The notes under the pieces: model-generated
Database searches by the model: none
The model's input: the letters and a program-made list of their open reading frames with translations, nothing else
Told to the model about the DNA's origin: nothing
Program-made: the position numbers and the translations under genes
Assembly (NCBI GenBank): GCA_977017645.1
Contig: OZ360242.1
Span: 34,534,001 to 34,598,000 of the forward strand
From: Torpedo marmorata
Lineage: Eukaryota
Length of the DNA: 64,000 bases
Direction of reading: 5' to 3'
Shown here: positions 1-64,000 of the stretch, one piece after another
How the letters are laid out: each line of letters begins with the position of its first letter
How positions within the stretch are numbered: position 1 is the stretch's first letter

Positions 1-102
1 TTTTAAGGTCTCAAAAGTATATCCGGCGTATAAGTCGACCCCCGTTTTTTGAGAGATTTTTGAGGGTTTCAAGACTCGACTTATACGCCAAAATATATGG
101 TA
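1..102. mobile_element. Right end of a Tc1/mariner-type (Tc2/pogo-like) MITE, truncated by the window edge
   Basis: Ends ...cgacttatacgccaaaatatatgg+TA with an internal gcgtataagtcga repeat; same architecture as 7668-8354. Confidence 0.6.
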
Positions 103-190
103 GGTTCTTGTTAAAAGAACCTTAGTTCACTAATGCCCTTTGGGGAGGAATTCTGCCATCCTTGTCTGACCTATGTATTTGACTCTTGAC

Positions 191-434
191 CCACTATTCT
201 CAACTTTTTTTAGGCATGACCCCCATAGGACTTTGCTCAAAGTTTATGGGCCCTCTTCGCTGTGAAGTAGTCAAGTTTTGGTTTCTTCCATACTTCTCTC
301 CTACCGACTACATAAAAAACATGAGAAAATATTTCTGTTATGTGAGGTGAAAAGAAAACAAGGCTTTTACTTCAATGCGCTTTGGACCCCGGGGTGGGGG
401 GGGGGGCGTAGGGGCCCCCTGTTGAAAATGGCTG
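191..434. mobile_element. hAT (Charlie-like) MITE
   Basis: Degenerate TIRs (ccactattctcaac / gttgaaaatggctg); 8-bp TSD ctcttgac/ctctagac; homologous to the 10738-12944 element. Confidence 0.75.
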
Positions 435-812
435 CTCTAGACCTTCACTATGCGGTGAACTCTGAAATGGCCCAGCAAGCTCCTCATTGGTACCAGTACT
501 GTGGCGGGCAAACAGAGAAAGAATGAAAACAAACAGATCACTTGGCATTGACCTGGGCACCAAATTCAAACACAGGAAAGAGGCATACAGCTGGATGTGA
601 GTAGCTCTTGGAATCTCCAGCAATGAAACTGGAACCCATGAAGTCTCATTGGCATCAAATCAGACAGAGGCAAAGAAACTTTCAATCATGAAATAAAAAC
701 AGAAAATATAGGAAATATTCAGTGGGTCAGGCTGCATCTACAGGAAAATAAACTTAGTTCACGTTTTGGGTCAAAGACCTGAGTGCTGCCAGTTGTCTTC
801 CTCGGCTAATGA

Positions 813-3130
813 ACCAGTGCTGCTCCATGTGGAACAACACTTGGAAGAAGTACTGCCAGAGACAAGAGGCTAAAAGAGCACAGAATGCTCTCTGGGTGGA
901 AGACTTCAATGTCCAATACCAAGAGAGGATTGGTAGCACCAGCAATAATGAAGGCGCTTGAGTCCTGGACACAGCTGCCAGACTGGGTCTACAGAAGTTC
1001 TTGAAGTCTACCAAACTGAGGGTAAATCCACTTGATCTCGTCCTCTCCTGTCTACCTGTTGCAGAAGCATCTGTCCATGTCTGCACTGGTAGAAGTGATC
1101 ATTGCACAACCCTTGAGATGGAGAATAGTGTTCTGACAAAGGAAATCCTTCAATGTGTTGTTGGCATGATAATCATGAAAACTAGGACAAATTCAGGGTA
1201 GATCTAGCAGCTCAAAATTGGACATCCATGAGGCACGTGGACCATCAGTTGCAGCAAAAATGTGCACAGTTATAATCATATCCTTCACTCTGCTATTACT
1301 ACCAAGTCAGATAATGTATGCTGGTTCAAAGAACAGAGTGGGAGTGCTTGGAGCAGCATCAGCATATCCAAAAAATGGTGAGCTGTCAGCTTGGTGAAGC
1401 TGCAACAAAGAACTATGTGTGCTAAACAGCAAAAAACAGGATGCAATAGTTAAAGCTAACCAATCTCATAATTAATGGATGAGACAGAAGCTCTATCGTC
1501 CTACCATACCTAGTTGCAAATGATGGTGAACAATTTAACAGGTAAAAGCTGCTCCAAGAATGTCCCTATCCTCATGACAGCAGGAACCAGCATGCGAGTG
1601 CAAAGTCAAGGCAGAACCATTTGCAAACATTCAGAAAGAAGTGCCAAATAGATGATTCATCTTGACTTCTCCCATGATCTCTACCATCGCAGAAGCCAAT
1701 CTCCAAACACTTCCATCCATCCCTTGTGGTATCAAAATTAGGACACAGCAAAAGCTACAGGAGCAGACATATTCCAGCTGTAGTACTGAAGACCTGCATT
1801 CCAGAACTAGCTGCACCTCCAGCCAATTGTTCCACAATAGTTATAACACTGTTATCTCCTGACAATGTGGAAAATTGTCATGTATGTTCTGAGCATATAA
1901 AGTAGGAAAAATCCAATCTAGCTAATTAACAAGTTGGCAAAATTGCCCATGAGACATCAGGGTGAAAACACGCCTTTGGTTGAATCCATGACCAACACAA
2001 AGGAATATGGTTGTATTTGACTCAGATATGAGAAGTTGATTCATCAATATCCTTCTTTCATATGGTCAGAATGGGGATATCCACTGATGATTGTACAAGT
2101 TCAGTTCTCTTCTACTCCTCCGCAAATGAACTTTTCCAAATCCACATACAACACAACCTTTAAACATGGGCCAATAAGTGCCACAGGGTGCAAGGTAACA
2201 AACATCTCCAAAAAGAGAATATAATCACAGACCCGTGACATTTTAGACCATGATATAGGAGCAGAAGTAGGCTATTCGGCCAATTGAGTCTGCTCTGCCA
2301 TTCCATCATGAGCTGATCCATTCTCCCACTCAGCCCCATTCCCTGCCTTCTCCCCATATCCTTTGATACCATGACTATTCAGATAGCTATCAATCTCTGC
2401 CTTAAATACACCCAATGACGGTCTCCACAGCTGCATGTGGTAGCAAACTCCAGAGGTTCACCACTCTCTGGCTAAAGAAATTTCTCTGCATCTCTGTTTT
2501 AAATGGACGATCGCATCACCAAGTACTTCATCATCAACATCCGAGGGTTGCAATTTACCAGAATCTCACTTAGACCAGACACATAATGACCATAGCCACA
2601 AAAGGAGCTGGTTGCTGGATATCCTGTGGTGAGTGAGTCACCTTCTGACTTTCCAAAGTCTTTCTACAATCCACAAGGCATGTCAGGACTGTGATGGAAT
2701 GCTATGATGGATGAGTGTTGATCCAATAACTCTAAAGAAGCTTGACATCTAACAAGCCAAACCAGTCCATTTGACAAGTACCACTTCCACCATCCTAATC
2801 AATCATTCCCTATACCATCTGCATACAGTGGCTGTATGTGTACCATACTCCGACAGATGACTCCAACAGCACCTCATAAAACCCACAAACTCCATCACCA
2901 AGAAGGATAAGACCAACAAACACTTGGGAAGATCATCACCTGCAGTTTATCCTTCAAGTTGCACAAGTCCAGACCTGGTTTGAAATCCTAGAACTCCTTG
3001 TTCAGCATCACCTGTGCCAGTACCTTCACCACAAGGACTGCAGCAGTTGAAGAAGGCAGTTCATCACCACCTTCTCAAGAGCAATTAGGAATGGGCAATA
3101 AATGCTGGCCTTTTTAGTAGCAGTTCCAAA
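813..3130 (+). mobile_element. Old, decayed CR1/L2-group LINE (APE endonuclease and RT remnants plus 3' tail), interrupted by a CR1 3' end
   Basis: Remnants of the GDFN (tgggtggaagacttcaat), LDLV and SDH endonuclease motifs; tail gggcaataaatgctggcc, with a related copy on the - strand near 26230-26460. Confidence 0.6.
2243..2510 (-). mobile_element. CR1 LINE 3' end
   Basis: FFSQRVVNLWSLLP-type C-terminus plus 3'UTR; highly similar to 62638-62880. Confidence 0.85.
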
Positions 3131-4337
3131 AAATATATAAATGGAAAATAAATAGATTATAACCAAGGATTTCAGAGAAGTGATTTTAGTCCAACTTTGG
3201 CTTAAGGATGGCCCAATTTTTGGTCTTTTTGGGTAGTCATTTTCTTAAATCATGATTTGCAGTTTCATTTACTCTGACCCAACACAGTAATAAGCTGGTG
3301 AACCTCTGTGTTCCAGAATGCAGGTAGTTAGGAGAACAGCTGATGTATCTTTGCTTGCATTACAATGTAGAGGATTAAGAGGTTATCTGATTGATGTGTT
3401 TAAAATTATTAAATAAGTTATCAATGGGGAAATAATCGCAAAGACACAATTACGCAATTACTGAGTGGTAAGCCAATGCTATGCTTTGTTTGTGGACATC
3501 TGAAAATTCATATGTTGCTGAACTGGCCACATTTGTGTGCACTTGTTGTGGAGAGAGACCATGGTGGGTTTGTGGATCAGGACAGTAATTTGTGGGGTTG
3601 GAATAAAGGTCAGTGCCAAAGACAAGGCTCAGGTTTAGAAATAGCAGGCGGCTAGAGGTGGGGTGTGAACAAAGATGATAGCAAAGAACATGTAGCAGAG
3701 CTGAGGAAAAAGAAGGTAAATAAAATACCTCATAGATTTGGAGTCACAAATGTGTCTGGAACCTTCTCAGGAATTACTCATGGAGTTCGGCTCAGAGTTT
3801 ATTTGAAACAGCTTCACAGACTGAGTGAAAACCTTTTTGACGGGCCAAGCAGGTGTAAGAGAAAATTATGGAAATAGCATTGGATGCTACTGAATATGTG
3901 AGAAATCTACCGTACACTAGAGTATTAAATGTACTGGGGATTCAGAATGAAAATCATTCACGAGTGGTGTCCTTGGCAACCAGAAGGATGTGTGGAGGAT
4001 AATGAATAGTTTAAAAGAAAACAAACTGTCCCTGGAATAAACTGCCAGCGACATGCATTTGTGACTGTCTGAGAAAGCAGAATACAGAGTTGGAATGAAT
4101 GATGCTCACTGACTTTCTGAAAGTCCCCATATTGGACATCGACTTTCAAACTGAAAATCCCAAATTTTGTGCATTTGAAATCCCTCATTTTCCAAAATGT
4201 TTTTATTTCTTCATAAATTGGATAATTTAGCAGACTAAAACACGGCACTATGCAATCTAGTTTCTCAGCAACTGTGCTTTTGACATATAGAAAATGTTAC
4301 TCTCAGGGAGCCTCATTTGAGATACTTTTCTTTGAAG

Positions 4338-4464
4338 CTGGAAGGATGTATCAGAGGAAAAGTTCAAACTGTTGCTTTGGAGACCTCCACAAAAGAAGAA
4401 GCCCATTGGACCTTACAACGATGCAGTGGACCAGTTACGCTACACTTTAAAGCAAACTTTGATG
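4338..4464 (+). CDS. CARD11: CARD11 exon (end of PDZ; about human exon 17): [43 protein letters not shown]
   Basis: Acceptor ttttctttgaag, donor G|gtaagc; 127 nt. Closely matches human CARD11 [43 protein letters not shown] (recalled). Ends in phase 1, matching the next exon. Confidence 0.93.
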
Positions 4465-6285
4465 GTAAGCCAAAAGCAGTTGGTTGCGAGACTGAAAGTT
4501 CGCAAAGCTAAGGACCAAAAATAGAGAAAGTGCCACCTCCATATAAAGATGAACAATAAGAGTTTCCTTATAAAGTAGAGCTTAATTTCCGTGAGGAGGG
4601 TATGGAATATTCTTGGGTTCCATTTGTTCAGCCTTAATAAAACAATACTTAACTCTTGTTGCACCTTGTCTTCAAATATTTTTCAACTTTGGATGGTTTT
4701 GGGACATGATGAAAGTTGCTATCAAGTCATCTCCTCGGTGTACATCCCATGTAAACTTGGTAGGTGGAAAGGTAGCAACCTGCAGTAAATTACACTTCAT
4801 TTGCACTAAAGACAATGGCATTCAAGTTGAAACATGCTTTCATCCTTGACCAAGGTGTCAAGGTAGACATAAAACAGATGAAGCAACATCTTCTGTAAAA
4901 TGAAGGGTCATCCACTTGAGACACCACCAGGCCCGAATCTCTTTACCCTTTACCTCCTATGGGTGCTGCATGACCTGCTAAGTTTCTCCAGCACATTTGT
5001 GTATTGCATTCAACCCCAGTATCTGCACATTTTCTTGTTTAACACCACCAAGCCTTTTAATATGCAGAGTTTGTGTCCAAATTGCAAATTATGCTCTTGT
5101 GTTCCATGCGTAAGGGAATAAAATATTTTCAAACTTCCAGTGGTGCCATAGGCAACCAGAAGGACATATGTAGTTTTTTTTAAAACATACTGTACCTGTA
5201 AAAATCATGTATATGTAACAATATGAGAAAGCAGAACCCAGATTTGGATAGGATGATGCTCAGTGACTTTCTGAAACTCTCCATGTTGGACATCAACTCA
5301 GTATCAGTTGTCACACCACTGGTAGTTAATTTAATTCAGTTGCTTTTCCCAAGCACCAGTTCTTTATTGCTGTGCTTCGAACCCAAGCAAAAGATATAAA
5401 ATGTTATTTGTGAGTATGTCAAAAATTCACAGAAACTTTTGGCTGTTTACTCAAGCATGAATACAATTTTAAATTTAACCTGCGCACCACAATGGATGAA
5501 GTTTTAGTTATAGGCTGAGGTGTGAAACTCCTTATTAAACTCTGTGTATTGAATTTGATAATGTACACTGAAGCATGAAAATCTTTTTCAGAGGTGAATT
5601 GTGGTCATGCTTTGTGTGGAGAAAACAGGCACTCTGCAAATCAGGAACAGCAGGAGACACTGAGCCCATGCTGTTCATTTTGGGCTACGAGAGGGTTAAA
5701 TTACATGATTTCCAATCAGAAGCTGCTGTGATGAGAGTGTTCCTTAGAACTAGTTTTGCTTCTTCTCTAACTATCCCAGTGAACCATTTAAATGTTAGAT
5801 TCACAAAAGTAGACCATTTGGAAATCTTCAGAATTCCCTTGTTCTTTGATGATAGAAGCAAAACAATTCTTTAATTTGAGATGAGGGCAACAGAACACAT
5901 TGACCCAATGTATCGCACGAAAATGTCAATTATTTTTTGCCCATTCGGTAAGAAAGGGGAGCCAAATGGAAAGGGATTTGAAAGGAGTCCATGGGATGCC
6001 TTTCCACAGTTACCTTTCATGTATTCTCATAGCCAGTTGGTTATTATCTGATGTTGACAGACACCCATCTGAAAGATCCATCTTCCTTTTCGGCTGGGAG
6101 TCAATGCAAGACAGTCGACAATGGCAAACAAGTAGAAACAATTGTGTGAAATCAGCGGGGATATCAGGCAAGGGCAACAGTGTCAGATTTTATGAGGCTT
6201 AAATGCTAACGACTAAGGGGCATTTAATCACATTGATTCGTAGCAGTTGGAAATTGTACACAGAAATTTGTACTTTATTCTGTAG

Positions 6286-6526
6286 GTTACAAGAAGCTTC
6301 AAAAGGATCTGGAAGATGGCTTCATCATGTCTGGGGATTCTTTTTACGTTCGAGTCAATCTGAGTATCTCAGGACAGATGGACAGCTGCTCGATGTGTGT
6401 GAAATGTGACGAGATTATTCACGTTTTAGACACCATGTACCAAGGCAAATGTGAATGGCTGTGTGCTCGAGTCGATCTGTTCACTGACAAAGACCTGGAA
6501 AAAGGCACCATTCCTAGTTACTGCAG
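6286..6526 (+). CDS. CARD11: CARD11 exon (SH3 domain): [25 protein letters not shown]...[24 protein letters not shown]
   Basis: Acceptor ttattctgtag, donor AG|gtaatc; 241 nt. SGDSFY.R.NL and WLCARVD.FTD.DL..GTIPSY are CARMA-family SH3 motifs. Confidence 0.96.
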
Positions 6527-7667
6527 GTAATCAGGATCTAGATTCAATGCATTTGATTTCCAATGGCATTTTAACTGACATGGTCAGCCAGAAATTTTAA
6601 CTATAGCAAGGGATTGTCTTGATATGTGGAACCTGATGACTGAATGGCTAAAATGGGGTCAATTCAAGACAAATCCACAGATTCTGAATGATCAAACTAC
6701 AAAGCACCCATCTCTTGCAAGATAGTGTTGATTAATTTGAATGGAATTTGGATTTTTTTAAACATTACCAGGTTGTGAGTAAATTAATTCTTGATACATA
6801 TTAAAAGGAACTTCCTAATGAGGGACTGACACAAGGCTCCATAGTTCTCTAGCCAAAAGCTCTTGACTGAATGTAATGTGACTTGTTCAATTATTCGTGC
6901 AGCTACGAAGATGGTATGTGAAGAGGTAAGTCATCTTTGGTTTTTGTGTATCTCGCTCGTACAAAGTTTCTACCTTGTGGAAAAGCCAATGAAGTGCAAA
7001 TGGAACAAGGTGTTGTTTAATGCCGTTATGCAATATGGTTCTAGGAATGCCTGGTTATGTAGATGCTTCAACTGGTAAATGCTTTGCAGATTTTAGGAAA
7101 GAACCTTGCAGAGCTGAGCTGTTGAATACGTCATCCCTGGTCTGCTTGATCCGTGCATGTCATTTTGAATAAACCTGGTATCTTTTGAACAAAAGCAGAG
7201 TCAAGTACACAAAGGCAGAAGAATAGACAAGACAAATTCTTCATGGGATTTAGAAAAGGCCACGCTTTGCAGTAGGGCAAAGGTAGAAGCAGAGGAAGAA
7301 CCAGATTCTAAAAATGCATACCACAATCCTTCTCTTTAAATTTCCTAGAGCAGCATAGTGACTGCAAACACCTGATCCAGCCATAAAGTACTACCCTTGC
7401 AAGAGTTGGAGGTTGGCTTTAAACACAGCAGATAGATTTTATTCGCATTAATCCACTGCTGCTGCATCCAGCAGTGAGCAGCATGGTTAGCCACTGGCTG
7501 GACCCAGGAATCCTTATATGCTGAGCTGGCAGCAGAAAGCTAGCATGTCTTCGGCACTGTAATCCTCATTCCTGATTTTGGGAGCAATAAATTTTAGCAC
7601 ACTCGTATTCATCTGTGCCTTGGGAACTTGTAGATCCAGAGGCGTGAACATGCAAGGCACCAATTTA

Positions 7668-8354
7668 CCGTATTTAACGGCATATAAGACCCACGGGCAT
7701 ATAAGACCCCCCCCCATTTCAGCAGGGAATATTAAGAATTTTTTTTTAGTTTATTTACAGGTAAATGTCTCCCAATTTCTCGACCCACCTGCACAAGCCA
7801 CTGTAAAGCACTTCAAAATAAAGCAGTTTAATTTCACACAACAGATCAGAATCGTAGTTTTCACTTTTAATACCACTTTAATACCACATGGAGCCTCTCC
7901 CAACAGCAAACACTGCGCTCCCTCTGCACCCTCGCAGCAACCACGCTCCTTTGGTCACCTGCCGCTCCTTACCTCCACAGCGCTGTCCATGCCGCCGGAC
8001 ACGGCGCACACCACCCGGCGTAGCGACCGGCTCATCTGCCACCAGGCCCGGGTCAGGCTGCTGCTTCTCCCCGGCAATGTGCAGCACACAGGGTCCGCCG
8101 GGAAACTGCGGCCAGCGAACAGGAGCCGCGCACAGGGTTCGCCGGCCACAGTTCCTAAACAGGAACCGCGCACAGGGTTCGCCGGCCACAGTTTCTGAAC
8201 AGGAGCCGCGCGCAGGGTCCGCCGGGAAACTGCGGCCGGCGAACAGGAGCTGTGACATGGTAAGGAAATTTCAACTTCGCATATAAGACCAGGGGGGTAT
8301 TTTTGAGCCAGTTTTTGGGGGAAAAAAGTGGGTCTTATATGCCGTCAAATACGG
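7668..8354. mobile_element. Tc1/mariner-superfamily MITE with a GC-rich internal tandem array
   Basis: 27-bp TIRs CCGTATTT(A/G)ACGGCATATAAGACCCAC with 1 mismatch; TA on both flanks; subterminal gcatataagacc repeats. Confidence 0.9.
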
Positions 8355-9859
8355 TAACATTGCATCTGAAAGGACTGGACTGTAATGTTAGCTTACACAA
8401 TATACGTAAGTATATTGAGTTGGGTCTGACCCCCTCATCTTTGAAATTAATATTATTGCTGAGCTAAAGTTGACACCTGAAAATTATACTTTTTTTCCCC
8501 TGGAAATGGCATGTAATGAAAATCAATATTTAAAAATGAAATATAAATATAACTAAATTCTTCAGTCCATTTTTTTTAAATGCTGTAGAAGCCAGAGATC
8601 TAAATTCCCAATTTCCCTTTTGTTGGAAAAAACGAGTCTGCCAATAATTACAGCATGCATGATACATCATCTGAGTGAGGGCCACCAACAATAGGCACTG
8701 AATGGGCCAATCGTCGGTAATATATCTTTACCTCCTATGGACGCTGCGAGACCGGCTGAGTTCCTCCAGCATTTCTGTGTGTTTTTACTGAATGGGCCAT
8801 CAGAACATGGTGGGTATTCATAATGATATTCAAATAGTTTAAACAATACAGGTCAGTTGTTGCATTTCAAGGAGGAAGGTTTAGTGGTGGACACCATTAT
8901 AAAATTATGCCGTAGAGCAGGAAGAAATTTAGCCTATTGATACCCTGTGCCAGCCAGCTCTTCACAAAAAATTCCTGGGTTTTTTTTTCCCCCACTTCTT
9001 GTCTCTTTCCCTGTCCCACTTCAGCTTTCTTAACAAGCATCCACTTTTGAATGTTACTGTTGGACACAGAACCAAGGTAATCCATAAAGAAAATGAAAGC
9101 CACACTGAAATAAAGTCATCTTTAAAAGGAGCTGAAATTATTTATTGCCTTATTTAAAAAGCAGCTGTGTATTAAAAAGAAATGTACTGCCACCCAGAGG
9201 ATAAACAACTGCAGGGCAGCAGTTCAAATCTGAGAAAGATGTAATGGCAATTTTGAATATTTCCTTCGCATTCCCGTTTGTCTTAAGAATTCTTGAAGAA
9301 CAATAAGAGTAGTCTATTCTCACCACAAATGGCTTGGCTTACAGAGAATGAATGTTTGTTTAAGCTTGGGAGCTTTTTTTATTAATCAATACACTAGTTA
9401 ATAGGATTTCTGACAAGAAGGTGAGATGAACGCTGTTGAGGTTGAATCCCGATGGAGTCTTGTCTTGTGTCTTCCTGAGAGTAGGAGGGGTTTATAAATG
9501 TGATGGGCTAAATATGACAGGACAATGTATGCTATTTCATTTTAATTTTTGTATTGTATTTTCTGAAATATCACTTTGAGCCTTTTCTTGAAAGCTGAGG
9601 TAGACAAAAAGCATGGAAAATCCAAGCCCAACTCGCTCAAGTAGATGGTCTTTAGTCATCTGTCGCTCTGTTGGCAGCACCCTTGCTTCTCAGATGGGAG
9701 GATCTGGGTACAGGATAGTTGAAACCCTCTCCAGAGTTATTACTGCATGATTCAAACTTTGTGCTATTGGAGGGACGGTCCTTTTGATTAAACATAAAAC
9801 CAAAGTCTCACCTGATCTGGTTGCATCGCAGCCTGGTGTGGAAACTTGAATGTACAGGA

Positions 9860-10270
9860 ACGCAGAAGGCCACACAAAGTGGCAAACCTAGCACATCCAT
9901 CATGAGCACTGTCCATTGAGAGCATCTGCCTCAAGAGGGCTGCCAGCATCATAAAGGATTTCCAGCACCCTGGAAACAATCTCTTCTCACTGCTCTCTTC
10001 AGCAGAAGGTTCAGAAGCCTGAAGTTCAACACCTCAAGGTTCCAGAACGGTTTTTATACAACAACTATCAGGCTCTTGAAACCCCCTGTACTACCTTAAC
10101 CATAAACTATCTGGGGACCACCAATGGATCGACCTGCACTACTGCAATATCACTTTTTTTCTTGCACCAACTGCAAAATTTATCTATCCTTTGATACTTA
10201 TTATTTCCTTTTCTGTCTTTCATTAAAATTTGTACACTTGCATTTGGTGTATCTTACGTGCCTCTTTGGC
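9860..10270 (+). mobile_element. Degenerate Rex1/Babar-like LINE 3' fragment
   Basis: Encodes CLKRAASIIKD..HPG..LFSLL.S.RRFRSLK remnants. Confidence 0.6.
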
Positions 10271-10354
10271 TTTAGCGAGTAAAAACAAGGGAAAAGCTGC
10301 AACTGGTCACCCAAAGCAAGGTCCCAAACAGCTTTCTGATAACAAACAGACAAC

Positions 10355-10597
10355 TTTTTTTTTAATTTAGACATACAGCACAGTAAGGCCCTTCCGGCCC
10401 ATGAGCCCGTGCCGCCCAAATACACCCAATTAACCTACAACCCCCTGTTCGTTTTGAAGAGTGGGTCGAAACCGGAGCACCCGGAGGAAACCCATGCAGA
10501 CCCAGGGAGAATGTCCTTACAGTCAGCACCAGATTCGAACCCGGGTCGCTGGCGCTGTAACAGCGTTGCGCTACCCTGACACTAACCATGCCGCCCC
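10355..10597 (-). mobile_element. tRNA-derived V-SINE (HE1-like)
   Basis: Head ggggcggcatggttag, B-box ggttcgaatc, V-domain gggtttcctccgggtgctccggtttc, A/T-rich tail. Confidence 0.9.
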
Positions 10598-11268
10598 AGC
10601 AAATTAGTTGACAGATGAAAGCTAGACTTGCTCTTCCTTGAGCAGGAACAAAAGATCTTTTCTGTCATCTTGCTCCAGCATTCCAGCCAGACAGCACTTT
10701 CAAAAAAAAATCCTTCACTGCGATGATCAGTCTCGATCAGCCATTCTCAACCTTTCTTTTGGCTATGGCCCCCTTAGGACTCTGCTCAAACTTTATGGGC
10801 CTCCTTCCCTGTGAAGCAGTCAGGTTTATTTGGTTTCTTGCGTACTTCTCTCCTACCAACGACATAGTAGTGGAGAGCGTAGAGAGCGCCAAGTTCCTTG
10901 AAGTCCACTTAACTACACAACATCTCCTCACTTATCAGGAAGGTGCAACAGTGACTGCACTTCCTGAGAAAACTGAAGCGGGCAAGGCTACTGGCCATCA
11001 TCATATCAACCTTCTACAGATGCTCTATCGAGAGCATCATGGCCGGCTGCATTACAGTGTGGTACAGTTGCTGCAGAGAAATGGATTGGAGGTCAATCCA
11101 CAGGACCATAAGAGTGGCAGAGAGGATCACTGGGATCTCCCTCCCCTCCCCCTCCCCCCCCCCCCCACATCGACATGATCTACCGGGATCATTGTCTGAA
11201 GAGGGCGTGCAAAATCGTTGAGAACCCCTGCCACCCCACACACAGCATCTTTCAGCTGCTCCCATCGG

Positions 11269-11709
11269 CAGGGTTGGCGCCACAACGAGTGTTAGAGGGG
11301 GGCATTAGAATAACCGGGGGGGGGGCACAGTCCAACACTCGTAAACTCACTCAGCGCGAGGTGGGGGGTTGCTGGTACCTACCTGATGGACGAACTAATG
11401 TTAACGTCCTCCGTCCCTCCGACGTAGCAGATGAAAGCGCTGCTTTTATTGCGTGGAGAGTCACTAGCGTGCGTCTAACTAGACGCTAGTGACGATTGAC
11501 GCACGCTAGTGACGCGGCCGGGGGCGAGTGCGGGTGGAGAGTCACTAGCGTGTGTCAAGCTAGTCGCTAGCGACGATTGACGCACGCTAGTGATGCGGGC
11601 GGGGACGGGTCTGACGGCGAGCGATGGACGCAAGCTTATGGGGGGGCACAGCACCTCGCTTGGGGGGGGCAATGCCCGTGAATGCCCTCCCCCCTTGGCG
11701 CCGACCCTG
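11269..11709. mobile_element. CpG-rich hAT MITE with internal palindromic repeats
   Basis: TIRs cagggttggcgcca / tggcgccgaccctg with 1 mismatch; 8-bp TSD cccatcgg/cccgtcgg, interrupting the LINE LLPSG codons. Confidence 0.88.
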
Positions 11710-11897
11710 CCCGTCGGGAAAGAGATACAGGAGTATCAGAGCCACCACCACCAGGCTGAGGAACAGCTTCTTCCCACGGGCAGTGAGAATGCTGAACGAC
11801 CAAAGGAACTGCTCACACTAACCATCCGAGATGCTCATATTTATGAAACAATATTTATTTATTTATTTGTAAATATGAATACTTGTCCTGCATAGGT

Positions 11898-12731
11898 AAA
11901 AAAAAATTTAAATGGCGGCGCTGCCGGAGCTGCTGTAGCAGCAGCGCTGCCGCTGGTGTGGACCCATGGTGAGCGGGGAGCGGAGACACAGCACTCCCGC
12001 GGGGTCCAAATGCCCAGTCTGACTGCCGTCAGCTCCGTACAGGCTTTGATTGGCCCATTAAAGGAGCCGATGGTAGTTTTATTTAAAATTCCGCGACCAT
12101 GGGGTCTGGACCCAAGATGGCGGCACCTATGATCGGCAGCAGCCACGAGGGGTTCCAGACTTCAGGGAAGCGGAAAACTGGTGCAGAGAAAACAGGGAGA
12201 TCAAACACAATTTTGAGAGTCTGAGAAGCAGAAGCACAGGAGACAACCCACAGGACAGTGACCATGACAGCGGACCAGGGCGGGGTTCTGCGGCTGAAGG
12301 AACCACACAGGCGGTGGGCTGCTGGTGACTCGAGGTGAGGAATCCATGGAGACTTCAGGCTGCTGGAGGCTGCGGACTGCTGGAGACTGGCTTGAAACTG
12401 GCTGAAGGAGTACCAGGTATCGGAACCGGGATGCGAGAGGGTACTGAGGGCGCTGAAGGGTTCCTAATCGTAACGGAAGTTCAGATCTGGAGCTCGGGTG
12501 CCAATGGTTTGGACTGGACTCTGTGTGGCTACAGACGCTGTGGGAGTGCTGGGGCAAATCCACGGACACTTGATGACTATGGGGGGAACTCTTTTTTGCT
12601 TCTCTTTCTCTGACTGTAAGATGCGCTTCAGGCAATTTCTGCCGATGGCGAATCTGTCTGCCTTACAGCAGACAAAAGCAATTTTGTGTAATATGATACT
12701 GTTTTTATTACATGACAATAAATTGAATCTT
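11898..12731 (+). mobile_element. GC-rich non-autonomous retroelement, copy 1
   Basis: Homologous over about 800 bp to 54469-55302 (-); ends catgacaataaattgaatctt. Confidence 0.75.
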
Positions 12732-13610
12732 GTATTGTTTGTCTGTTTGTGTGTTATGTCTGGTTGTGTCTCGAGGACCGGAGAACGGTGTTTCGACAGG
12801 TTGTACTTGTACAATCGGATAATAAACTTGACGACTTGAAAAAATACTGTATAAAAAATATTTTATGATTTCAGTCTGTGGCCCCCCCCCCTTAAATGTC
12901 CTGTGGCCCCCAAGGGGGAGTCTGGCTCCCGTTGAGAATGGCTGGTCTAGATTACAGGCTCAAGGCTGTAGAATAGGACAAGATCTCACAACCTTCCAAA
13001 TTAGAAGGAAACATGTTACCATTCAGCCAAGACTGTCACTCATCTAATTGGAAATAATAAGTGGAAATAGGAGTAAGCTCACTAATGAAGATTCTCAATT
13101 TAATACCACATTAAAGATTCTTTTAATTTTCAAATAAGAAAACATCACATACTTGCCTCTCAATTTCCTTTCAGGACAAACTGAGGCACTTTTGAAGCAT
13201 ATTTGAAATAAAAAGAGAAAATGCTGGAAAAACAGCATCTGTGGAGAGAAAGTTAGTTGATATATCAAGTCAATGACCTATCATTTAAATTGAATTGAAG
13301 CATTCTGATGAAATATCATCATTTCTGTTTCTCCATTATGCTTCCTGGCCTGCTGAGCATGTCCAGCATTTTCTGTTTTTATTGAAGATTTCAGCAAATA
13401 CTGTCATTTGCTTTTGAAATGTCTTTGAAAATTAGTTGTTGATGTATTGCAGGAAAGGCAGCTGTCAATTTGCACATTACTAGTTCCCACAAATATCAAA
13501 ATTATAATAAAACTCATTAAACTGAGTGATGGTTGTGGGATACATATTGACCAAGACAATGCTGATTACTTTGTGATCTTTGTAAACAATCTGCCATGGA
13601 ATCTTTCGAG

Positions 13611-14149
13611 TCAGTATCAGAATCAGAATCAAAATTTATTGTCATGAACAAGTCATAAAATTTGTTGTTTTGCAGCAGCATCACTGTGCAAACATTCATA
13701 TAAACCACCTTACAAAAATAAATAAAAATAGTGCACGAAAAGTCAAAGTAAGGCCGTGTCTTTGGTTCATTGATCATTCAGGAATCTGATGGCAGCGGGG
13801 AAGGAGCTGTCCTTGTGAGTACTCGTCTTCAGGCTCCTGTACCTTTTTCCCGATGGTAGCAGAGTGAAGAGGGCATGGCCTGGGTGGTGGGGGTTCTTAA
13901 GATGCCGCTTCTTGTAGATGTCCTCGATGGAGTGAATTCTGGTGCCCGTGACATCGCAGGCCGAGTTAACAACCCTCTGGAGTTTATTCTTGTCCTGAGC
14001 GTTGGCGCCTCCATACCAGACAGTGATGCAACCAGCCAGAATGCTCTCCACTGTACACCTGTAGAAGTTTTCAAGAGTCTTCAGTGACATACCGAATCTC
14101 CTCAAAAACTTCACAAAGTATAGCCGCTGGCGAGCCTTCTTTGTGATTG
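13611..14149 (-). mobile_element. Rex1/Babar LINE 3' fragment
   Basis: [22 protein letters not shown]...FPAAIRFLN; (ATTCTG)n tail. Confidence 0.9.
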
Positions 14150-15178
14150 TCCTAAAATATCAATGTTTGATGTGAGTTTATTGTCATTTACAAAAATACA
14201 ATGTGCATTCTAGATAAGCACAATTTGAAACATACATAAAAGTTTTCTTTGTTTCTAATCCACACCTTCCCACATTCACCCAATACCCACTTACCCATCC
14301 CCAAATTCCCTCTGCCTCCCTCATATCGCAACTTTTGCCATTTTAAATGGTTGGTTTAGCCTGGGATACTGTGTGTTTACCTACTAACATAATCAGTTAG
14401 ATGAACAGTGGTCAGTCAAAGTGTTAATTTCCTGAAAATTTTAAATTAGATTTGTGGAGATAACAACTAAGTTGGTACAACAGTGTAGGATTTGGAAGCT
14501 GCGATTTTTAAAAACTCCTTTGTTTTGATCCTTTATTGTGTTGGGTATGGCGTGTTGTGTTGATGTGCATGAGTTGAATTCTTTTCTGGAGTGGAATACT
14601 TTGAGAGAGATCACCAGTGTGACCTCTTCACTGAGCTGTCAGCTTGAATAGAGTTCATTATAGTTCAGAGACGCAGCTACCATCATATAACAACAAGCTC
14701 CCAGCAACCTAATGCCCTCACAGTCTGCAAGTACCGTGTTGGGAAACTGCACTTTAAAGTTCAAACTTAAAAGAGTTAGAAATAAGTTATAGGAAGTGTA
14801 TTCTTGATTTCATTTTGATTAGTGAAGGCATTCTTTGCAATCTCTTAAGACTGCTGAGAGAATATGCTGGAGGAGGAAATTTTAAAAAGTGAGAAAAACA
14901 TTCATGTAGCACATTTCAAAACCTCAGGATATCCATGAGTTCACAGCCAATTAAATTGTTTTACATTCTAGTCACTATATAAAGTATGAAATGAGGAGCT
15001 GGAGAAAATGAATGTTGTTAAATGGGAGAAATGATGAATACATCTTGAGTTTAATGCTCAGCCTATTTTGTTTTCAACACATGGATGGATTAGATTTAGG
15101 TATTGAGAATGCAATCTCAAAATTTGCTGATGGCACAAAAGCAGAGGTTTGTCAAGCAGTGAAAATGCTGTTAAATAA

Positions 15179-17281
15179 CGACCCAGTCTTCATTAAGGGC
15201 TCAGTAGTGGAGAGGGTCAAGAACTTCAAATTCCTGGGTGTTAACATAAGAACATAAGAAATTAGGAACATAAGTAGGCCAACCGGCCCATCGAGCCTGC
15301 TCCGCCATTCAATAAAATCATGGCTGATCTGATCAATGACCTAACTCCACCTACCTGCCCTTTCCCCATATCCCCTAATTCCTTTTTTATGTAAAAATCT
15401 ATCCAACTGAACCTTAAGTATGTTCAATGAAGCAGCCTCAACCGCTTCCCTGGGTAGAGAATTCCACAAATTCACCACTCTTTGGGAAAAATTGTTTTTC
15501 CTCATCTCTGTCCTAAATCTACTCCCCCGAATCTTGAGGCTGTGTCCCCTAGTTTTGGTCTCACCCACCAGTTAAAAAAACCTTCCTACCTCTATCCTAT
15601 CCATCCCCTTCATAATTCTATATGTTTCTATAAGATCTCCTCTCATTCTTCTGAACTCAAGCAAGTATAATCCCAGATGATTTAATCTTTCATCATGTCA
15701 ACCCCTTCATCTCAGGGATCAACCAAGTAAACCTCCTCTGGACTGCCTCCAAAGCCAGTATATCCTTCCTCAAATATGGAGACCAGAACTGCACACAGTG
15801 CTCCAGGTGCGATCTCACCAGTACCTTGTACAGTTGCAACATTACCTCCTTACTCCTGAATTCAATTCCTCTAGCGATGAAGACCAACATTCCATTTGCC
15901 TTCTTAATAACCTGCTGCACCTGCAACCCAACTTTTTGCGATTCATGCACAAGCACTCCCAAGTCCTTCTGCACAACAGCATGCTGCAGTTTTTCACCAT
16001 TAAATTTTCTTGCCAAAGTGGATAACCTCGCACTTACAAACATTGTACTCCATCTGCCAGACCTTTGCCCACTCACCTAACTTAACTATATCCCTCTGCA
16101 GCCTCTCCACATCCTCAGTACAATTTACTCTTTCACTCAATTTAGTATCATCTGCAATCTTGGCTACACCACATTTTGTCCCCTCCTCCAAATCATCAAT
16201 GTAAATGATAAACAGTTGTGGGCCCAGCAACGACCCCTGCGGCACCCCACTTACCACTGTCTGCCAATCAGAAAAACACCCATTTATCCCGACTCTCTGT
16301 CTCCTGTCAGATAACCAATCCTTGCCAATATATTTCCATGGACTCCATTCACCTGTAACTTACTGATAAGTCTCTTGTGAGGCACCTTATCAAACACTTT
16401 CAGGAAATCCAAATATACAACATCAACCTGTTCCCCTCTATCTACCCCACCCATTATGTCCTCAAAGAACTCTAACAAGTTTGTCAAACAAGATCTGCCC
16501 TTCCTAAACCCATGCTGCGTCTGCCTGATTGAACCCCTTCGTTCTAAATGTCTCACTATTTCATCCTTAATGACTACAGACGTTTAGCTAATTGGCCGAT
16601 AGTTCCCTGTCTTCTGCCTACATCCCTTCTTAAAAAGTGGCGTGACATTTGCTGTCTTCCAATCTGCCAGGACCTGCCCGGAATCCAGAGAATTTTGGAT
16701 CTGTCCTGGAGCTTCCATGTCGATGCAATCACGAAGAAGGCTCGCCAGCGGCTATAATTTGTAAGGTTCTTGAGGAGATTCGGTATGTCACCAAAGACTC
16801 TCGTAAACTTCTACAGGTGTACCGTGGAGAGCATTCTGGCTGGTTGCATCACTGCCTGGTCTGGAGGCGCCAACTCCCAGGACAAGAATAAACTCCAGAG
16901 GGTTGTTAAATCAGCCTGCGACATCACAGGCACCAGCCTTCACTCCATCGAGGACATCTACAAGAGGCGGTCTCTTAATAAAGCAGCCTCTATCCTCAAA
17001 GACCCCCACCACCCAGGCCATGCCCTCTTCACTCTGCTACCATCGGGAAAAAGGTACAGGAGCCTAAAGTCAAGCACTCAGCGGCACAAGGACAGCTTCT
17101 TCCCTGCTGCCATCAGATTCCTGAATAATCAATGAACCAAAGACACTGCCTTACTTTTCGTGCACTATTTTTTTTTATTATTGTAAAAGTGGTTATATGA
17201 ATGATGCTGTGATGCTGCCGCAAAACACTGCATTTCGTGACTTGTTCATGACAATAAATTCTGATTCTGATTCTGATTCTG
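15179..17281 (+). mobile_element. Rex1/Babar LINE 3' fragment (15179-15243 and 16698-17281) split by a CR1
   Basis: [23 protein letters not shown] continues as [19 protein letters not shown] after the insert; (ATTCTG)n tail; aaataa on both flanks. Confidence 0.88.
15244..16697 (-). mobile_element. CR1 LINE 3' part (RT and C-terminus)
   Basis: QHGFRKGRSCLTNLLEFF, SGVPQGS.LGP, ADDTKL, FSQRVVNLWNSLP; (TTCTTATG)n tail. Confidence 0.92.
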
Positions 17282-17769
17282 AAATAATTCAGGATGAGAC
17301 AGGCAGGTTAGGCAAACAGCTGGCACATTCAATTTCATGTGAATAATTGTCAAATCATGTAAGAAATTGACCTGCACACTTAATGGAAAAAAACAGGGGA
17401 ATACCCCTGTCTGAGATTTACATTTCTAATTTCCTAAACATGGAGATGCAGGCAGATAAAGTCACAACTTTTTTATAAACTAAAGAAGAAACTAATTTAA
17501 ATAGTGTCTTCCATTATCTCAGATACTCTGAAGTGGTTTCCAGTTGATTATGTACTCTTCAAGGGTAAAAAAATACATGAGTCAATTCAAAAACATTTCC
17601 TGTAGGTAGCAACGTGATAATGAATGGATAATCTGTTTTGTTGTTCTTGAGTAGGGGACGTATTTTAACTGGGGCCACAACTAGAAGACGTAATGGTAAA
17701 TGCATACTGATTGATTTAAGATTTCATTGCAGTTAGTGTTTTGTGTAGTTTGTTACCTAACAGAATAGA

Positions 17770-18032
17770 AATTTAATTTAATTTAGATATACAGCCGGTA
17801 ACAGGCCATTTCGGCCCACGGGTCTGTGCCGCCCAATTTACACCCCATTAACCTACACCCCCGGTACGTTTTGAACAGTGGGAGGAAACCGGAGCCCCCG
17901 GAGAAAACCCACATAGACACGGGGAGAACGTACAAACTCCTTACAGACAGCGCGGGATTCGAACCCTCGTCCGGTCCCGATCGCTGGCGCTGTAAAGACG
18001 TTGCGCTAACCGCTACGCCAACCGTGCCGCCC
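17770..18032 (-). mobile_element. HE1-like V-SINE
   Basis: tRNA-like head with B-box ggttcgaatcc; V-domain. Confidence 0.9.
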
Positions 18033-18761
18033 CTTGACATCAGAAAGTGCAGCATTATATGAAATGAAAACAAATAAATATGAGGATAGCCCTAAAATAC
18101 TGGAAACATCCAATCTTTCTCTTGGTTTTCGTACTGGGTTGTCCTGGATATTAATGTGTTATACTTGGAGACTCTAGGATAATCCTACACCCCAGTTGAT
18201 GTGCAGTATGTTTCAGTAAAGGGCTGGTGATAGGTATCTAGTCAAGTCAGTCACATTTATCACATGATCCATTTGGGTCTTCTTAAAATTCTTGGCCCCT
18301 GATGCATAATCAAGCTCTAATGGATTTTTCATTAAAATTAATTGCAAACTGAGTTTTGCCAGATTTGTGATAAAAAGCTCAGCAAGACAAAACAGCTGCT
18401 TTCAATCCCAAGAATAACATTTCCAACCACTTCACATTGGTTAGCCTCTGAACTTCAGTAAAGACTCTGAATTTATGGCAGCAAATGCTGAATCAAAATG
18501 TTTTATTGTGTGTTTCATATATGTTGATTCATGGACTATGAGGTCAAGAAAACAGCATCTGAAATAATGCAACTTAGGCATCTTTAGCTGGAGGTAAAGA
18601 TCAACAAGTTCCTTGTCTTGGATGTGCTAACCAGAGGGATGGCATTTTGTCACAGGAATCTAATCCACAGCAGCATTATTAAAGGTGATCCATGTCGAGA
18701 TCACTGGTACTCAACCAGGGTCCAATATATGTAATCCTTAGCCTTCATCTTTCTGTTACAG

Positions 18762-18858
18762 AGCTCAGCAGCTGCTCTTGGTGAAGATTCAGAGATTGAT
18801 GTACCGCAGCAGCAGAGATGAGACAGACAATCAATATAGCACACTCCGAGGATTATGG
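18762..18858 (+). CDS. CARD11: CARD11 exon: (R)[32 protein letters not shown]
   Basis: Acceptor ctttctgttacag; phase-2 entry completes AG+A = Arg; donor gtctgt; 97 nt. Matches human [14 protein letters not shown] (recalled). Confidence 0.92.
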
Positions 18859-19500
18859 GTCTGTCTTTCTATCAATCTGAATAATTTATACTGTTTTGTA
18901 CAATCAATTTCCATTAAGTGAATAACCTATTTTGCCTCAAAACCTCTGCTATGTATCTAAATTGTTGACATTACTGAAATCTGCATATATTTTGGCACAA
19001 TACTTTATATTCACTGGACAACATAGAGGCAATGCACTGAAATCTTTAAGCGTATAATTACAACCTCTGCACAAAGTCAGAAAGTAAGCCACTGCTGAAT
19101 GTAGGCTCAAACAAGTTACTTTACCCTTGAAATAAACTAAAATGTTGTCATGCAAAGTTTATCTATTCAACTGTGTGTTGTCAAAAGAAAAGAAAAAAGC
19201 TATTGAAAGCTCAGCAAGCCTACTTCATTGTTTGGTCACCCAGCCAGTTCCAACATTTTCAATTTTGTATCCTACCTATTCCTTAATAGATATGTTCCGA
19301 ACCATAGAGAGCAATTTGTTAGGTTCCAATTCAATTTCATTATTCATTCCAGTCAAATTGAGACTGTCCGGGGGGTGTCACGTGATGACGTGAGGTAGAG
19401 ACGTGTAATTACACCTCTTCCATCAGAATTAATTAAAAATCGATTAAAAGAAAATTATAGTTATTAAAATAAAGTTAAAGTGTTGAGGGAAGATTCAGAA

Positions 19501-20763
19501 ATGTCTACCAAGAAAATGAAGGAAGAAATGTTAAGGAAATCGATGTTCAAAGAAAGTCTAAATCAAGAAGAAAATCGGCCTACCTTGGTGTTGGAGCCTC
19601 GGGATCAAGCTCCTCTCCCCCCGAAGAAGACGCAGAAGAGGACGGCTAAGGTAACTGGAGCACCAGCGCCGTCCTCCCGGGGAGCTGGGGAAAATGGCGC
19701 TGGTGCCCGGAGAAAATGTAAAGAACTACAACTTCCGGTTGTACAACTTCCGGCGGAACCGCCACGCATGCGCGAAACGACGCGCATGCGCGAGAACGCT
19801 CGCGAACTGTCAGCCACAGCTGACAGTGGCAGAAGATTATCGCAAACGCTCAGCTGTGAAGCTGAGCAAGATGCTTCACCGTTGGCAGATCAAGGGGAGA
19901 GAGGAAGAGAGGAAGAAGTAGACCACGAATTGGAAGGAGGATTACAAGAGATGGAGGGAGAGGGGCAGGAAGAAGCAAGTGATGAAGAGGAGGCTCCAGT
20001 GCTTTTAGGTGGGCAAGAATTAGCAAAGACACTTATTGAAGCAATAGATAGATTAACAAAAGAAGTTGCATCACTGAATCAACGTATGCAACATGGATTT
20101 AAAGAGGTCAGGGAGGAAATAAAAGCTGTTAAGCAGGACATGAAAAAACATTCAAACATTGTGGATAAAGTGCTATTGAGGGTTAAGAAAATTGAAGAGA
20201 AGGTTGAGGAACATGACGAGGATTTGGTGGACTATAAGGACAGAGTGGACAAAGTGGAAGATTCGTTCACGTGTTGGGAGCTGCAAAAGAATGAACTTTT
20301 ACAAAAATTAGATGTGTTAGAGAACCAGAGTCGAAGAAACAATATTAAAATTGTAGGACTGCCCGAGGATTTTGAAGGAACAAATCCAACAACATTTTTT
20401 AAAGAATGGATTCCGCAGACCTTGGGAAAGGATCATTTTCCGGATGGACTTGAACTGGACAGAGCCCACAGGGATAGCAGGAAAAAACCATATCCTGGTC
20501 AAAGGCCACGCTCAATTCTAATTAGATGCCTCAGATATCAAGATAAAGAAAAAATATTGAAATTGGCTATTCAAAAGGCAAGAATTCAGCATGGCCCGTT
20601 GTTAATCGATAAAAGTAGGGTATTTTTTTACGCGGATTTGAGTTCGGTAATCATAAAGAAGCGGAAGGAATTTAATCCGGCAAAAGCGGTTTTGTGGGGA
20701 AAAGGTTATAAATTTTCTTTTAGGTATCCTGCGACATTGAAAGTTCAGTCTGCAGAGAACTAA
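19501..20763 (+). CDS. L1 ORF1p (coiled coil + RRM + CTD); probably a premature stop near the C-terminus
   Basis: LENQSRRNNIKIVGLPE, ELDRAHR, FYADLS and RYPATLKV motifs; the frame appears to continue after the TAA. Confidence 0.85.
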   Translation: MSTKKMKEEMLRKSMFKESLNQEENRPTLVLEPRDQAPLPPKKTQKRTAKVTGAPAPSSRGAGENGAGARRKCKELQLPVVQLPAEPPRMRETTRMRENARELSATADSGRRLSQTLSCEAEQDASPLADQGERGREEEVDHELEGGLQEMEGEGQEEASDEEEAPVLLGGQELAKTLIEAIDRLTKEVASLNQRMQHGFKEVREEIKAVKQDMKKHSNIVDKVLLRVKKIEEKVEEHDEDLVDYKDRVDKVEDSFTCWELQKNELLQKLDVLENQSRRNNIKIVGLPEDFEGTNPTTFFKEWIPQTLGKDHFPDGLELDRAHRDSRKKPYPGQRPRSILIRCLRYQDKEKILKLAIQKARIQHGPLLIDKSRVFFYADLSSVIIKKRKEFNPAKAVLWGKGYKFSFRYPATLKVQSAEN

Positions 20764-21248
20764 TCAATTTTCCTTACTGACCCCCAAGAAGCTTTACAAC
20801 ATGCAAATATGCTTCCGGACTTAAAGAAAGGTCGAGGTTTTACGGAACGTCACCAAATCATCTGACTGGCTCAAAATTGCTCTCGCTAAGAGTTTTGGAG
20901 CAAGAAAATGGGGTAGTAACCGATGAGGATTAAATTAATAGAAATCTTGAAGTTGTTAGACGAAGAGATGATAACATAATTTGTTCGAAATCTGTATGGG
21001 GGAGGTGGACTTCTTGTCTTCCTCGACCTAGTCGCGCGTCATTTTAGTGGCGAGGGCCGCTTCCCGAGCAATGGAAGGGGGTAGTACTGGTGTAAATTTA
21101 CCAGTATTATATATAGTGGGTTCTCTAGTTCTCTATTCTCTTTTTATATCCTTTTCTCTTTTTCTTTCTAAGGAGATGTCAAATAGTTTACAGATGTGGA
21201 AGGGGGAGCCAGCGGATCCGAGGGAGAGAAAGTTATTATATATCAGCA

Positions 21249-24200
21249 ATGGCGGACAGTAAATTAATAAATGTAGTTAGTATCAATATAAATGGGCTCA
21301 ATAATCTGATTAAAAGGAAGAAAACTTTAGCATACATCAAAAAACTAAATGTAGGCATAGCTTTATTACAAGAGACGCATCTGACTGATTTAGAACATCA
21401 GAAGTTGAAAAGAGAATGGGTTGGTCAAGTGGTAGCGTCTTCATTTAATTCCAAAGCTAAAGGGGTTGCTATACTAATTAATAAGAAGCTACCCTTTAAA
21501 ATACATTCGGTGGTTACTGATGGGTCAGGAAGATACGTCTTAATAAACTGTCAGATATATTCAGAAATGTGGACTCTTATGAATATATATGTGCCGAATA
21601 CGCAAGATGATCAATTTATTCAAGATTCCTTTATGCATTTGTCAGAGGCATACGATAATATTTTAATTGGTGGAGATTTTAATTGTTGTCTAGACCCAGT
21701 AATGGATAAAACATCCAAATCAATCATTAGAACTAAAACTGCTAAAAGAATTCTCACTATGATGAAGGACCTGAATCTAATTGAAATTTGGAGGAAGCTG
21801 AATCCGAGAGAAAAAGATTACTCTTTCTATTCCTCTAGACATGATTCTTATTCTAGAATAGACATGTTTTTGCTGTCATCACAATTACAAGATAGGGTGA
21901 CTCAAGTACAATATAAGGCTAGATTAATTTCTGACCATTCGCCCTTATTAATGTCATGCATAATTCCAGAAAAAGAAAAAATTATATATAAATGGAGGTT
22001 TAACTCTTCTTTACTAAAGAGAGTGGATTTTTGTAAATATATAAGAAGAGAAATCCAAGAATTTTTACAGATTAACGCGGATTCCATTGAAAATAAATTT
22101 ATTATTTGAGATGCTTTGAAAGCTTATTTAAGAGGTCAGATAATAAGTTATTCAGCAAAAGTTAAGAAGGAAAATATTCAGGAATTGGATAATTTGGAGA
22201 AGGAGATTGAGTTTTTGGAGAAGGATCTACAAAAAAAGAGATCAGAAGAAAAGAAGAAAGATTTAATTGAGAAAAAGTTATATTATAATATGTTACAAAC
22301 ATATAAATTGGAGAAACTCATTGAAAGAACTAAGCAAAGGTATTATGAACTGGGAGAAAGAGCTCATAAAGTTTTAGCCTGGCAATTAAAGAAGGAACAA
22401 ACCTCTAGAACTATAACGGCTATAAAAAAGAATTCTAAGAAAATAACCACGAGAAATAAATGATTCTTTCAAAGATTTTTATTTGAATTTATATACATCT
22501 CAAACCGATAAAGTTGATTCTAAAATTAACAAATTTTTATCCAAAATTAAGATGCCCAGGTTAGATACACTTAGTAAAGAATCTTTAGATTCACCATTTA
22601 CGATGAGGGAAGTCAATGAGGTACTTAGTTCCTTAACAAGTGGGAAAGTTACAAGATACAAGTTACAAGATTAACTCGGATAAAAGTGAAATTATGCCTT
22701 TAACACAAGGGGACTATAGTGATTGTAAAGAAATTACACAATTTAAATGGTCAAAGGAAGGAATTAAATATTTGGGAATAAAGATTGATACAAAATTATC
22801 CAATTTGTATAAATTAAATTATTTACCATTATTTGTGAATATAAAAAAAATCTGGAGAGTTGGAAGGATTTACCTATAACTCTAATGGGAAGGGTAAATT
22901 GTATTAAAATGAATGTTTTTCCGAGAATTCAATATCTTTTTCAATCAATTCCTTATGAAATCCCTCAGAAATTTTTTAAGGATTTAAATTTAATTATTAG
23001 GACATTTTTGTGGAAAGGAAAGTTGGCTAGAGTAGGATTGGAGAAATTAACCTGGAATTATGAAATGGGTGGTCTAAAGCTTCCTAATTTTCAATATTAT
23101 TATAAAGCAGCCCAACTAAAATTTATTAACGAATTGTTTGATTTAGGGAAGCTCTCTGCTTGGATGAGAATAGAATTAAATAATATAGGAGAGGATTTGA
23201 AAGAAGAAGTCATTTATAAATGGAATTCTAAATTATTATTAATTAGAGGGAAAAATTCCCCTATTTTTAGGCATTTGTTAAAAATATGGAATAGAGTGGA
23301 TAGAGAAATAAGAGCGAAAGGATCAATTTCTCGAAGAATGCCTCTGTATCAAAATAAACTTATCCCATTTACTGTTGATAATCAATTATTTAAAATCTGG
23401 TTCCAAAAGGGTATTAGGGAAATAAATGATTGTTTTGAAGCTTGTAAATTTATTACGTTTCAGAGAATGAAAGATAAGTTTAGTGTAGCAAATAATACAA
23501 TCTTTGCTTACTATCAAATTAGGGCATTTTTAGTTGAAAGGTTGGGTCATGGTTTGACCTTACCAAGACAGACTGAATTGGAATTATTAGTTACTAATGG
23601 AGGTGTGCCTAAATTTATTTCTCAAATGTACAGATTGTTACAGAGGAAACTTCCTAAAACAGGAATTCATAAATCAAGATTAAATTGGGAAAAAGATTTG
23701 AGTGTAACAATAGATGAAGAACACTGGAAAAATTATGTAAACAAAATATGACGAAGATTATTAATGTTAGATATAGATTTGTGCAATATAATTTTTTTCA
23801 TCAATTCTATTTAACGCCTAAAAGACTAAAGAAATTTAATCAGACGTTATCTGGTTTATGTTTTAGATGTAATAGTGAGGAAGGTTCCTTTGTACACTCC
23901 ACATGGTTTTGTCCAAAAGTGTATGATTTTTGGTTGAAGGTTAAAACGTTTTTGGATAGGGTATTGGAAGTTACACTCCCAATGGATCCTATGATATTTT
24001 TGTTTGGAGATATTGAAAGTGTTAAAGTGAAATTAAATATGTATCAGACAGAATTTTTGCGTATTGCTTTAGCCGTTTCTAAGAAATGTATTGCCATTAC
24101 ATGGAAGTCGGATGTAGATTTAGGGTTGGAAAGATGGCATGCAGAATTGTGTTCATGTATACCACTCGAAAAAATTACATATAATTTACGTGATAAATAT

Positions 24201-24257
24201 CATTTCTTTTTGAAAGTATGGAGCCCATATATAAAAACTGTTGGTTTAAGGATTTGA
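21249..24257 (+). pseudogene. L1 ORF2 (APE endonuclease, C-terminal CCHC); stops, frameshifts and RT deletion near 22646
   Basis: NINGL, LQETH, GGDFN, SRIDMF and SDHSP; LCFRC..HSTWFC; no RT core between SGK and YKIN. Confidence 0.9.
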
Positions 24258-25219
24258 AGATCTCTGGACATCGGATCTGACTGGCGAACCTATCCTCCAC
24301 AATAAAATCAGTTTATAGTTGTTCTTTTTAGATTGACATTCTCCTTACTCTATCTTTTTCTTCTTCTTTCTTTTTTTTCAGGAGGGTTAGGGAGGGGAAG
24401 GAGGGAGGGAGGGAGGGGGGGTGAAAATGTATCACATGTAATTTGAGAAATTTGCATTTTAAACTGTGTACTGTGTGATTTAAAAATTTTAAATAAAATA
24501 TTTAAAATTTAAAAAAATTGAGACTGTCCAATGCTGTAAATTTCTGATGCACGAAGATGTGGAAAACTTTGAGAATAAAATAGAGCAACAATTAACTAGT
24601 CGAAGTGACAATGACAATCCAAATAAAAGCTTCTTCAACAGAGGTAAAATGGTCCTGCTGCAGGCATTATTGAAGAAAGCAATGAGAGGTGGAATAAGCC
24701 TACAATAGCAACATACTGTTTAATTGAACTGACTAGCATGGGAGTGAGATGAAAAGCAATTTTGGATTGTCAATACTTGATTTCTTAATGTACATTTCCT
24801 CTTGCCTGAGTTTCATTAAATTGGGGCTGGACCATTTGGGTTGTGTTATGTTGTACTCTGCATTTAAATCTCCTTTAGTTTTGCTGTAATCAATTAAATA
24901 AGATATTGTATTTTTATTTTAAAAAATCAAAATTGTAATTGGTTTTCACAACAGCTGTAAACATGTAATGATACGTTCAGAATAATTAATTGGTAGGACG
25001 GAAATACAAGGCACTTACAAAATCGAAGGATTGAAATAATGACATAAAACAAGAAAGCAAAATTAGTTTGTTGCCCACTGAAGTGAGTTGCAATTTATTT
25101 AAGACAACTGTCAAACTCCCTGCAAACTACTAACCAGATACTATGTGTGAAAACCTGGCCAGCTCAAAGAGCAAGACCAACCAGTGACACCTGTGATTTT
25201 TGTTTACTCTCTCTTCCAG

Positions 25220-25309
25220 AACTTGTTCCAACCTGAAGAACAGCCTCCTACTGATCTCAAAGCTCCCCGTCTCTCACGAGCGAGTGTCTTCCTTGGTCAG
25301 ATTTTACAG
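25220..25309 (+). CDS. CARD11: CARD11 exon: NLFQPEEQPPTDLKAPRLSRASVFLGQILQ
   Basis: Acceptor ctctctcttccag, donor CAG|gtaatt; 90 nt, phase 0/0. Matches human QPEE...PRLSRASFLFGQLLQ (recalled). Confidence 0.93.
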
Positions 25310-26460
25310 GTAATTCTTTCAAATTACACCTCAGGGAAATGATAGTGAGTAACCATCAATTTATGCATAATGTTAAGCAGTTGCAGGCCATTCAGTTTCA
25401 CCACAGCTCCATATAACTTTCTCCTATCCGATCAATGTAAACTTTATTTTTCACTTATCACAGCATCATACAATATTAGAAACTTGTACCAAAGAAGACA
25501 GTTGTTTCACCTAATGTGTACCTGGTACCTGTGAAAGATGTTCGAGTTCATCTTATTTCCTAGCTCTTGATTCAGAGCCTTGTATCCACATTTAGTTGTC
25601 ATCCAATATTTCTGACTGTGATTAGAAATTAACCCTCCACTATTTTTGAATTCCAGACATCAACACTCAAATTTTCCTCAATTCTCCTAAATCCTTTCAC
25701 TGGTTACCTTAAAACCATGCCTCCTATTTATTAATATTTACCAAGGGAGATTCTCCACCCCTTTGACTCTTGAAAGTCAAATTAAATCTTCCGTCTGTTT
25801 TAAAGAAAACCAACCCAACCCTGGGCTTTTACTCTGAACTCAATTTACACTTGTTTTGCTACCTTCTCCGAACTGCTCCTCCATGCTTCTGTATCTTTAT
25901 GGTTTCGTAGATCTTACTTGCTCACATTTTTGTGTTCTTTCTATCTTCCTAATTTCCTTTATTATTTCTCCACTGTGCTTTCTATATTCCCCAGGCAGTC
26001 TGTGGAAATGAGAGCTTGATAACTGACATTAACTACGTCTTTGGGTATCATCATACAATGCATGCTCTTTGACATCCATGGAGATCCAACTTTGGTTGTC
26101 CCAACATATTGACCAATGGGATATATTTGATTTGAACCATTACCATCTCCACCTTGAATGCCTCTTAGTGTTCCGTCGCTAGTTATGATCAGGGCTCTTT
26201 TGCATTAATTTCTTGTAAATCATGTATTTATTATTCATTCAAGGGATGTGGCATTCGCAGCTGAGCCAGAATTTAATTGCCCACCCCTAATTGCCTCTGA
26301 GTGGTGAGCTACCTTCTTGAACTGATGTAGTCCTTGAGGGGTGAGTTTACCCACAATGCTGTGAGGAAGAAAGTTCCAGGAATTTTGACAAAGGAATGGT
26401 GAAGGAATGGCAGTATATCCTCAAATCAGGATGGTGTGTGGCTTGGAGGGGATCTTCCAG

Positions 26461-27239
26461 AATCAGAATTTATTTATTGTCATGAACATGTCACAAAATT
26501 CGTTGTTTTGTGGCAGCATCACAGTGAAAACATTTATATAACCACCTTACAAAATAAATAAAAATAGTGCAAGAAAAAGACAAAGTAAGGTAGTGTTTAT
26601 GGTTCATTGTTCATTCAGGGATCTGATGGCAGAGGGGAGGGAAGAAGCTGTCCTTGTGCTGCTGAGTGCTTGTCTTCAGGCTCCTGTACCTTTTTCCCAA
26701 TGGTAGCAGAATGAAGAGGGCATGGCCTGGAGGGTGCGGGGGGGACCTTGAGGATAGAGGCTGCTTTCTTAAGACACCACCTCTTGAAGATGTCCTCGAT
26801 GGAGTGAAGACTGGTGCCCGTGATGTCGCAGGCCGCGTTAATAACCCTCTGGAGATTTTTCTTGTCCTGAATGTTGGCACTTCCATACCAGACAGCGATG
26901 CAACCAGCCAGAATGCTGTCCACAGTACACCTGCAGAAGTTTCCGAGAGTCTTCGGTGATATTCCGAATCTCCTCAAACTCCTCACAAAGTATAGCCATT
27001 GGTGAGCCTTCTTTGTGATTGCATCAACATGGAGGCTCCAGGAGATCCTCAGAGATGTCAACAACCAGGAATTTGAAATTCTTGATCCTCTCCACTGCTG
27101 ACCCCTCGATGAGGACTGGTTCGTGTTCTCCTGATTTCCTCCTGAAGTCCACAATCATGCTCCTTGGGTTTGCTAATGTTGAGTGCAAGGTTATTGTTGT
27201 GACACCACTCAACTAGCTGATCTATCTCCCTCCTGTACG
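26461..27239 (-). mobile_element. Rex1/Babar LINE 3' fragment inserted in an older LINE
   Basis: [14 protein letters not shown]...CRCTVDSILAGCI; 7-bp TSD cttccag. Confidence 0.9.
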
Positions 27240-28189
27240 CTTCCAGGTGGTGATGTTCCAATGTCTTTCTAGCTGGTAGAGGTCATGGGTTTATAAGAGG
27301 CTGTCCAAGGAGTCTTGATGAGTTGCTGCAGGGCATCGTGTTCATTGGTGGTTGAGTGAGTAAATAGTTGTTGGTAGGTTGCTTATCAAGCAACCTGCTA
27401 TGTCCCATGCAGTGTCAAGCTTCTTGTGTGTTGTTAAAGTTGCACTTATGTAGGCAAAGGGAGAGTATTCAGTCACACTTCTGACTTGAACCTTGTAGAT
27501 AGTGAACAGGCTTTGAGGAGGTAGGAGGTGAGTGGCTTACCAGCTTCTATTTCTAAAATTAACCATGCTATATCCAACTGAATTATGATTACTGTCATCA
27601 AAATGCTCTCCCTCTTAAACTTTTTTATCCTGTTCACCTTTGTTCCCTACCACCAAGTCCTGAAGTGCCCCAACATGTTGCGATTTCTTCAAAGCATTAT
27701 TGCCTTGAAACTAGATTTTGCTTTCTCCAGGGTGCATATACATTGTTGTTGCAAATCGAATCCCCCCAATAGATTGTTAAATTAGGGGAAATAACAAATA
27801 TACTCCAGAGTTAGCTTGGTTTCCACCTCAGAAAGTGTGATGAATTATGACCCATGTGAGTCCTAATGGGAAGAGCAGCATTGTACTGCTGCTTCCTTCC
27901 ACTGCTTTGATTCATCAAATCATAGAAATGTTAAGCAGAGAAATGAACCCTTTTGCTGCACGTCATCTTTGCTGACCATGATGCCCAATCCCATTTTCCC
28001 GCACTAGGCCCACATCCCTCTATGATTTTCCTGTTCGAGTTCCCGTCCAAATGTCTTTTAAACGTTCACATTTGTTGCATTTTCTCAGTTTGAGCATAAA
28101 CTGAGTACTTTGGAATGCAGAGGAGTGGTTTCCACTGAGTTTTACAGATGCCATTTGAAGTTGTCCAATGATGGCAGAGCGACACTTAT

Positions 28190-28442
28190 TTTTAAATTTA
28201 GACATACAGCACGGTAACAGGCCCTTTCGGCCCACGAGCCCATGCGGCCCAATTACAGCCAATTAACCTACAACCCCCGGTACGTTTCGAACGGTGGGAG
28301 GAAACCGGAGCCCCCGGAGAAAACCCACGCAGACACGGAGAACGTACAAACTCCTTACAGACAGCGCGGGATTCGAACCAAGTCCAAATCGCTGACGCTG
28401 TAACAGCATTGCGATAACCACTATGCTAACCATGCCGCCCCC
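28190..28442 (-). mobile_element. HE1-like V-SINE
   Basis: Same family as the 10355 and 17770 copies. Confidence 0.9.
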
Positions 28443-28697
28443 TAATTGAAGAACATGGCACTTGTGCTACTTAGTTTTTTTTAATGACGATTTGACAAGT
28501 CATTTCTGGACTTGAGAGCTCAAATTACAAGTGGTTGAAACATACAAAACTGAATACATTGCAGATGCTGGATTTTGATGCCAAACACAATCCTCTGGAA
28601 GAACTCAGCAGGTCAAGAAGCATCAGTGCGAGAAAACAAATGCTCTCCACACCCCCACACCCCCCCCCCACCCCCCCCCACATTAGTTCCATCTAGC

Positions 28698-28925
28698 CAG
28701 TGGTTCTCAACCTTTTTGGTCTAAGGCCACCTGGTTTCTGGCCTAACATGCCCACTAATGGCAATCATTGAGCAATATTTTCAAGTCAAAGGCAGCTCTG
28801 TAATAAACACATTTTTATCTAATTTAATGCATTTTATTTAACATTTATTTAACATTTTTAAAGACCCACATGGCAACACGCTGTGGCCGACCAGCGGGTC
28901 ATGGCCTACTGGTTGAGAACCAGTA
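28698..28925. mobile_element. hAT-Charlie-like MITE within an old inverted Penelope-type remnant (about 28550-29180)
   Basis: TIRs cagtggttctcaacc / ggttgagaaccagta; ctag context on both sides. Confidence 0.65.
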
Positions 28926-30776
28926 GGGGGCTAGATTCTAATCTCTCTTTATATGATCATGCTCACCTCTACTAATCAGATTCCAACACTGGCAGCTTTT
29001 GTCTTCTAATCATCCACTCCCCCCGACTGGCTCATCTTCCTCCACCTGACCTCTGTGTTTCTTGCCTCTGTACTCTGCCTCTGTCCGTCATGTTTCACCT
29101 CGATATGTCAACCATTCTTTTTCTCCCACTGATGCAGCTTGATTGCTGAGTTCCTCCAGTAGATAGTGTTTGGATGCAAAACTGAATTACTGATGTCAAT
29201 ATGTGTGAACCTAACACTGGAAAAACTGTTCAGTCTCAGGTGCCAGCTGACCAGAGGTCACCGTCCAATTTCATGACTGGTGCAATTTCAAGCAGAAATA
29301 ATGGCTAATGTTATTACTTCCAGGTAAAATCAATGTGAATTACATAGCACTGAAGATACCAGCAAAACATAATCCAATTTTTTAGGCATCACTACTTTCC
29401 ATACTATTTTTGTCCAAGACAGTAGTCTAGAGCATGCTGATGGCTCGCCTACAGATCAATAGAAAAATACCAGGCAGCTGCAGCAATTTCTGAACATTTG
29501 TTCTGTGGTGCTGTACATTGGAGGTCATGATCCCACTGGAGGTCAGATTCATGTGTGTTTTTTAATTCTGCCAGGGTGTTCTGTAAAACAAGGGACCAGA
29601 CCCAAATGGCATACAGATGATACACATGGGGGGATGGGTGTTGTGTTCCCAGATAAAGATCCATCACAATTTTGCAAAAGGCAAAAGTGCATCATCGACA
29701 CATGCACAAAAAAGCACGAGTTTTTAAAATATATATATATATTGTGTTTGTTTATTTATTTAGTGTTTTTTTCCATATGAATTCTGAGAGAGTTAATTTT
29801 ATTCAATATCTCAAATTTTTGGATAGTGATTTGTGAATTTTGTGAGGGGTAAGTTCCATTACACAAAGGACCGTATCGCAGAGCCTCCCCGGCTCAATAC
29901 ACAGTCATTCATTTTAAGTGCTCTGTTGATCATTTAAAAGTTACATTCATTTTCTTTCTTTCAAAATATGTTTACATCTTTCATTAATTGTAGTTTCATG
30001 TATTTTAAATGAATGTATTTTTTATTAATAGGCATGTCTCTCTTATCCTTTTCTCACTATGCAATTACCCAACTTCAATCTGAAATACATCTGTGTTGTT
30101 AATCTTAACCACTCTTTGTGGTTGTGAGTTCCACAGTTCAGTTATTCTCTGCAGATAGTCGTTTTCTGTATTCCACATTGGATTTATTAGCAAGTACCTT
30201 ATTATTGAAATTACAATTTGAGCATTGCAAAAGAGTATTTTTGAAACCGAGAAACACTTTCCCATTTTGGCAAAGGAAACATGACATACTCATGCATTAG
30301 TAATGCAACAAGGCACAACTATTGAACACCTGCAAGATACTCCTACACAGAGTTGAACAGTATCACAAAGATCAATGCCACATGCCTCACAGTGACAGCT
30401 TATTTACATTGAAGAATTATTACAGCAGAATAGTAAATTGTATTTGAAAGGTCAAATCAAATCATGGGTAATTGCTTGAAGAAGGTCACTTCCTACAGAA
30501 AATCTGAAAATAGATTTTTCATATCACATTTAATAAAAGGGTTTATATGGAAAGGTGCCCATTATTTTTGAAAGATGTTTTCATTAAAATCACCAAAGCA
30601 GGGAGAGATTATAGGAACATTTAACTATTCATTATTATCTGTTCAGATTTCACTCACGTTTTTCTTGCAGTGTGCATTGAAAGACCACGTTTGGTAATGA
30701 GCACTTGCTTTCTACAAACTTTTTAATCACAATATCTGCTAATGTGGAAGTTGAACAGAAAACCACATTATTGTTT

Positions 30777-31638
30777 TGTTACAAATTCAAACCAGCAACG
30801 ACAGAAGACGCAATGCAAAAGGGGTAAAATTGAAATTATTATTTATTAAACACAACAATTAACCCACTATAAACGTCTATAAACTCTATTCTTATCTAAA
30901 AGGTGTGTGTGTGTGTGTGTGTAAAGCCCAGACCACTACAGTCTGTGCCCAACCCCTATGTAAAAATGGAAAAACTTTCCCCAAAAACCCCAGGTCAGTC
31001 ATAAAAAACAAGTCAGTCAAAAAAAAAGGATAATACAGTCTACAAAATTCACTCTCTAAGTTCAGGCTTCAACTTCAGCTCTGTGTCTGGTAGAAGTACT
31101 TCTGAATGAACGTTGGAGAGAGACAATGACTGTTTATGCTTACAAATATTTGTTTTCTTCTCTGATGACGTCCCCTTCTTGGGTGTTCATAAGGATTGTC
31201 TGTTCAGATCAGTATACCACTGATTTAGGCGTATGCTTGAATCTCACAGCTAGTCTCGCTGATCTCACGCCTGTTCTCCACAGAAGTTGCTTTTTCTCAG
31301 AATTTCTCTGAGACAGGAGGCCATGTGCTATTCTGCCAGTCTTTTCTCTCTGGCTGTGCACTCTAGCCTTTGCAACTTACAACTGTCTGCTTTGTTCAGT
31401 GAACTACACCTGCTTTTTGCAAAAGTGAAACAAATGTATCTTGTCCACAGTCTGTCTCTCTCTCTCTGGTCTCTCTCTGTCTGGGTACACCAAGAGTGCA
31501 ACAATGTATCTTGTCTGGGTACACCAAGTCGCTGGGGAAGTTAACTCTTTCAGTACCTGGCCCCAGTGTATACTCCAAAAGACTTCATCCTTCCTGCTGA
31601 CCGTCAGTAGTCCAAATGGTCAGTCATGGTCCATAACA
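30777..31638 (-). mobile_element. Probable solo LTR (Gypsy-like)
   Basis: TGTTA...TAACA termini; 4-bp flanks gttt/gtat; tttatt (AATAAA on -) near the left end; internal (GT)n and a short duplication. Confidence 0.55.
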
Positions 31639-31799
31639 GTATTTAGTCTATTGCAAATGGCACATGAACCCTCTTGACTTTGAGTGATTTGATTAAGCTT
31701 AGTCAATCTGGTATGTCCATGATAGTAAAGAACATTTTATTGGTTAGAAACTACTTAACTCCCAATGCCCTGACTTAGCTCAACCAACATTACTGAAGA

Positions 31800-31960
31800 G
31801 AAAGATGGTTCATTGCTTCTTATGGGAGATTTTTAATATTTAAATTGGCTTCACTGTGTCCCACAAGAGCAAATACACTTCACTATGTACTGCATTGACT
31901 ACAGATTATATTGGAGCATCCTGTGGGTTATGAGAGATGCTAAAAATGGACAATATTTTG
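31800..31960 (+). mobile_element. Ancient DeuSINE/SacSINE-like remnant (similar decayed copies about 13410-13600, 14895-15000 and 39330-39400 on -)
   Basis: Resembles the tcattgct..gggag..aaattggct...cacttca..gtact.cattg core; recognised by eye only. Confidence 0.4.
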
Positions 31961-32580
31961 TTTTGGGCTTTCATATAAAAATTGACCAATATTTTAGATT
32001 AATTTCATAAATGATTGTGGCTTAGCATTCAATATAACTCTATCCAGCATCTAATGATATCTAATCAAGAGAACTATGATCAGTTGAGATTTAATCTAGC
32101 TCTCTGAAGATGCAAATTTTTAAAAATGGAAATAAATAGCAATTAATTAATTTTTACTGCCTCACCACAGATGTATTCCCTATTGGATACCTGCCTTGCA
32201 AGTAGCTCTATATTAGCCAGTAAAATCTACATTTTGATAATTGAGATAAGTGCACCTCATTGTCATGTGTGAGAGTGTTATCTGACTGCCAGCATAAGGG
32301 TCCTGTTTTTGTATCCCTATATAACACCCTGAATGGTTTTATGTAAAATATGTTGGAATAAAATCTGCATATCATCACCCTGTGCTGACAGTTTTGTTAA
32401 CTCTTTCATGGCAAGTGCACGTAACTAGCAGGGGCAGCATTTATTTTATGATCTTTGAAACCTTGTTGTTGCTTTTGTGACTTTCAGGTTAAAGGAAAAG
32501 TTTGGCCACCAGAATGTTCAATTTTGTTTCTTATTGTCATACAATTGTATAAGTACAACTGGACGAAACAGCATTCTTCG

Positions 32581-32895
32581 CTCTTATGGTCCTGTGGGAT
32601 TGACCTCCGATCCAATGCTCCACAGCAACCGTACCACACTGTGATGCAGCCAGCCAGGACGCTCTTGATAGAGCTCCTGTAGAAAGTTGACAGGATGGTA
32701 GCCTTGCCCGCTTCAGTCTTCTCAGGAAGTGTAGTTGCTGTTGCGCCTTCCTGAGAAGTGAGGATATGTTGTGTGTCCAGGATAGGTCACTACTTAAGTG
32801 AACTCTAAGGAACTTGGTGCTCTCCACTCTCTCCACTTCTGAGTTATTGATGTGTAGTGGAGGGTGGACATCCCTGGTCCTTCTGAAGTCCAAAT
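32581..32895 (-). mobile_element. Rex1/Babar-like fragment (subfamily of the 10861 element)
   Basis: VERVESTKFL.VH.SSDLSWTHNIS...KAQQQLHFLRRLK. Confidence 0.75.
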
Positions 32896-32980
32896 ATTGA
32901 CCTTTGCTGAGTTTTTTTGCATGTAGCTGGGAGATCCATGAGCAGGTCATCATCATTAGTGTCCTTGAGAATGCAGTATT

Positions 32981-35798
32981 TACCACCTTAAATTGTAATA
33001 AACAATGTCTTGCACAGAAAGAAGAGGTGTTAATCAAGCTAAGAGTATGATACCAGTCTTCGTCTGAAAATGTTATATTTAAATCACGTTCCCAATCATT
33101 CTTAATCCCTGCCATAGGGACTGATCTTATATCCAATAAATTGTTATATATGCATGATGTTAATCCACGCTGAAAAAAGAACCGTAAATTAAATAATAAA
33201 TCAAAAAAATTAGTATTTGAAATTCGAGGAAAATCTGATAACTTAGACTGAACAAAATGCCTAATTTGTAAATATCTAAAAAAATGTCTATTAGAAAGAT
33301 TAAATTTGGCTACCAATTGTTCGAAAGAGGCGAAGTTATCTCGAATAAAAAGATCATTATAACTATGAATTCCCTTTCTATACCATTCCTTAAATCCTGC
33401 ATCCAACACGAACGGCTGGAAAAGAGGAACGTGTCAAGGTTGCCCTTTGAGTCCTTTGCTTTTTGATATAGTACTAGAACCTCTGGCTGTCGCTCTCCGA
33501 CAGTGTCGAGAATTCAAAGGTGTAACTAGATGTGGAATTGAACATAAAGTATCTCTTTATGCAGATGATTTATTGCTTTTTATTTCAAATCCTGAGGTTT
33601 CTATACCAAATATATTAACTTTGTTTACTCAATTTAGTCAATTTTCAGGTTATAAATTAAATTTACATAAGAGTGAATTATTGACTTTAAGACGACCTCT
33701 AGTTAGTTATTCTAAGTTTCCATTTAAAATAGTGAATGATCAATTCCAATATTTAGGAATTACAATTACAAAAAGTCATAAAAATTTAATGAAAGAGAAT
33801 TTCTGGGTATTAATAAGATTAAACCGTTATTATCAGGTTGGTCTCCTTTATCAATCACAATGATGGGTCGTATCAATTCAATTAAAATGAACATTTTGCC
33901 TAAATTTCTTTATCTTTTCCAAGCCTTACCAATTTTTATCCCTAAGGTTTTTTTACTTCATTAGATTCGGTCCTTTCTTCGTATATATGGCAGGGAAAAC
34001 AACCACACATAAACAAAACCCATCTTCAAAAGATTAAAAGGAATGGAGGGTTATCACTTCCAGATTTTAGATTTTATTATTGGGCGATTAATATTCGTAA
34101 TTTGCTTTTTTTATTGCATTTTGAACCATGTCCTATAATTGCTCGGTTTAGTTTTTCACGTGAACTTAACAAACTTTTGTCTGCATCACAGGAAAAAGTT
34201 TTAGCTTTTTCCACATTGATTGCCAGATGAGTAATTTTATTGAAATGGAAAGATGAGTTATCACCGACACATAGACAGTGGTTACGAGATGTAATGTCCT
34301 TTCTGAGTTTGGAGAAAATTAGATATAATATTAAAGATAGAAAGTTTCAATTTTTAAAGATCTGGGGGTCATTCATTGAATACTATCATGATTGGAAGAA
34401 TTAACAAAACTGACTATCCCGAGGAGTCTCTGTCCGATGCTTGGAGGTCGCTACAGGATCCATACCTTTTTTTTTGTTCTTTTCCTTCTTTTTTTCAACC
34501 TTAAGGTAACCTTGCTTAGAGGGAGGGGTTAGAATAGATTAGTTATTAGTGTTTTTTTTTGGGTTTTTTTCTTTCTTTTTATTTTATTTTCATTTGTTTT
34601 TTTTAAGGTAATTATACGGAACTAGAGTTTTAACCTATATTCAGAATTTAGTTACGACAATTTACTTCATTTTTTTTATGAATACCAGCTGATTTTTTTG
34701 AATGTTTTTCTTGATTCTGTTACTCTGTATACATGTTTATTGTTGAAACTCAATAAAAATATTTTAAAAAGAAAGAAAAGAGAATCGTCCTTCCTGGGTA
34801 GAAATGGAACTGAAGTTTCAAAAAAAAAATCTATGTTGGCAATTTTGGGATCCTTTTTACCATTTTCATTTTATAAATTAACTCATAATCTGTTATTGAG
34901 ATATAGATTAAGAATATGGGTTCAGTTTAGAAAATGTTTTGGTTTTAATAGTTTTTCTCTGGCTAGTCCTATTACAATTTAAGGTGGTACATAGAATCCA
35001 TATGTTTAAACTTAAATTATCTCGTTTTTATGCAGATATTGATCCACTATGTGAGAAGTGTAAAATTTTTGAAGCCTCACTGATTCATATGTATTGGCAA
35101 TGCCCAAATTTAGAGAGATTTTGGAAAGATATTTTTCAAATTTTATCGATGATTTTTAAGCTTTGTTTGGTTTTTCACGTGAACCAAATATACCTCTGTC
35201 TGCATCTCAGGAGAAAGTTCTAGCCTTTTCCACGTTGATAACCAGATGAGCAATTTTATTGAAATGGAAAGACGATTCATCACCGATACATAGACAGTGG
35301 TTACAGGATGTAATGTCTTATCTGAGCTTGGAGAAAATTAGATATAATATTAAAGATAGAAAGTTTCAATTTCTAAAGATATGGGGCCCATTTATAGAAT
35401 ACTATCATGATTGGAAGAATTAGTAAACGTGAATGTTCTGAGGATTCTATGTCTGAGATCTGGAGATCGCTATCTGATCCATTGTCTCTTTTTTCTTTGT
35501 TATAAAGGTAACCTTTTATAGAGGGAGGGGTTAGATTAGAATTAGCTTTTAGAATTTTTTCTTTTTTTTTTGGAATTTCTTTTACATTTTATATTATTGT
35601 CAATAATTTGGAATATGAGTTTTAACATGAATTTATAACATATTCATAACTTGTTCTATATTTAAACTTGGGAACTGGTTAATGTCGTTTCATTTGCTTG
35701 TTTTTCCTTTGAATTTGTATGATTATATGTTTTTATTTTTTTTTCTTGTATGTTTGTTTATATGTTAAACTCAATAAAAATATTTTAAAAAGAAAGAA
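32981..35798 (+). mobile_element. Rearranged L1 insertion (inverted 5' block 32981-33405) containing a second L1 3' end (about 34125-34780)
   Basis: 11-bp TSD aatgcagtatt (32970-32980 / 35799-35809); RT motifs QGCPLSPLLF and YADD; two AATAAA + A-rich tails. Confidence 0.85.
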
Positions 35799-36299
35799 AA
35801 TGCAGTATTGAGCCATCTTCTTGAATCCCCGCCAATTCACATTCCCACATAGCTATTTGGTGGGGTTTCCCAGATTTTGCCCCAAAATTGTATCCAGTGT
35901 CAATGAAATAACCACTAAGGCACCAACTGGGAGTAATGTCAGATAAAATTTGAGGTTATGAAATGGCGGTGCAGGTTTGAGCAGCCAGGTAGGCTGATCC
36001 CACTCCTCGTTCATGTATTTGTATATTTTTGCACAGACTCATTCAAGGAGATAATGAAACAAGAGATGTTGGTGAAGGAAGGGTGCAGTCAAAAGCTCAG
36101 TAAAGTAAGTAGGTCTTGAGGAGCATTTCAAAGGATGAAGAGGTGAGGTTTAGGGAAGGAATTTCAGAGTTGAAGGTATATCTTAACATAGGGCTAGCCA
36201 TCTATGGTGGAGAGGTTGAAATCTGGAATGAACAAGAAGCCAACATTGGTGGAATGCAGAATAGATACGATTGCTGTACACTGGAGAGATTACAAAGAG

Positions 36300-37498
36300 A
36301 TTACTATCTCGACTACACTTCTTCACACCCAATCCCCTGCAAGGATTCTATTCCTTTCTCTCAATTCCTCTGTCTCTGTCATATCTGCTTCCAAGATGAG
36401 GCTTCCAGTCCAGATCATCCGAGATGTCCTCTTTCTACCAAAAACATGGATTCCCCTCTACTACCACCAACTCTTCCCTTACCCACACCTCCTCCATATC
36501 CTGCTCACCTGCCATGGCCCCCTCTGCCCCTAGACACAACAAAAACAGGATTCCCCTTGTCCTCACCTCCCACCCTCCGCATCCATCATATTATCTTCTG
36601 TAATTTCTGTCACCTACAACATGATCCCACCACTAGACACATCTTCCCCTCTCCTCCTTCCGTAGGGACTGCTCCCTCTGTGACTCCCTCGTCCACTCAT
36701 CCCTTCCCACTAATTGCCCCTTTGAACCTTCCCCTGTGGCTGCAGGAAGTGCCATAGTTGCGCTCACACCTCCTCCCTCACCACCATTCAGGGCCCTAAA
36801 CAGTCCTTCCAAGTGAAGCAACACTTCACTTGTGAATCTGCGGGAGTCATCCGGTGCTCCCGGTGTGGCCTTCTCTACATCGGAGATACTGGACGCAGAC
36901 TGGGAGATCACTTCGCTGAGCACCTTCGCTCTGTCTGCATCAATGACAGGGATCTCCCAGTGGCCAACCATTTCAATTCTGTGCCCTACTCCCGCACTAA
37001 CATGGCTGTCTATGGCCTCATGCACTGCCAAACCAAGGCCACCTGTAAATTGGTGGAGTAACACCTAATATTCCATCTGGGCACTCTCCAACCGGATGGC
37101 ATGAACATCAACTTCAGTTTCTGCTAGCCTACTCCCCGTTCTCCCTCTTTTCCCCATCGCTCTGTCTCCTTTCCTCCTGCTCTCCACCCCCTTCCCTCTC
37201 CATTCACAGAGCCATCTCCCCTCCCCTTGTTTGCTGGTTGCCCTCCCTCCCTTATCCACCTATTACCTCCTGCCTGTAGGACTGTGCTGCTCCCTGTGCC
37301 CCTCGGCCCCCACCCCCAGCATTTTGTTCGGGTGCCTGCCAACATTTTTCTCATATATTGATGAAGGGCTCAAGCCTGAAACGCCTGTTATGTATCTTTA
37401 TCTTTGCTATATAAAGTACACAGTTTGTCCTGCTGAGTTTCTCCAGCATTGTGTTTTTACTTCAATCACTGTGTCTGCAGACTTTTGTGTTTTACTCA
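36300..37498 (+). mobile_element. 5'-truncated Penelope-like element (RT thumb, GIY-YIG endonuclease, 3' pLTR with hammerhead motif)
   Basis: YLDYTSSHP..CKDSIPFSQFL; FTCES..VI.CSRCGLLYIG.TGRRLGD.FAEH; 13-bp TSD agattacaaagag. Confidence 0.9.
37352..37392 (+). ncRNA. Degenerate minimal (type I) hammerhead-ribozyme motif in the Penelope pLTR
   Basis: TTGATGA-A-GGGC-TCAA-GCCT-GAAACG; related copies at 37878-37908 (-), 53129-53163 (-) and 57715-57754 (-). Confidence 0.6.
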
Positions 37499-37811
37499 AG
37501 ATTACAAAGAGGCCAGATGAGGTCATGAAAGGTCATAAAAACAAGGGTGAAGATTTTAACATTAAAATTTTGATTCGTACATTTGTGCAGTTCACGCAAC
37601 ATAGGAAATGCATGAACAGAATTATAATTTCACCCTCCACTTTGTGGCTAAATTACCTCCTTCCGTGATATAATCTGTCTTTAATTTTGTATATTAAAGG
37701 CATTATTTTGCAATATGCAGGAAGCAAGTACTGATCGTGAATGTGCTCTTTGAAATTAATAGGCTAGTTCTATTGGTGTCCTTTTCTTGTAACAGCCTTG
37801 TAAATTATTTT

Positions 37812-37950
37812 GAGCAACAGACAAAATGCTGGAGGAACTCAGCGGGTCAGGCAGGATTGATTGATGGGAATAAATAGTCAATGTTTCGGGTCGAAACCCT
37901 TCATCGGGCTTTTGTGTGTTGCTCCAGTTTTCCAGCATCTGCATTCTCTT
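37812..37950. mobile_element. Short inverted Penelope pLTR-derived insertion carrying a hammerhead motif (-)
   Basis: 14-bp TSD ttgtaaattatttt; reverse complement reads ccgatgaagggtttcgacccgaaacat. Confidence 0.75.
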
Positions 37951-37990
37951 TTGTAAATTATTTTTGTCCTTTTTCCTTTTCTCTTTACAG

Positions 37991-38123
37991 TTTGTCAGCA
38001 GGTCTGATAACAAGTACAAAAGATTAAACAGCAGTGAGCGTGTGCGAATTGTCACCAGCTCCCCATCTGGCCCAGTGAAAGCCTCTTTTGAAACACTGAA
38101 ACTCTCACCTGAGAAGCTGGATG
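37991..38123 (+). CDS. CARD11: CARD11 exon: [44 protein letters not shown]
   Basis: Long pyrimidine tract ending ctttacag, donor G|gtaaga; 133 nt. Matches human [20 protein letters not shown] (recalled). Confidence 0.94.
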
Positions 38124-39552
38124 GTAAGAGAAAGAACGAACTTGCATTATCTCCTTTGACAGTCTTTAAGGATGGATAATGGCTTGATTCCACTCAGTGT
38201 GCTGGTTCTGAGGAGGCTGATGAGGTCACTGTGGGAACTACAGTCAGATCAGGAAGTGCCTGACTGAATAGTGGGCAGTTAGTTGTGAGGTAATCTGCAC
38301 CTTCTGCTGCTTACACATGATTTCTTTCTGCTCCCATGCATGGACTCAGCTTGCTCAATACCATTCTAAATCCTCCTTCTCCATTTTGAGTGGTTGTGGG
38401 TCAAATATGTCCAAGAACCAGTTGCAATGTTCAATGTATTCAAAAGGCTTTGAGCACATCCCTGAATCTTTTCCTCTGTCCACCTAATAATCTCTTCCCA
38501 GAACAGAATAGATTGCTGTTTTCGAAGTTTTGTATATACGAATGCCACCACCTGCCCAACATAAGCAGCTGACTATAACTAGATCTTCAGTGTCTGGGAG
38601 AGGAAACTGATGTTGGTTCACATTTCCTTCCAGAGAGTTGGGAGAACTTTGCAGAGACAACATTGGTGGTATCTTTCCAGTGCTTTGAGGTCCCTGCTGT
38701 TGGTATTCCAGGTCTCCATATTTTACAGGAGAGCAGGGATCATTGTTGCCCAGTAGATTAGGGCTTTGGGCCTATTGTCTGAGGAATCGATCCTCCAATT
38801 CCCTTTTCCTCATTGGTCCAAATGCTGTGCTGATGCATTGAAGGTGGTGATGAATTTCTGCTTTCACTTGGATATAGGAAATGCTTTTCACAATCTCAGG
38901 ATGTCCAAAATGGTTTGAAGTTAGTTTTCTTTTTCTTAATAGTATTCTTTTGTCCATCTATCAAAGTCATTTACCTTTACATTGACAGGTGCAATGCAAA
39001 TCCTGCAAGTTCATCTGGGCAACATCCCAAAGAGTGTGCTAACTGTTCCTGAGGAATGAGCTGACCCCCAAAGTGTTGCCACTCACTCTCGGGTCTCATT
39101 TCATAGTGTCGCCTTCCGACCGGCTGGCTTAGGTAAAAACACAGCTTGAGGCTTTCAGGTGGTTTATGTCTTCTTTTCCCCCACAGGAAGCTGATCTGTT
39201 TCCTGAATATCCACTTGCCAAGGTTTTTGAGTTGTGCCTGCCAGAATCCCCGACAGGTGATTGCAGGGTAGTTCCTACACAATGCCAGGATTTTTTTCTA
39301 CGGTGCTGTGTTTGCAATAAAGTAAATTTCTGGAATTTTAGTCACTGTTGTAGTGTAATAAACACAACAGCCAACTAGTGCATCACAAATAGTATTAAGT
39401 TGATCACCATCATCACATTAATAATGTTTAGTGCAGCATAAATGTTGCCCAGCCATAGACATATTTTAGCCTCATTTACAAAAATTGCAAGATCATTGGA
39501 AGTAAACCAAGATGAATATTTTTCCCCTGTTAATTCTATTTTGTTCTTTAAG

Positions 39553-39732
39553 ATGTGGATCCAGAAAGCGACATAAAAAAGAATTTCAACCTGATTCCAT
39601 ACAGCCTGGTCCATCCATACCATACTCAGCGGAAGCGTCCTGTGCTGTTCTCACCCACCCCACTAGCCAAAATGCTTGTGCAAAAGTTACTGAATTCTGG
39701 AGAAGCCATGGAATTTGATATCTGCAAAACAG
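39553..39732 (+). CDS. CARD11: CARD11 exon (start of GUK): [60 protein letters not shown]
   Basis: Acceptor ttgttctttaag, donor G|gtaaag; 180 nt. Contains the LIPYSLV...RPVLF.P...LLNSG.AMEF.ICK motifs. Confidence 0.95.
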
Positions 39733-39949
39733 GTAAAGTGGCTCAGCTTTTGGCCACAAATGTTTCAGGATAACCAGTTGGTGAAATCTGTCCACTGGAT
39801 CATATTACGAACAATTTTCTTTCCAGAAGTAAGTAAATGAGGAGGAACTGTTTTCTCTGATAGAGGATCAACAACTAGAGGAAACAGATTCAGAGTAATT
39901 GGTAAAAGAAGTAGAGATGAAGAACAAAGAATCCTGGGAATAATAGACC

Positions 39950-40900
39950 AGTGAGTCTTACGTCAGTGGTTGACGAGTTGATAGGGTGGTTTGGAAGGTG
40001 TCTGCTGTGGTTAAATTCAATTTAAATTTAAAATTTAAATTTTGTGTCATTCAGCACAGTAACAGGCCCTTTCGATCCACAAGCCTGTGCTGCCCAATTA
40101 CACCCAATTGACCTACAACCCCCGGTATGTTTTGGAACAGTGGGAGGAAACTGGAGCACCCGGAGGAAACCCATGCAGACACAGGGAGAACGTGCAAACT
40201 CTTTACAGCCAGCGCGGGATTCGAACCCCAGTTCCAGTCGCTGGCGCTGTAACAGCGTTGCGCTAACCGCTATGCTGATCGTGCCATCTTCATTAGTCTG
40301 GGGATTTCATTCAGGAGCTGTGAGGTAATTCTGAAGCTCTAAAAACTCTAGTTAGACCACACATGGAGTATTGTGTTCAATTCTGATCACCTCATTGCAG
40401 GAAGGGTGTAGGTGCTTTGGAGAAGGTACAGAGGAGATTTACCAGGATATTGCCTGATTGGAGAACATGTCATATGAAACAAGATTGACGTAGCTAGGGC
40501 TTTTCTCTTTGGGTGAGAGGTAACTTAATAGAGGTAATATAAGATTATGAGGGGCTTAGATACGTTGGACAGCCTGCACCTTTTTTCCTGGGGCGATAAT
40601 AGCAAATACCAAAGTACATCTGTATAAGGTGAGTAGAAGAAAATTTAGGTGAGATGTCAGAGGTAATTTTTTAATTCTTTATTTAAACACAGAGTGGTGG
40701 GTGCCTGGAATGCGTTGCTGAGGGTGGTGGAGGAGGCTGGTACAACTGGGACTGTCAAAAGACTCTTAGATAGGCACATGGATGTGAAAGGGTTTTGGGT
40801 GTGATGCAGCGAAAAATTAGATTGTTGTGGAGTAGGTTTCCATAGGTCATCACAACATCATGGGCTGAAGGGCCTGTACTGTGCTGTAATGTTCTATGAA
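39950..40900 (+). mobile_element. Old CR1 3' fragment with a nested HE1-like SINE (about 40012-40285, -)
   Basis: LVRPH.EYCVQF.SP..RK...LEKVQRRFTR remnants; the SINE has a B-box and V-domain. Confidence 0.75.
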
Positions 40901-42072
40901 AAATAAGATGGCTGAATTATACTTTTTAGTGACTTTCAAAAGAAATTGAATACATATTTGCAAAGCCATTGCTTTTCTTTCGTTCAGGCAATTAAACCAA
41001 CATAAAATGTAAGAGACAGGATGAAATTGACCATGAACAGTCATTTTGGTAAATGTAGTCCTGCAAGAAATGGTCAATGACAGTTTCATTGACTGCAGAA
41101 TCGTCCAGTGATATTTACGAGTAGATATTCAGATCCAAGCTATGATTAAGTCGCTAACATATTCACATTCATGCTTTCAATAAATTATTAACTAATTTAC
41201 CCATCTTTGGGAATGACAAGAACTTGTTTAGAAATACACTGATGAGAGATTCATGTTTTTTGCCCTCATTGGTCAAGTGAAGTACAACTTGCATGATGTT
41301 CAGTTGTAGCATGCTAGTTTATTAACTCCAGGGGCTGTTCAGTGTGGCATAGGCAGGGGGAGCTCCACTCTCCTTGTTCATTGCCTGGAAGCTTATATTT
41401 TTCCATGCCTGAAGATAGAAGCCAATCCATTCAGTTGATTTATTGCCTGGAGGCTGTTTAGCAGACCTGGAGGCATCTGGGCTCTCGGGGGCACTCACTG
41501 TAGTTGTATTGAAAGATTGCCACGTGCTGATTTTTGCATTTGAAAAAGTAAACTTTATCCTATTTTCACATGTACATGATTTATTACTATGGTATTTCCT
41601 TTTGGATTTGCAAGGATTGCAAATTCTGGAATCAGATACACTTATCTGTGGCTGCAAGAACACTGTCCCTTGATCATTTTGTTGAAATTTAACTTCTGCA
41701 TTGTTTTATTAATTATTTCAGAGTGCTCGTTCCCTTCAAATACAGCTTCATAAATCACAGCTCCAGCATTCAGAAGGAGAGTGAACACAACACAGTACAG
41801 GTCCAGGTGACAGACAAGCTCAGAATTCTATCTTCTGACCTGACTTCTTGCTCAAGCTATCTGGCTACCTTATCCCACCAGTTGTCTACAGAAGGAAAAC
41901 AATGCAGATGCTGTAAATCTGAAATGAAACCACTCATAATGACCTTGTACTTGATTTCTCTTGGAATCTAGATGATTTCACAACAAAATTATGTCTTTAT
42001 GCAAAGAGAACCAAAAATCTTGTGTTTAAACAGCTTTGGATCATTTTATTAATTTCAGTATTTGCCTTTCAG

Positions 42073-42197
42073 ATATTTTAAACAAAGAAGAATATTTACA
42101 GAAACAGAAGTCTGAGCCAATTATTTTCTCCCGAGAAAAACATTTAAACGCCTTTGAATGTATTATGCCTGCCAACATCAAAGCAGTAACTGCCAAG
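42073..42197 (+). CDS. CARD11: CARD11 exon (GUK): [42 protein letters not shown]
   Basis: Acceptor tttgcctttcag, donor AAG|gtaaag; 125 nt. Matches human [23 protein letters not shown] (recalled). Confidence 0.94.
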
Positions 42198-42679
42198 GTA
42201 AAGGACATTTTTTTCTTTTTATAATGTGGGTTACAAAGAAAGTATTTATTTTAGTTCAGTGACACAACATCCCAGCATCTTTCAAGACATAACTGGAACA
42301 ATGTAGTCCCCTTGCTACACAACTCTACTGCTACGAATGTGTGACGCCCATCAGGAAACAGCAAATCAGCAGATATTCCAGGCAAATAAGCATGTGGTAA
42401 ATGGGGAGAGCTGTGGAGTTATTATCACCCATCTTGTGCTACTGCCAACTTCATTCCCCTGGCATTTACAATAAATATCAAACCAAACTGGTTAAGGAAG
42501 GGGGGCGGGAGGTAAAGATTCATTGTCTTTTCTCTTCTCCCCAAATTCCTTCTAATGCAGGGAAACACATGATTGTTGTACAGACACTGTGGGATTATTC
42601 TTCATATGAGAACCAATTTTTGCTTTTGAAAGAACACTTGCATTACTGTGGAGTGCTTCATTTATACTCAAAAACTCTC

Positions 42680-45600
42680 TTTCTTTTTCAATCTTTTTAT
42701 TAATCATATTATAGGTAAACAATACATGAGGAGAGTAGGAGTACATAATCAAGGAGAAAAAAAAATCACTATATGACATCATATGATATAACATATTGCA
42801 TTACACCACAATTAACGAATATGTTCTCATCTCCTCCAACTGAAATTTTCACCAAAAAAAATAAATTTTTTTATTATATAAAACCCCACCTAATCTAAGA
42901 AAAAAAAAGACAAAAAAAAAAAAGACTGGGCAGCCTATCCTGAGAATTTATTAATAAAAATTAATCGTCTGGTCTTCACCAACAAAGAGAAAATAAATAA
43001 AATTAAATATAGTCTGGAAGGGAAAATAATTATACTAACTAGGTCATGTGGAAATAATTTATAAAAAGTCGCCAAGTCTCTTCAAATTTAACAGAAGTAT
43101 CAAATGTACGATTCCTAACTTTCTCTAAACTTAAACATGACATAATTTGATAGAACAATTGAGTCAAAGTAGGTGAATTAGAATCTTTCCATTTAAATAA
43201 AATAGCTCTTCTCGCCAACAATGTAGAAAAGGCTACAACCCGATGTGTGGAAGTGGGAACTCATCCCACTTCTGGAACTATAATTCCAAAAAGAGCAGTC
43301 AATGGGTTAGGTTGCAAACTAATATCCAGTATAGCTGACAAAGTCTTAAAAATATCTATCCAATACCTCTCCAACATAGGGCATGTCCAAAACATATGAG
43401 TTACAGAAGCCACTTCTGATTTACATCTATCACAAATAGGACTAACGTTAGAAAAAATACGGGCCAATTTGTCTTTCGACATATGACCCCGATGTACCAC
43501 TTTAAAATGAATCAAAGAATGACGAGCACATATTGAAGAGGTATTAACCAGTCCAAAAATCTTCTCCCATGATTCCGCTGGAAGATGTAATTGAAGTTCC
43601 CTTCCCAGGCCCTTTTAATTTTGTCATTAGAATTTGATTGCAATCTTAATAATTTCAGAATCAGAATCAGAATTTATTATCATGAACAAGTCATGAAATT
43701 CGGTGTTTTGCGGCAGCATCATAGTGCAATTAACATTCATATTAATCATCTTACGACATTACTATAAAAAATTATAAATAATAGTGCACGAAAAGTAAGG
43801 CAGTGTCTTTGGTTCATTGATTATTCAGGAATCTGATGGCAGCGGGGAAGAAGCTTTCCTTGTGCCGTTGAGTGCTCGTCTTTAGGCTCCTGTACCTTTT
43901 TCCCGATGGAAGCAGAGTGAAGAGGGCATTGCCTGGGTGGTGGGGGTCTTTGAGGATAGAGGCTGCTTTTTTAAGACACCGCCTCATGTAGATGTCCTCG
44001 ATGGAGTGAAGTTTGGTGCCTGTGATGTCACAGGCCGAGTTAACAACCCTCTGGAGTTTACTCTTGTCCTGAGAGTTGGCACCTCCATACCAGGCAGTGA
44101 TGCAACCAGCCAGAATGCTCTCCACGGTACACCTGTAGAAGTTTACGAGAGTCTTCGGTGACATACCGAATCTCCGCAGACACCTCACAAAGTATAGCCG
44201 CTGACGAGCCTTCTTTGTGATTGCATCAACGTGGAGGCTCCAGGACAGATCCTCAGAGATGTTGACACCCAGGAATTTGAAGTTCTTGACCCTCTCCACG
44301 ACTGAGCCCTCGATGAGGACTGGGTCATGTTCCCCTGACTTCCTCCTGAAGTCCACAATCATCTCCTTGGTTTTGCTGACGTTGAGCTCAAGGTTGTTGT
44401 CATTACACCATTCAACGAGCTGATCTATTTCCCTCCTGTACGCTTCGTCATTGCCGTTTGTGATTCTGCCGACAACTGTGGTGTCATCGGCAAACTTGTA
44501 GATGGCATTGGAATTGTGCCTGGCCACACAGTCATGAGTGTATAACGAGTAGAGCAGTGGACTAAGCACGCATCCTTGGGGTGCGCTTGTGTTGATAATC
44601 AGTGAGGAGGAGACGTTGTTTCCAATTCGTACTGACTGTGGTCTTCCAATGAGAAAGTCAAGGATCCAGTTGCCGAGGGGGGTACAGAGGCCTAGAGTTT
44701 GTAGCTTCTTGACCAGCACTGAGGGAATAATGGTATTGAAGGCCGAGCTGCAGTTGATGAAGAGCAGCCGTATGTATGAATTGCTGGTTTCGAGGTGATC
44801 CAGAGCTGAGTGGAGAGCCAGCGATATTACATCTGCTGTGGAGCGATTGTGACGATAGGCGAACTTATTATAAATGTTACCTATTAAACCCTTATGAGAA
44901 GGGTTCAAATGAAAAAAAGTATCAATCAAATCCGGTTGGTCAATGTTGGAAAGTTAGGCAGTAAAGTATTCAGAAAATGTCTAATTTGGAAGTATCTAAA
45001 AAAATGTGACTTAGGTATATTATATTTATTGGATACCATCTATAAACAAATCTGAAAAAGAGACGATTCCTTTAACTTTCCAAAAAGAGAAGGCTTGATC
45101 AATTATAGACAGTTGAAAAAAATAATTAAGAGAAATGGTACCAGATAAAATAAAATTTTTCAAGTCAAAGAACTTCCGAAATTGAAACCAAATCCGTAAT
45201 GTATGTTTAAGTATTGGGTTGAAGGTATGTCTACTAATCTTGGAAAGTGTAAAAGGAAGAGCTGCTCCCAATAAAGAGACTACTGAATACCTCTGCACGG
45301 ATTTCAATTCCAAATCTACCCAATAAGGGTGTTCAAATTTATCAGAATAGTAGATCCAGAAAATAATATAGTGGATGTTAGCTGCCCAATAATAGAGTCT
45401 AAGATTAGGTAAAGCCATACCACCATCTTTCTTTAATATGCAGATGGAATTTACTCAATCTGGCATTCTTTTTATTCCAAATATAAGAAGATATTTTAGA
45501 GTCAATATTATCAAAAAAGGATTTTGGAATAAAAACTGGAACTGCTTGAAAAATACAAAAATTTAGGTAAGATTATCATCTTAATAGCATTACTACGACC

Positions 45601-47400
45601 TATTAAAGATAAAGCCAATTTAGAAAGAGACCATTTAGAAAGAGATTGTTTCACATAATCTATCAAAGGAAGAAAGTTAAATTTATATAGATCTTTAAAT
45701 GTTTTGGTAATTTTAACCCCAAGATAGGTAAAATTATCTTTAACCACTCAAAAAGGTGTGTGATTATAAACAGGTACATGCATGTTTATTGGAAATAACT
45801 CACTCTTATAAAGATTCAATTTATATCCAGAGAAACTACCAAATTGGGAAAGCAAAGACAACATTGGAGGAATAGATTTCTCAGGATCTGAAATAACTAA
45901 AAGATCATCTGCATATAAAGATACTTTCTGAATTCCATCTCCTCTATTAATTCCCTGAATGTCACTGAAATCCCGAAGTGCTATTGCTTGGGGTTCCAAA
46001 GTAAATTAAATAATAAAGGGCTAAGAGGACAACACTGTCTAGTTCCTCGAAATAACCTAAAAAGTGAACATTTTTGATTATTCATAATTACAGCAGCGGC
46101 TGGAGTTTGATAAATCAAGTTAATCCAAGAGATAAAACCAGGGCTGAAATTAAATCTTTTCAAAACTTCAAACAGATATTTCCATTCCACTCCATCAAAA
46201 GCCTTTTCTGCATCTAACAACACTACACATTCTGGAGTTTTAAGTGATGGGGAATAAATTATATTCATTAATCTACGGATATTAAAATGTGAATATCGAT
46301 TCTTTATAAATCCTGTTTGGTCTATAAAGATAATCTGAGGAAGAATATTTTCCAATCTATTAGCTAAAAACTTGGAAAGAATTTTAGAATCAACATTCAA
46401 TAACGATATTGGTCTATAGGAAGCGCAATCAGAAGGGTCCTTATCCTGTTTAGGAATTAAGGAAATTGACGCTTCATAAAATGTCCGTGGCAAGGTTCTA
46501 AAAAGATTAGAATCACTAAATACCTTACAAAGTCGGGGGGTAAGTATATTATTGGAGCTTCCAATAAAAGTTGATCATTAGGAGAAATTTTAGGGATATT
46601 CAACCATTGCAGGAATCTATCCATAGAGACAGAATTGTCGGGAAACTCAGATTTATATAAATCAGAATAGAATTCCTGAAATGTCTTATTAATTTCAACA
46701 TGATGAAACACAATGCTACCATTTTTTTACGAATTTTAATAATCTGTCTTTTGGCCTTAGCTGATTTTAATTGACTAGCTAACAATTTACCTGATTTATC
46801 CCCATGTACATAAAACTGACTTTTAAGTTTAAGAAGTTGGCTTTTAATAGGGTATGTTAAAAATAAATCATGTTGCGTTTGAAATTCTACCCTTTCCTTA
46901 TAAAGATCAGAATTAGGCATCCTTGAATATAATCTATCAATTTCTTTAATCCTATTATTCAGTAGCAATAATTTTTCCTTTGTACGTTTTCTTAACCCAG
47001 CTGAATAGGAAATTATTTGTCCCCGAAGGTATGCCTTAAACCTATCCCAGACAGTTAAACTTGACATTTCCTTAGTTAAATTCGTTAAGAAAAAATAAGA
47101 GATTTGCTCCTTAATAAAGTCTACAAATTTTTCATCTTGAAGTTAGGTCGAATTAAACCGCCACTGCTCGGCTCCGGAAGTGACATCAGAGAGTGTAAAA
47201 GAGAGTTTCAAAGGTGCATGATCAGAAACAGCAATTGCGCCGTAGGCACAATCCGTTACCGAGGGAAGAAATCGATTATCAACAAAAAAATAATCAATCC
47301 TGGAATATTGATGATAAACGTGAAAAAAAAGAAAACTCTTTATCATTAGGGTGTAAAAAACGCCATATATCAACGTCCATAATCTAACAAAAAAGAATTG
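42680..47400 (-). mobile_element. 5'-truncated L1-clade LINE (endonuclease end, RT, C-terminus) interrupted by Rex1
   Basis: YSRIDYF, SDHAP, YRPISLLNVDSKIL, LDAEKAFD, YADDLL, CDRC..HMFWTC; 13-bp TSD ctca(a/g)aaactctc. Confidence 0.9.
43655..44864 (-). mobile_element. Young Rex1/Babar LINE, 5'-truncated, with an open RT frame
   Basis: [26 protein letters not shown] and KFADD with no stops; (ATTCTG)n tail. Confidence 0.93.
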
Positions 47401-48818
47401 CTCAGAAACTCTCAGAAGACTTTTTGTTTGGAATGTTCTCCTTAGAATACAGAGCGTGAGGAATTTTTTAGGAGAGAATTCATAATTTTAAGGGAATGTG
47501 TAGATGCAGAAAAACAATTTCTGGAGTCAATAACTATTGGATATATTTTTAAGATAATAGTCAAAAATATGGGTGAAAATTAGAATGTTTAATGCAGTGT
47601 GGTTTTATAATAATTTTACAGTTGACGAAATAGGAATAGCTGAAGACCATAAGATTCCTTCAAACCATTACCAATCAATGTGACTGATTGTGGGTCTCAA
47701 TACGAGCACACCAGTCCAAAATCCTTGTCTGTAAGGAAGCTGCAGGGAGATGTAGACAAACTGAGTAAGTGAACAAGATCACAGTACTGTACTTGAAACA
47801 TAATGTGGAAAAATGTGACTGGAGCGTGGTGAGTAATTGTTAATTTAATTTAAAAGGGCGTGGAGGGCAAAGGGTTAGGTTAATTGGTGATCAGTAGTAG
47901 TGAGAAATTGGGTATTTGAGAAAATTAGCAGTGACCTATAATAGGAAGGGAAGTTGAGGGAGCGGCCAGTGAGGAGTGGCACAGGGAAGGAGTGGAGCAC
48001 TGAGGCTTTGGCTCACGAGGCTTCAGAGGCTGAGGAAGTGCTACCAGTGAGGTAAGGTTGGTAAGTTTATTTCTAATTAATCTAATTGAAGTTAAGAGTT
48101 ATGGAGGCAGTTGGGGCAATCAGGTGCTCTGAATGCAGGATGTGGGAGGTCAGGGACAGCACAAATGTTCCTGATGACCACACCTGCAAAAGGTGCATAT
48201 AGATGCAACTCCTGAGAGACCGTGTTAGGGAACTTGAGTTGCAGGTGGATGAACTTCGGATCATGAGGGAGGCAGAGGAAGTCATAGATAGGAGTTTCAG
48301 GGAGATAGTCACCCCAAATAGACAGGAGGCAGCTAACTGGGTGACTGTGAGGAAAGGGAAGGGGGGGAGACAGAGTGCAGAGAACCCCTGTGGCCATTCC
48401 CCTCAGTAATAAGTATACTGTTTTAGATAATGTTGGGTGGGGGGACCTACCAGGGACAAATCGCGGGTGTCAGGTCTCTGGCACGGGGGCTGGCCCCTCG
48501 GCTCAGAAGGGAAGGGGGGAAAGGAGGAGAGCTCTTGTAATTGGGGACTCACTGGTTAGAGGATCAGATAGGAGGTTTGATGGAAGAGATCGGGGCTCCT
48601 GGTTGGCATGTTGCCTTCCAGGTGCCAGGGTCAGGTAGGTCTCTGATCGAGTACACAGCATTCTGGAGGGGGAGGGCGAGCAGCCAGATGTCGTGGTTCA
48701 CATGGGGTCCAATGACATAGAAAGAAGTGGGGATGAGGTCCTGAGGAAAGAATATAAGGAGTTAGGAAGGAAGTTAAAAAGCAGGACCTCAAGGGTGGTA
48801 ATCTCGGTATTGCTGCAT

Positions 48819-50410
48819 TTCAGAATCAGAATTTCAGAATCAGAATTTATTGTCATGAACAGGTCATGAAATTCGGTGTTTTGCGGCAGCATCATAGTGC
48901 AATTAACATTCATATTAACCATCTAACGACATTACTATAAAAAATTATAAACAATAGTGCACGAAAAGTAAGGCAGTGTCATTGGTTCATTGATTATTCA
49001 GGAATCTGATGGCAGCGGGGAAGAAGCTGTCCTTGTGCCGTTGAGTGCTCGTCTTTAGGCTCCTGTACCTTTTTCCCGATGGAAGCAGAGCGAAGAGGTC
49101 ATTGCCTGGGTGGTGGGGGTCATTGAGGATAGAGGCTGCTTTTTTAAGACACCGCCTCATGTAGATGTCCTCGATGGAGTGAAGTTTGGTGCCTGTGATG
49201 TCACAGGCCGAGTTAACAACCCTCTGGAGTTTCCTCTTGTCCTGGGAGTTGGCGCCTCCATACCAGGCAGTGATGCAACCAGCCAGAATGCTCTCCACGG
49301 TACACCTGTAGAAGTTTATGAGCGTCTTTGGTGACATACCGAATCTCCGCAGACACCTCACAAAGTATAGCCGCTGACGAGCCTTCTTTGTGATTGCATC
49401 AACGTGGATGCTTCAGGCCAGATCCTCGGAGATGTTGACACCCAGGAATTTGAAGTTCTTGACCCTCTCCACGACTGAGCCCTCGATGAGGACTGGGTCG
49501 TATTCCCCTGACTTCCTCCTGAAGTCCACAATCATCTCCTTGGTTTTGCTGACGTTGATCTCAAGGTTGTTGCCATTACACCATTCAACGAGCTGATCTA
49601 TCTCCCTCCTGTACGCTTCCTCATTGCCGTTTGTGATTCTGCCGACAACTGTGGTGTCATCGGCAAACTTGTAGATGGCATTGGAATTGTGCCTGGCCAC
49701 ACAGTCATGGGTGTATAACGAGTAGAGCAGTGGACTAAGCACGCATCCTTGGGGTGCGCCTGTGTTGATAATCAGTGAGGAGGAGACGTTGTTTCCAATT
49801 CGTACTGACTGTGGTCTTCCGATGAGAAAGTCAAGGATCCAGTTGCAGAGGGGGGTACAGAGGCCTGGAGTTTGTAGCTTCTTGACCAGCACTGAGGGAA
49901 TAATGGTATTGAAGGCCGAGCTGTAGTGGATAAAGAGCAGCCGTATGTATGAATTTCTGTTTTCGAGGTGATCCAGAGCTGAGTGGAGAGCCAGCGATAT
50001 TGCATCTGCTGTGGAGCGATTGTGGCGATAGGTGAATTGCAGTGGGTCCAGATCTTTGCTTAGGTATATGTTAATTCTGGCCATGACCAGCCTCTCAAAG
50101 CATTTCATCACAGTAGATGTTAGTGCTACTGGGCGGTAGTCGTTGAGGCAGCCCACACTACTCTTCTTGGGTACCGGGATGATTGATGCCCTTTTGAAGC
50201 AGGTGGGAACCTCTGACAGCCGCAATGAGAGGTTGAAAATGTCCGTGAACACTCCAGCTAGTTGGTTGGTGCAGATTTTCAATACCCTGCCAGGTATGCC
50301 GTCAGGGCCTGATGCCTTGCGAGGGTTCACCCTCTTGAATGATGTTCTGACGTCGCCCTCAGAGACAGATATCACAGGTTCCTCAAATCTAGGTGTTCTT
50401 CTACACTAAT
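48819..50410 (-). mobile_element. Young Rex1/Babar LINE inserted in CR1 ORF1
   Basis: 320-aa RT ORF plus C-terminal ORF separated by one TGG>TGA stop; 6-bp TSD ctgcat; near-identical to 43655-44864. Confidence 0.93.
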
Positions 50411-53025
50411 CTGCATGTGCCACACGCTAGAGAGGGTAGGAGAGGGTAGGAATAGGAAGATGTGGAGGATGAATGCGTGGCTAAAGAGTTGGTGCAGGGG
50501 GTAGGGGTTCAGATTTGTGGATCATTGGGATCTCTTCTGGGGAAGGTCTGACCTGTACAAAAGGGACGGGCTGCACTTGAACTGGAGGAGGACCAATATC
50601 CTGGCAGGCAGGTTTGCTAGAGCTGTTGGGGAGACTTTAAACTAGTTTGGCAGGGGGGTGGGAATCAGAATGAGAATGTGGAGATTAGGGTAGAAGAACA
50701 ACTAGATTTGAAGGAAGAGAGGAACCAGAATGTTAAAGATAATGAAGGAGAGGGTATGTGGGGGACATTCTCTCAAGTGTATATATTTCAATGCAAGGAG
50801 CATTGTACGAAAGGTGGACGAGCTTAGAGCATGGATTGACACATGGATATATGATATTGTAGCCATCAGTGAAACTTGGTTGCAAGAGGGGCATGATTGG
50901 CAGCTAAATATTCCAGGATTCCGTTGTTTTAGGCGTGATAGAACAGGGGGGATAAAAGGTGGAGGAGTCGCATTGCTTGTTAGAGAAACCATTACAGCAG
51001 TGCTATGGCAGGATAGATTGGAGGGCGCATCCAGTGAGGCTATTTGGGTGGAATTGAGGAATGGGAAAGGCATGAAAACACTAATGGGAGTGTATTATAG
51101 ACCACCGAATGGGCAGAGGGAATTAGAGGAGCACATTTGTAAGGAGATAGCATATATGTGTAATAAACAAAAGGTGGTGATTATAGGAGATTTTAACTTT
51201 CCACACTTTGACTGGGACGCCCATACTGTAAAAGGGCTGGATGGGTTGGAGTTTGTCAAATGTGTTCAGGAAAGTTTTCTAAATCAATACATAGAAGAAC
51301 CGACTGGAGAGAGGGCAGTATTGGATCTCCTATTTGGGAACAAGATAGGTCAGGTGACAGAGGTTTGTGTTGGGGAACACTTTGGGTCCAGTGATCATAA
51401 AACTATTAGTTTTAGGTTGATAATGGAGAAGGATAGGGCTGGGCCTAAGATTGAGATTCTTGATTGGAATAAGGCAAATTTCGAGGAGATGAGAAAGGAT
51501 TTAGAGGGTGTGGATTGGGATCATTTATTTTCAGGGAAGGATGTAACAGATAAATGGAGGATATTCAAAGGGGAAATTTTGAGAGTACAGTCGGTTCGTC
51601 CCTGTGAGGATTAAAGGAAGAGTTAGAAAATATAGGGAGCCTTGGTTTTCAAAGGATATTGGGAATTTGGTTCAGAGGAAGAGGGATGTGTACAACAGGT
51701 ATAGACAGCAAGGAATAGATGAGGTCCTTGAGGAATATAAGAAGTGTAAAAAAAATCTTAAGAAAGAAATTAGAAAGGCTAAAAGGAGATACGAGGCTGC
51801 TTTGGCAGGCAAGGTAAAAATAAATCCAAAGGATTTCTACAGGTACATTAAAAGTAAAAGAATAGTGAGGGATAAAATTGGGCCCATTGAGGATCAGACG
51901 GGTAGGTTATGTGAGAAGTCAGAAGAGATGGGGGAAATTTTAAATGATTTTTTTTCTTCAGTATTCACAAAGGAAAGGAATATTGAGCCAGGTGAAGCAA
52001 GGAAATCTGGTAGTGAGGTCACGGATAATATAAAGATTAATGAGGAGGTTGTATTGGCTATTTTAAAGAGAATAAAGGTGGATAAATCTCCAGGTCCTGA
52101 CACGATATTCCCGAGGACCCTGAGGGAGGTTAGTGTACAAATAGTGGGGGCTCTGACAGAAATATTTAAAATGTCACTGGCCACAGGGGAGGTGCCGGAG
52201 GATTGGAGCGTAGCTCATGTTGTCCTGCTGTTTGAAAAATGCTCCAAAAGTAAACCTGGAAATTATAGGCCTGTAAGTCTGACATCGGTGGTGGGTAAAT
52301 TAATGGAGGGTGTTCTTAGAGATGGTGTATACAGTTATTTGGAAAGACAAGCCTTGATTAGGAGTAGTCAACACGGCTTTATACATGGTAGATCATGTTT
52401 AACAAATCTTATAGAGTTTTTCGATGAGTTACTAAGAAGGTTGACGAGGGGAAGGCTGTGGATGTTGTCTGTATGGACTTTAGTAAGGCATTTGACAAGG
52501 TTCCACATAAGAGGCTAGTTAGGAAGGTTCAAGCATTAGATATTAACTTTGAAGTAGTGAAATGGATTCAACAATGGTTGGATAGGAGATGCCAGAGAGT
52601 AGTGGTGGAAAATTGTTTGTCAAATTGGAGGCCGGTGACTAGTGGAGTGCCTCAGGGATCGGTACTGGGTCCATTGTTGTTTGTCATATATATTAATGAT
52701 CTAGATGATAGGGTGGTAAATTGGATTTGTAAGTATGCAGATGATACGAAGATTGGTGGTGTTGTAGACCGTGAAGAGGGTTATCAAAGCTTGCAGGGGG
52801 ATAAAGGACAGTTAGAAGAGTTGGCTGAAACATGGCAGATGGAGTTTAATACTGATAAATGTGAGGTGCTACATTTTGGTAGGACTAATCAGCAAAAGTC
52901 ATACATGTTAAATGGAAGACAATTGAGGAGTGCAGTAGAACAAAGGGATTTGGGAATTCTGGTACATAATTCCTTGAAGTTTGAGTCACACGTAGATAGG
53001 GTGGTGAAGAAGGCATTTGGTATGT

Positions 53026-53164
53026 AAAACACGAAAATCTGTAGACACCGTGGTTGAAGTAAAAAACACAAATGCTGGAGAAACTCAGCAGGTCAAACAG
53101 TGTCTTTTATGTAGCAAAGGTAGAAATACATAACCGACATTTCGGGCTTGAGCCCTTCATCAAA
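53026..53164 (-). mobile_element. Standalone Penelope pLTR-derived short element starting at the hammerhead core
   Basis: Interrupts the CR1 KKAFGM codons; 13-bp TSD gcatttggtatgt (53013-53025 / 53165-53177). Confidence 0.85.
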
Positions 53165-53779
53165 GCATTTGGTATGTTGGCCTTCATAAATCAGAGTATT
53201 GAATACAGGAGTTGGGATGTCATGTTAAAGTTGTATAAGGCATTGGTTGAGGCCAAATTTGGAAAATTGTGTGCAGTTTTGGTCGCCGAATTATAGGAAG
53301 GATATAAATAGAATAGAGAGAGTGCAGAGGAGATTTACAAGAATGTTGCCTGGGTTTCTGGGTTTGAGTTACAGGGAAAGGTTCAGCAGGCTGGGACTTT
53401 ATTCCCTGGAGCGTAAAAGATTGAGGCGTGATTTGATAGAGGTATTTAAAATTATGAAGGGGACAGATAGAGTCAATGTGGACAGGCTTTTTCCATTGAG
53501 CGTGGGGGAGATTCAAACAAGAGGACATGGATTGAGATTGAAGGGGGAAAAGTTTAGAGGAAACATGAGGGGGAATTTCTTCACTCAGAGGGTGGTGGGG
53601 GTGTGGAACAAGCTTCCGGCCGAAGTGGTGGATGCAGGTTCAATTTTAATGTTTATGGAAAAGTTGGATAGGTATATGGACGGGAGAGGTGTGGAGGGTT
53701 ATGGGCCGGGTGCGGGTCAGTGTGACTAGGTGGGAGAAGGTGTTCGGCATGGACTAGAAGGGCCGAACTGGCCTGATTC

Positions 53780-54010
53780 NNNNNNNNNNNNNNNNNNNNN
53801 NNNNNNNNNNNNNNNNNNNNNNNNNNNNNNNNNNNNNNNNNNNNNNNNNNNNNNNNNNNNNNNNNNNNNNNNNNNNNNNNNNNNNNNNNNNNNNNNNNNN
53901 NNNNNNNNNNNNNNNNNNNNNNNNNNNNNNNNNNNNNNNNNNNNNNNNNNNNNNNNNNNNNNNNNNNNNNNNNNNNNNNNNNNNNNNNNNNNNNNNNNNN
54001 NNNNNNNNNN
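53780..54010. other. Assembly gap (231 N)
   Basis: Run of n at the CR1 3' tail. Confidence 1.
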
Positions 54011-54468
54011 AAAACAAAAAAGCACAGTGTCTTATAAATGGTGAAAGATTGGGTAATGTTGGTGTTCAAAGAGAACATGGTATCTGTGCATGCTGAAAGC
54101 CAACACAAAAGTCCAGCAAGTGATTAGAAAGGCAATTGACCTTTTGTACTGAAGAATTTGAGTACCGGCATAAAGATGTCTACCTGGAATTACACCATGA
54201 CACCTCACCTAGACAATTGTGTGTAGTTTTGGTCTCCTTACCAAAAAACAGGGTATACTTGCCAATGGCAGAAATGCAATGAAGTCTCGTCCAGGAACAC
54301 TTTTTTACCTTATAAGATTTACAAGACCAGGCATTCATTCTCTGGAGTTCAGAAGAATGAGAGAAGATCTCATTGAAACAGACAAAATTCTTACAGGGTT
54401 CAACATGCTGGATGCAGAGATATTTTCTGAGTCTTGAATCAGGGGTTTAACACAAGAGGCAGGACATT

Positions 54469-55302
54469 TCAAGATTCAAGATTCAACCCATTGTCATAGT
54501 AATAAGACAGTGTCATATTCCATGAAATTTATTTTTGCCTGCTGCAAGGCAGACAGATTTGCCACCGGCAGAAATTGCCTAAGCGCCTCTAACATTCCTT
54601 ACAGTCAGAGAAAGAGAAGCAAAAGAGAGTCCCCCCAGAGTCACCGAGTGTCCGTAGATTCGCCTCCAGCGCTTCCGCAGCCTCCGCAGTCACACAGAGT
54701 CCAGTCCAAACCATCGGCATCCCGAGCTCCAGATCCGAACCTCCGACATGGTCAGGGCGCCCTCGGCACCCTCCCGCATCCCGGTTCCGATACCTGTTAC
54801 TCCTCCAGCCAGTTCGAGCCAGCCTCCAGCAGTCCGCAGCCCGGCGTGAGTCCCCTGACAGCAGTCTCCAGCAGCCCACAGCCTCCGCGGGTTCCTCGCC
54901 TCAAGTCGCCAGCAGCCCGCCGCATGCACTGGTCATCAGCCTCAGAGCCCCTCATTGGTCCGCCGCTGTGGTCACCGTCCCGTGGGTCGTCTCCTCCGCT
55001 TCTCCTTCTCAGACGAGGGGTGATCTTCCCGTCCTCTGTTGCCCTGCTCCAGTCCTCCGCTTCCCCGGAGTCTGCAGCCCCTCGTGGCTGCTGCCGGTTA
55101 AAAGGCGCTGCCATCTTGGGCGCAGACCCCGTGGTCACGGGATCTTAAATAAAACCACCGTCGGCTCCCTCAACGGGCCGTTCAAAGCCCGTGCGGAACC
55201 GACGGCAGTTGACTGGGCGGTTGGACCCCGCGAGAGCGTTGTATCTCTCCCACGCTCCCCGCGGGTCCGCACCAGCGGCAGCGCTGCTGTTACAGTGGCA
55301 GT
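54469..55302 (-). mobile_element. GC-rich non-autonomous retroelement, copy 2
   Basis: (TTGAATC)n tail; homologous to 11898-12731; interrupts an old CR1 at ggacatttc|agaactgag. Confidence 0.75.
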
Positions 55303-57608
55303 AGAACTGAGGTGAAGAGAAATTTCTTCATGGCAAGGGTGGCAAATCTTTGTAATTCTCTGTCCCAGGGACTGCAGCAGCTCTATGACTGAATGCATTT
55401 AAAATTGAGATTGCGGAACTCAGCAGGTCAATCAACATCTGTGGAGTAGGCCATGTCCCTGCATCAGATGTTGCTGGACTACTGAGCTCCTGAAACAGTT
55501 TGTTTATTTTTTTACTCCAGATTCTTGTATCTGCACTTTCTTCTGTCCCATGATCATTAGATTTCTGGATAGTAAGGGAATCAAGGATATGGGGATAGTG
55601 CAAAATAGCATTGTGGTAGATGATTGGCCATGATCTTGATAAAAGATGAAGCAGGCTCAAAGGGCAAAATGACCTCATCCTGTTCTTGTTTCTTACATTT
55701 TTTTTATTCTATACCAATTCAAAAGTCTATCAATCTGACACCTAAATATTCCAAGTGAATAATCAATCCTCAGCCCTCTGAGCAAAAAAAAAATAGAAGA
55801 TTCCACTTCCTGAGTAAAGAAATTTGTTCTCATTTCAATCTCAATTTCAGCAACTAAGAATTTTGGTGCAAGTGTTCATTGTACAATGTTAATGACAATA
55901 AAAACATTCTAATAATCTTAAATTACTTGTACCTTGGTCTGTAAACCAGGCTTTCTCATGCTAATTTGCTCAGTAGAATCCCAAATATTTTACCAAACAA
56001 TCTTGGATTGTTTGTTCTCTAAATTCTGAACAGCAAAGTCAATCAACTCAATCTCTCCTTACAGGGCAACCTTCTCATCCCAAAAAGCATTCCTGCAACC
56101 TTTATGCACTGCCTCACAGGCAAGTACATCCTTCCCTCACTGTGGAGGCAAATTTAAACTCACAATTCCTATAAAACCTCTTTACTTTTCTACTCAACCC
56201 TTTCCCCTTCCCTTTGCAATAAAGAATAAAAGACCCTTTGCCTTTCTAATTGTTTGCTCTACCTCATGCTACTTTTTAATGGTTTCATGTATGAATATAA
56301 ATAGCTAATTGCATACTAATATTTAATCGCTTCCACCACTGAAAAAAAAATGTTCTATTTTTCTCACTAAGATTAATAAGCTCACACTTACCCAAATTAT
56401 CTGTCATCTTATTGCCCATTTTACTTAGCCCACCTCTATCCTTTTCCACAGAAGCAGGAGATGGGCAAATTCAGAGCATGGAATGAAGGCTGCAATAGAA
56501 TGGCTCATATTGATAGGTGAAAGGAGGGAGTATGCAAAAGAGGGTAGAATCAAATGGCAGAAATAGGGAGGTTAATGAAAGTATAAAGCTTACACCCACT
56601 GCTACGTCTTTGGAGGTGCCCTCGAACAGCAAAGATTCATCTTAGTTTCTGAACCAAAATGCTCCCTTTGTGCCAATTCAATCAGTTTGAGATCCTGTTG
56701 GACACACAATAACAAATGCATTTGTCTACATCTTGGGATTGATTGTATATCATGTGCTTCAATAATTACATGTGGTTAACAATGTGCTTAAAATAGCACT
56801 GGGGAATCTCACAGAAGTGCAAAAAAGCATTCATCCACACTAACACAAATTACTTTCTTGACATCTCACTCCACCAAGCTCTACACCAATACTATGTAAC
56901 AATATTTTTCTCCTGTTCTTTTAGCAGAATTGTATGAAAATTAGGAATATAGAATGTAATAATTTGTTTCATATTAACTTTATTCCATTGGAGCTTAAAT
57001 GGGCAATCATTCAACAGAATCCTGAGTCAATAGAATGTTCAGAAATGAGACTTCATTATTTAGTTCTTTACCTGTTGAGGGTCAGCAACAGGAATACCAG
57101 CTCTCCAATAATGCCAGCTCTTGCTCAATCTGGGGATGTTGTGTAGTGTCACTTTGTGCTCATGGGCTGTTGGGAATGAGTCAGTACAAACTCATCCTAA
57201 TCCTTAATCGATACCTATTTATTTCAACTGATTCTGATCACAATGATAAAACCATTGCATGCAAAGCAAATGGTCTCGAGGGTTTGAACTCATTAATCAA
57301 ACGTCAGATTCAATCAATTAACAGCCATTATCTGCCTTAAGCCTTAATTTCCTGGCACATCTATCAAAATTGTTGCCCGTTGCTGTGACTTTGAAGCATC
57401 AAATTTAGGGGAGAGGTGGCTATCCAATCCCAAGGATCCGTTCCTTTCTGAAATTGAGTTTTTAAAATGAGGTTTCACAGTAAAGTTTTGTGACTATAAC
57501 CCTGGCTCTCAGCCAGGGCATACATCAATACATCATATGGAGTGCTTTTTTGATTTTCCACTTACTATTATTCTAAACTCCAGCTTCATCAACTCAATCT
57601 CTCCTCAG

Positions 57609-59256
57609 GAGTAAAACACGAAAGTCTGCAGACACCGTGATTGAAGTAAAAACACAATGCTGGAGAAACTCAGCAAGTCAAACAGTGTACTTTATATATC
57701 AAAGATAAAGATACATAACCAATGTTTTGGGCTTGAGCCCTTCATCAAGGTATGATGATGACCTTGATGATCAGATTTCAGATTTATTGTCAGAGTACAT
57801 ACATGATGTCACATACAACCCTGAGATTCTTTTTCCTGCGGGCGCAGCAGAATTACCACTAATTGGTAGTGCAAAAAGTAAACTGTACACAGCGTAAACA
57901 TGTAAACAATCAAAAGAACTGCTAACAGGTAATGAAGGAAACTGAAAATGAAACTGACTGTGCAATACAGAGAGAGCAAAGAAAAATCAATAAAGTGCAC
58001 GAGTAAGAGTCCTTAAATGAGTCTCTGATTTGACTTTGTTGTTGAGGATTCTGATGGTAGAGGGGTAGCAGTTGTTCCTAAATCTGGTGGTGCGAGTCTT
58101 GTGGCACCTATACCTCTCTCCTGATCAAGAACAGAGCGTGCGCTGGGTGGTGTTGGCCTTCGATGATTGCTGCTGCCCTCCGACGGCAGCGTTCCCTGTA
58201 GATGTACTCAATAGTGGGGAGGGATTTGCCAGTAATGTCCTGGGCTGTGTCCATTACCTTTTGGAGGGCTTTACTCTCAGGGGTATTGGTGTTCCCATAC
58301 CAGACCATGATGCAGCCAGTCAGCATACTTTCCACCACACATCTGTAGAAATTTGCCAGGGTTTCTGGTGTCATACCAAACCTCTGCAAGCTCCTGAAGT
58401 AGAGGCGCTGACGTGCTTTCTTCACGATGCCATTGGTGTGTTGGGTCCAGGAAAGATCCTTTGAGATAGTGACTCCCAAGAACCTAAATTTGCTCACCCT
58501 CTACAACTCTGATCCCCCAATGATCACTGGATTGTATACCTCTGGCTTTCCTTTCCTGAAGTCAACAATCAGCTCCTTAGTTTTGGTAACATTGAGTGCA
58601 AGGTTGTTTTTGGTGCACCATTCTGCCAGGTTTTCAATCTCCATCCTGTATGCTGACTCATCCCCTTCCTTTATACAACCTACTACCTTGGTATCGTCGG
58701 CAAATTTATAGATGCTGTTATTGTCATACCGAGCTACACAGTCATAGGTGTAAAGTGAGTAGAGCAGGGGGCTAAGAACACAGCCCTGTGGTGCTCCAGT
58801 ACTGATGGAGATTGTGGAGGAGAAGTTCTTACCAATCTTCACTGATTGTGGTCTGGAGGTGATGAAATCCATGATCCAACTACGCAGTGGGGTGTTAACT
58901 CCCAGGTCTTGGAGTTTGCTGATCAGTTTTGAGGGGATGATGGTATTAAATGCCGAACTGTAGTCGATAAAGAGCATCCTGATGTATGCATCTTTGCTAT
59001 TCAGATGTTCCAGGGCTTTGTGTAGGGCAAGTGAGATGGCATCCGCCGTAGACCTGTTGCCGTGATAGGCGAACTGGAATGGATCCATGTCACCACTCAG
59101 ACAGGAGCTGATATGCTTCATCACCAGCCTTTCAAAACACTTCATCACTGTTGACTCAAGACCAAAACGTTGGTTATGTATCTTTATCTTTGCTATATAA
59201 AGAACGCTGTTCGACCTGCTGAGTTTCTCCAGCATTACATTTTTACTTCAATCACT
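57609..59256. mobile_element. Head-to-head inverted Penelope pLTR pair, the + copy split by a Rex1 LINE
   Basis: - copy 57609-57756; + copy 57761-57770 and 59155-59256; flanks tcaatctctcctca / tcaatcactcctca. Confidence 0.8.
57771..59152 (-). mobile_element. Rex1/Babar LINE (second subfamily), 5'-truncated
   Basis: [43 protein letters not shown]; (AAATCTG)n tail. Confidence 0.92.
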
Positions 59257-59259
59257 CCT

Positions 59260-60670
59260 CATCTGGCAGACCATTCAATCAGTCTGTTAAATCTTTGCTA
59301 TGATCCCTCTACAAGTGTCTGCTTTTTTAGGCAACAAGACCAAGGTTTAACATAATACTTCAGCTGTAGTTTCACAAAGGCCTTCTATAATTGTTGTTAG
59401 ATATCCTCACTTTTGAAATAGACTTTTTAATTATAGTTTTCTGTGAATTATGTTAAAGGGCACCCAGAATCATTTGTGTATCAATTTTCCTGCTTTCTTG
59501 CCATAAAAAATACTCACCTTTTCTATTTTCTCTATCCAAGAGGATGACTTCAAATTTTCTGCATTGTACTGCATCTGTCATTGTTGTTGCCCAGTCACTC
59601 AATTTATCTATATCCCCTTGAAGTCTCTTTGCATCATCACCACAAACATTCCCACTTAGTTTCATGCCACCAGTAAACTTGGTCCCCTCAGCAAAGCTGT
59701 TGATATTGATTGTGAATAGCCAGGTTCCGTGCAGTGTTCCACAAATAACCCATTTATTCCTACACTTTGCTTTCTATCTGTTAAACAACTCCCACTCCAA
59801 AAAATTATCCTAATTCCATGTTCTCTAACCTTGTTCATTAAGACACCAACTAAGGCACTATCAGAAGCATTCTGAAATCTATATAGACTACCTTCACTGT
59901 TTCTCTCTCTTCTACTCTACTAAAGATATACTCAATAAACTCCAATTGTCTAAATTTAATTCCCTTTCACAGATCAATGTTGACTCTGGACAATCATATT
60001 ATTCTTTCCAAGTCTCACAATAAATTTTTTATTATAGATTCCAGAATTTTCCCAACTACCAAGGTTAAGCTAATGAGTGAGTAGTTTCCTGCTTTCTCAC
60101 ACTGTATTCTTAAATAGGTCACATTTGCTAACCACAGACGGTTAGCGTAGCAGTTAGCGAAATGCTGTTACAGCGCCAGCGATTGGGACCAGGGTTTGAA
60201 TTCCGCGCTGTCTGTAAGGAGATTGTACATTCTCCCCATTGCGTGGGTTTTTCCTGGGGGCTTTGGTTTCCTCCCACCCTTCAAAACCCTAACCCTAACC
60301 CACCATTTGAAACATACTGGGAGTGTAGGTCAATTGGGTATAATTGGGCGGCACAGCTTCGTGGGCCGAAATGGCCTGTTACTGTGCTGTATGTCTAAAT
60401 TTTTTTTTAAATTAAATTAAATCTAGACTGTATAGATTCCTGGAAGATGATAACTGGAACATCCACTATCTCCACTTTCAGAACTCTGGAGGTAGATCAT
60501 CAGGTCCTTGGGATTTAAGTCTTCGAGTTCATTATTTCTCAAATACTCCCATTTTAAACTAATATTTCTGGTTGATTTTGTGTCTATTCTACCATCCAGA
60601 CAGATGCAAAGACTTTGCTTAGTTCCAATAGCATTTCCTTATTCCCCATTGTAAATTCTCCCATCGATAT
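59260..60670 (-). mobile_element. Old CR1 fragment containing a SINE
   Basis: RLQGDIDKLSDWA...KFEVI remnants. Confidence 0.6.
60135..60420 (+). mobile_element. HE1-like V-SINE (the only sense-oriented copy)
   Basis: cggttagcgtagcagttagc...gggtttgaattc; V-domain; tgctgtatgtctaaa tail. Confidence 0.88.
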
Positions 60671-61119
60671 CCAAAAGAAATAATGTGTGAACAATTACAG
60701 CAAAAAATAGGTTCAAATAAGTTTACCGACAGGCAGAGTTCATAAGAGGAAAATGCATTCCTCTTAAAAAGAAGTACTTCCTTGTAAACCTAATCAGACT
60801 TAATATTGTGAAGACATTTTACAATGTTGGCTTATAGCTCTGGTGCTTTAAATGAAATTACCTCAGTCTCATGCAGAGCATAAACCTTGGCAAAGATCCA
60901 GGCACATAATTGCTGTTCTGTCCTGTAAATTCTGTATTATTCTACGTAATCCACTGATAGCATATTTTCTTTGTTTATCTCTTCTCGCTTCAGCATTCTC
61001 ATTTATTTGTTTAAGGAAGGGACTAGGATATAAAGTAGTTGCCATGAAAGACAAATTTCACCCCTCAACCTTTTTCCAACTACTCCCTCTCACTGGGTAA
61101 TATGGAATTAAGATACATA

Positions 61120-61338
61120 CAGGTAAACCCCGCTTTACGAATACTCGAATTACGAAAATTTGCTTATACAAATAAACCCGTGTTCGTTTTTATGAAGAAA
61201 TTATAATGGGTTTATAATGGGTTTTCGCTTTTACGAAAATTGCCTCCAATAGTAGTTAATGGGTCTTTGCTTTACGAATTTTCGGTTTACGAATGGTTTC
61301 TCAGGAACGCTCTACCTTTGTTAAGCGGGGTATACCTG
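61120..61338. mobile_element. Tigger/pogo-like MITE
   Basis: TIRs CAGGTAAACCCCGCTTTACGAA / TTTGTTAAGCGGGGTATACCTG; TA on both flanks; repeated tttacgaa motifs. Confidence 0.85.
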
Positions 61339-62246
61339 TATAGTGGTTCTAAATGTCATGGACCATTGCACCTTTGATATTATTCCTCCCTTTTGATTGC
61401 AATAAAGGGCATTGCAAATTAGAATGGGGCATTCAAATTCCACTTCACATATTTCAAAGATGTAAATCTGTCATTGCATTCTAAATATAAAAGTAATGGA
61501 AAGGTGGTAAATGACTCATAATAAGATGTTGCTGAATTTAATCAGGTATGGTGTATGGTGAGAGTATGTGAACCATCATGGATGGTTTACCATCTGTAAT
61601 ACACTCTCTTGCAAGTGTACTACAACTGGAAGGTACAGGCTTCTTAGTGATGTACTTCTTAGTGTGCTTCTGAGCTGTGTGGAAAGTATAGTGGGGACAA
61701 CAAACCATCTCATTTCAGCTGATATAGGAGTAGGTCTTCTTCAGTGTTCCTTGTTCAGAAGGATTCAAATCACACCATCGAAAGGCTGCATCAGAAATGA
61801 GGCCACAAGTGGCCACTGGATGAAGATGCATTCAATCTCAGCCCAGGTGCCTTACCTTCCCACATCGCCCAGCCCTTGTCAAATATCCTGCCGACATTTG
61901 TGACCTGATTGGCACATAACAACTAATCATTTGTGTGGCTATCCAATATATTTCCACTAATCCTCAGGAGTGGTGGGAAGAAAATTACCGGTAGGTAGAA
62001 CTGAAAATTGACATAAAACCGGGAAAATGAAATTGCCATGAAGCCTGGGGAATCTTTTATGTTCATTTCTTCATAGTGTTATCCAGAGCATCAATATTAT
62101 CAAGCGCATACAGTATTATCATCCATTTAATACTGCAGCTTTCACACTCCATACTTTGGATTACTTTCTGATGAGGCAAAGTTGTGATAGCTCAGAGGTG
62201 GCCAGTGTGACACTTATTCAATGTTTCTTTTTCCTCCTGCACACAG

Positions 62247-62362
62247 AATAAACATTGTTTACTGGAAGCCAGACTGAGCTGCACAAGAGATTTAATTAAG
62301 AAAGACATCTATCCAATTATAATCGTCATTAGAGTATGTGAGAAGAACATCAAACGATTCAG
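62247..62362 (+). CDS. CARD11: CARD11 penultimate exon (GUK): [38 protein letters not shown](R)
   Basis: Acceptor ttcctcctgcacacag, donor AG|gtaatg; 116 nt. Matches human [39 protein letters not shown] (recalled). Not in the ORF track. Confidence 0.94.
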
Positions 62363-62637
62363 GTAATGTCTGATGGATTCTATGCTGCTGCCTTTAATTA
62401 GTTAAAGTTGCCACCTCGAATCAATGTTCCAGAATTAAACATGCCTCGGGATCTGGTACTGAGCTTATGTTATTAAAATAGTTCTTCGCTTCCCAAAATT
62501 CTCACTTTCAATTTTAACAGTCAAATGAACAGTTCCAACATTGTGTCAGAAAGCTGACATGGGTGTGAGACAGGAAAGCAGAAATTCTCCTGGCAAATCT
62601 CTCAGCAAAAAAAAAAAAAATCCGACGATCCAGTCAG

Positions 62638-64000
62638 CCATAAGACCATTGAGTCTGCTCTGCCATTCCATCATGAGCTGATCCATTTCCCCACTCAGCC
62701 CCACTCCCCTGTCTTCTCCCCATATCCTTCGATTCCCTGACTATTCAGATACCTATTAATCTCTGCTTTAAATACACCCAACGACCTGGCCTCCACAGCC
62801 ACCCATGGCATAAAATTCCAGAGGTTCACCACTCTCTGGCTAAAGAAATTCCTCCGCCTCTGTTTTAAATGGGCGCCCTTCAATCCTGAAGTTGTGCCCT
62901 CTTGTCCTTCACTCCCCTACCATGGGAAACAACTTTGCCACATCTACTCTGTCCAGGCTTTTCAATATTCGAAATGCTTTTGAGTTCTCCTGAACTCTAA
63001 GGAGTACAGTGCAAGAGCCGTCAAATGTTCCTCATATGCTAATCCCTTCATTCCAGGAATAATTCTTGTAAATCTTCTCTGAACCCTTTCCAATGCCATC
63101 ACATCCTTTCTTAAATAAGGAGCCCACAACTGTATCCCGTACTCAAAGTGAGGTCTCACCAGTGCCTAATAAAGCCTCAACATCACATCCCTGCTCTTGT
63201 ATCCTCTTCCTCTAGATATGAATGCCAACATTACATTTGACTTCTTCACCACCAACTCAACCTGGAGGTTAACCTTTAGGGTATCCTGCACAAGGACTCC
63301 CATGTCCCTTTGCACCTCCAAATTTTGAATGTTCTCCCTTTTTAAATAATAGTCTGCCCTTTTATTCCTTCTATCAAAATGCATGACCGTACAGTTTCCA
63401 ACATTGAATTTCATTTGCCACTTCTTTGCCCATGCTCCTAATCTATCTAAGTCTCTCTGCAGCCTCTCCGTTTCCTCCTCACTACCTGCCCCTCCACCTA
63501 TCTTTGTATCATCTGCAAACTTAGCCACAAAGCCATATATTCCGCAATCCAAATTTAGACATACAGCACAGTAACAGGCCCTTCAGGGCCACGAGCCCAC
63601 CGCCCAATTACACCCAATTGACCTACAACCCCCATACATTTCAAAGGGTGGGTGGAAACCGGAACACCCGGAGGAAACCCACACAGATCCGAGGAAAATG
63701 TACAAACTCCTAACAGACAGTGCTGGATTCGAACCCGGGTTGCTGGCGCTGTAACAGCATGGCGCTAACGCTACGCTAACCATGCCGCCCTTATCTACCC
63801 CTAGATCTTTCAGCTTCCCAAGCACCTTCTCTCTGGTGATCTTGACTGCACTCACCTCTCTTCCCTGACACCCTTGAAAGTCTGGTGTACTGCTAATGTC
63901 TTCCACCGTGAAGACTGTAGCAAAATACTCATTCAGTTCCTCTGCCATCCCCTTGTCTCCCATTATAATTTCTCCACCATTATTTTCTATCGGTTCTATA
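62638..64000 (-). mobile_element. CR1 LINE fragment (RT and 3' end) with a SINE at an internal deletion
   Basis: KFADDTKIGG, RPHFEY..QLW.P, FFSQRVVNLW; MAEELNEYFATVFT at the right end. Confidence 0.9.
63551..63790 (-). mobile_element. HE1-like V-SINE
   Basis: Head gggcggcatggttagcgtagcg, B-box ggttcgaatcc. Confidence 0.9.

What the first reader, a model, noticed from the sequence alone, without database searches (positions are those of the whole stretch)
36300..59256. Penelope-derived mini-elements carrying a minimal hammerhead motif with a U3 core variant
Seen: a truncated coding Penelope copy (36300-37498) and two short copies (53026-53164; 57609-57756) share the same 3' end (...gtgttttac), and a further copy is split at 57761-57770 / 59155-59256. 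Their consensus is CATACC-TTGATGA-A-GGGC-TCAA-GCCC-GAA-ACGT-C-GGTTATG: stem I, core, stem II, a palindromic ACGU stem III and a GUC-type site. All four cores read UUGAUGA rather than CUGAUGA. Known: Penelope-like elements carry minimal type I hammerheads that work as dimers. Inference: the short copies are either 5'-truncated at the ribozyme or a non-autonomous, retrozyme-like family. Each copy here is individually decayed, mostly at CpGs.
Basis: partly seen in the sequence, partly recalled or inferred. Interest (0 to 1): 0.7.

Follow-up and report, generated by a model that had tools for sequence, protein, structure and literature searches.

The report
Penelope stubs with wobble-core hammerhead
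The short repeats are broken-off ends of a very abundant protein-coding jumping gene, not a separate mini-element; their hammerhead motif carries an inherited U-G mismatch that is predicted to slow RNA self-cutting, and the stubs tend to start just in front of the motif, likely where the element's RNA begins, and not at the predicted cut site.

Summary
Observation largely confirmed. The four window copies are three insertions with target-site duplications; 57609-57755 and the split copy form one head-to-head insertion with the Penelope 'tail'. They belong to an autonomous ~3.9-kb Neptune-type Penelope-like element (RT, Zn-finger linker, GIY-YIG), with over 100,000 copies in this likely elasmobranch genome. 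U3 is inherited, not decay: 57,345 exact U3 matches against 126 C3, and older sister families share it while varying only at tolerant positions, with a compensatory stem I change. The retrozyme reading fails: 5' ends run from -3029 to +107 and 22 of 70 sampled copies reach the ORF. There is no excess of ends at the cleavage site (254 of 103,344). A modest peak lies 5 nt before U3 (976 of 57,345), on an initiator-like TCATAC, likely the transcription start; microhomology is the rival. So insertions appear to be copied from uncut RNA, fitting a slow ribozyme. Cleavage is untested. U3-G8 already stands, uncommented, in a published alignment (Saccoglossus), and this scan has noted the same family several times on other DNA.

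The parts
36300..37498 (+). Copy 1: 5'-truncated Penelope-like element (end of ORF plus 3' pseudo-LTR with tail)
   Evidence: 13-bp TSD 36287-36299 / 37499-37511
36726..37127 (+). Decayed Zn-finger linker and GIY-YIG endonuclease frame
   Evidence: translation (CxxxxCxxC, YIGDTGR); no Pfam hit for this decayed piece, RVT_1 above cut-off and GIY-YIG below cut-off in a better copy L186
37352..37392 (+). Minimal hammerhead motif of copy 1 (U3 at 37358, predicted cut 37385/37386); stem I and U16.1 changed, predicted dead
53025..53164 (-). Copy 2: solo pseudo-LTR stub of subfamily B, 5' end 1-2 nt before U3 (53163), inside another LINE-like repeat
   Evidence: 12-bp TSD 53013-53024 / 53165-53176
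57609..57755 (-). Copy 3: tailed arm of a head-to-head insertion, U3 at 57748, 5' end -7 to -5; G12 changed to A at a CpG
57761..57770 (+). Copy 4a: start of the tail-less arm (5' end at -3, U3 at 57764), after a 5-nt filler
57771..59154 (-). Later non-LTR retrotransposon insertion that splits copy 4
   Evidence: RT-like frames on the minus strand, related copies elsewhere in the window
59155..59255 (+). Copy 4b: rest of the tail-less arm
   Evidence: shared TSD with copy 3: 57594-57607 / 59248-59261, 13 of 14
37822..37910 (-).

Best explanation
The short copies are 5'-truncated and head-to-head insertions of an autonomous Neptune-type Penelope-like element whose pseudo-LTR carries an inherited U3-G8 minimal hammerhead that is predicted to cut slowly, and their pile-up of 5' ends likely marks the transcription start rather than the cut site. 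Mechanism, step by step. (1, shown) The full unit is ~3.9 kb, pseudo-LTR - ORF - pseudo-LTR, with the ORF starting ~180 nt after U3. (2, inferred) Transcription starts inside the pseudo-LTR at the A of an initiator-like TCATAC, 5 nt before U3, so the hammerhead fills the first ~40 nt of the RNA. (3, inferred from two sharp 3' ends here and from the Anolis element in vitro) The element's protein nicks target DNA and starts reverse transcription at two internal sites ~35 nt apart, giving tailed and tail-less arms, joined head to head when both DNA strands prime. (4, inferred) Starting in the 3' pseudo-LTR gives long, randomly truncated copies; starting in the 5' pseudo-LTR gives ~105-145-nt cDNAs that run off the RNA 5' end: the 'mini-elements'. 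(5, shown as an absence) Copies beginning at the cleavage site are not above background, so the templates were mostly uncut RNA. (6, inferred) The motif is still held in hammerhead shape by selection, so it likely cuts slowly, as a dimer through the ACGU palindrome or with help of the element's protein, removing a capped ~32-nt leader as a brake on the RNA and not as a step of transposition.
For: Autonomous partner: long copies colinear with the stubs' sequence to -3034, direct 5' pseudo-LTR and ORF start in 5 of 15 loci, RVT_1 hit, nearest named proteins from rays and sharks. Continuum: 70 young hits in 1.2 Mb, 34 start at or after -8, 9 at -9..-60, 27 further up, 22 reach the ORF; 20 of 70 are in head-to-head pairs. 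3' ends bimodal, +99..+111 and +136..+142, as for the tail in PMC11167929 and PMC8557442. U3 fixed: 57,345 vs 126; 77 of 85 motifs in the random sample plus window start with U. Selection: three older family clusters (15, 5, 3 copies) differ from the young family at 2-3 of the 30 positions 0..+29, only N7, loop II and N17, against 20 of 34 identity in the spacer behind; two of them swap the outer stem I pair C-G to U-A. Peak: 13 of 73 local ends in -6..-4, scan p 5e-5 pooled; 976 of 57,345 genome-wide at -5 against 254 of 103,344 at +28; an older family repeats it, 14 of 49 hits at -8..0 against 5 at +6..+50. D. virilis Penelope has an internal promoter in the pseudo-LTR upstream of its hammerhead (PMC2377424 passages). 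Single changes in the CUGA region had low activity in a mutational scan (PMC9901934 passage).
Against: No cleavage and no transcription start was measured. The peak is modest (about 3% of copies at -5 after my own correction for chance flank matches, about four times the +28 rate) and was not significant in the 3'-query sample alone (5 of 39, p 0.27). 74 of the first 100 listed ends at -7 have the flank letters expected of head-to-head joints that use a TCA microhomology, so local palindromes shape the peak. Full-length copies do not start at -5 in my small sample (5' ends -436 to +181 in 10 loci). The predicted double-hammerhead fold is 10-17 kcal/mol less stable than the predicted inactive dimer. 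Upstream and hairpin blocks are also well conserved between families (16 of 18, 22 of 26), so conservation is not unique to the ribozyme.
Confidence: 0.68

Rival explanations
1. Same element and same stubs, but the peak near -5 comes from end-joining chemistry (TCAT...ATGA inverted repeat, GTATAC and GGTACC palindromes favour fold-back or annealing of cDNA ends), not from a transcription start.
For: 74 of 100 listed -7 ends fit TCA microhomology; perfect palindromic joints at -4/-4 (L113) and -5/-5; short inverted pairs often have near-symmetric arms.
Against: Of the 8 random-sample ends at -6..-4 only 2 are in head-to-head pairs; the 976 ends at -5 have flanks that exclude the TC microhomology; the stronger stem II palindrome at +8..+19 shows no comparable peak.
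Confidence: 0.3
2. The U3-G8 motif no longer cuts; it is kept as promoter or protein-binding sequence, and the element thrives without a ribozyme.
For: No ends at the cut site; low activity of core single mutants (PMC9901934); hammerhead mutants do not impair insertion in vitro (PMC11167929); Naiads amplify without hammerheads (PMC8557442); predicted rod fold buries the core.
Against: Between-family changes fall on exactly the positions a hammerhead tolerates (N7 takes U, A, G and C; N17 C or U) and stem I changes are compensatory; U3-G8 recurs in a Saccoglossus family.
Confidence: 0.3
3. A non-autonomous, retrozyme-like ~140-bp family that spreads through circular RNA.
For: About half of sampled copies are shorter than 150 bp (34 of 70); one 13-unit array of a 45-bp hammerhead-only unit exists.
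Against: No fixed 5' end; short and long copies fall in the same subfamilies A and B; copies are dispersed or inverted, not tandem; the array junction occurs at one locus only (4 matches); the published definition needs tandem units each with a hammerhead (bioRxiv 10.64898/2026.07.22.740005).
Confidence: 0.05
4. The stubs are cDNAs of ribozyme-cleaved RNA.
For: 1 of 126 sampled ends lies at +28.
Against: About 2 expected by chance in that 3-nt bin; 254 of 103,344 genome-wide, near the local background; the window stubs contain the core, which a cut RNA would lack.
Confidence: 0.03

Closest known systems
Minimal hammerheads (min-HHR) of metazoan Penelope-like elements (Cervera and de la Pena 2014, PMC4209133), in particular Saccoglossus kowalevskii (1), core UUGAAGA in suppl. 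Fig. S3
   Same: Position in both pseudo-LTRs, extra base between A9 and G10.1, G10.1-C11.1, palindromic 15.1-16.1 with no stem III, mostly solo truncated copies, and the same U3-G8 apposition with GG opening the 3' strand of stem I.
   Different: Here the variant is fixed in a lineage of over 100,000 copies and several age classes; stem II is short (4 bp), stem I 6 bp with one bulge; the paper's text discusses only U3-A8 and lists no cartilaginous fish.
Neptune/Nematis-type endonuclease-positive Penelope-like elements (PMC8557442)
   Same: RT, CX2-5CxxC linker, C-terminal GIY-YIG, partial tandems, inverted 5'-truncated arms, 30-40-bp tail.
   Different: Neptune versus Nematis was not resolved by a tree; no microsatellite targeting was evident in the flanks I read.
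Poseidon element of Anolis carolinensis (PAc; PMC11167929)
   Same: Two internal RT start sites that define the tail; no trace of RNA ends at the hammerhead cut site; cutting not needed for insertion.
   Different: PAc has C3-G8 and its ORF starts inside the hammerhead; here the ORF starts ~180 nt downstream and the core is U3-G8.
Non-LTR retrozymes of animals (bioRxiv 10.64898/2026.07.22.740005; PMC7229834, listing only)
   Same: Type I hammerhead derived from a Penelope pseudo-LTR, non-coding.
   Different: Retrozymes are tandem arrays with a fixed unit; these copies are dispersed stubs with variable 5' ends.

Membership tests
EN+ Penelope-like element (Neptune/Nematis type) | Single ORF with RT and C-terminal GIY-YIG | tested here: met
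   (RVT_1 32.1 bits, above cut-off; GIY-YIG 18.3 bits, below cut-off, motif read directly)
EN+ Penelope-like element (Neptune/Nematis type) | Zn-finger linker CX2-5CxxC between RT and EN | tested here: met
   C-X4-C-X2-C in translations; definition from PMC8557442 passage
EN+ Penelope-like element (Neptune/Nematis type) | Pseudo-LTRs in partial tandem, inverted truncated arms, 30-40-bp tail | tested here: met
EN+ Penelope-like element (Neptune/Nematis type) | Clade placement by RT phylogeny | not tested
   no named reference set at hand
Minimal type I hammerhead of PLEs | Core U4 G5 A6 N7 G8 A9, G12 A13 A14, A15.1-U16.1, H17 | tested here: met
   column counts; families
Minimal type I hammerhead of PLEs | Watson-Crick pair at positions 3-8 | tested here: not met
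   U3 with G8 in 57,345 vs C3 in 126 matches; only a wobble is possible; precedent
Minimal type I hammerhead of PLEs | Stems I and II, palindromic stem III half | tested here: met
   compensatory outer stem I pair between families; stem II differs C-G vs U-A in the C3 sister
Minimal type I hammerhead of PLEs | Self-cleavage as dimer | not testable with these tools
   needs in vitro assay
Non-LTR retrozyme | Tandem units each with a hammerhead | tested here: not met
   window copies solo or inverted; the 45-bp array is one locus
Non-LTR retrozyme | Fixed unit boundaries separate from the autonomous element | tested here: not met
   5' ends continuous from -3029 to +107
Non-LTR retrozyme | Circular RNA | not testable with these tools
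   only contigs of public runs were available

The most novel reading that the evidence does not exclude
In this lineage the ribozyme sits at the very start of the transcript, overlapping the initiator, and has been tuned down on purpose: U3-G8 makes a slow, protein-triggered decapping switch that limits the element's own RNA, and U3 also weakens a misfolded rod in which C3 would slip-pair with the GG of stem I (predicted gap to the hammerhead-like fold 4.1 vs 6.5 and 0.0 vs 1.9 kcal/mol for natural U3 vs C3 copies). The genomic stubs would then be a fossil map of both the transcription start and the two reverse-transcription starts of a Penelope element.
Probability: 0.2. Interest if true: 0.6.

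Novelty: new member of a known kind. Interest (0 to 1): 0.35.

Why it matters
What Penelope hammerheads do is an open question. This family separates two ideas: it made over 100,000 copies with a mismatched core, and its insertions show no trace of cut RNA, so cutting is likely not a step of transposition; yet the motif keeps hammerhead-specific conservation across subfamilies. If the -5 peak is the transcription start, the ribozyme would be placed to remove the cap, which gives a concrete regulatory hypothesis and a cheap test. The element type, the stub structure and the U3-G8 pairing are all already in print or in a published alignment, so the surprise is moderate.

Tried and rejected
Rfam scan of the window: no hammerhead hit up to E 10. 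A 3'-end search with copy 2 returned nothing because common words are skipped, so subfamily B is under-represented in the 3'-query sample. The first DNA search included the motif and was not used for end statistics. A first apparent pile-up exactly at U3 was an artefact of copy 1's private changes and vanished with a majority reference. Alternative register (C3 plus an inserted U): rejected because it leaves stem I with a mismatch at its second pair in the families listed. A second CUGAAGA just after the ORF start: no GAAA or stem II partner, read as Leu-Lys-Lys coding. Cap-derived extra G at 5' junctions: no clear excess. Automatic TSD search found 7 bp or more in only 8 of 50 solo hits; crude, many 'solo' hits are arms of longer inverted pairs; not used as evidence. 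Public runs: no RNA holder listed; contigs of four coded organisms cover the motif and no row for position U3 was among the differences shown, but 79 rows were hidden and the short re-lay listed no differences at all: uninformative. C3 families were too few and too old in 1.2 Mb to test for ends at their cut site. Lunse et al. 2017, Przybilski and Hammann 2007 and Nelson and Uhlenbeck 2008 were not held, so direct U3-G8 kinetics and any shark or U3 entries in Lunse's supplements were not seen.
Full report
Positions are given relative to U3 of the hammerhead (0); the predicted cut lies between +27 (N17) and +28.

Observation. They are three insertion events. Copy 1 (36300-37498) has a 13-bp target-site duplication and a broken Zn-finger/GIY-YIG frame. 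Copy 2 (53025-53164, minus) has a 12-bp duplication and starts 1-2 nt before U3. Copy 3 (57609-57755, minus) and copy 4 (57761-57770 plus 59155-59255) are joined head to head by a 5-nt filler, share one duplication (13 of 14 bp), and copy 4 lacks the last ~30 nt; a later RT-bearing insertion splits copy 4. Every window copy has a change that should kill or cripple the motif. Rfam does not recognise it.

The element. The genome has 6.2 Gb. A 30-nt pattern behind the cut site has 103,344 exact matches. Long copies are colinear up to -3034, 5 of 15 loci fetched with an upstream probe show a second, direct pseudo-LTR followed by the ORF start ~180 nt after U3, giving a unit of about 3.9 kb. The protein has RVT_1 above the Pfam cut-off and GIY-YIG below it, a C-X4-C-X2-C linker, and its nearest named relatives are ray and shark proteins at 57-76% identity; I therefore call the host likely elasmobranch. 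The linker is diagnostic of Neptune and Nematis (PMC8557442, passages); no tree was built. 3' ends fall in two groups, +99..+111 and +136..+142, the known 30-40-bp tail, which in the Anolis element corresponds to two internal starts of reverse transcription (PMC11167929, parts 1-2 of 4 read).

U3 is inherited. Exact 32-nt matches: 57,345 with U3, 126 with C3, reversed control 0. In 88 aligned hits position 3 was T in 64 of 65 and G8 was G in 64 of 66. In 1.2 Mb of position-chosen DNA plus the window, 77 of 85 motifs began with U. Three older clusters (15, 5 and 3 copies; 41 unclustered motifs in clusters of one or two were left out of this comparison) differ from the young family at 2-3 of the 30 positions 0..+29, only N7, loop II and N17, while the spacer behind is 20 of 34 identical; two clusters change the outer stem I pair from C-G to U-A. 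Against over-reading: the blocks upstream and the downstream hairpin are also well kept (12-16 of 18-20; 22 of 26).

Are the short copies a family? No. In the random 1.2 Mb, 147 hits were found and the 70 with at least 89.5% identity in the 3' part were kept: 34 start at or after -8, 9 at -9..-60, 27 further upstream, 22 reach the ORF, 20 lie in head-to-head pairs. Short and long copies occur in both young subfamilies. A 13-unit array of a 45-bp hammerhead-only unit exists, but its junction matched four times, all at that locus. Retrozymes are defined as tandem units each with a hammerhead (bioRxiv 10.64898/2026.07.22.740005, part 1 of 5 and passages; supplements closed).

Where the 5' ends lie. 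In 69 random hits (one at a block edge dropped) 8 of 34 ends between -60 and +50 fall in -6..-4 (scan p 4e-4); in 57 loci found with 3'-only probes (own copies and one duplicate dropped) 5 of 39 (p 0.27); pooled 13 of 73 (p 5e-5); at +27..+29 one, about two expected. Genome-wide, copies whose two upstream letters both differ from the element: 976 of 57,345 at -5 (13 of the first 100 may be point changes), 493 at -7, 254 of 103,344 at +28. Dividing by my estimate of the chance that flank letters mismatch gives about 3% at -5 and 0.7% at +28, the latter near the 0.5% per base seen around it. An older family shows the same (14 of 49 hits at -8..0, two of them doubtful, against 5 at +6..+50, output partly cut). 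The A at -5 is the central A of TCATAC(C/T), which fits the initiator consensus YYANWYY (recalled) in all U3 families. D. virilis Penelope starts at nt 371 from an internal promoter in the pseudo-LTR (PMC2377424, passages), upstream of its hammerhead at nt 496 (PMC4209133 Table S1). Against this reading: 74 of the first 100 ends at -7 carry the letters expected of inverted joints with a TCA microhomology (counted by eye, not checked one by one), and the ten near-full-length copies I read start between -436 and +181. For it: only 2 of the 8 random ends at -6..-4 are in inverted pairs.

Activity. Not shown. A mutational scan of a type III hammerhead found low activity for all single changes in the CUGA region and rescue only by the C-G to G-C swap (PMC9901934, passage). 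Minimal hammerheads cut weakly even with C3 (PMC4209133, parts 1-2 of 4), and the Anolis one cuts only with its protein and is not needed for insertion. Folding of natural 41-nt copies predicts a rod that pairs the two core strands; U3 lowers the gap to the hammerhead-like fold by about 2 kcal/mol compared with natural C3 copies; the double-hammerhead is 10-17 kcal/mol above the best dimer (secondary structure only, core contacts not counted).

Precedent. Cervera and de la Pena discuss U3-A8 in the text, but their supplementary alignment (file 2, parts 1-2 of 3 read; file 1 not searchable) shows a PLE-linked Saccoglossus family with UUGAAGA, that is U3-G8, and no cartilaginous fish. A halophile variant with U3, G8 and two inserted bases is quoted in PMC7151607 (passage). 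Perreault et al. name only U3-A8 in the passages seen (PMC3088659). PMC3846280 (passages) describes inverted pseudo-LTRs, tails and initiator-like motifs in rotifer elements. Searches found no paper on U3-G8 kinetics or on shark or ray Penelope hammerheads; three likely relevant papers were not held, and their supplements may bear on novelty. This scan has reported the same family or variant before; those notes are not independent support.

Verdict. Ordinary Penelope stubs carrying a real, inherited, uncommon core variant. New member of a known kind; interest 0.35. The useful additions are the genome-wide contrast between the -5 peak and the empty cut site, and the between-family conservation pattern.

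Noticed in passing
L194:2720-3395 (minus), G000:C41: One insertion with a 13-bp target duplication holds 13 tandem 45-bp units that are nothing but the hammerhead, followed by a normal tailed end; three units have C3. Single locus; a natural multimer for cleavage tests.
   Followed up: partly
window 37822-37910 (minus): Stub of a C3 sister family with stem II GGGU/ACCC, joined to an inverted piece of its own 3' end.
   Followed up: partly
window 8709-8789 and 4971-5043 (plus): Stubs of older families; the first starts at +21.
   Followed up: no
window 37422-37498: Both 3' ends of the element follow a hairpin and a GTGTTTT(T)AC-like run, so the tail looks like a degenerate repeat of a reverse-transcription start signal; the first hairpin is shared by C3 and U3 families.
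   Followed up: no
L052 (G000:C56:30.01 Mb) and G000:C69 block: Head-to-tail joints in which one copy runs on past the tail, sometimes into the ORF start, and the next begins at -6 to -8: possible template jumps from the RNA 5' end that would create partial tandems.
   Followed up: no
L207:1560-2300: The ORF has a variable 19-residue tandem repeat (Pro/Gly/Arg/Ala-rich) between its N-terminal domain and the RT.
   Followed up: no
window 43661-44877 and 48834-50050: Two LINE-like pieces 5173 bp apart, 88-98% identical: possible local duplication.
   Followed up: no
G000:C74 block: A few older copies read UCGAGGA or UCGAAGA (U3 with U4C), perhaps a further core variant.
   Followed up: no
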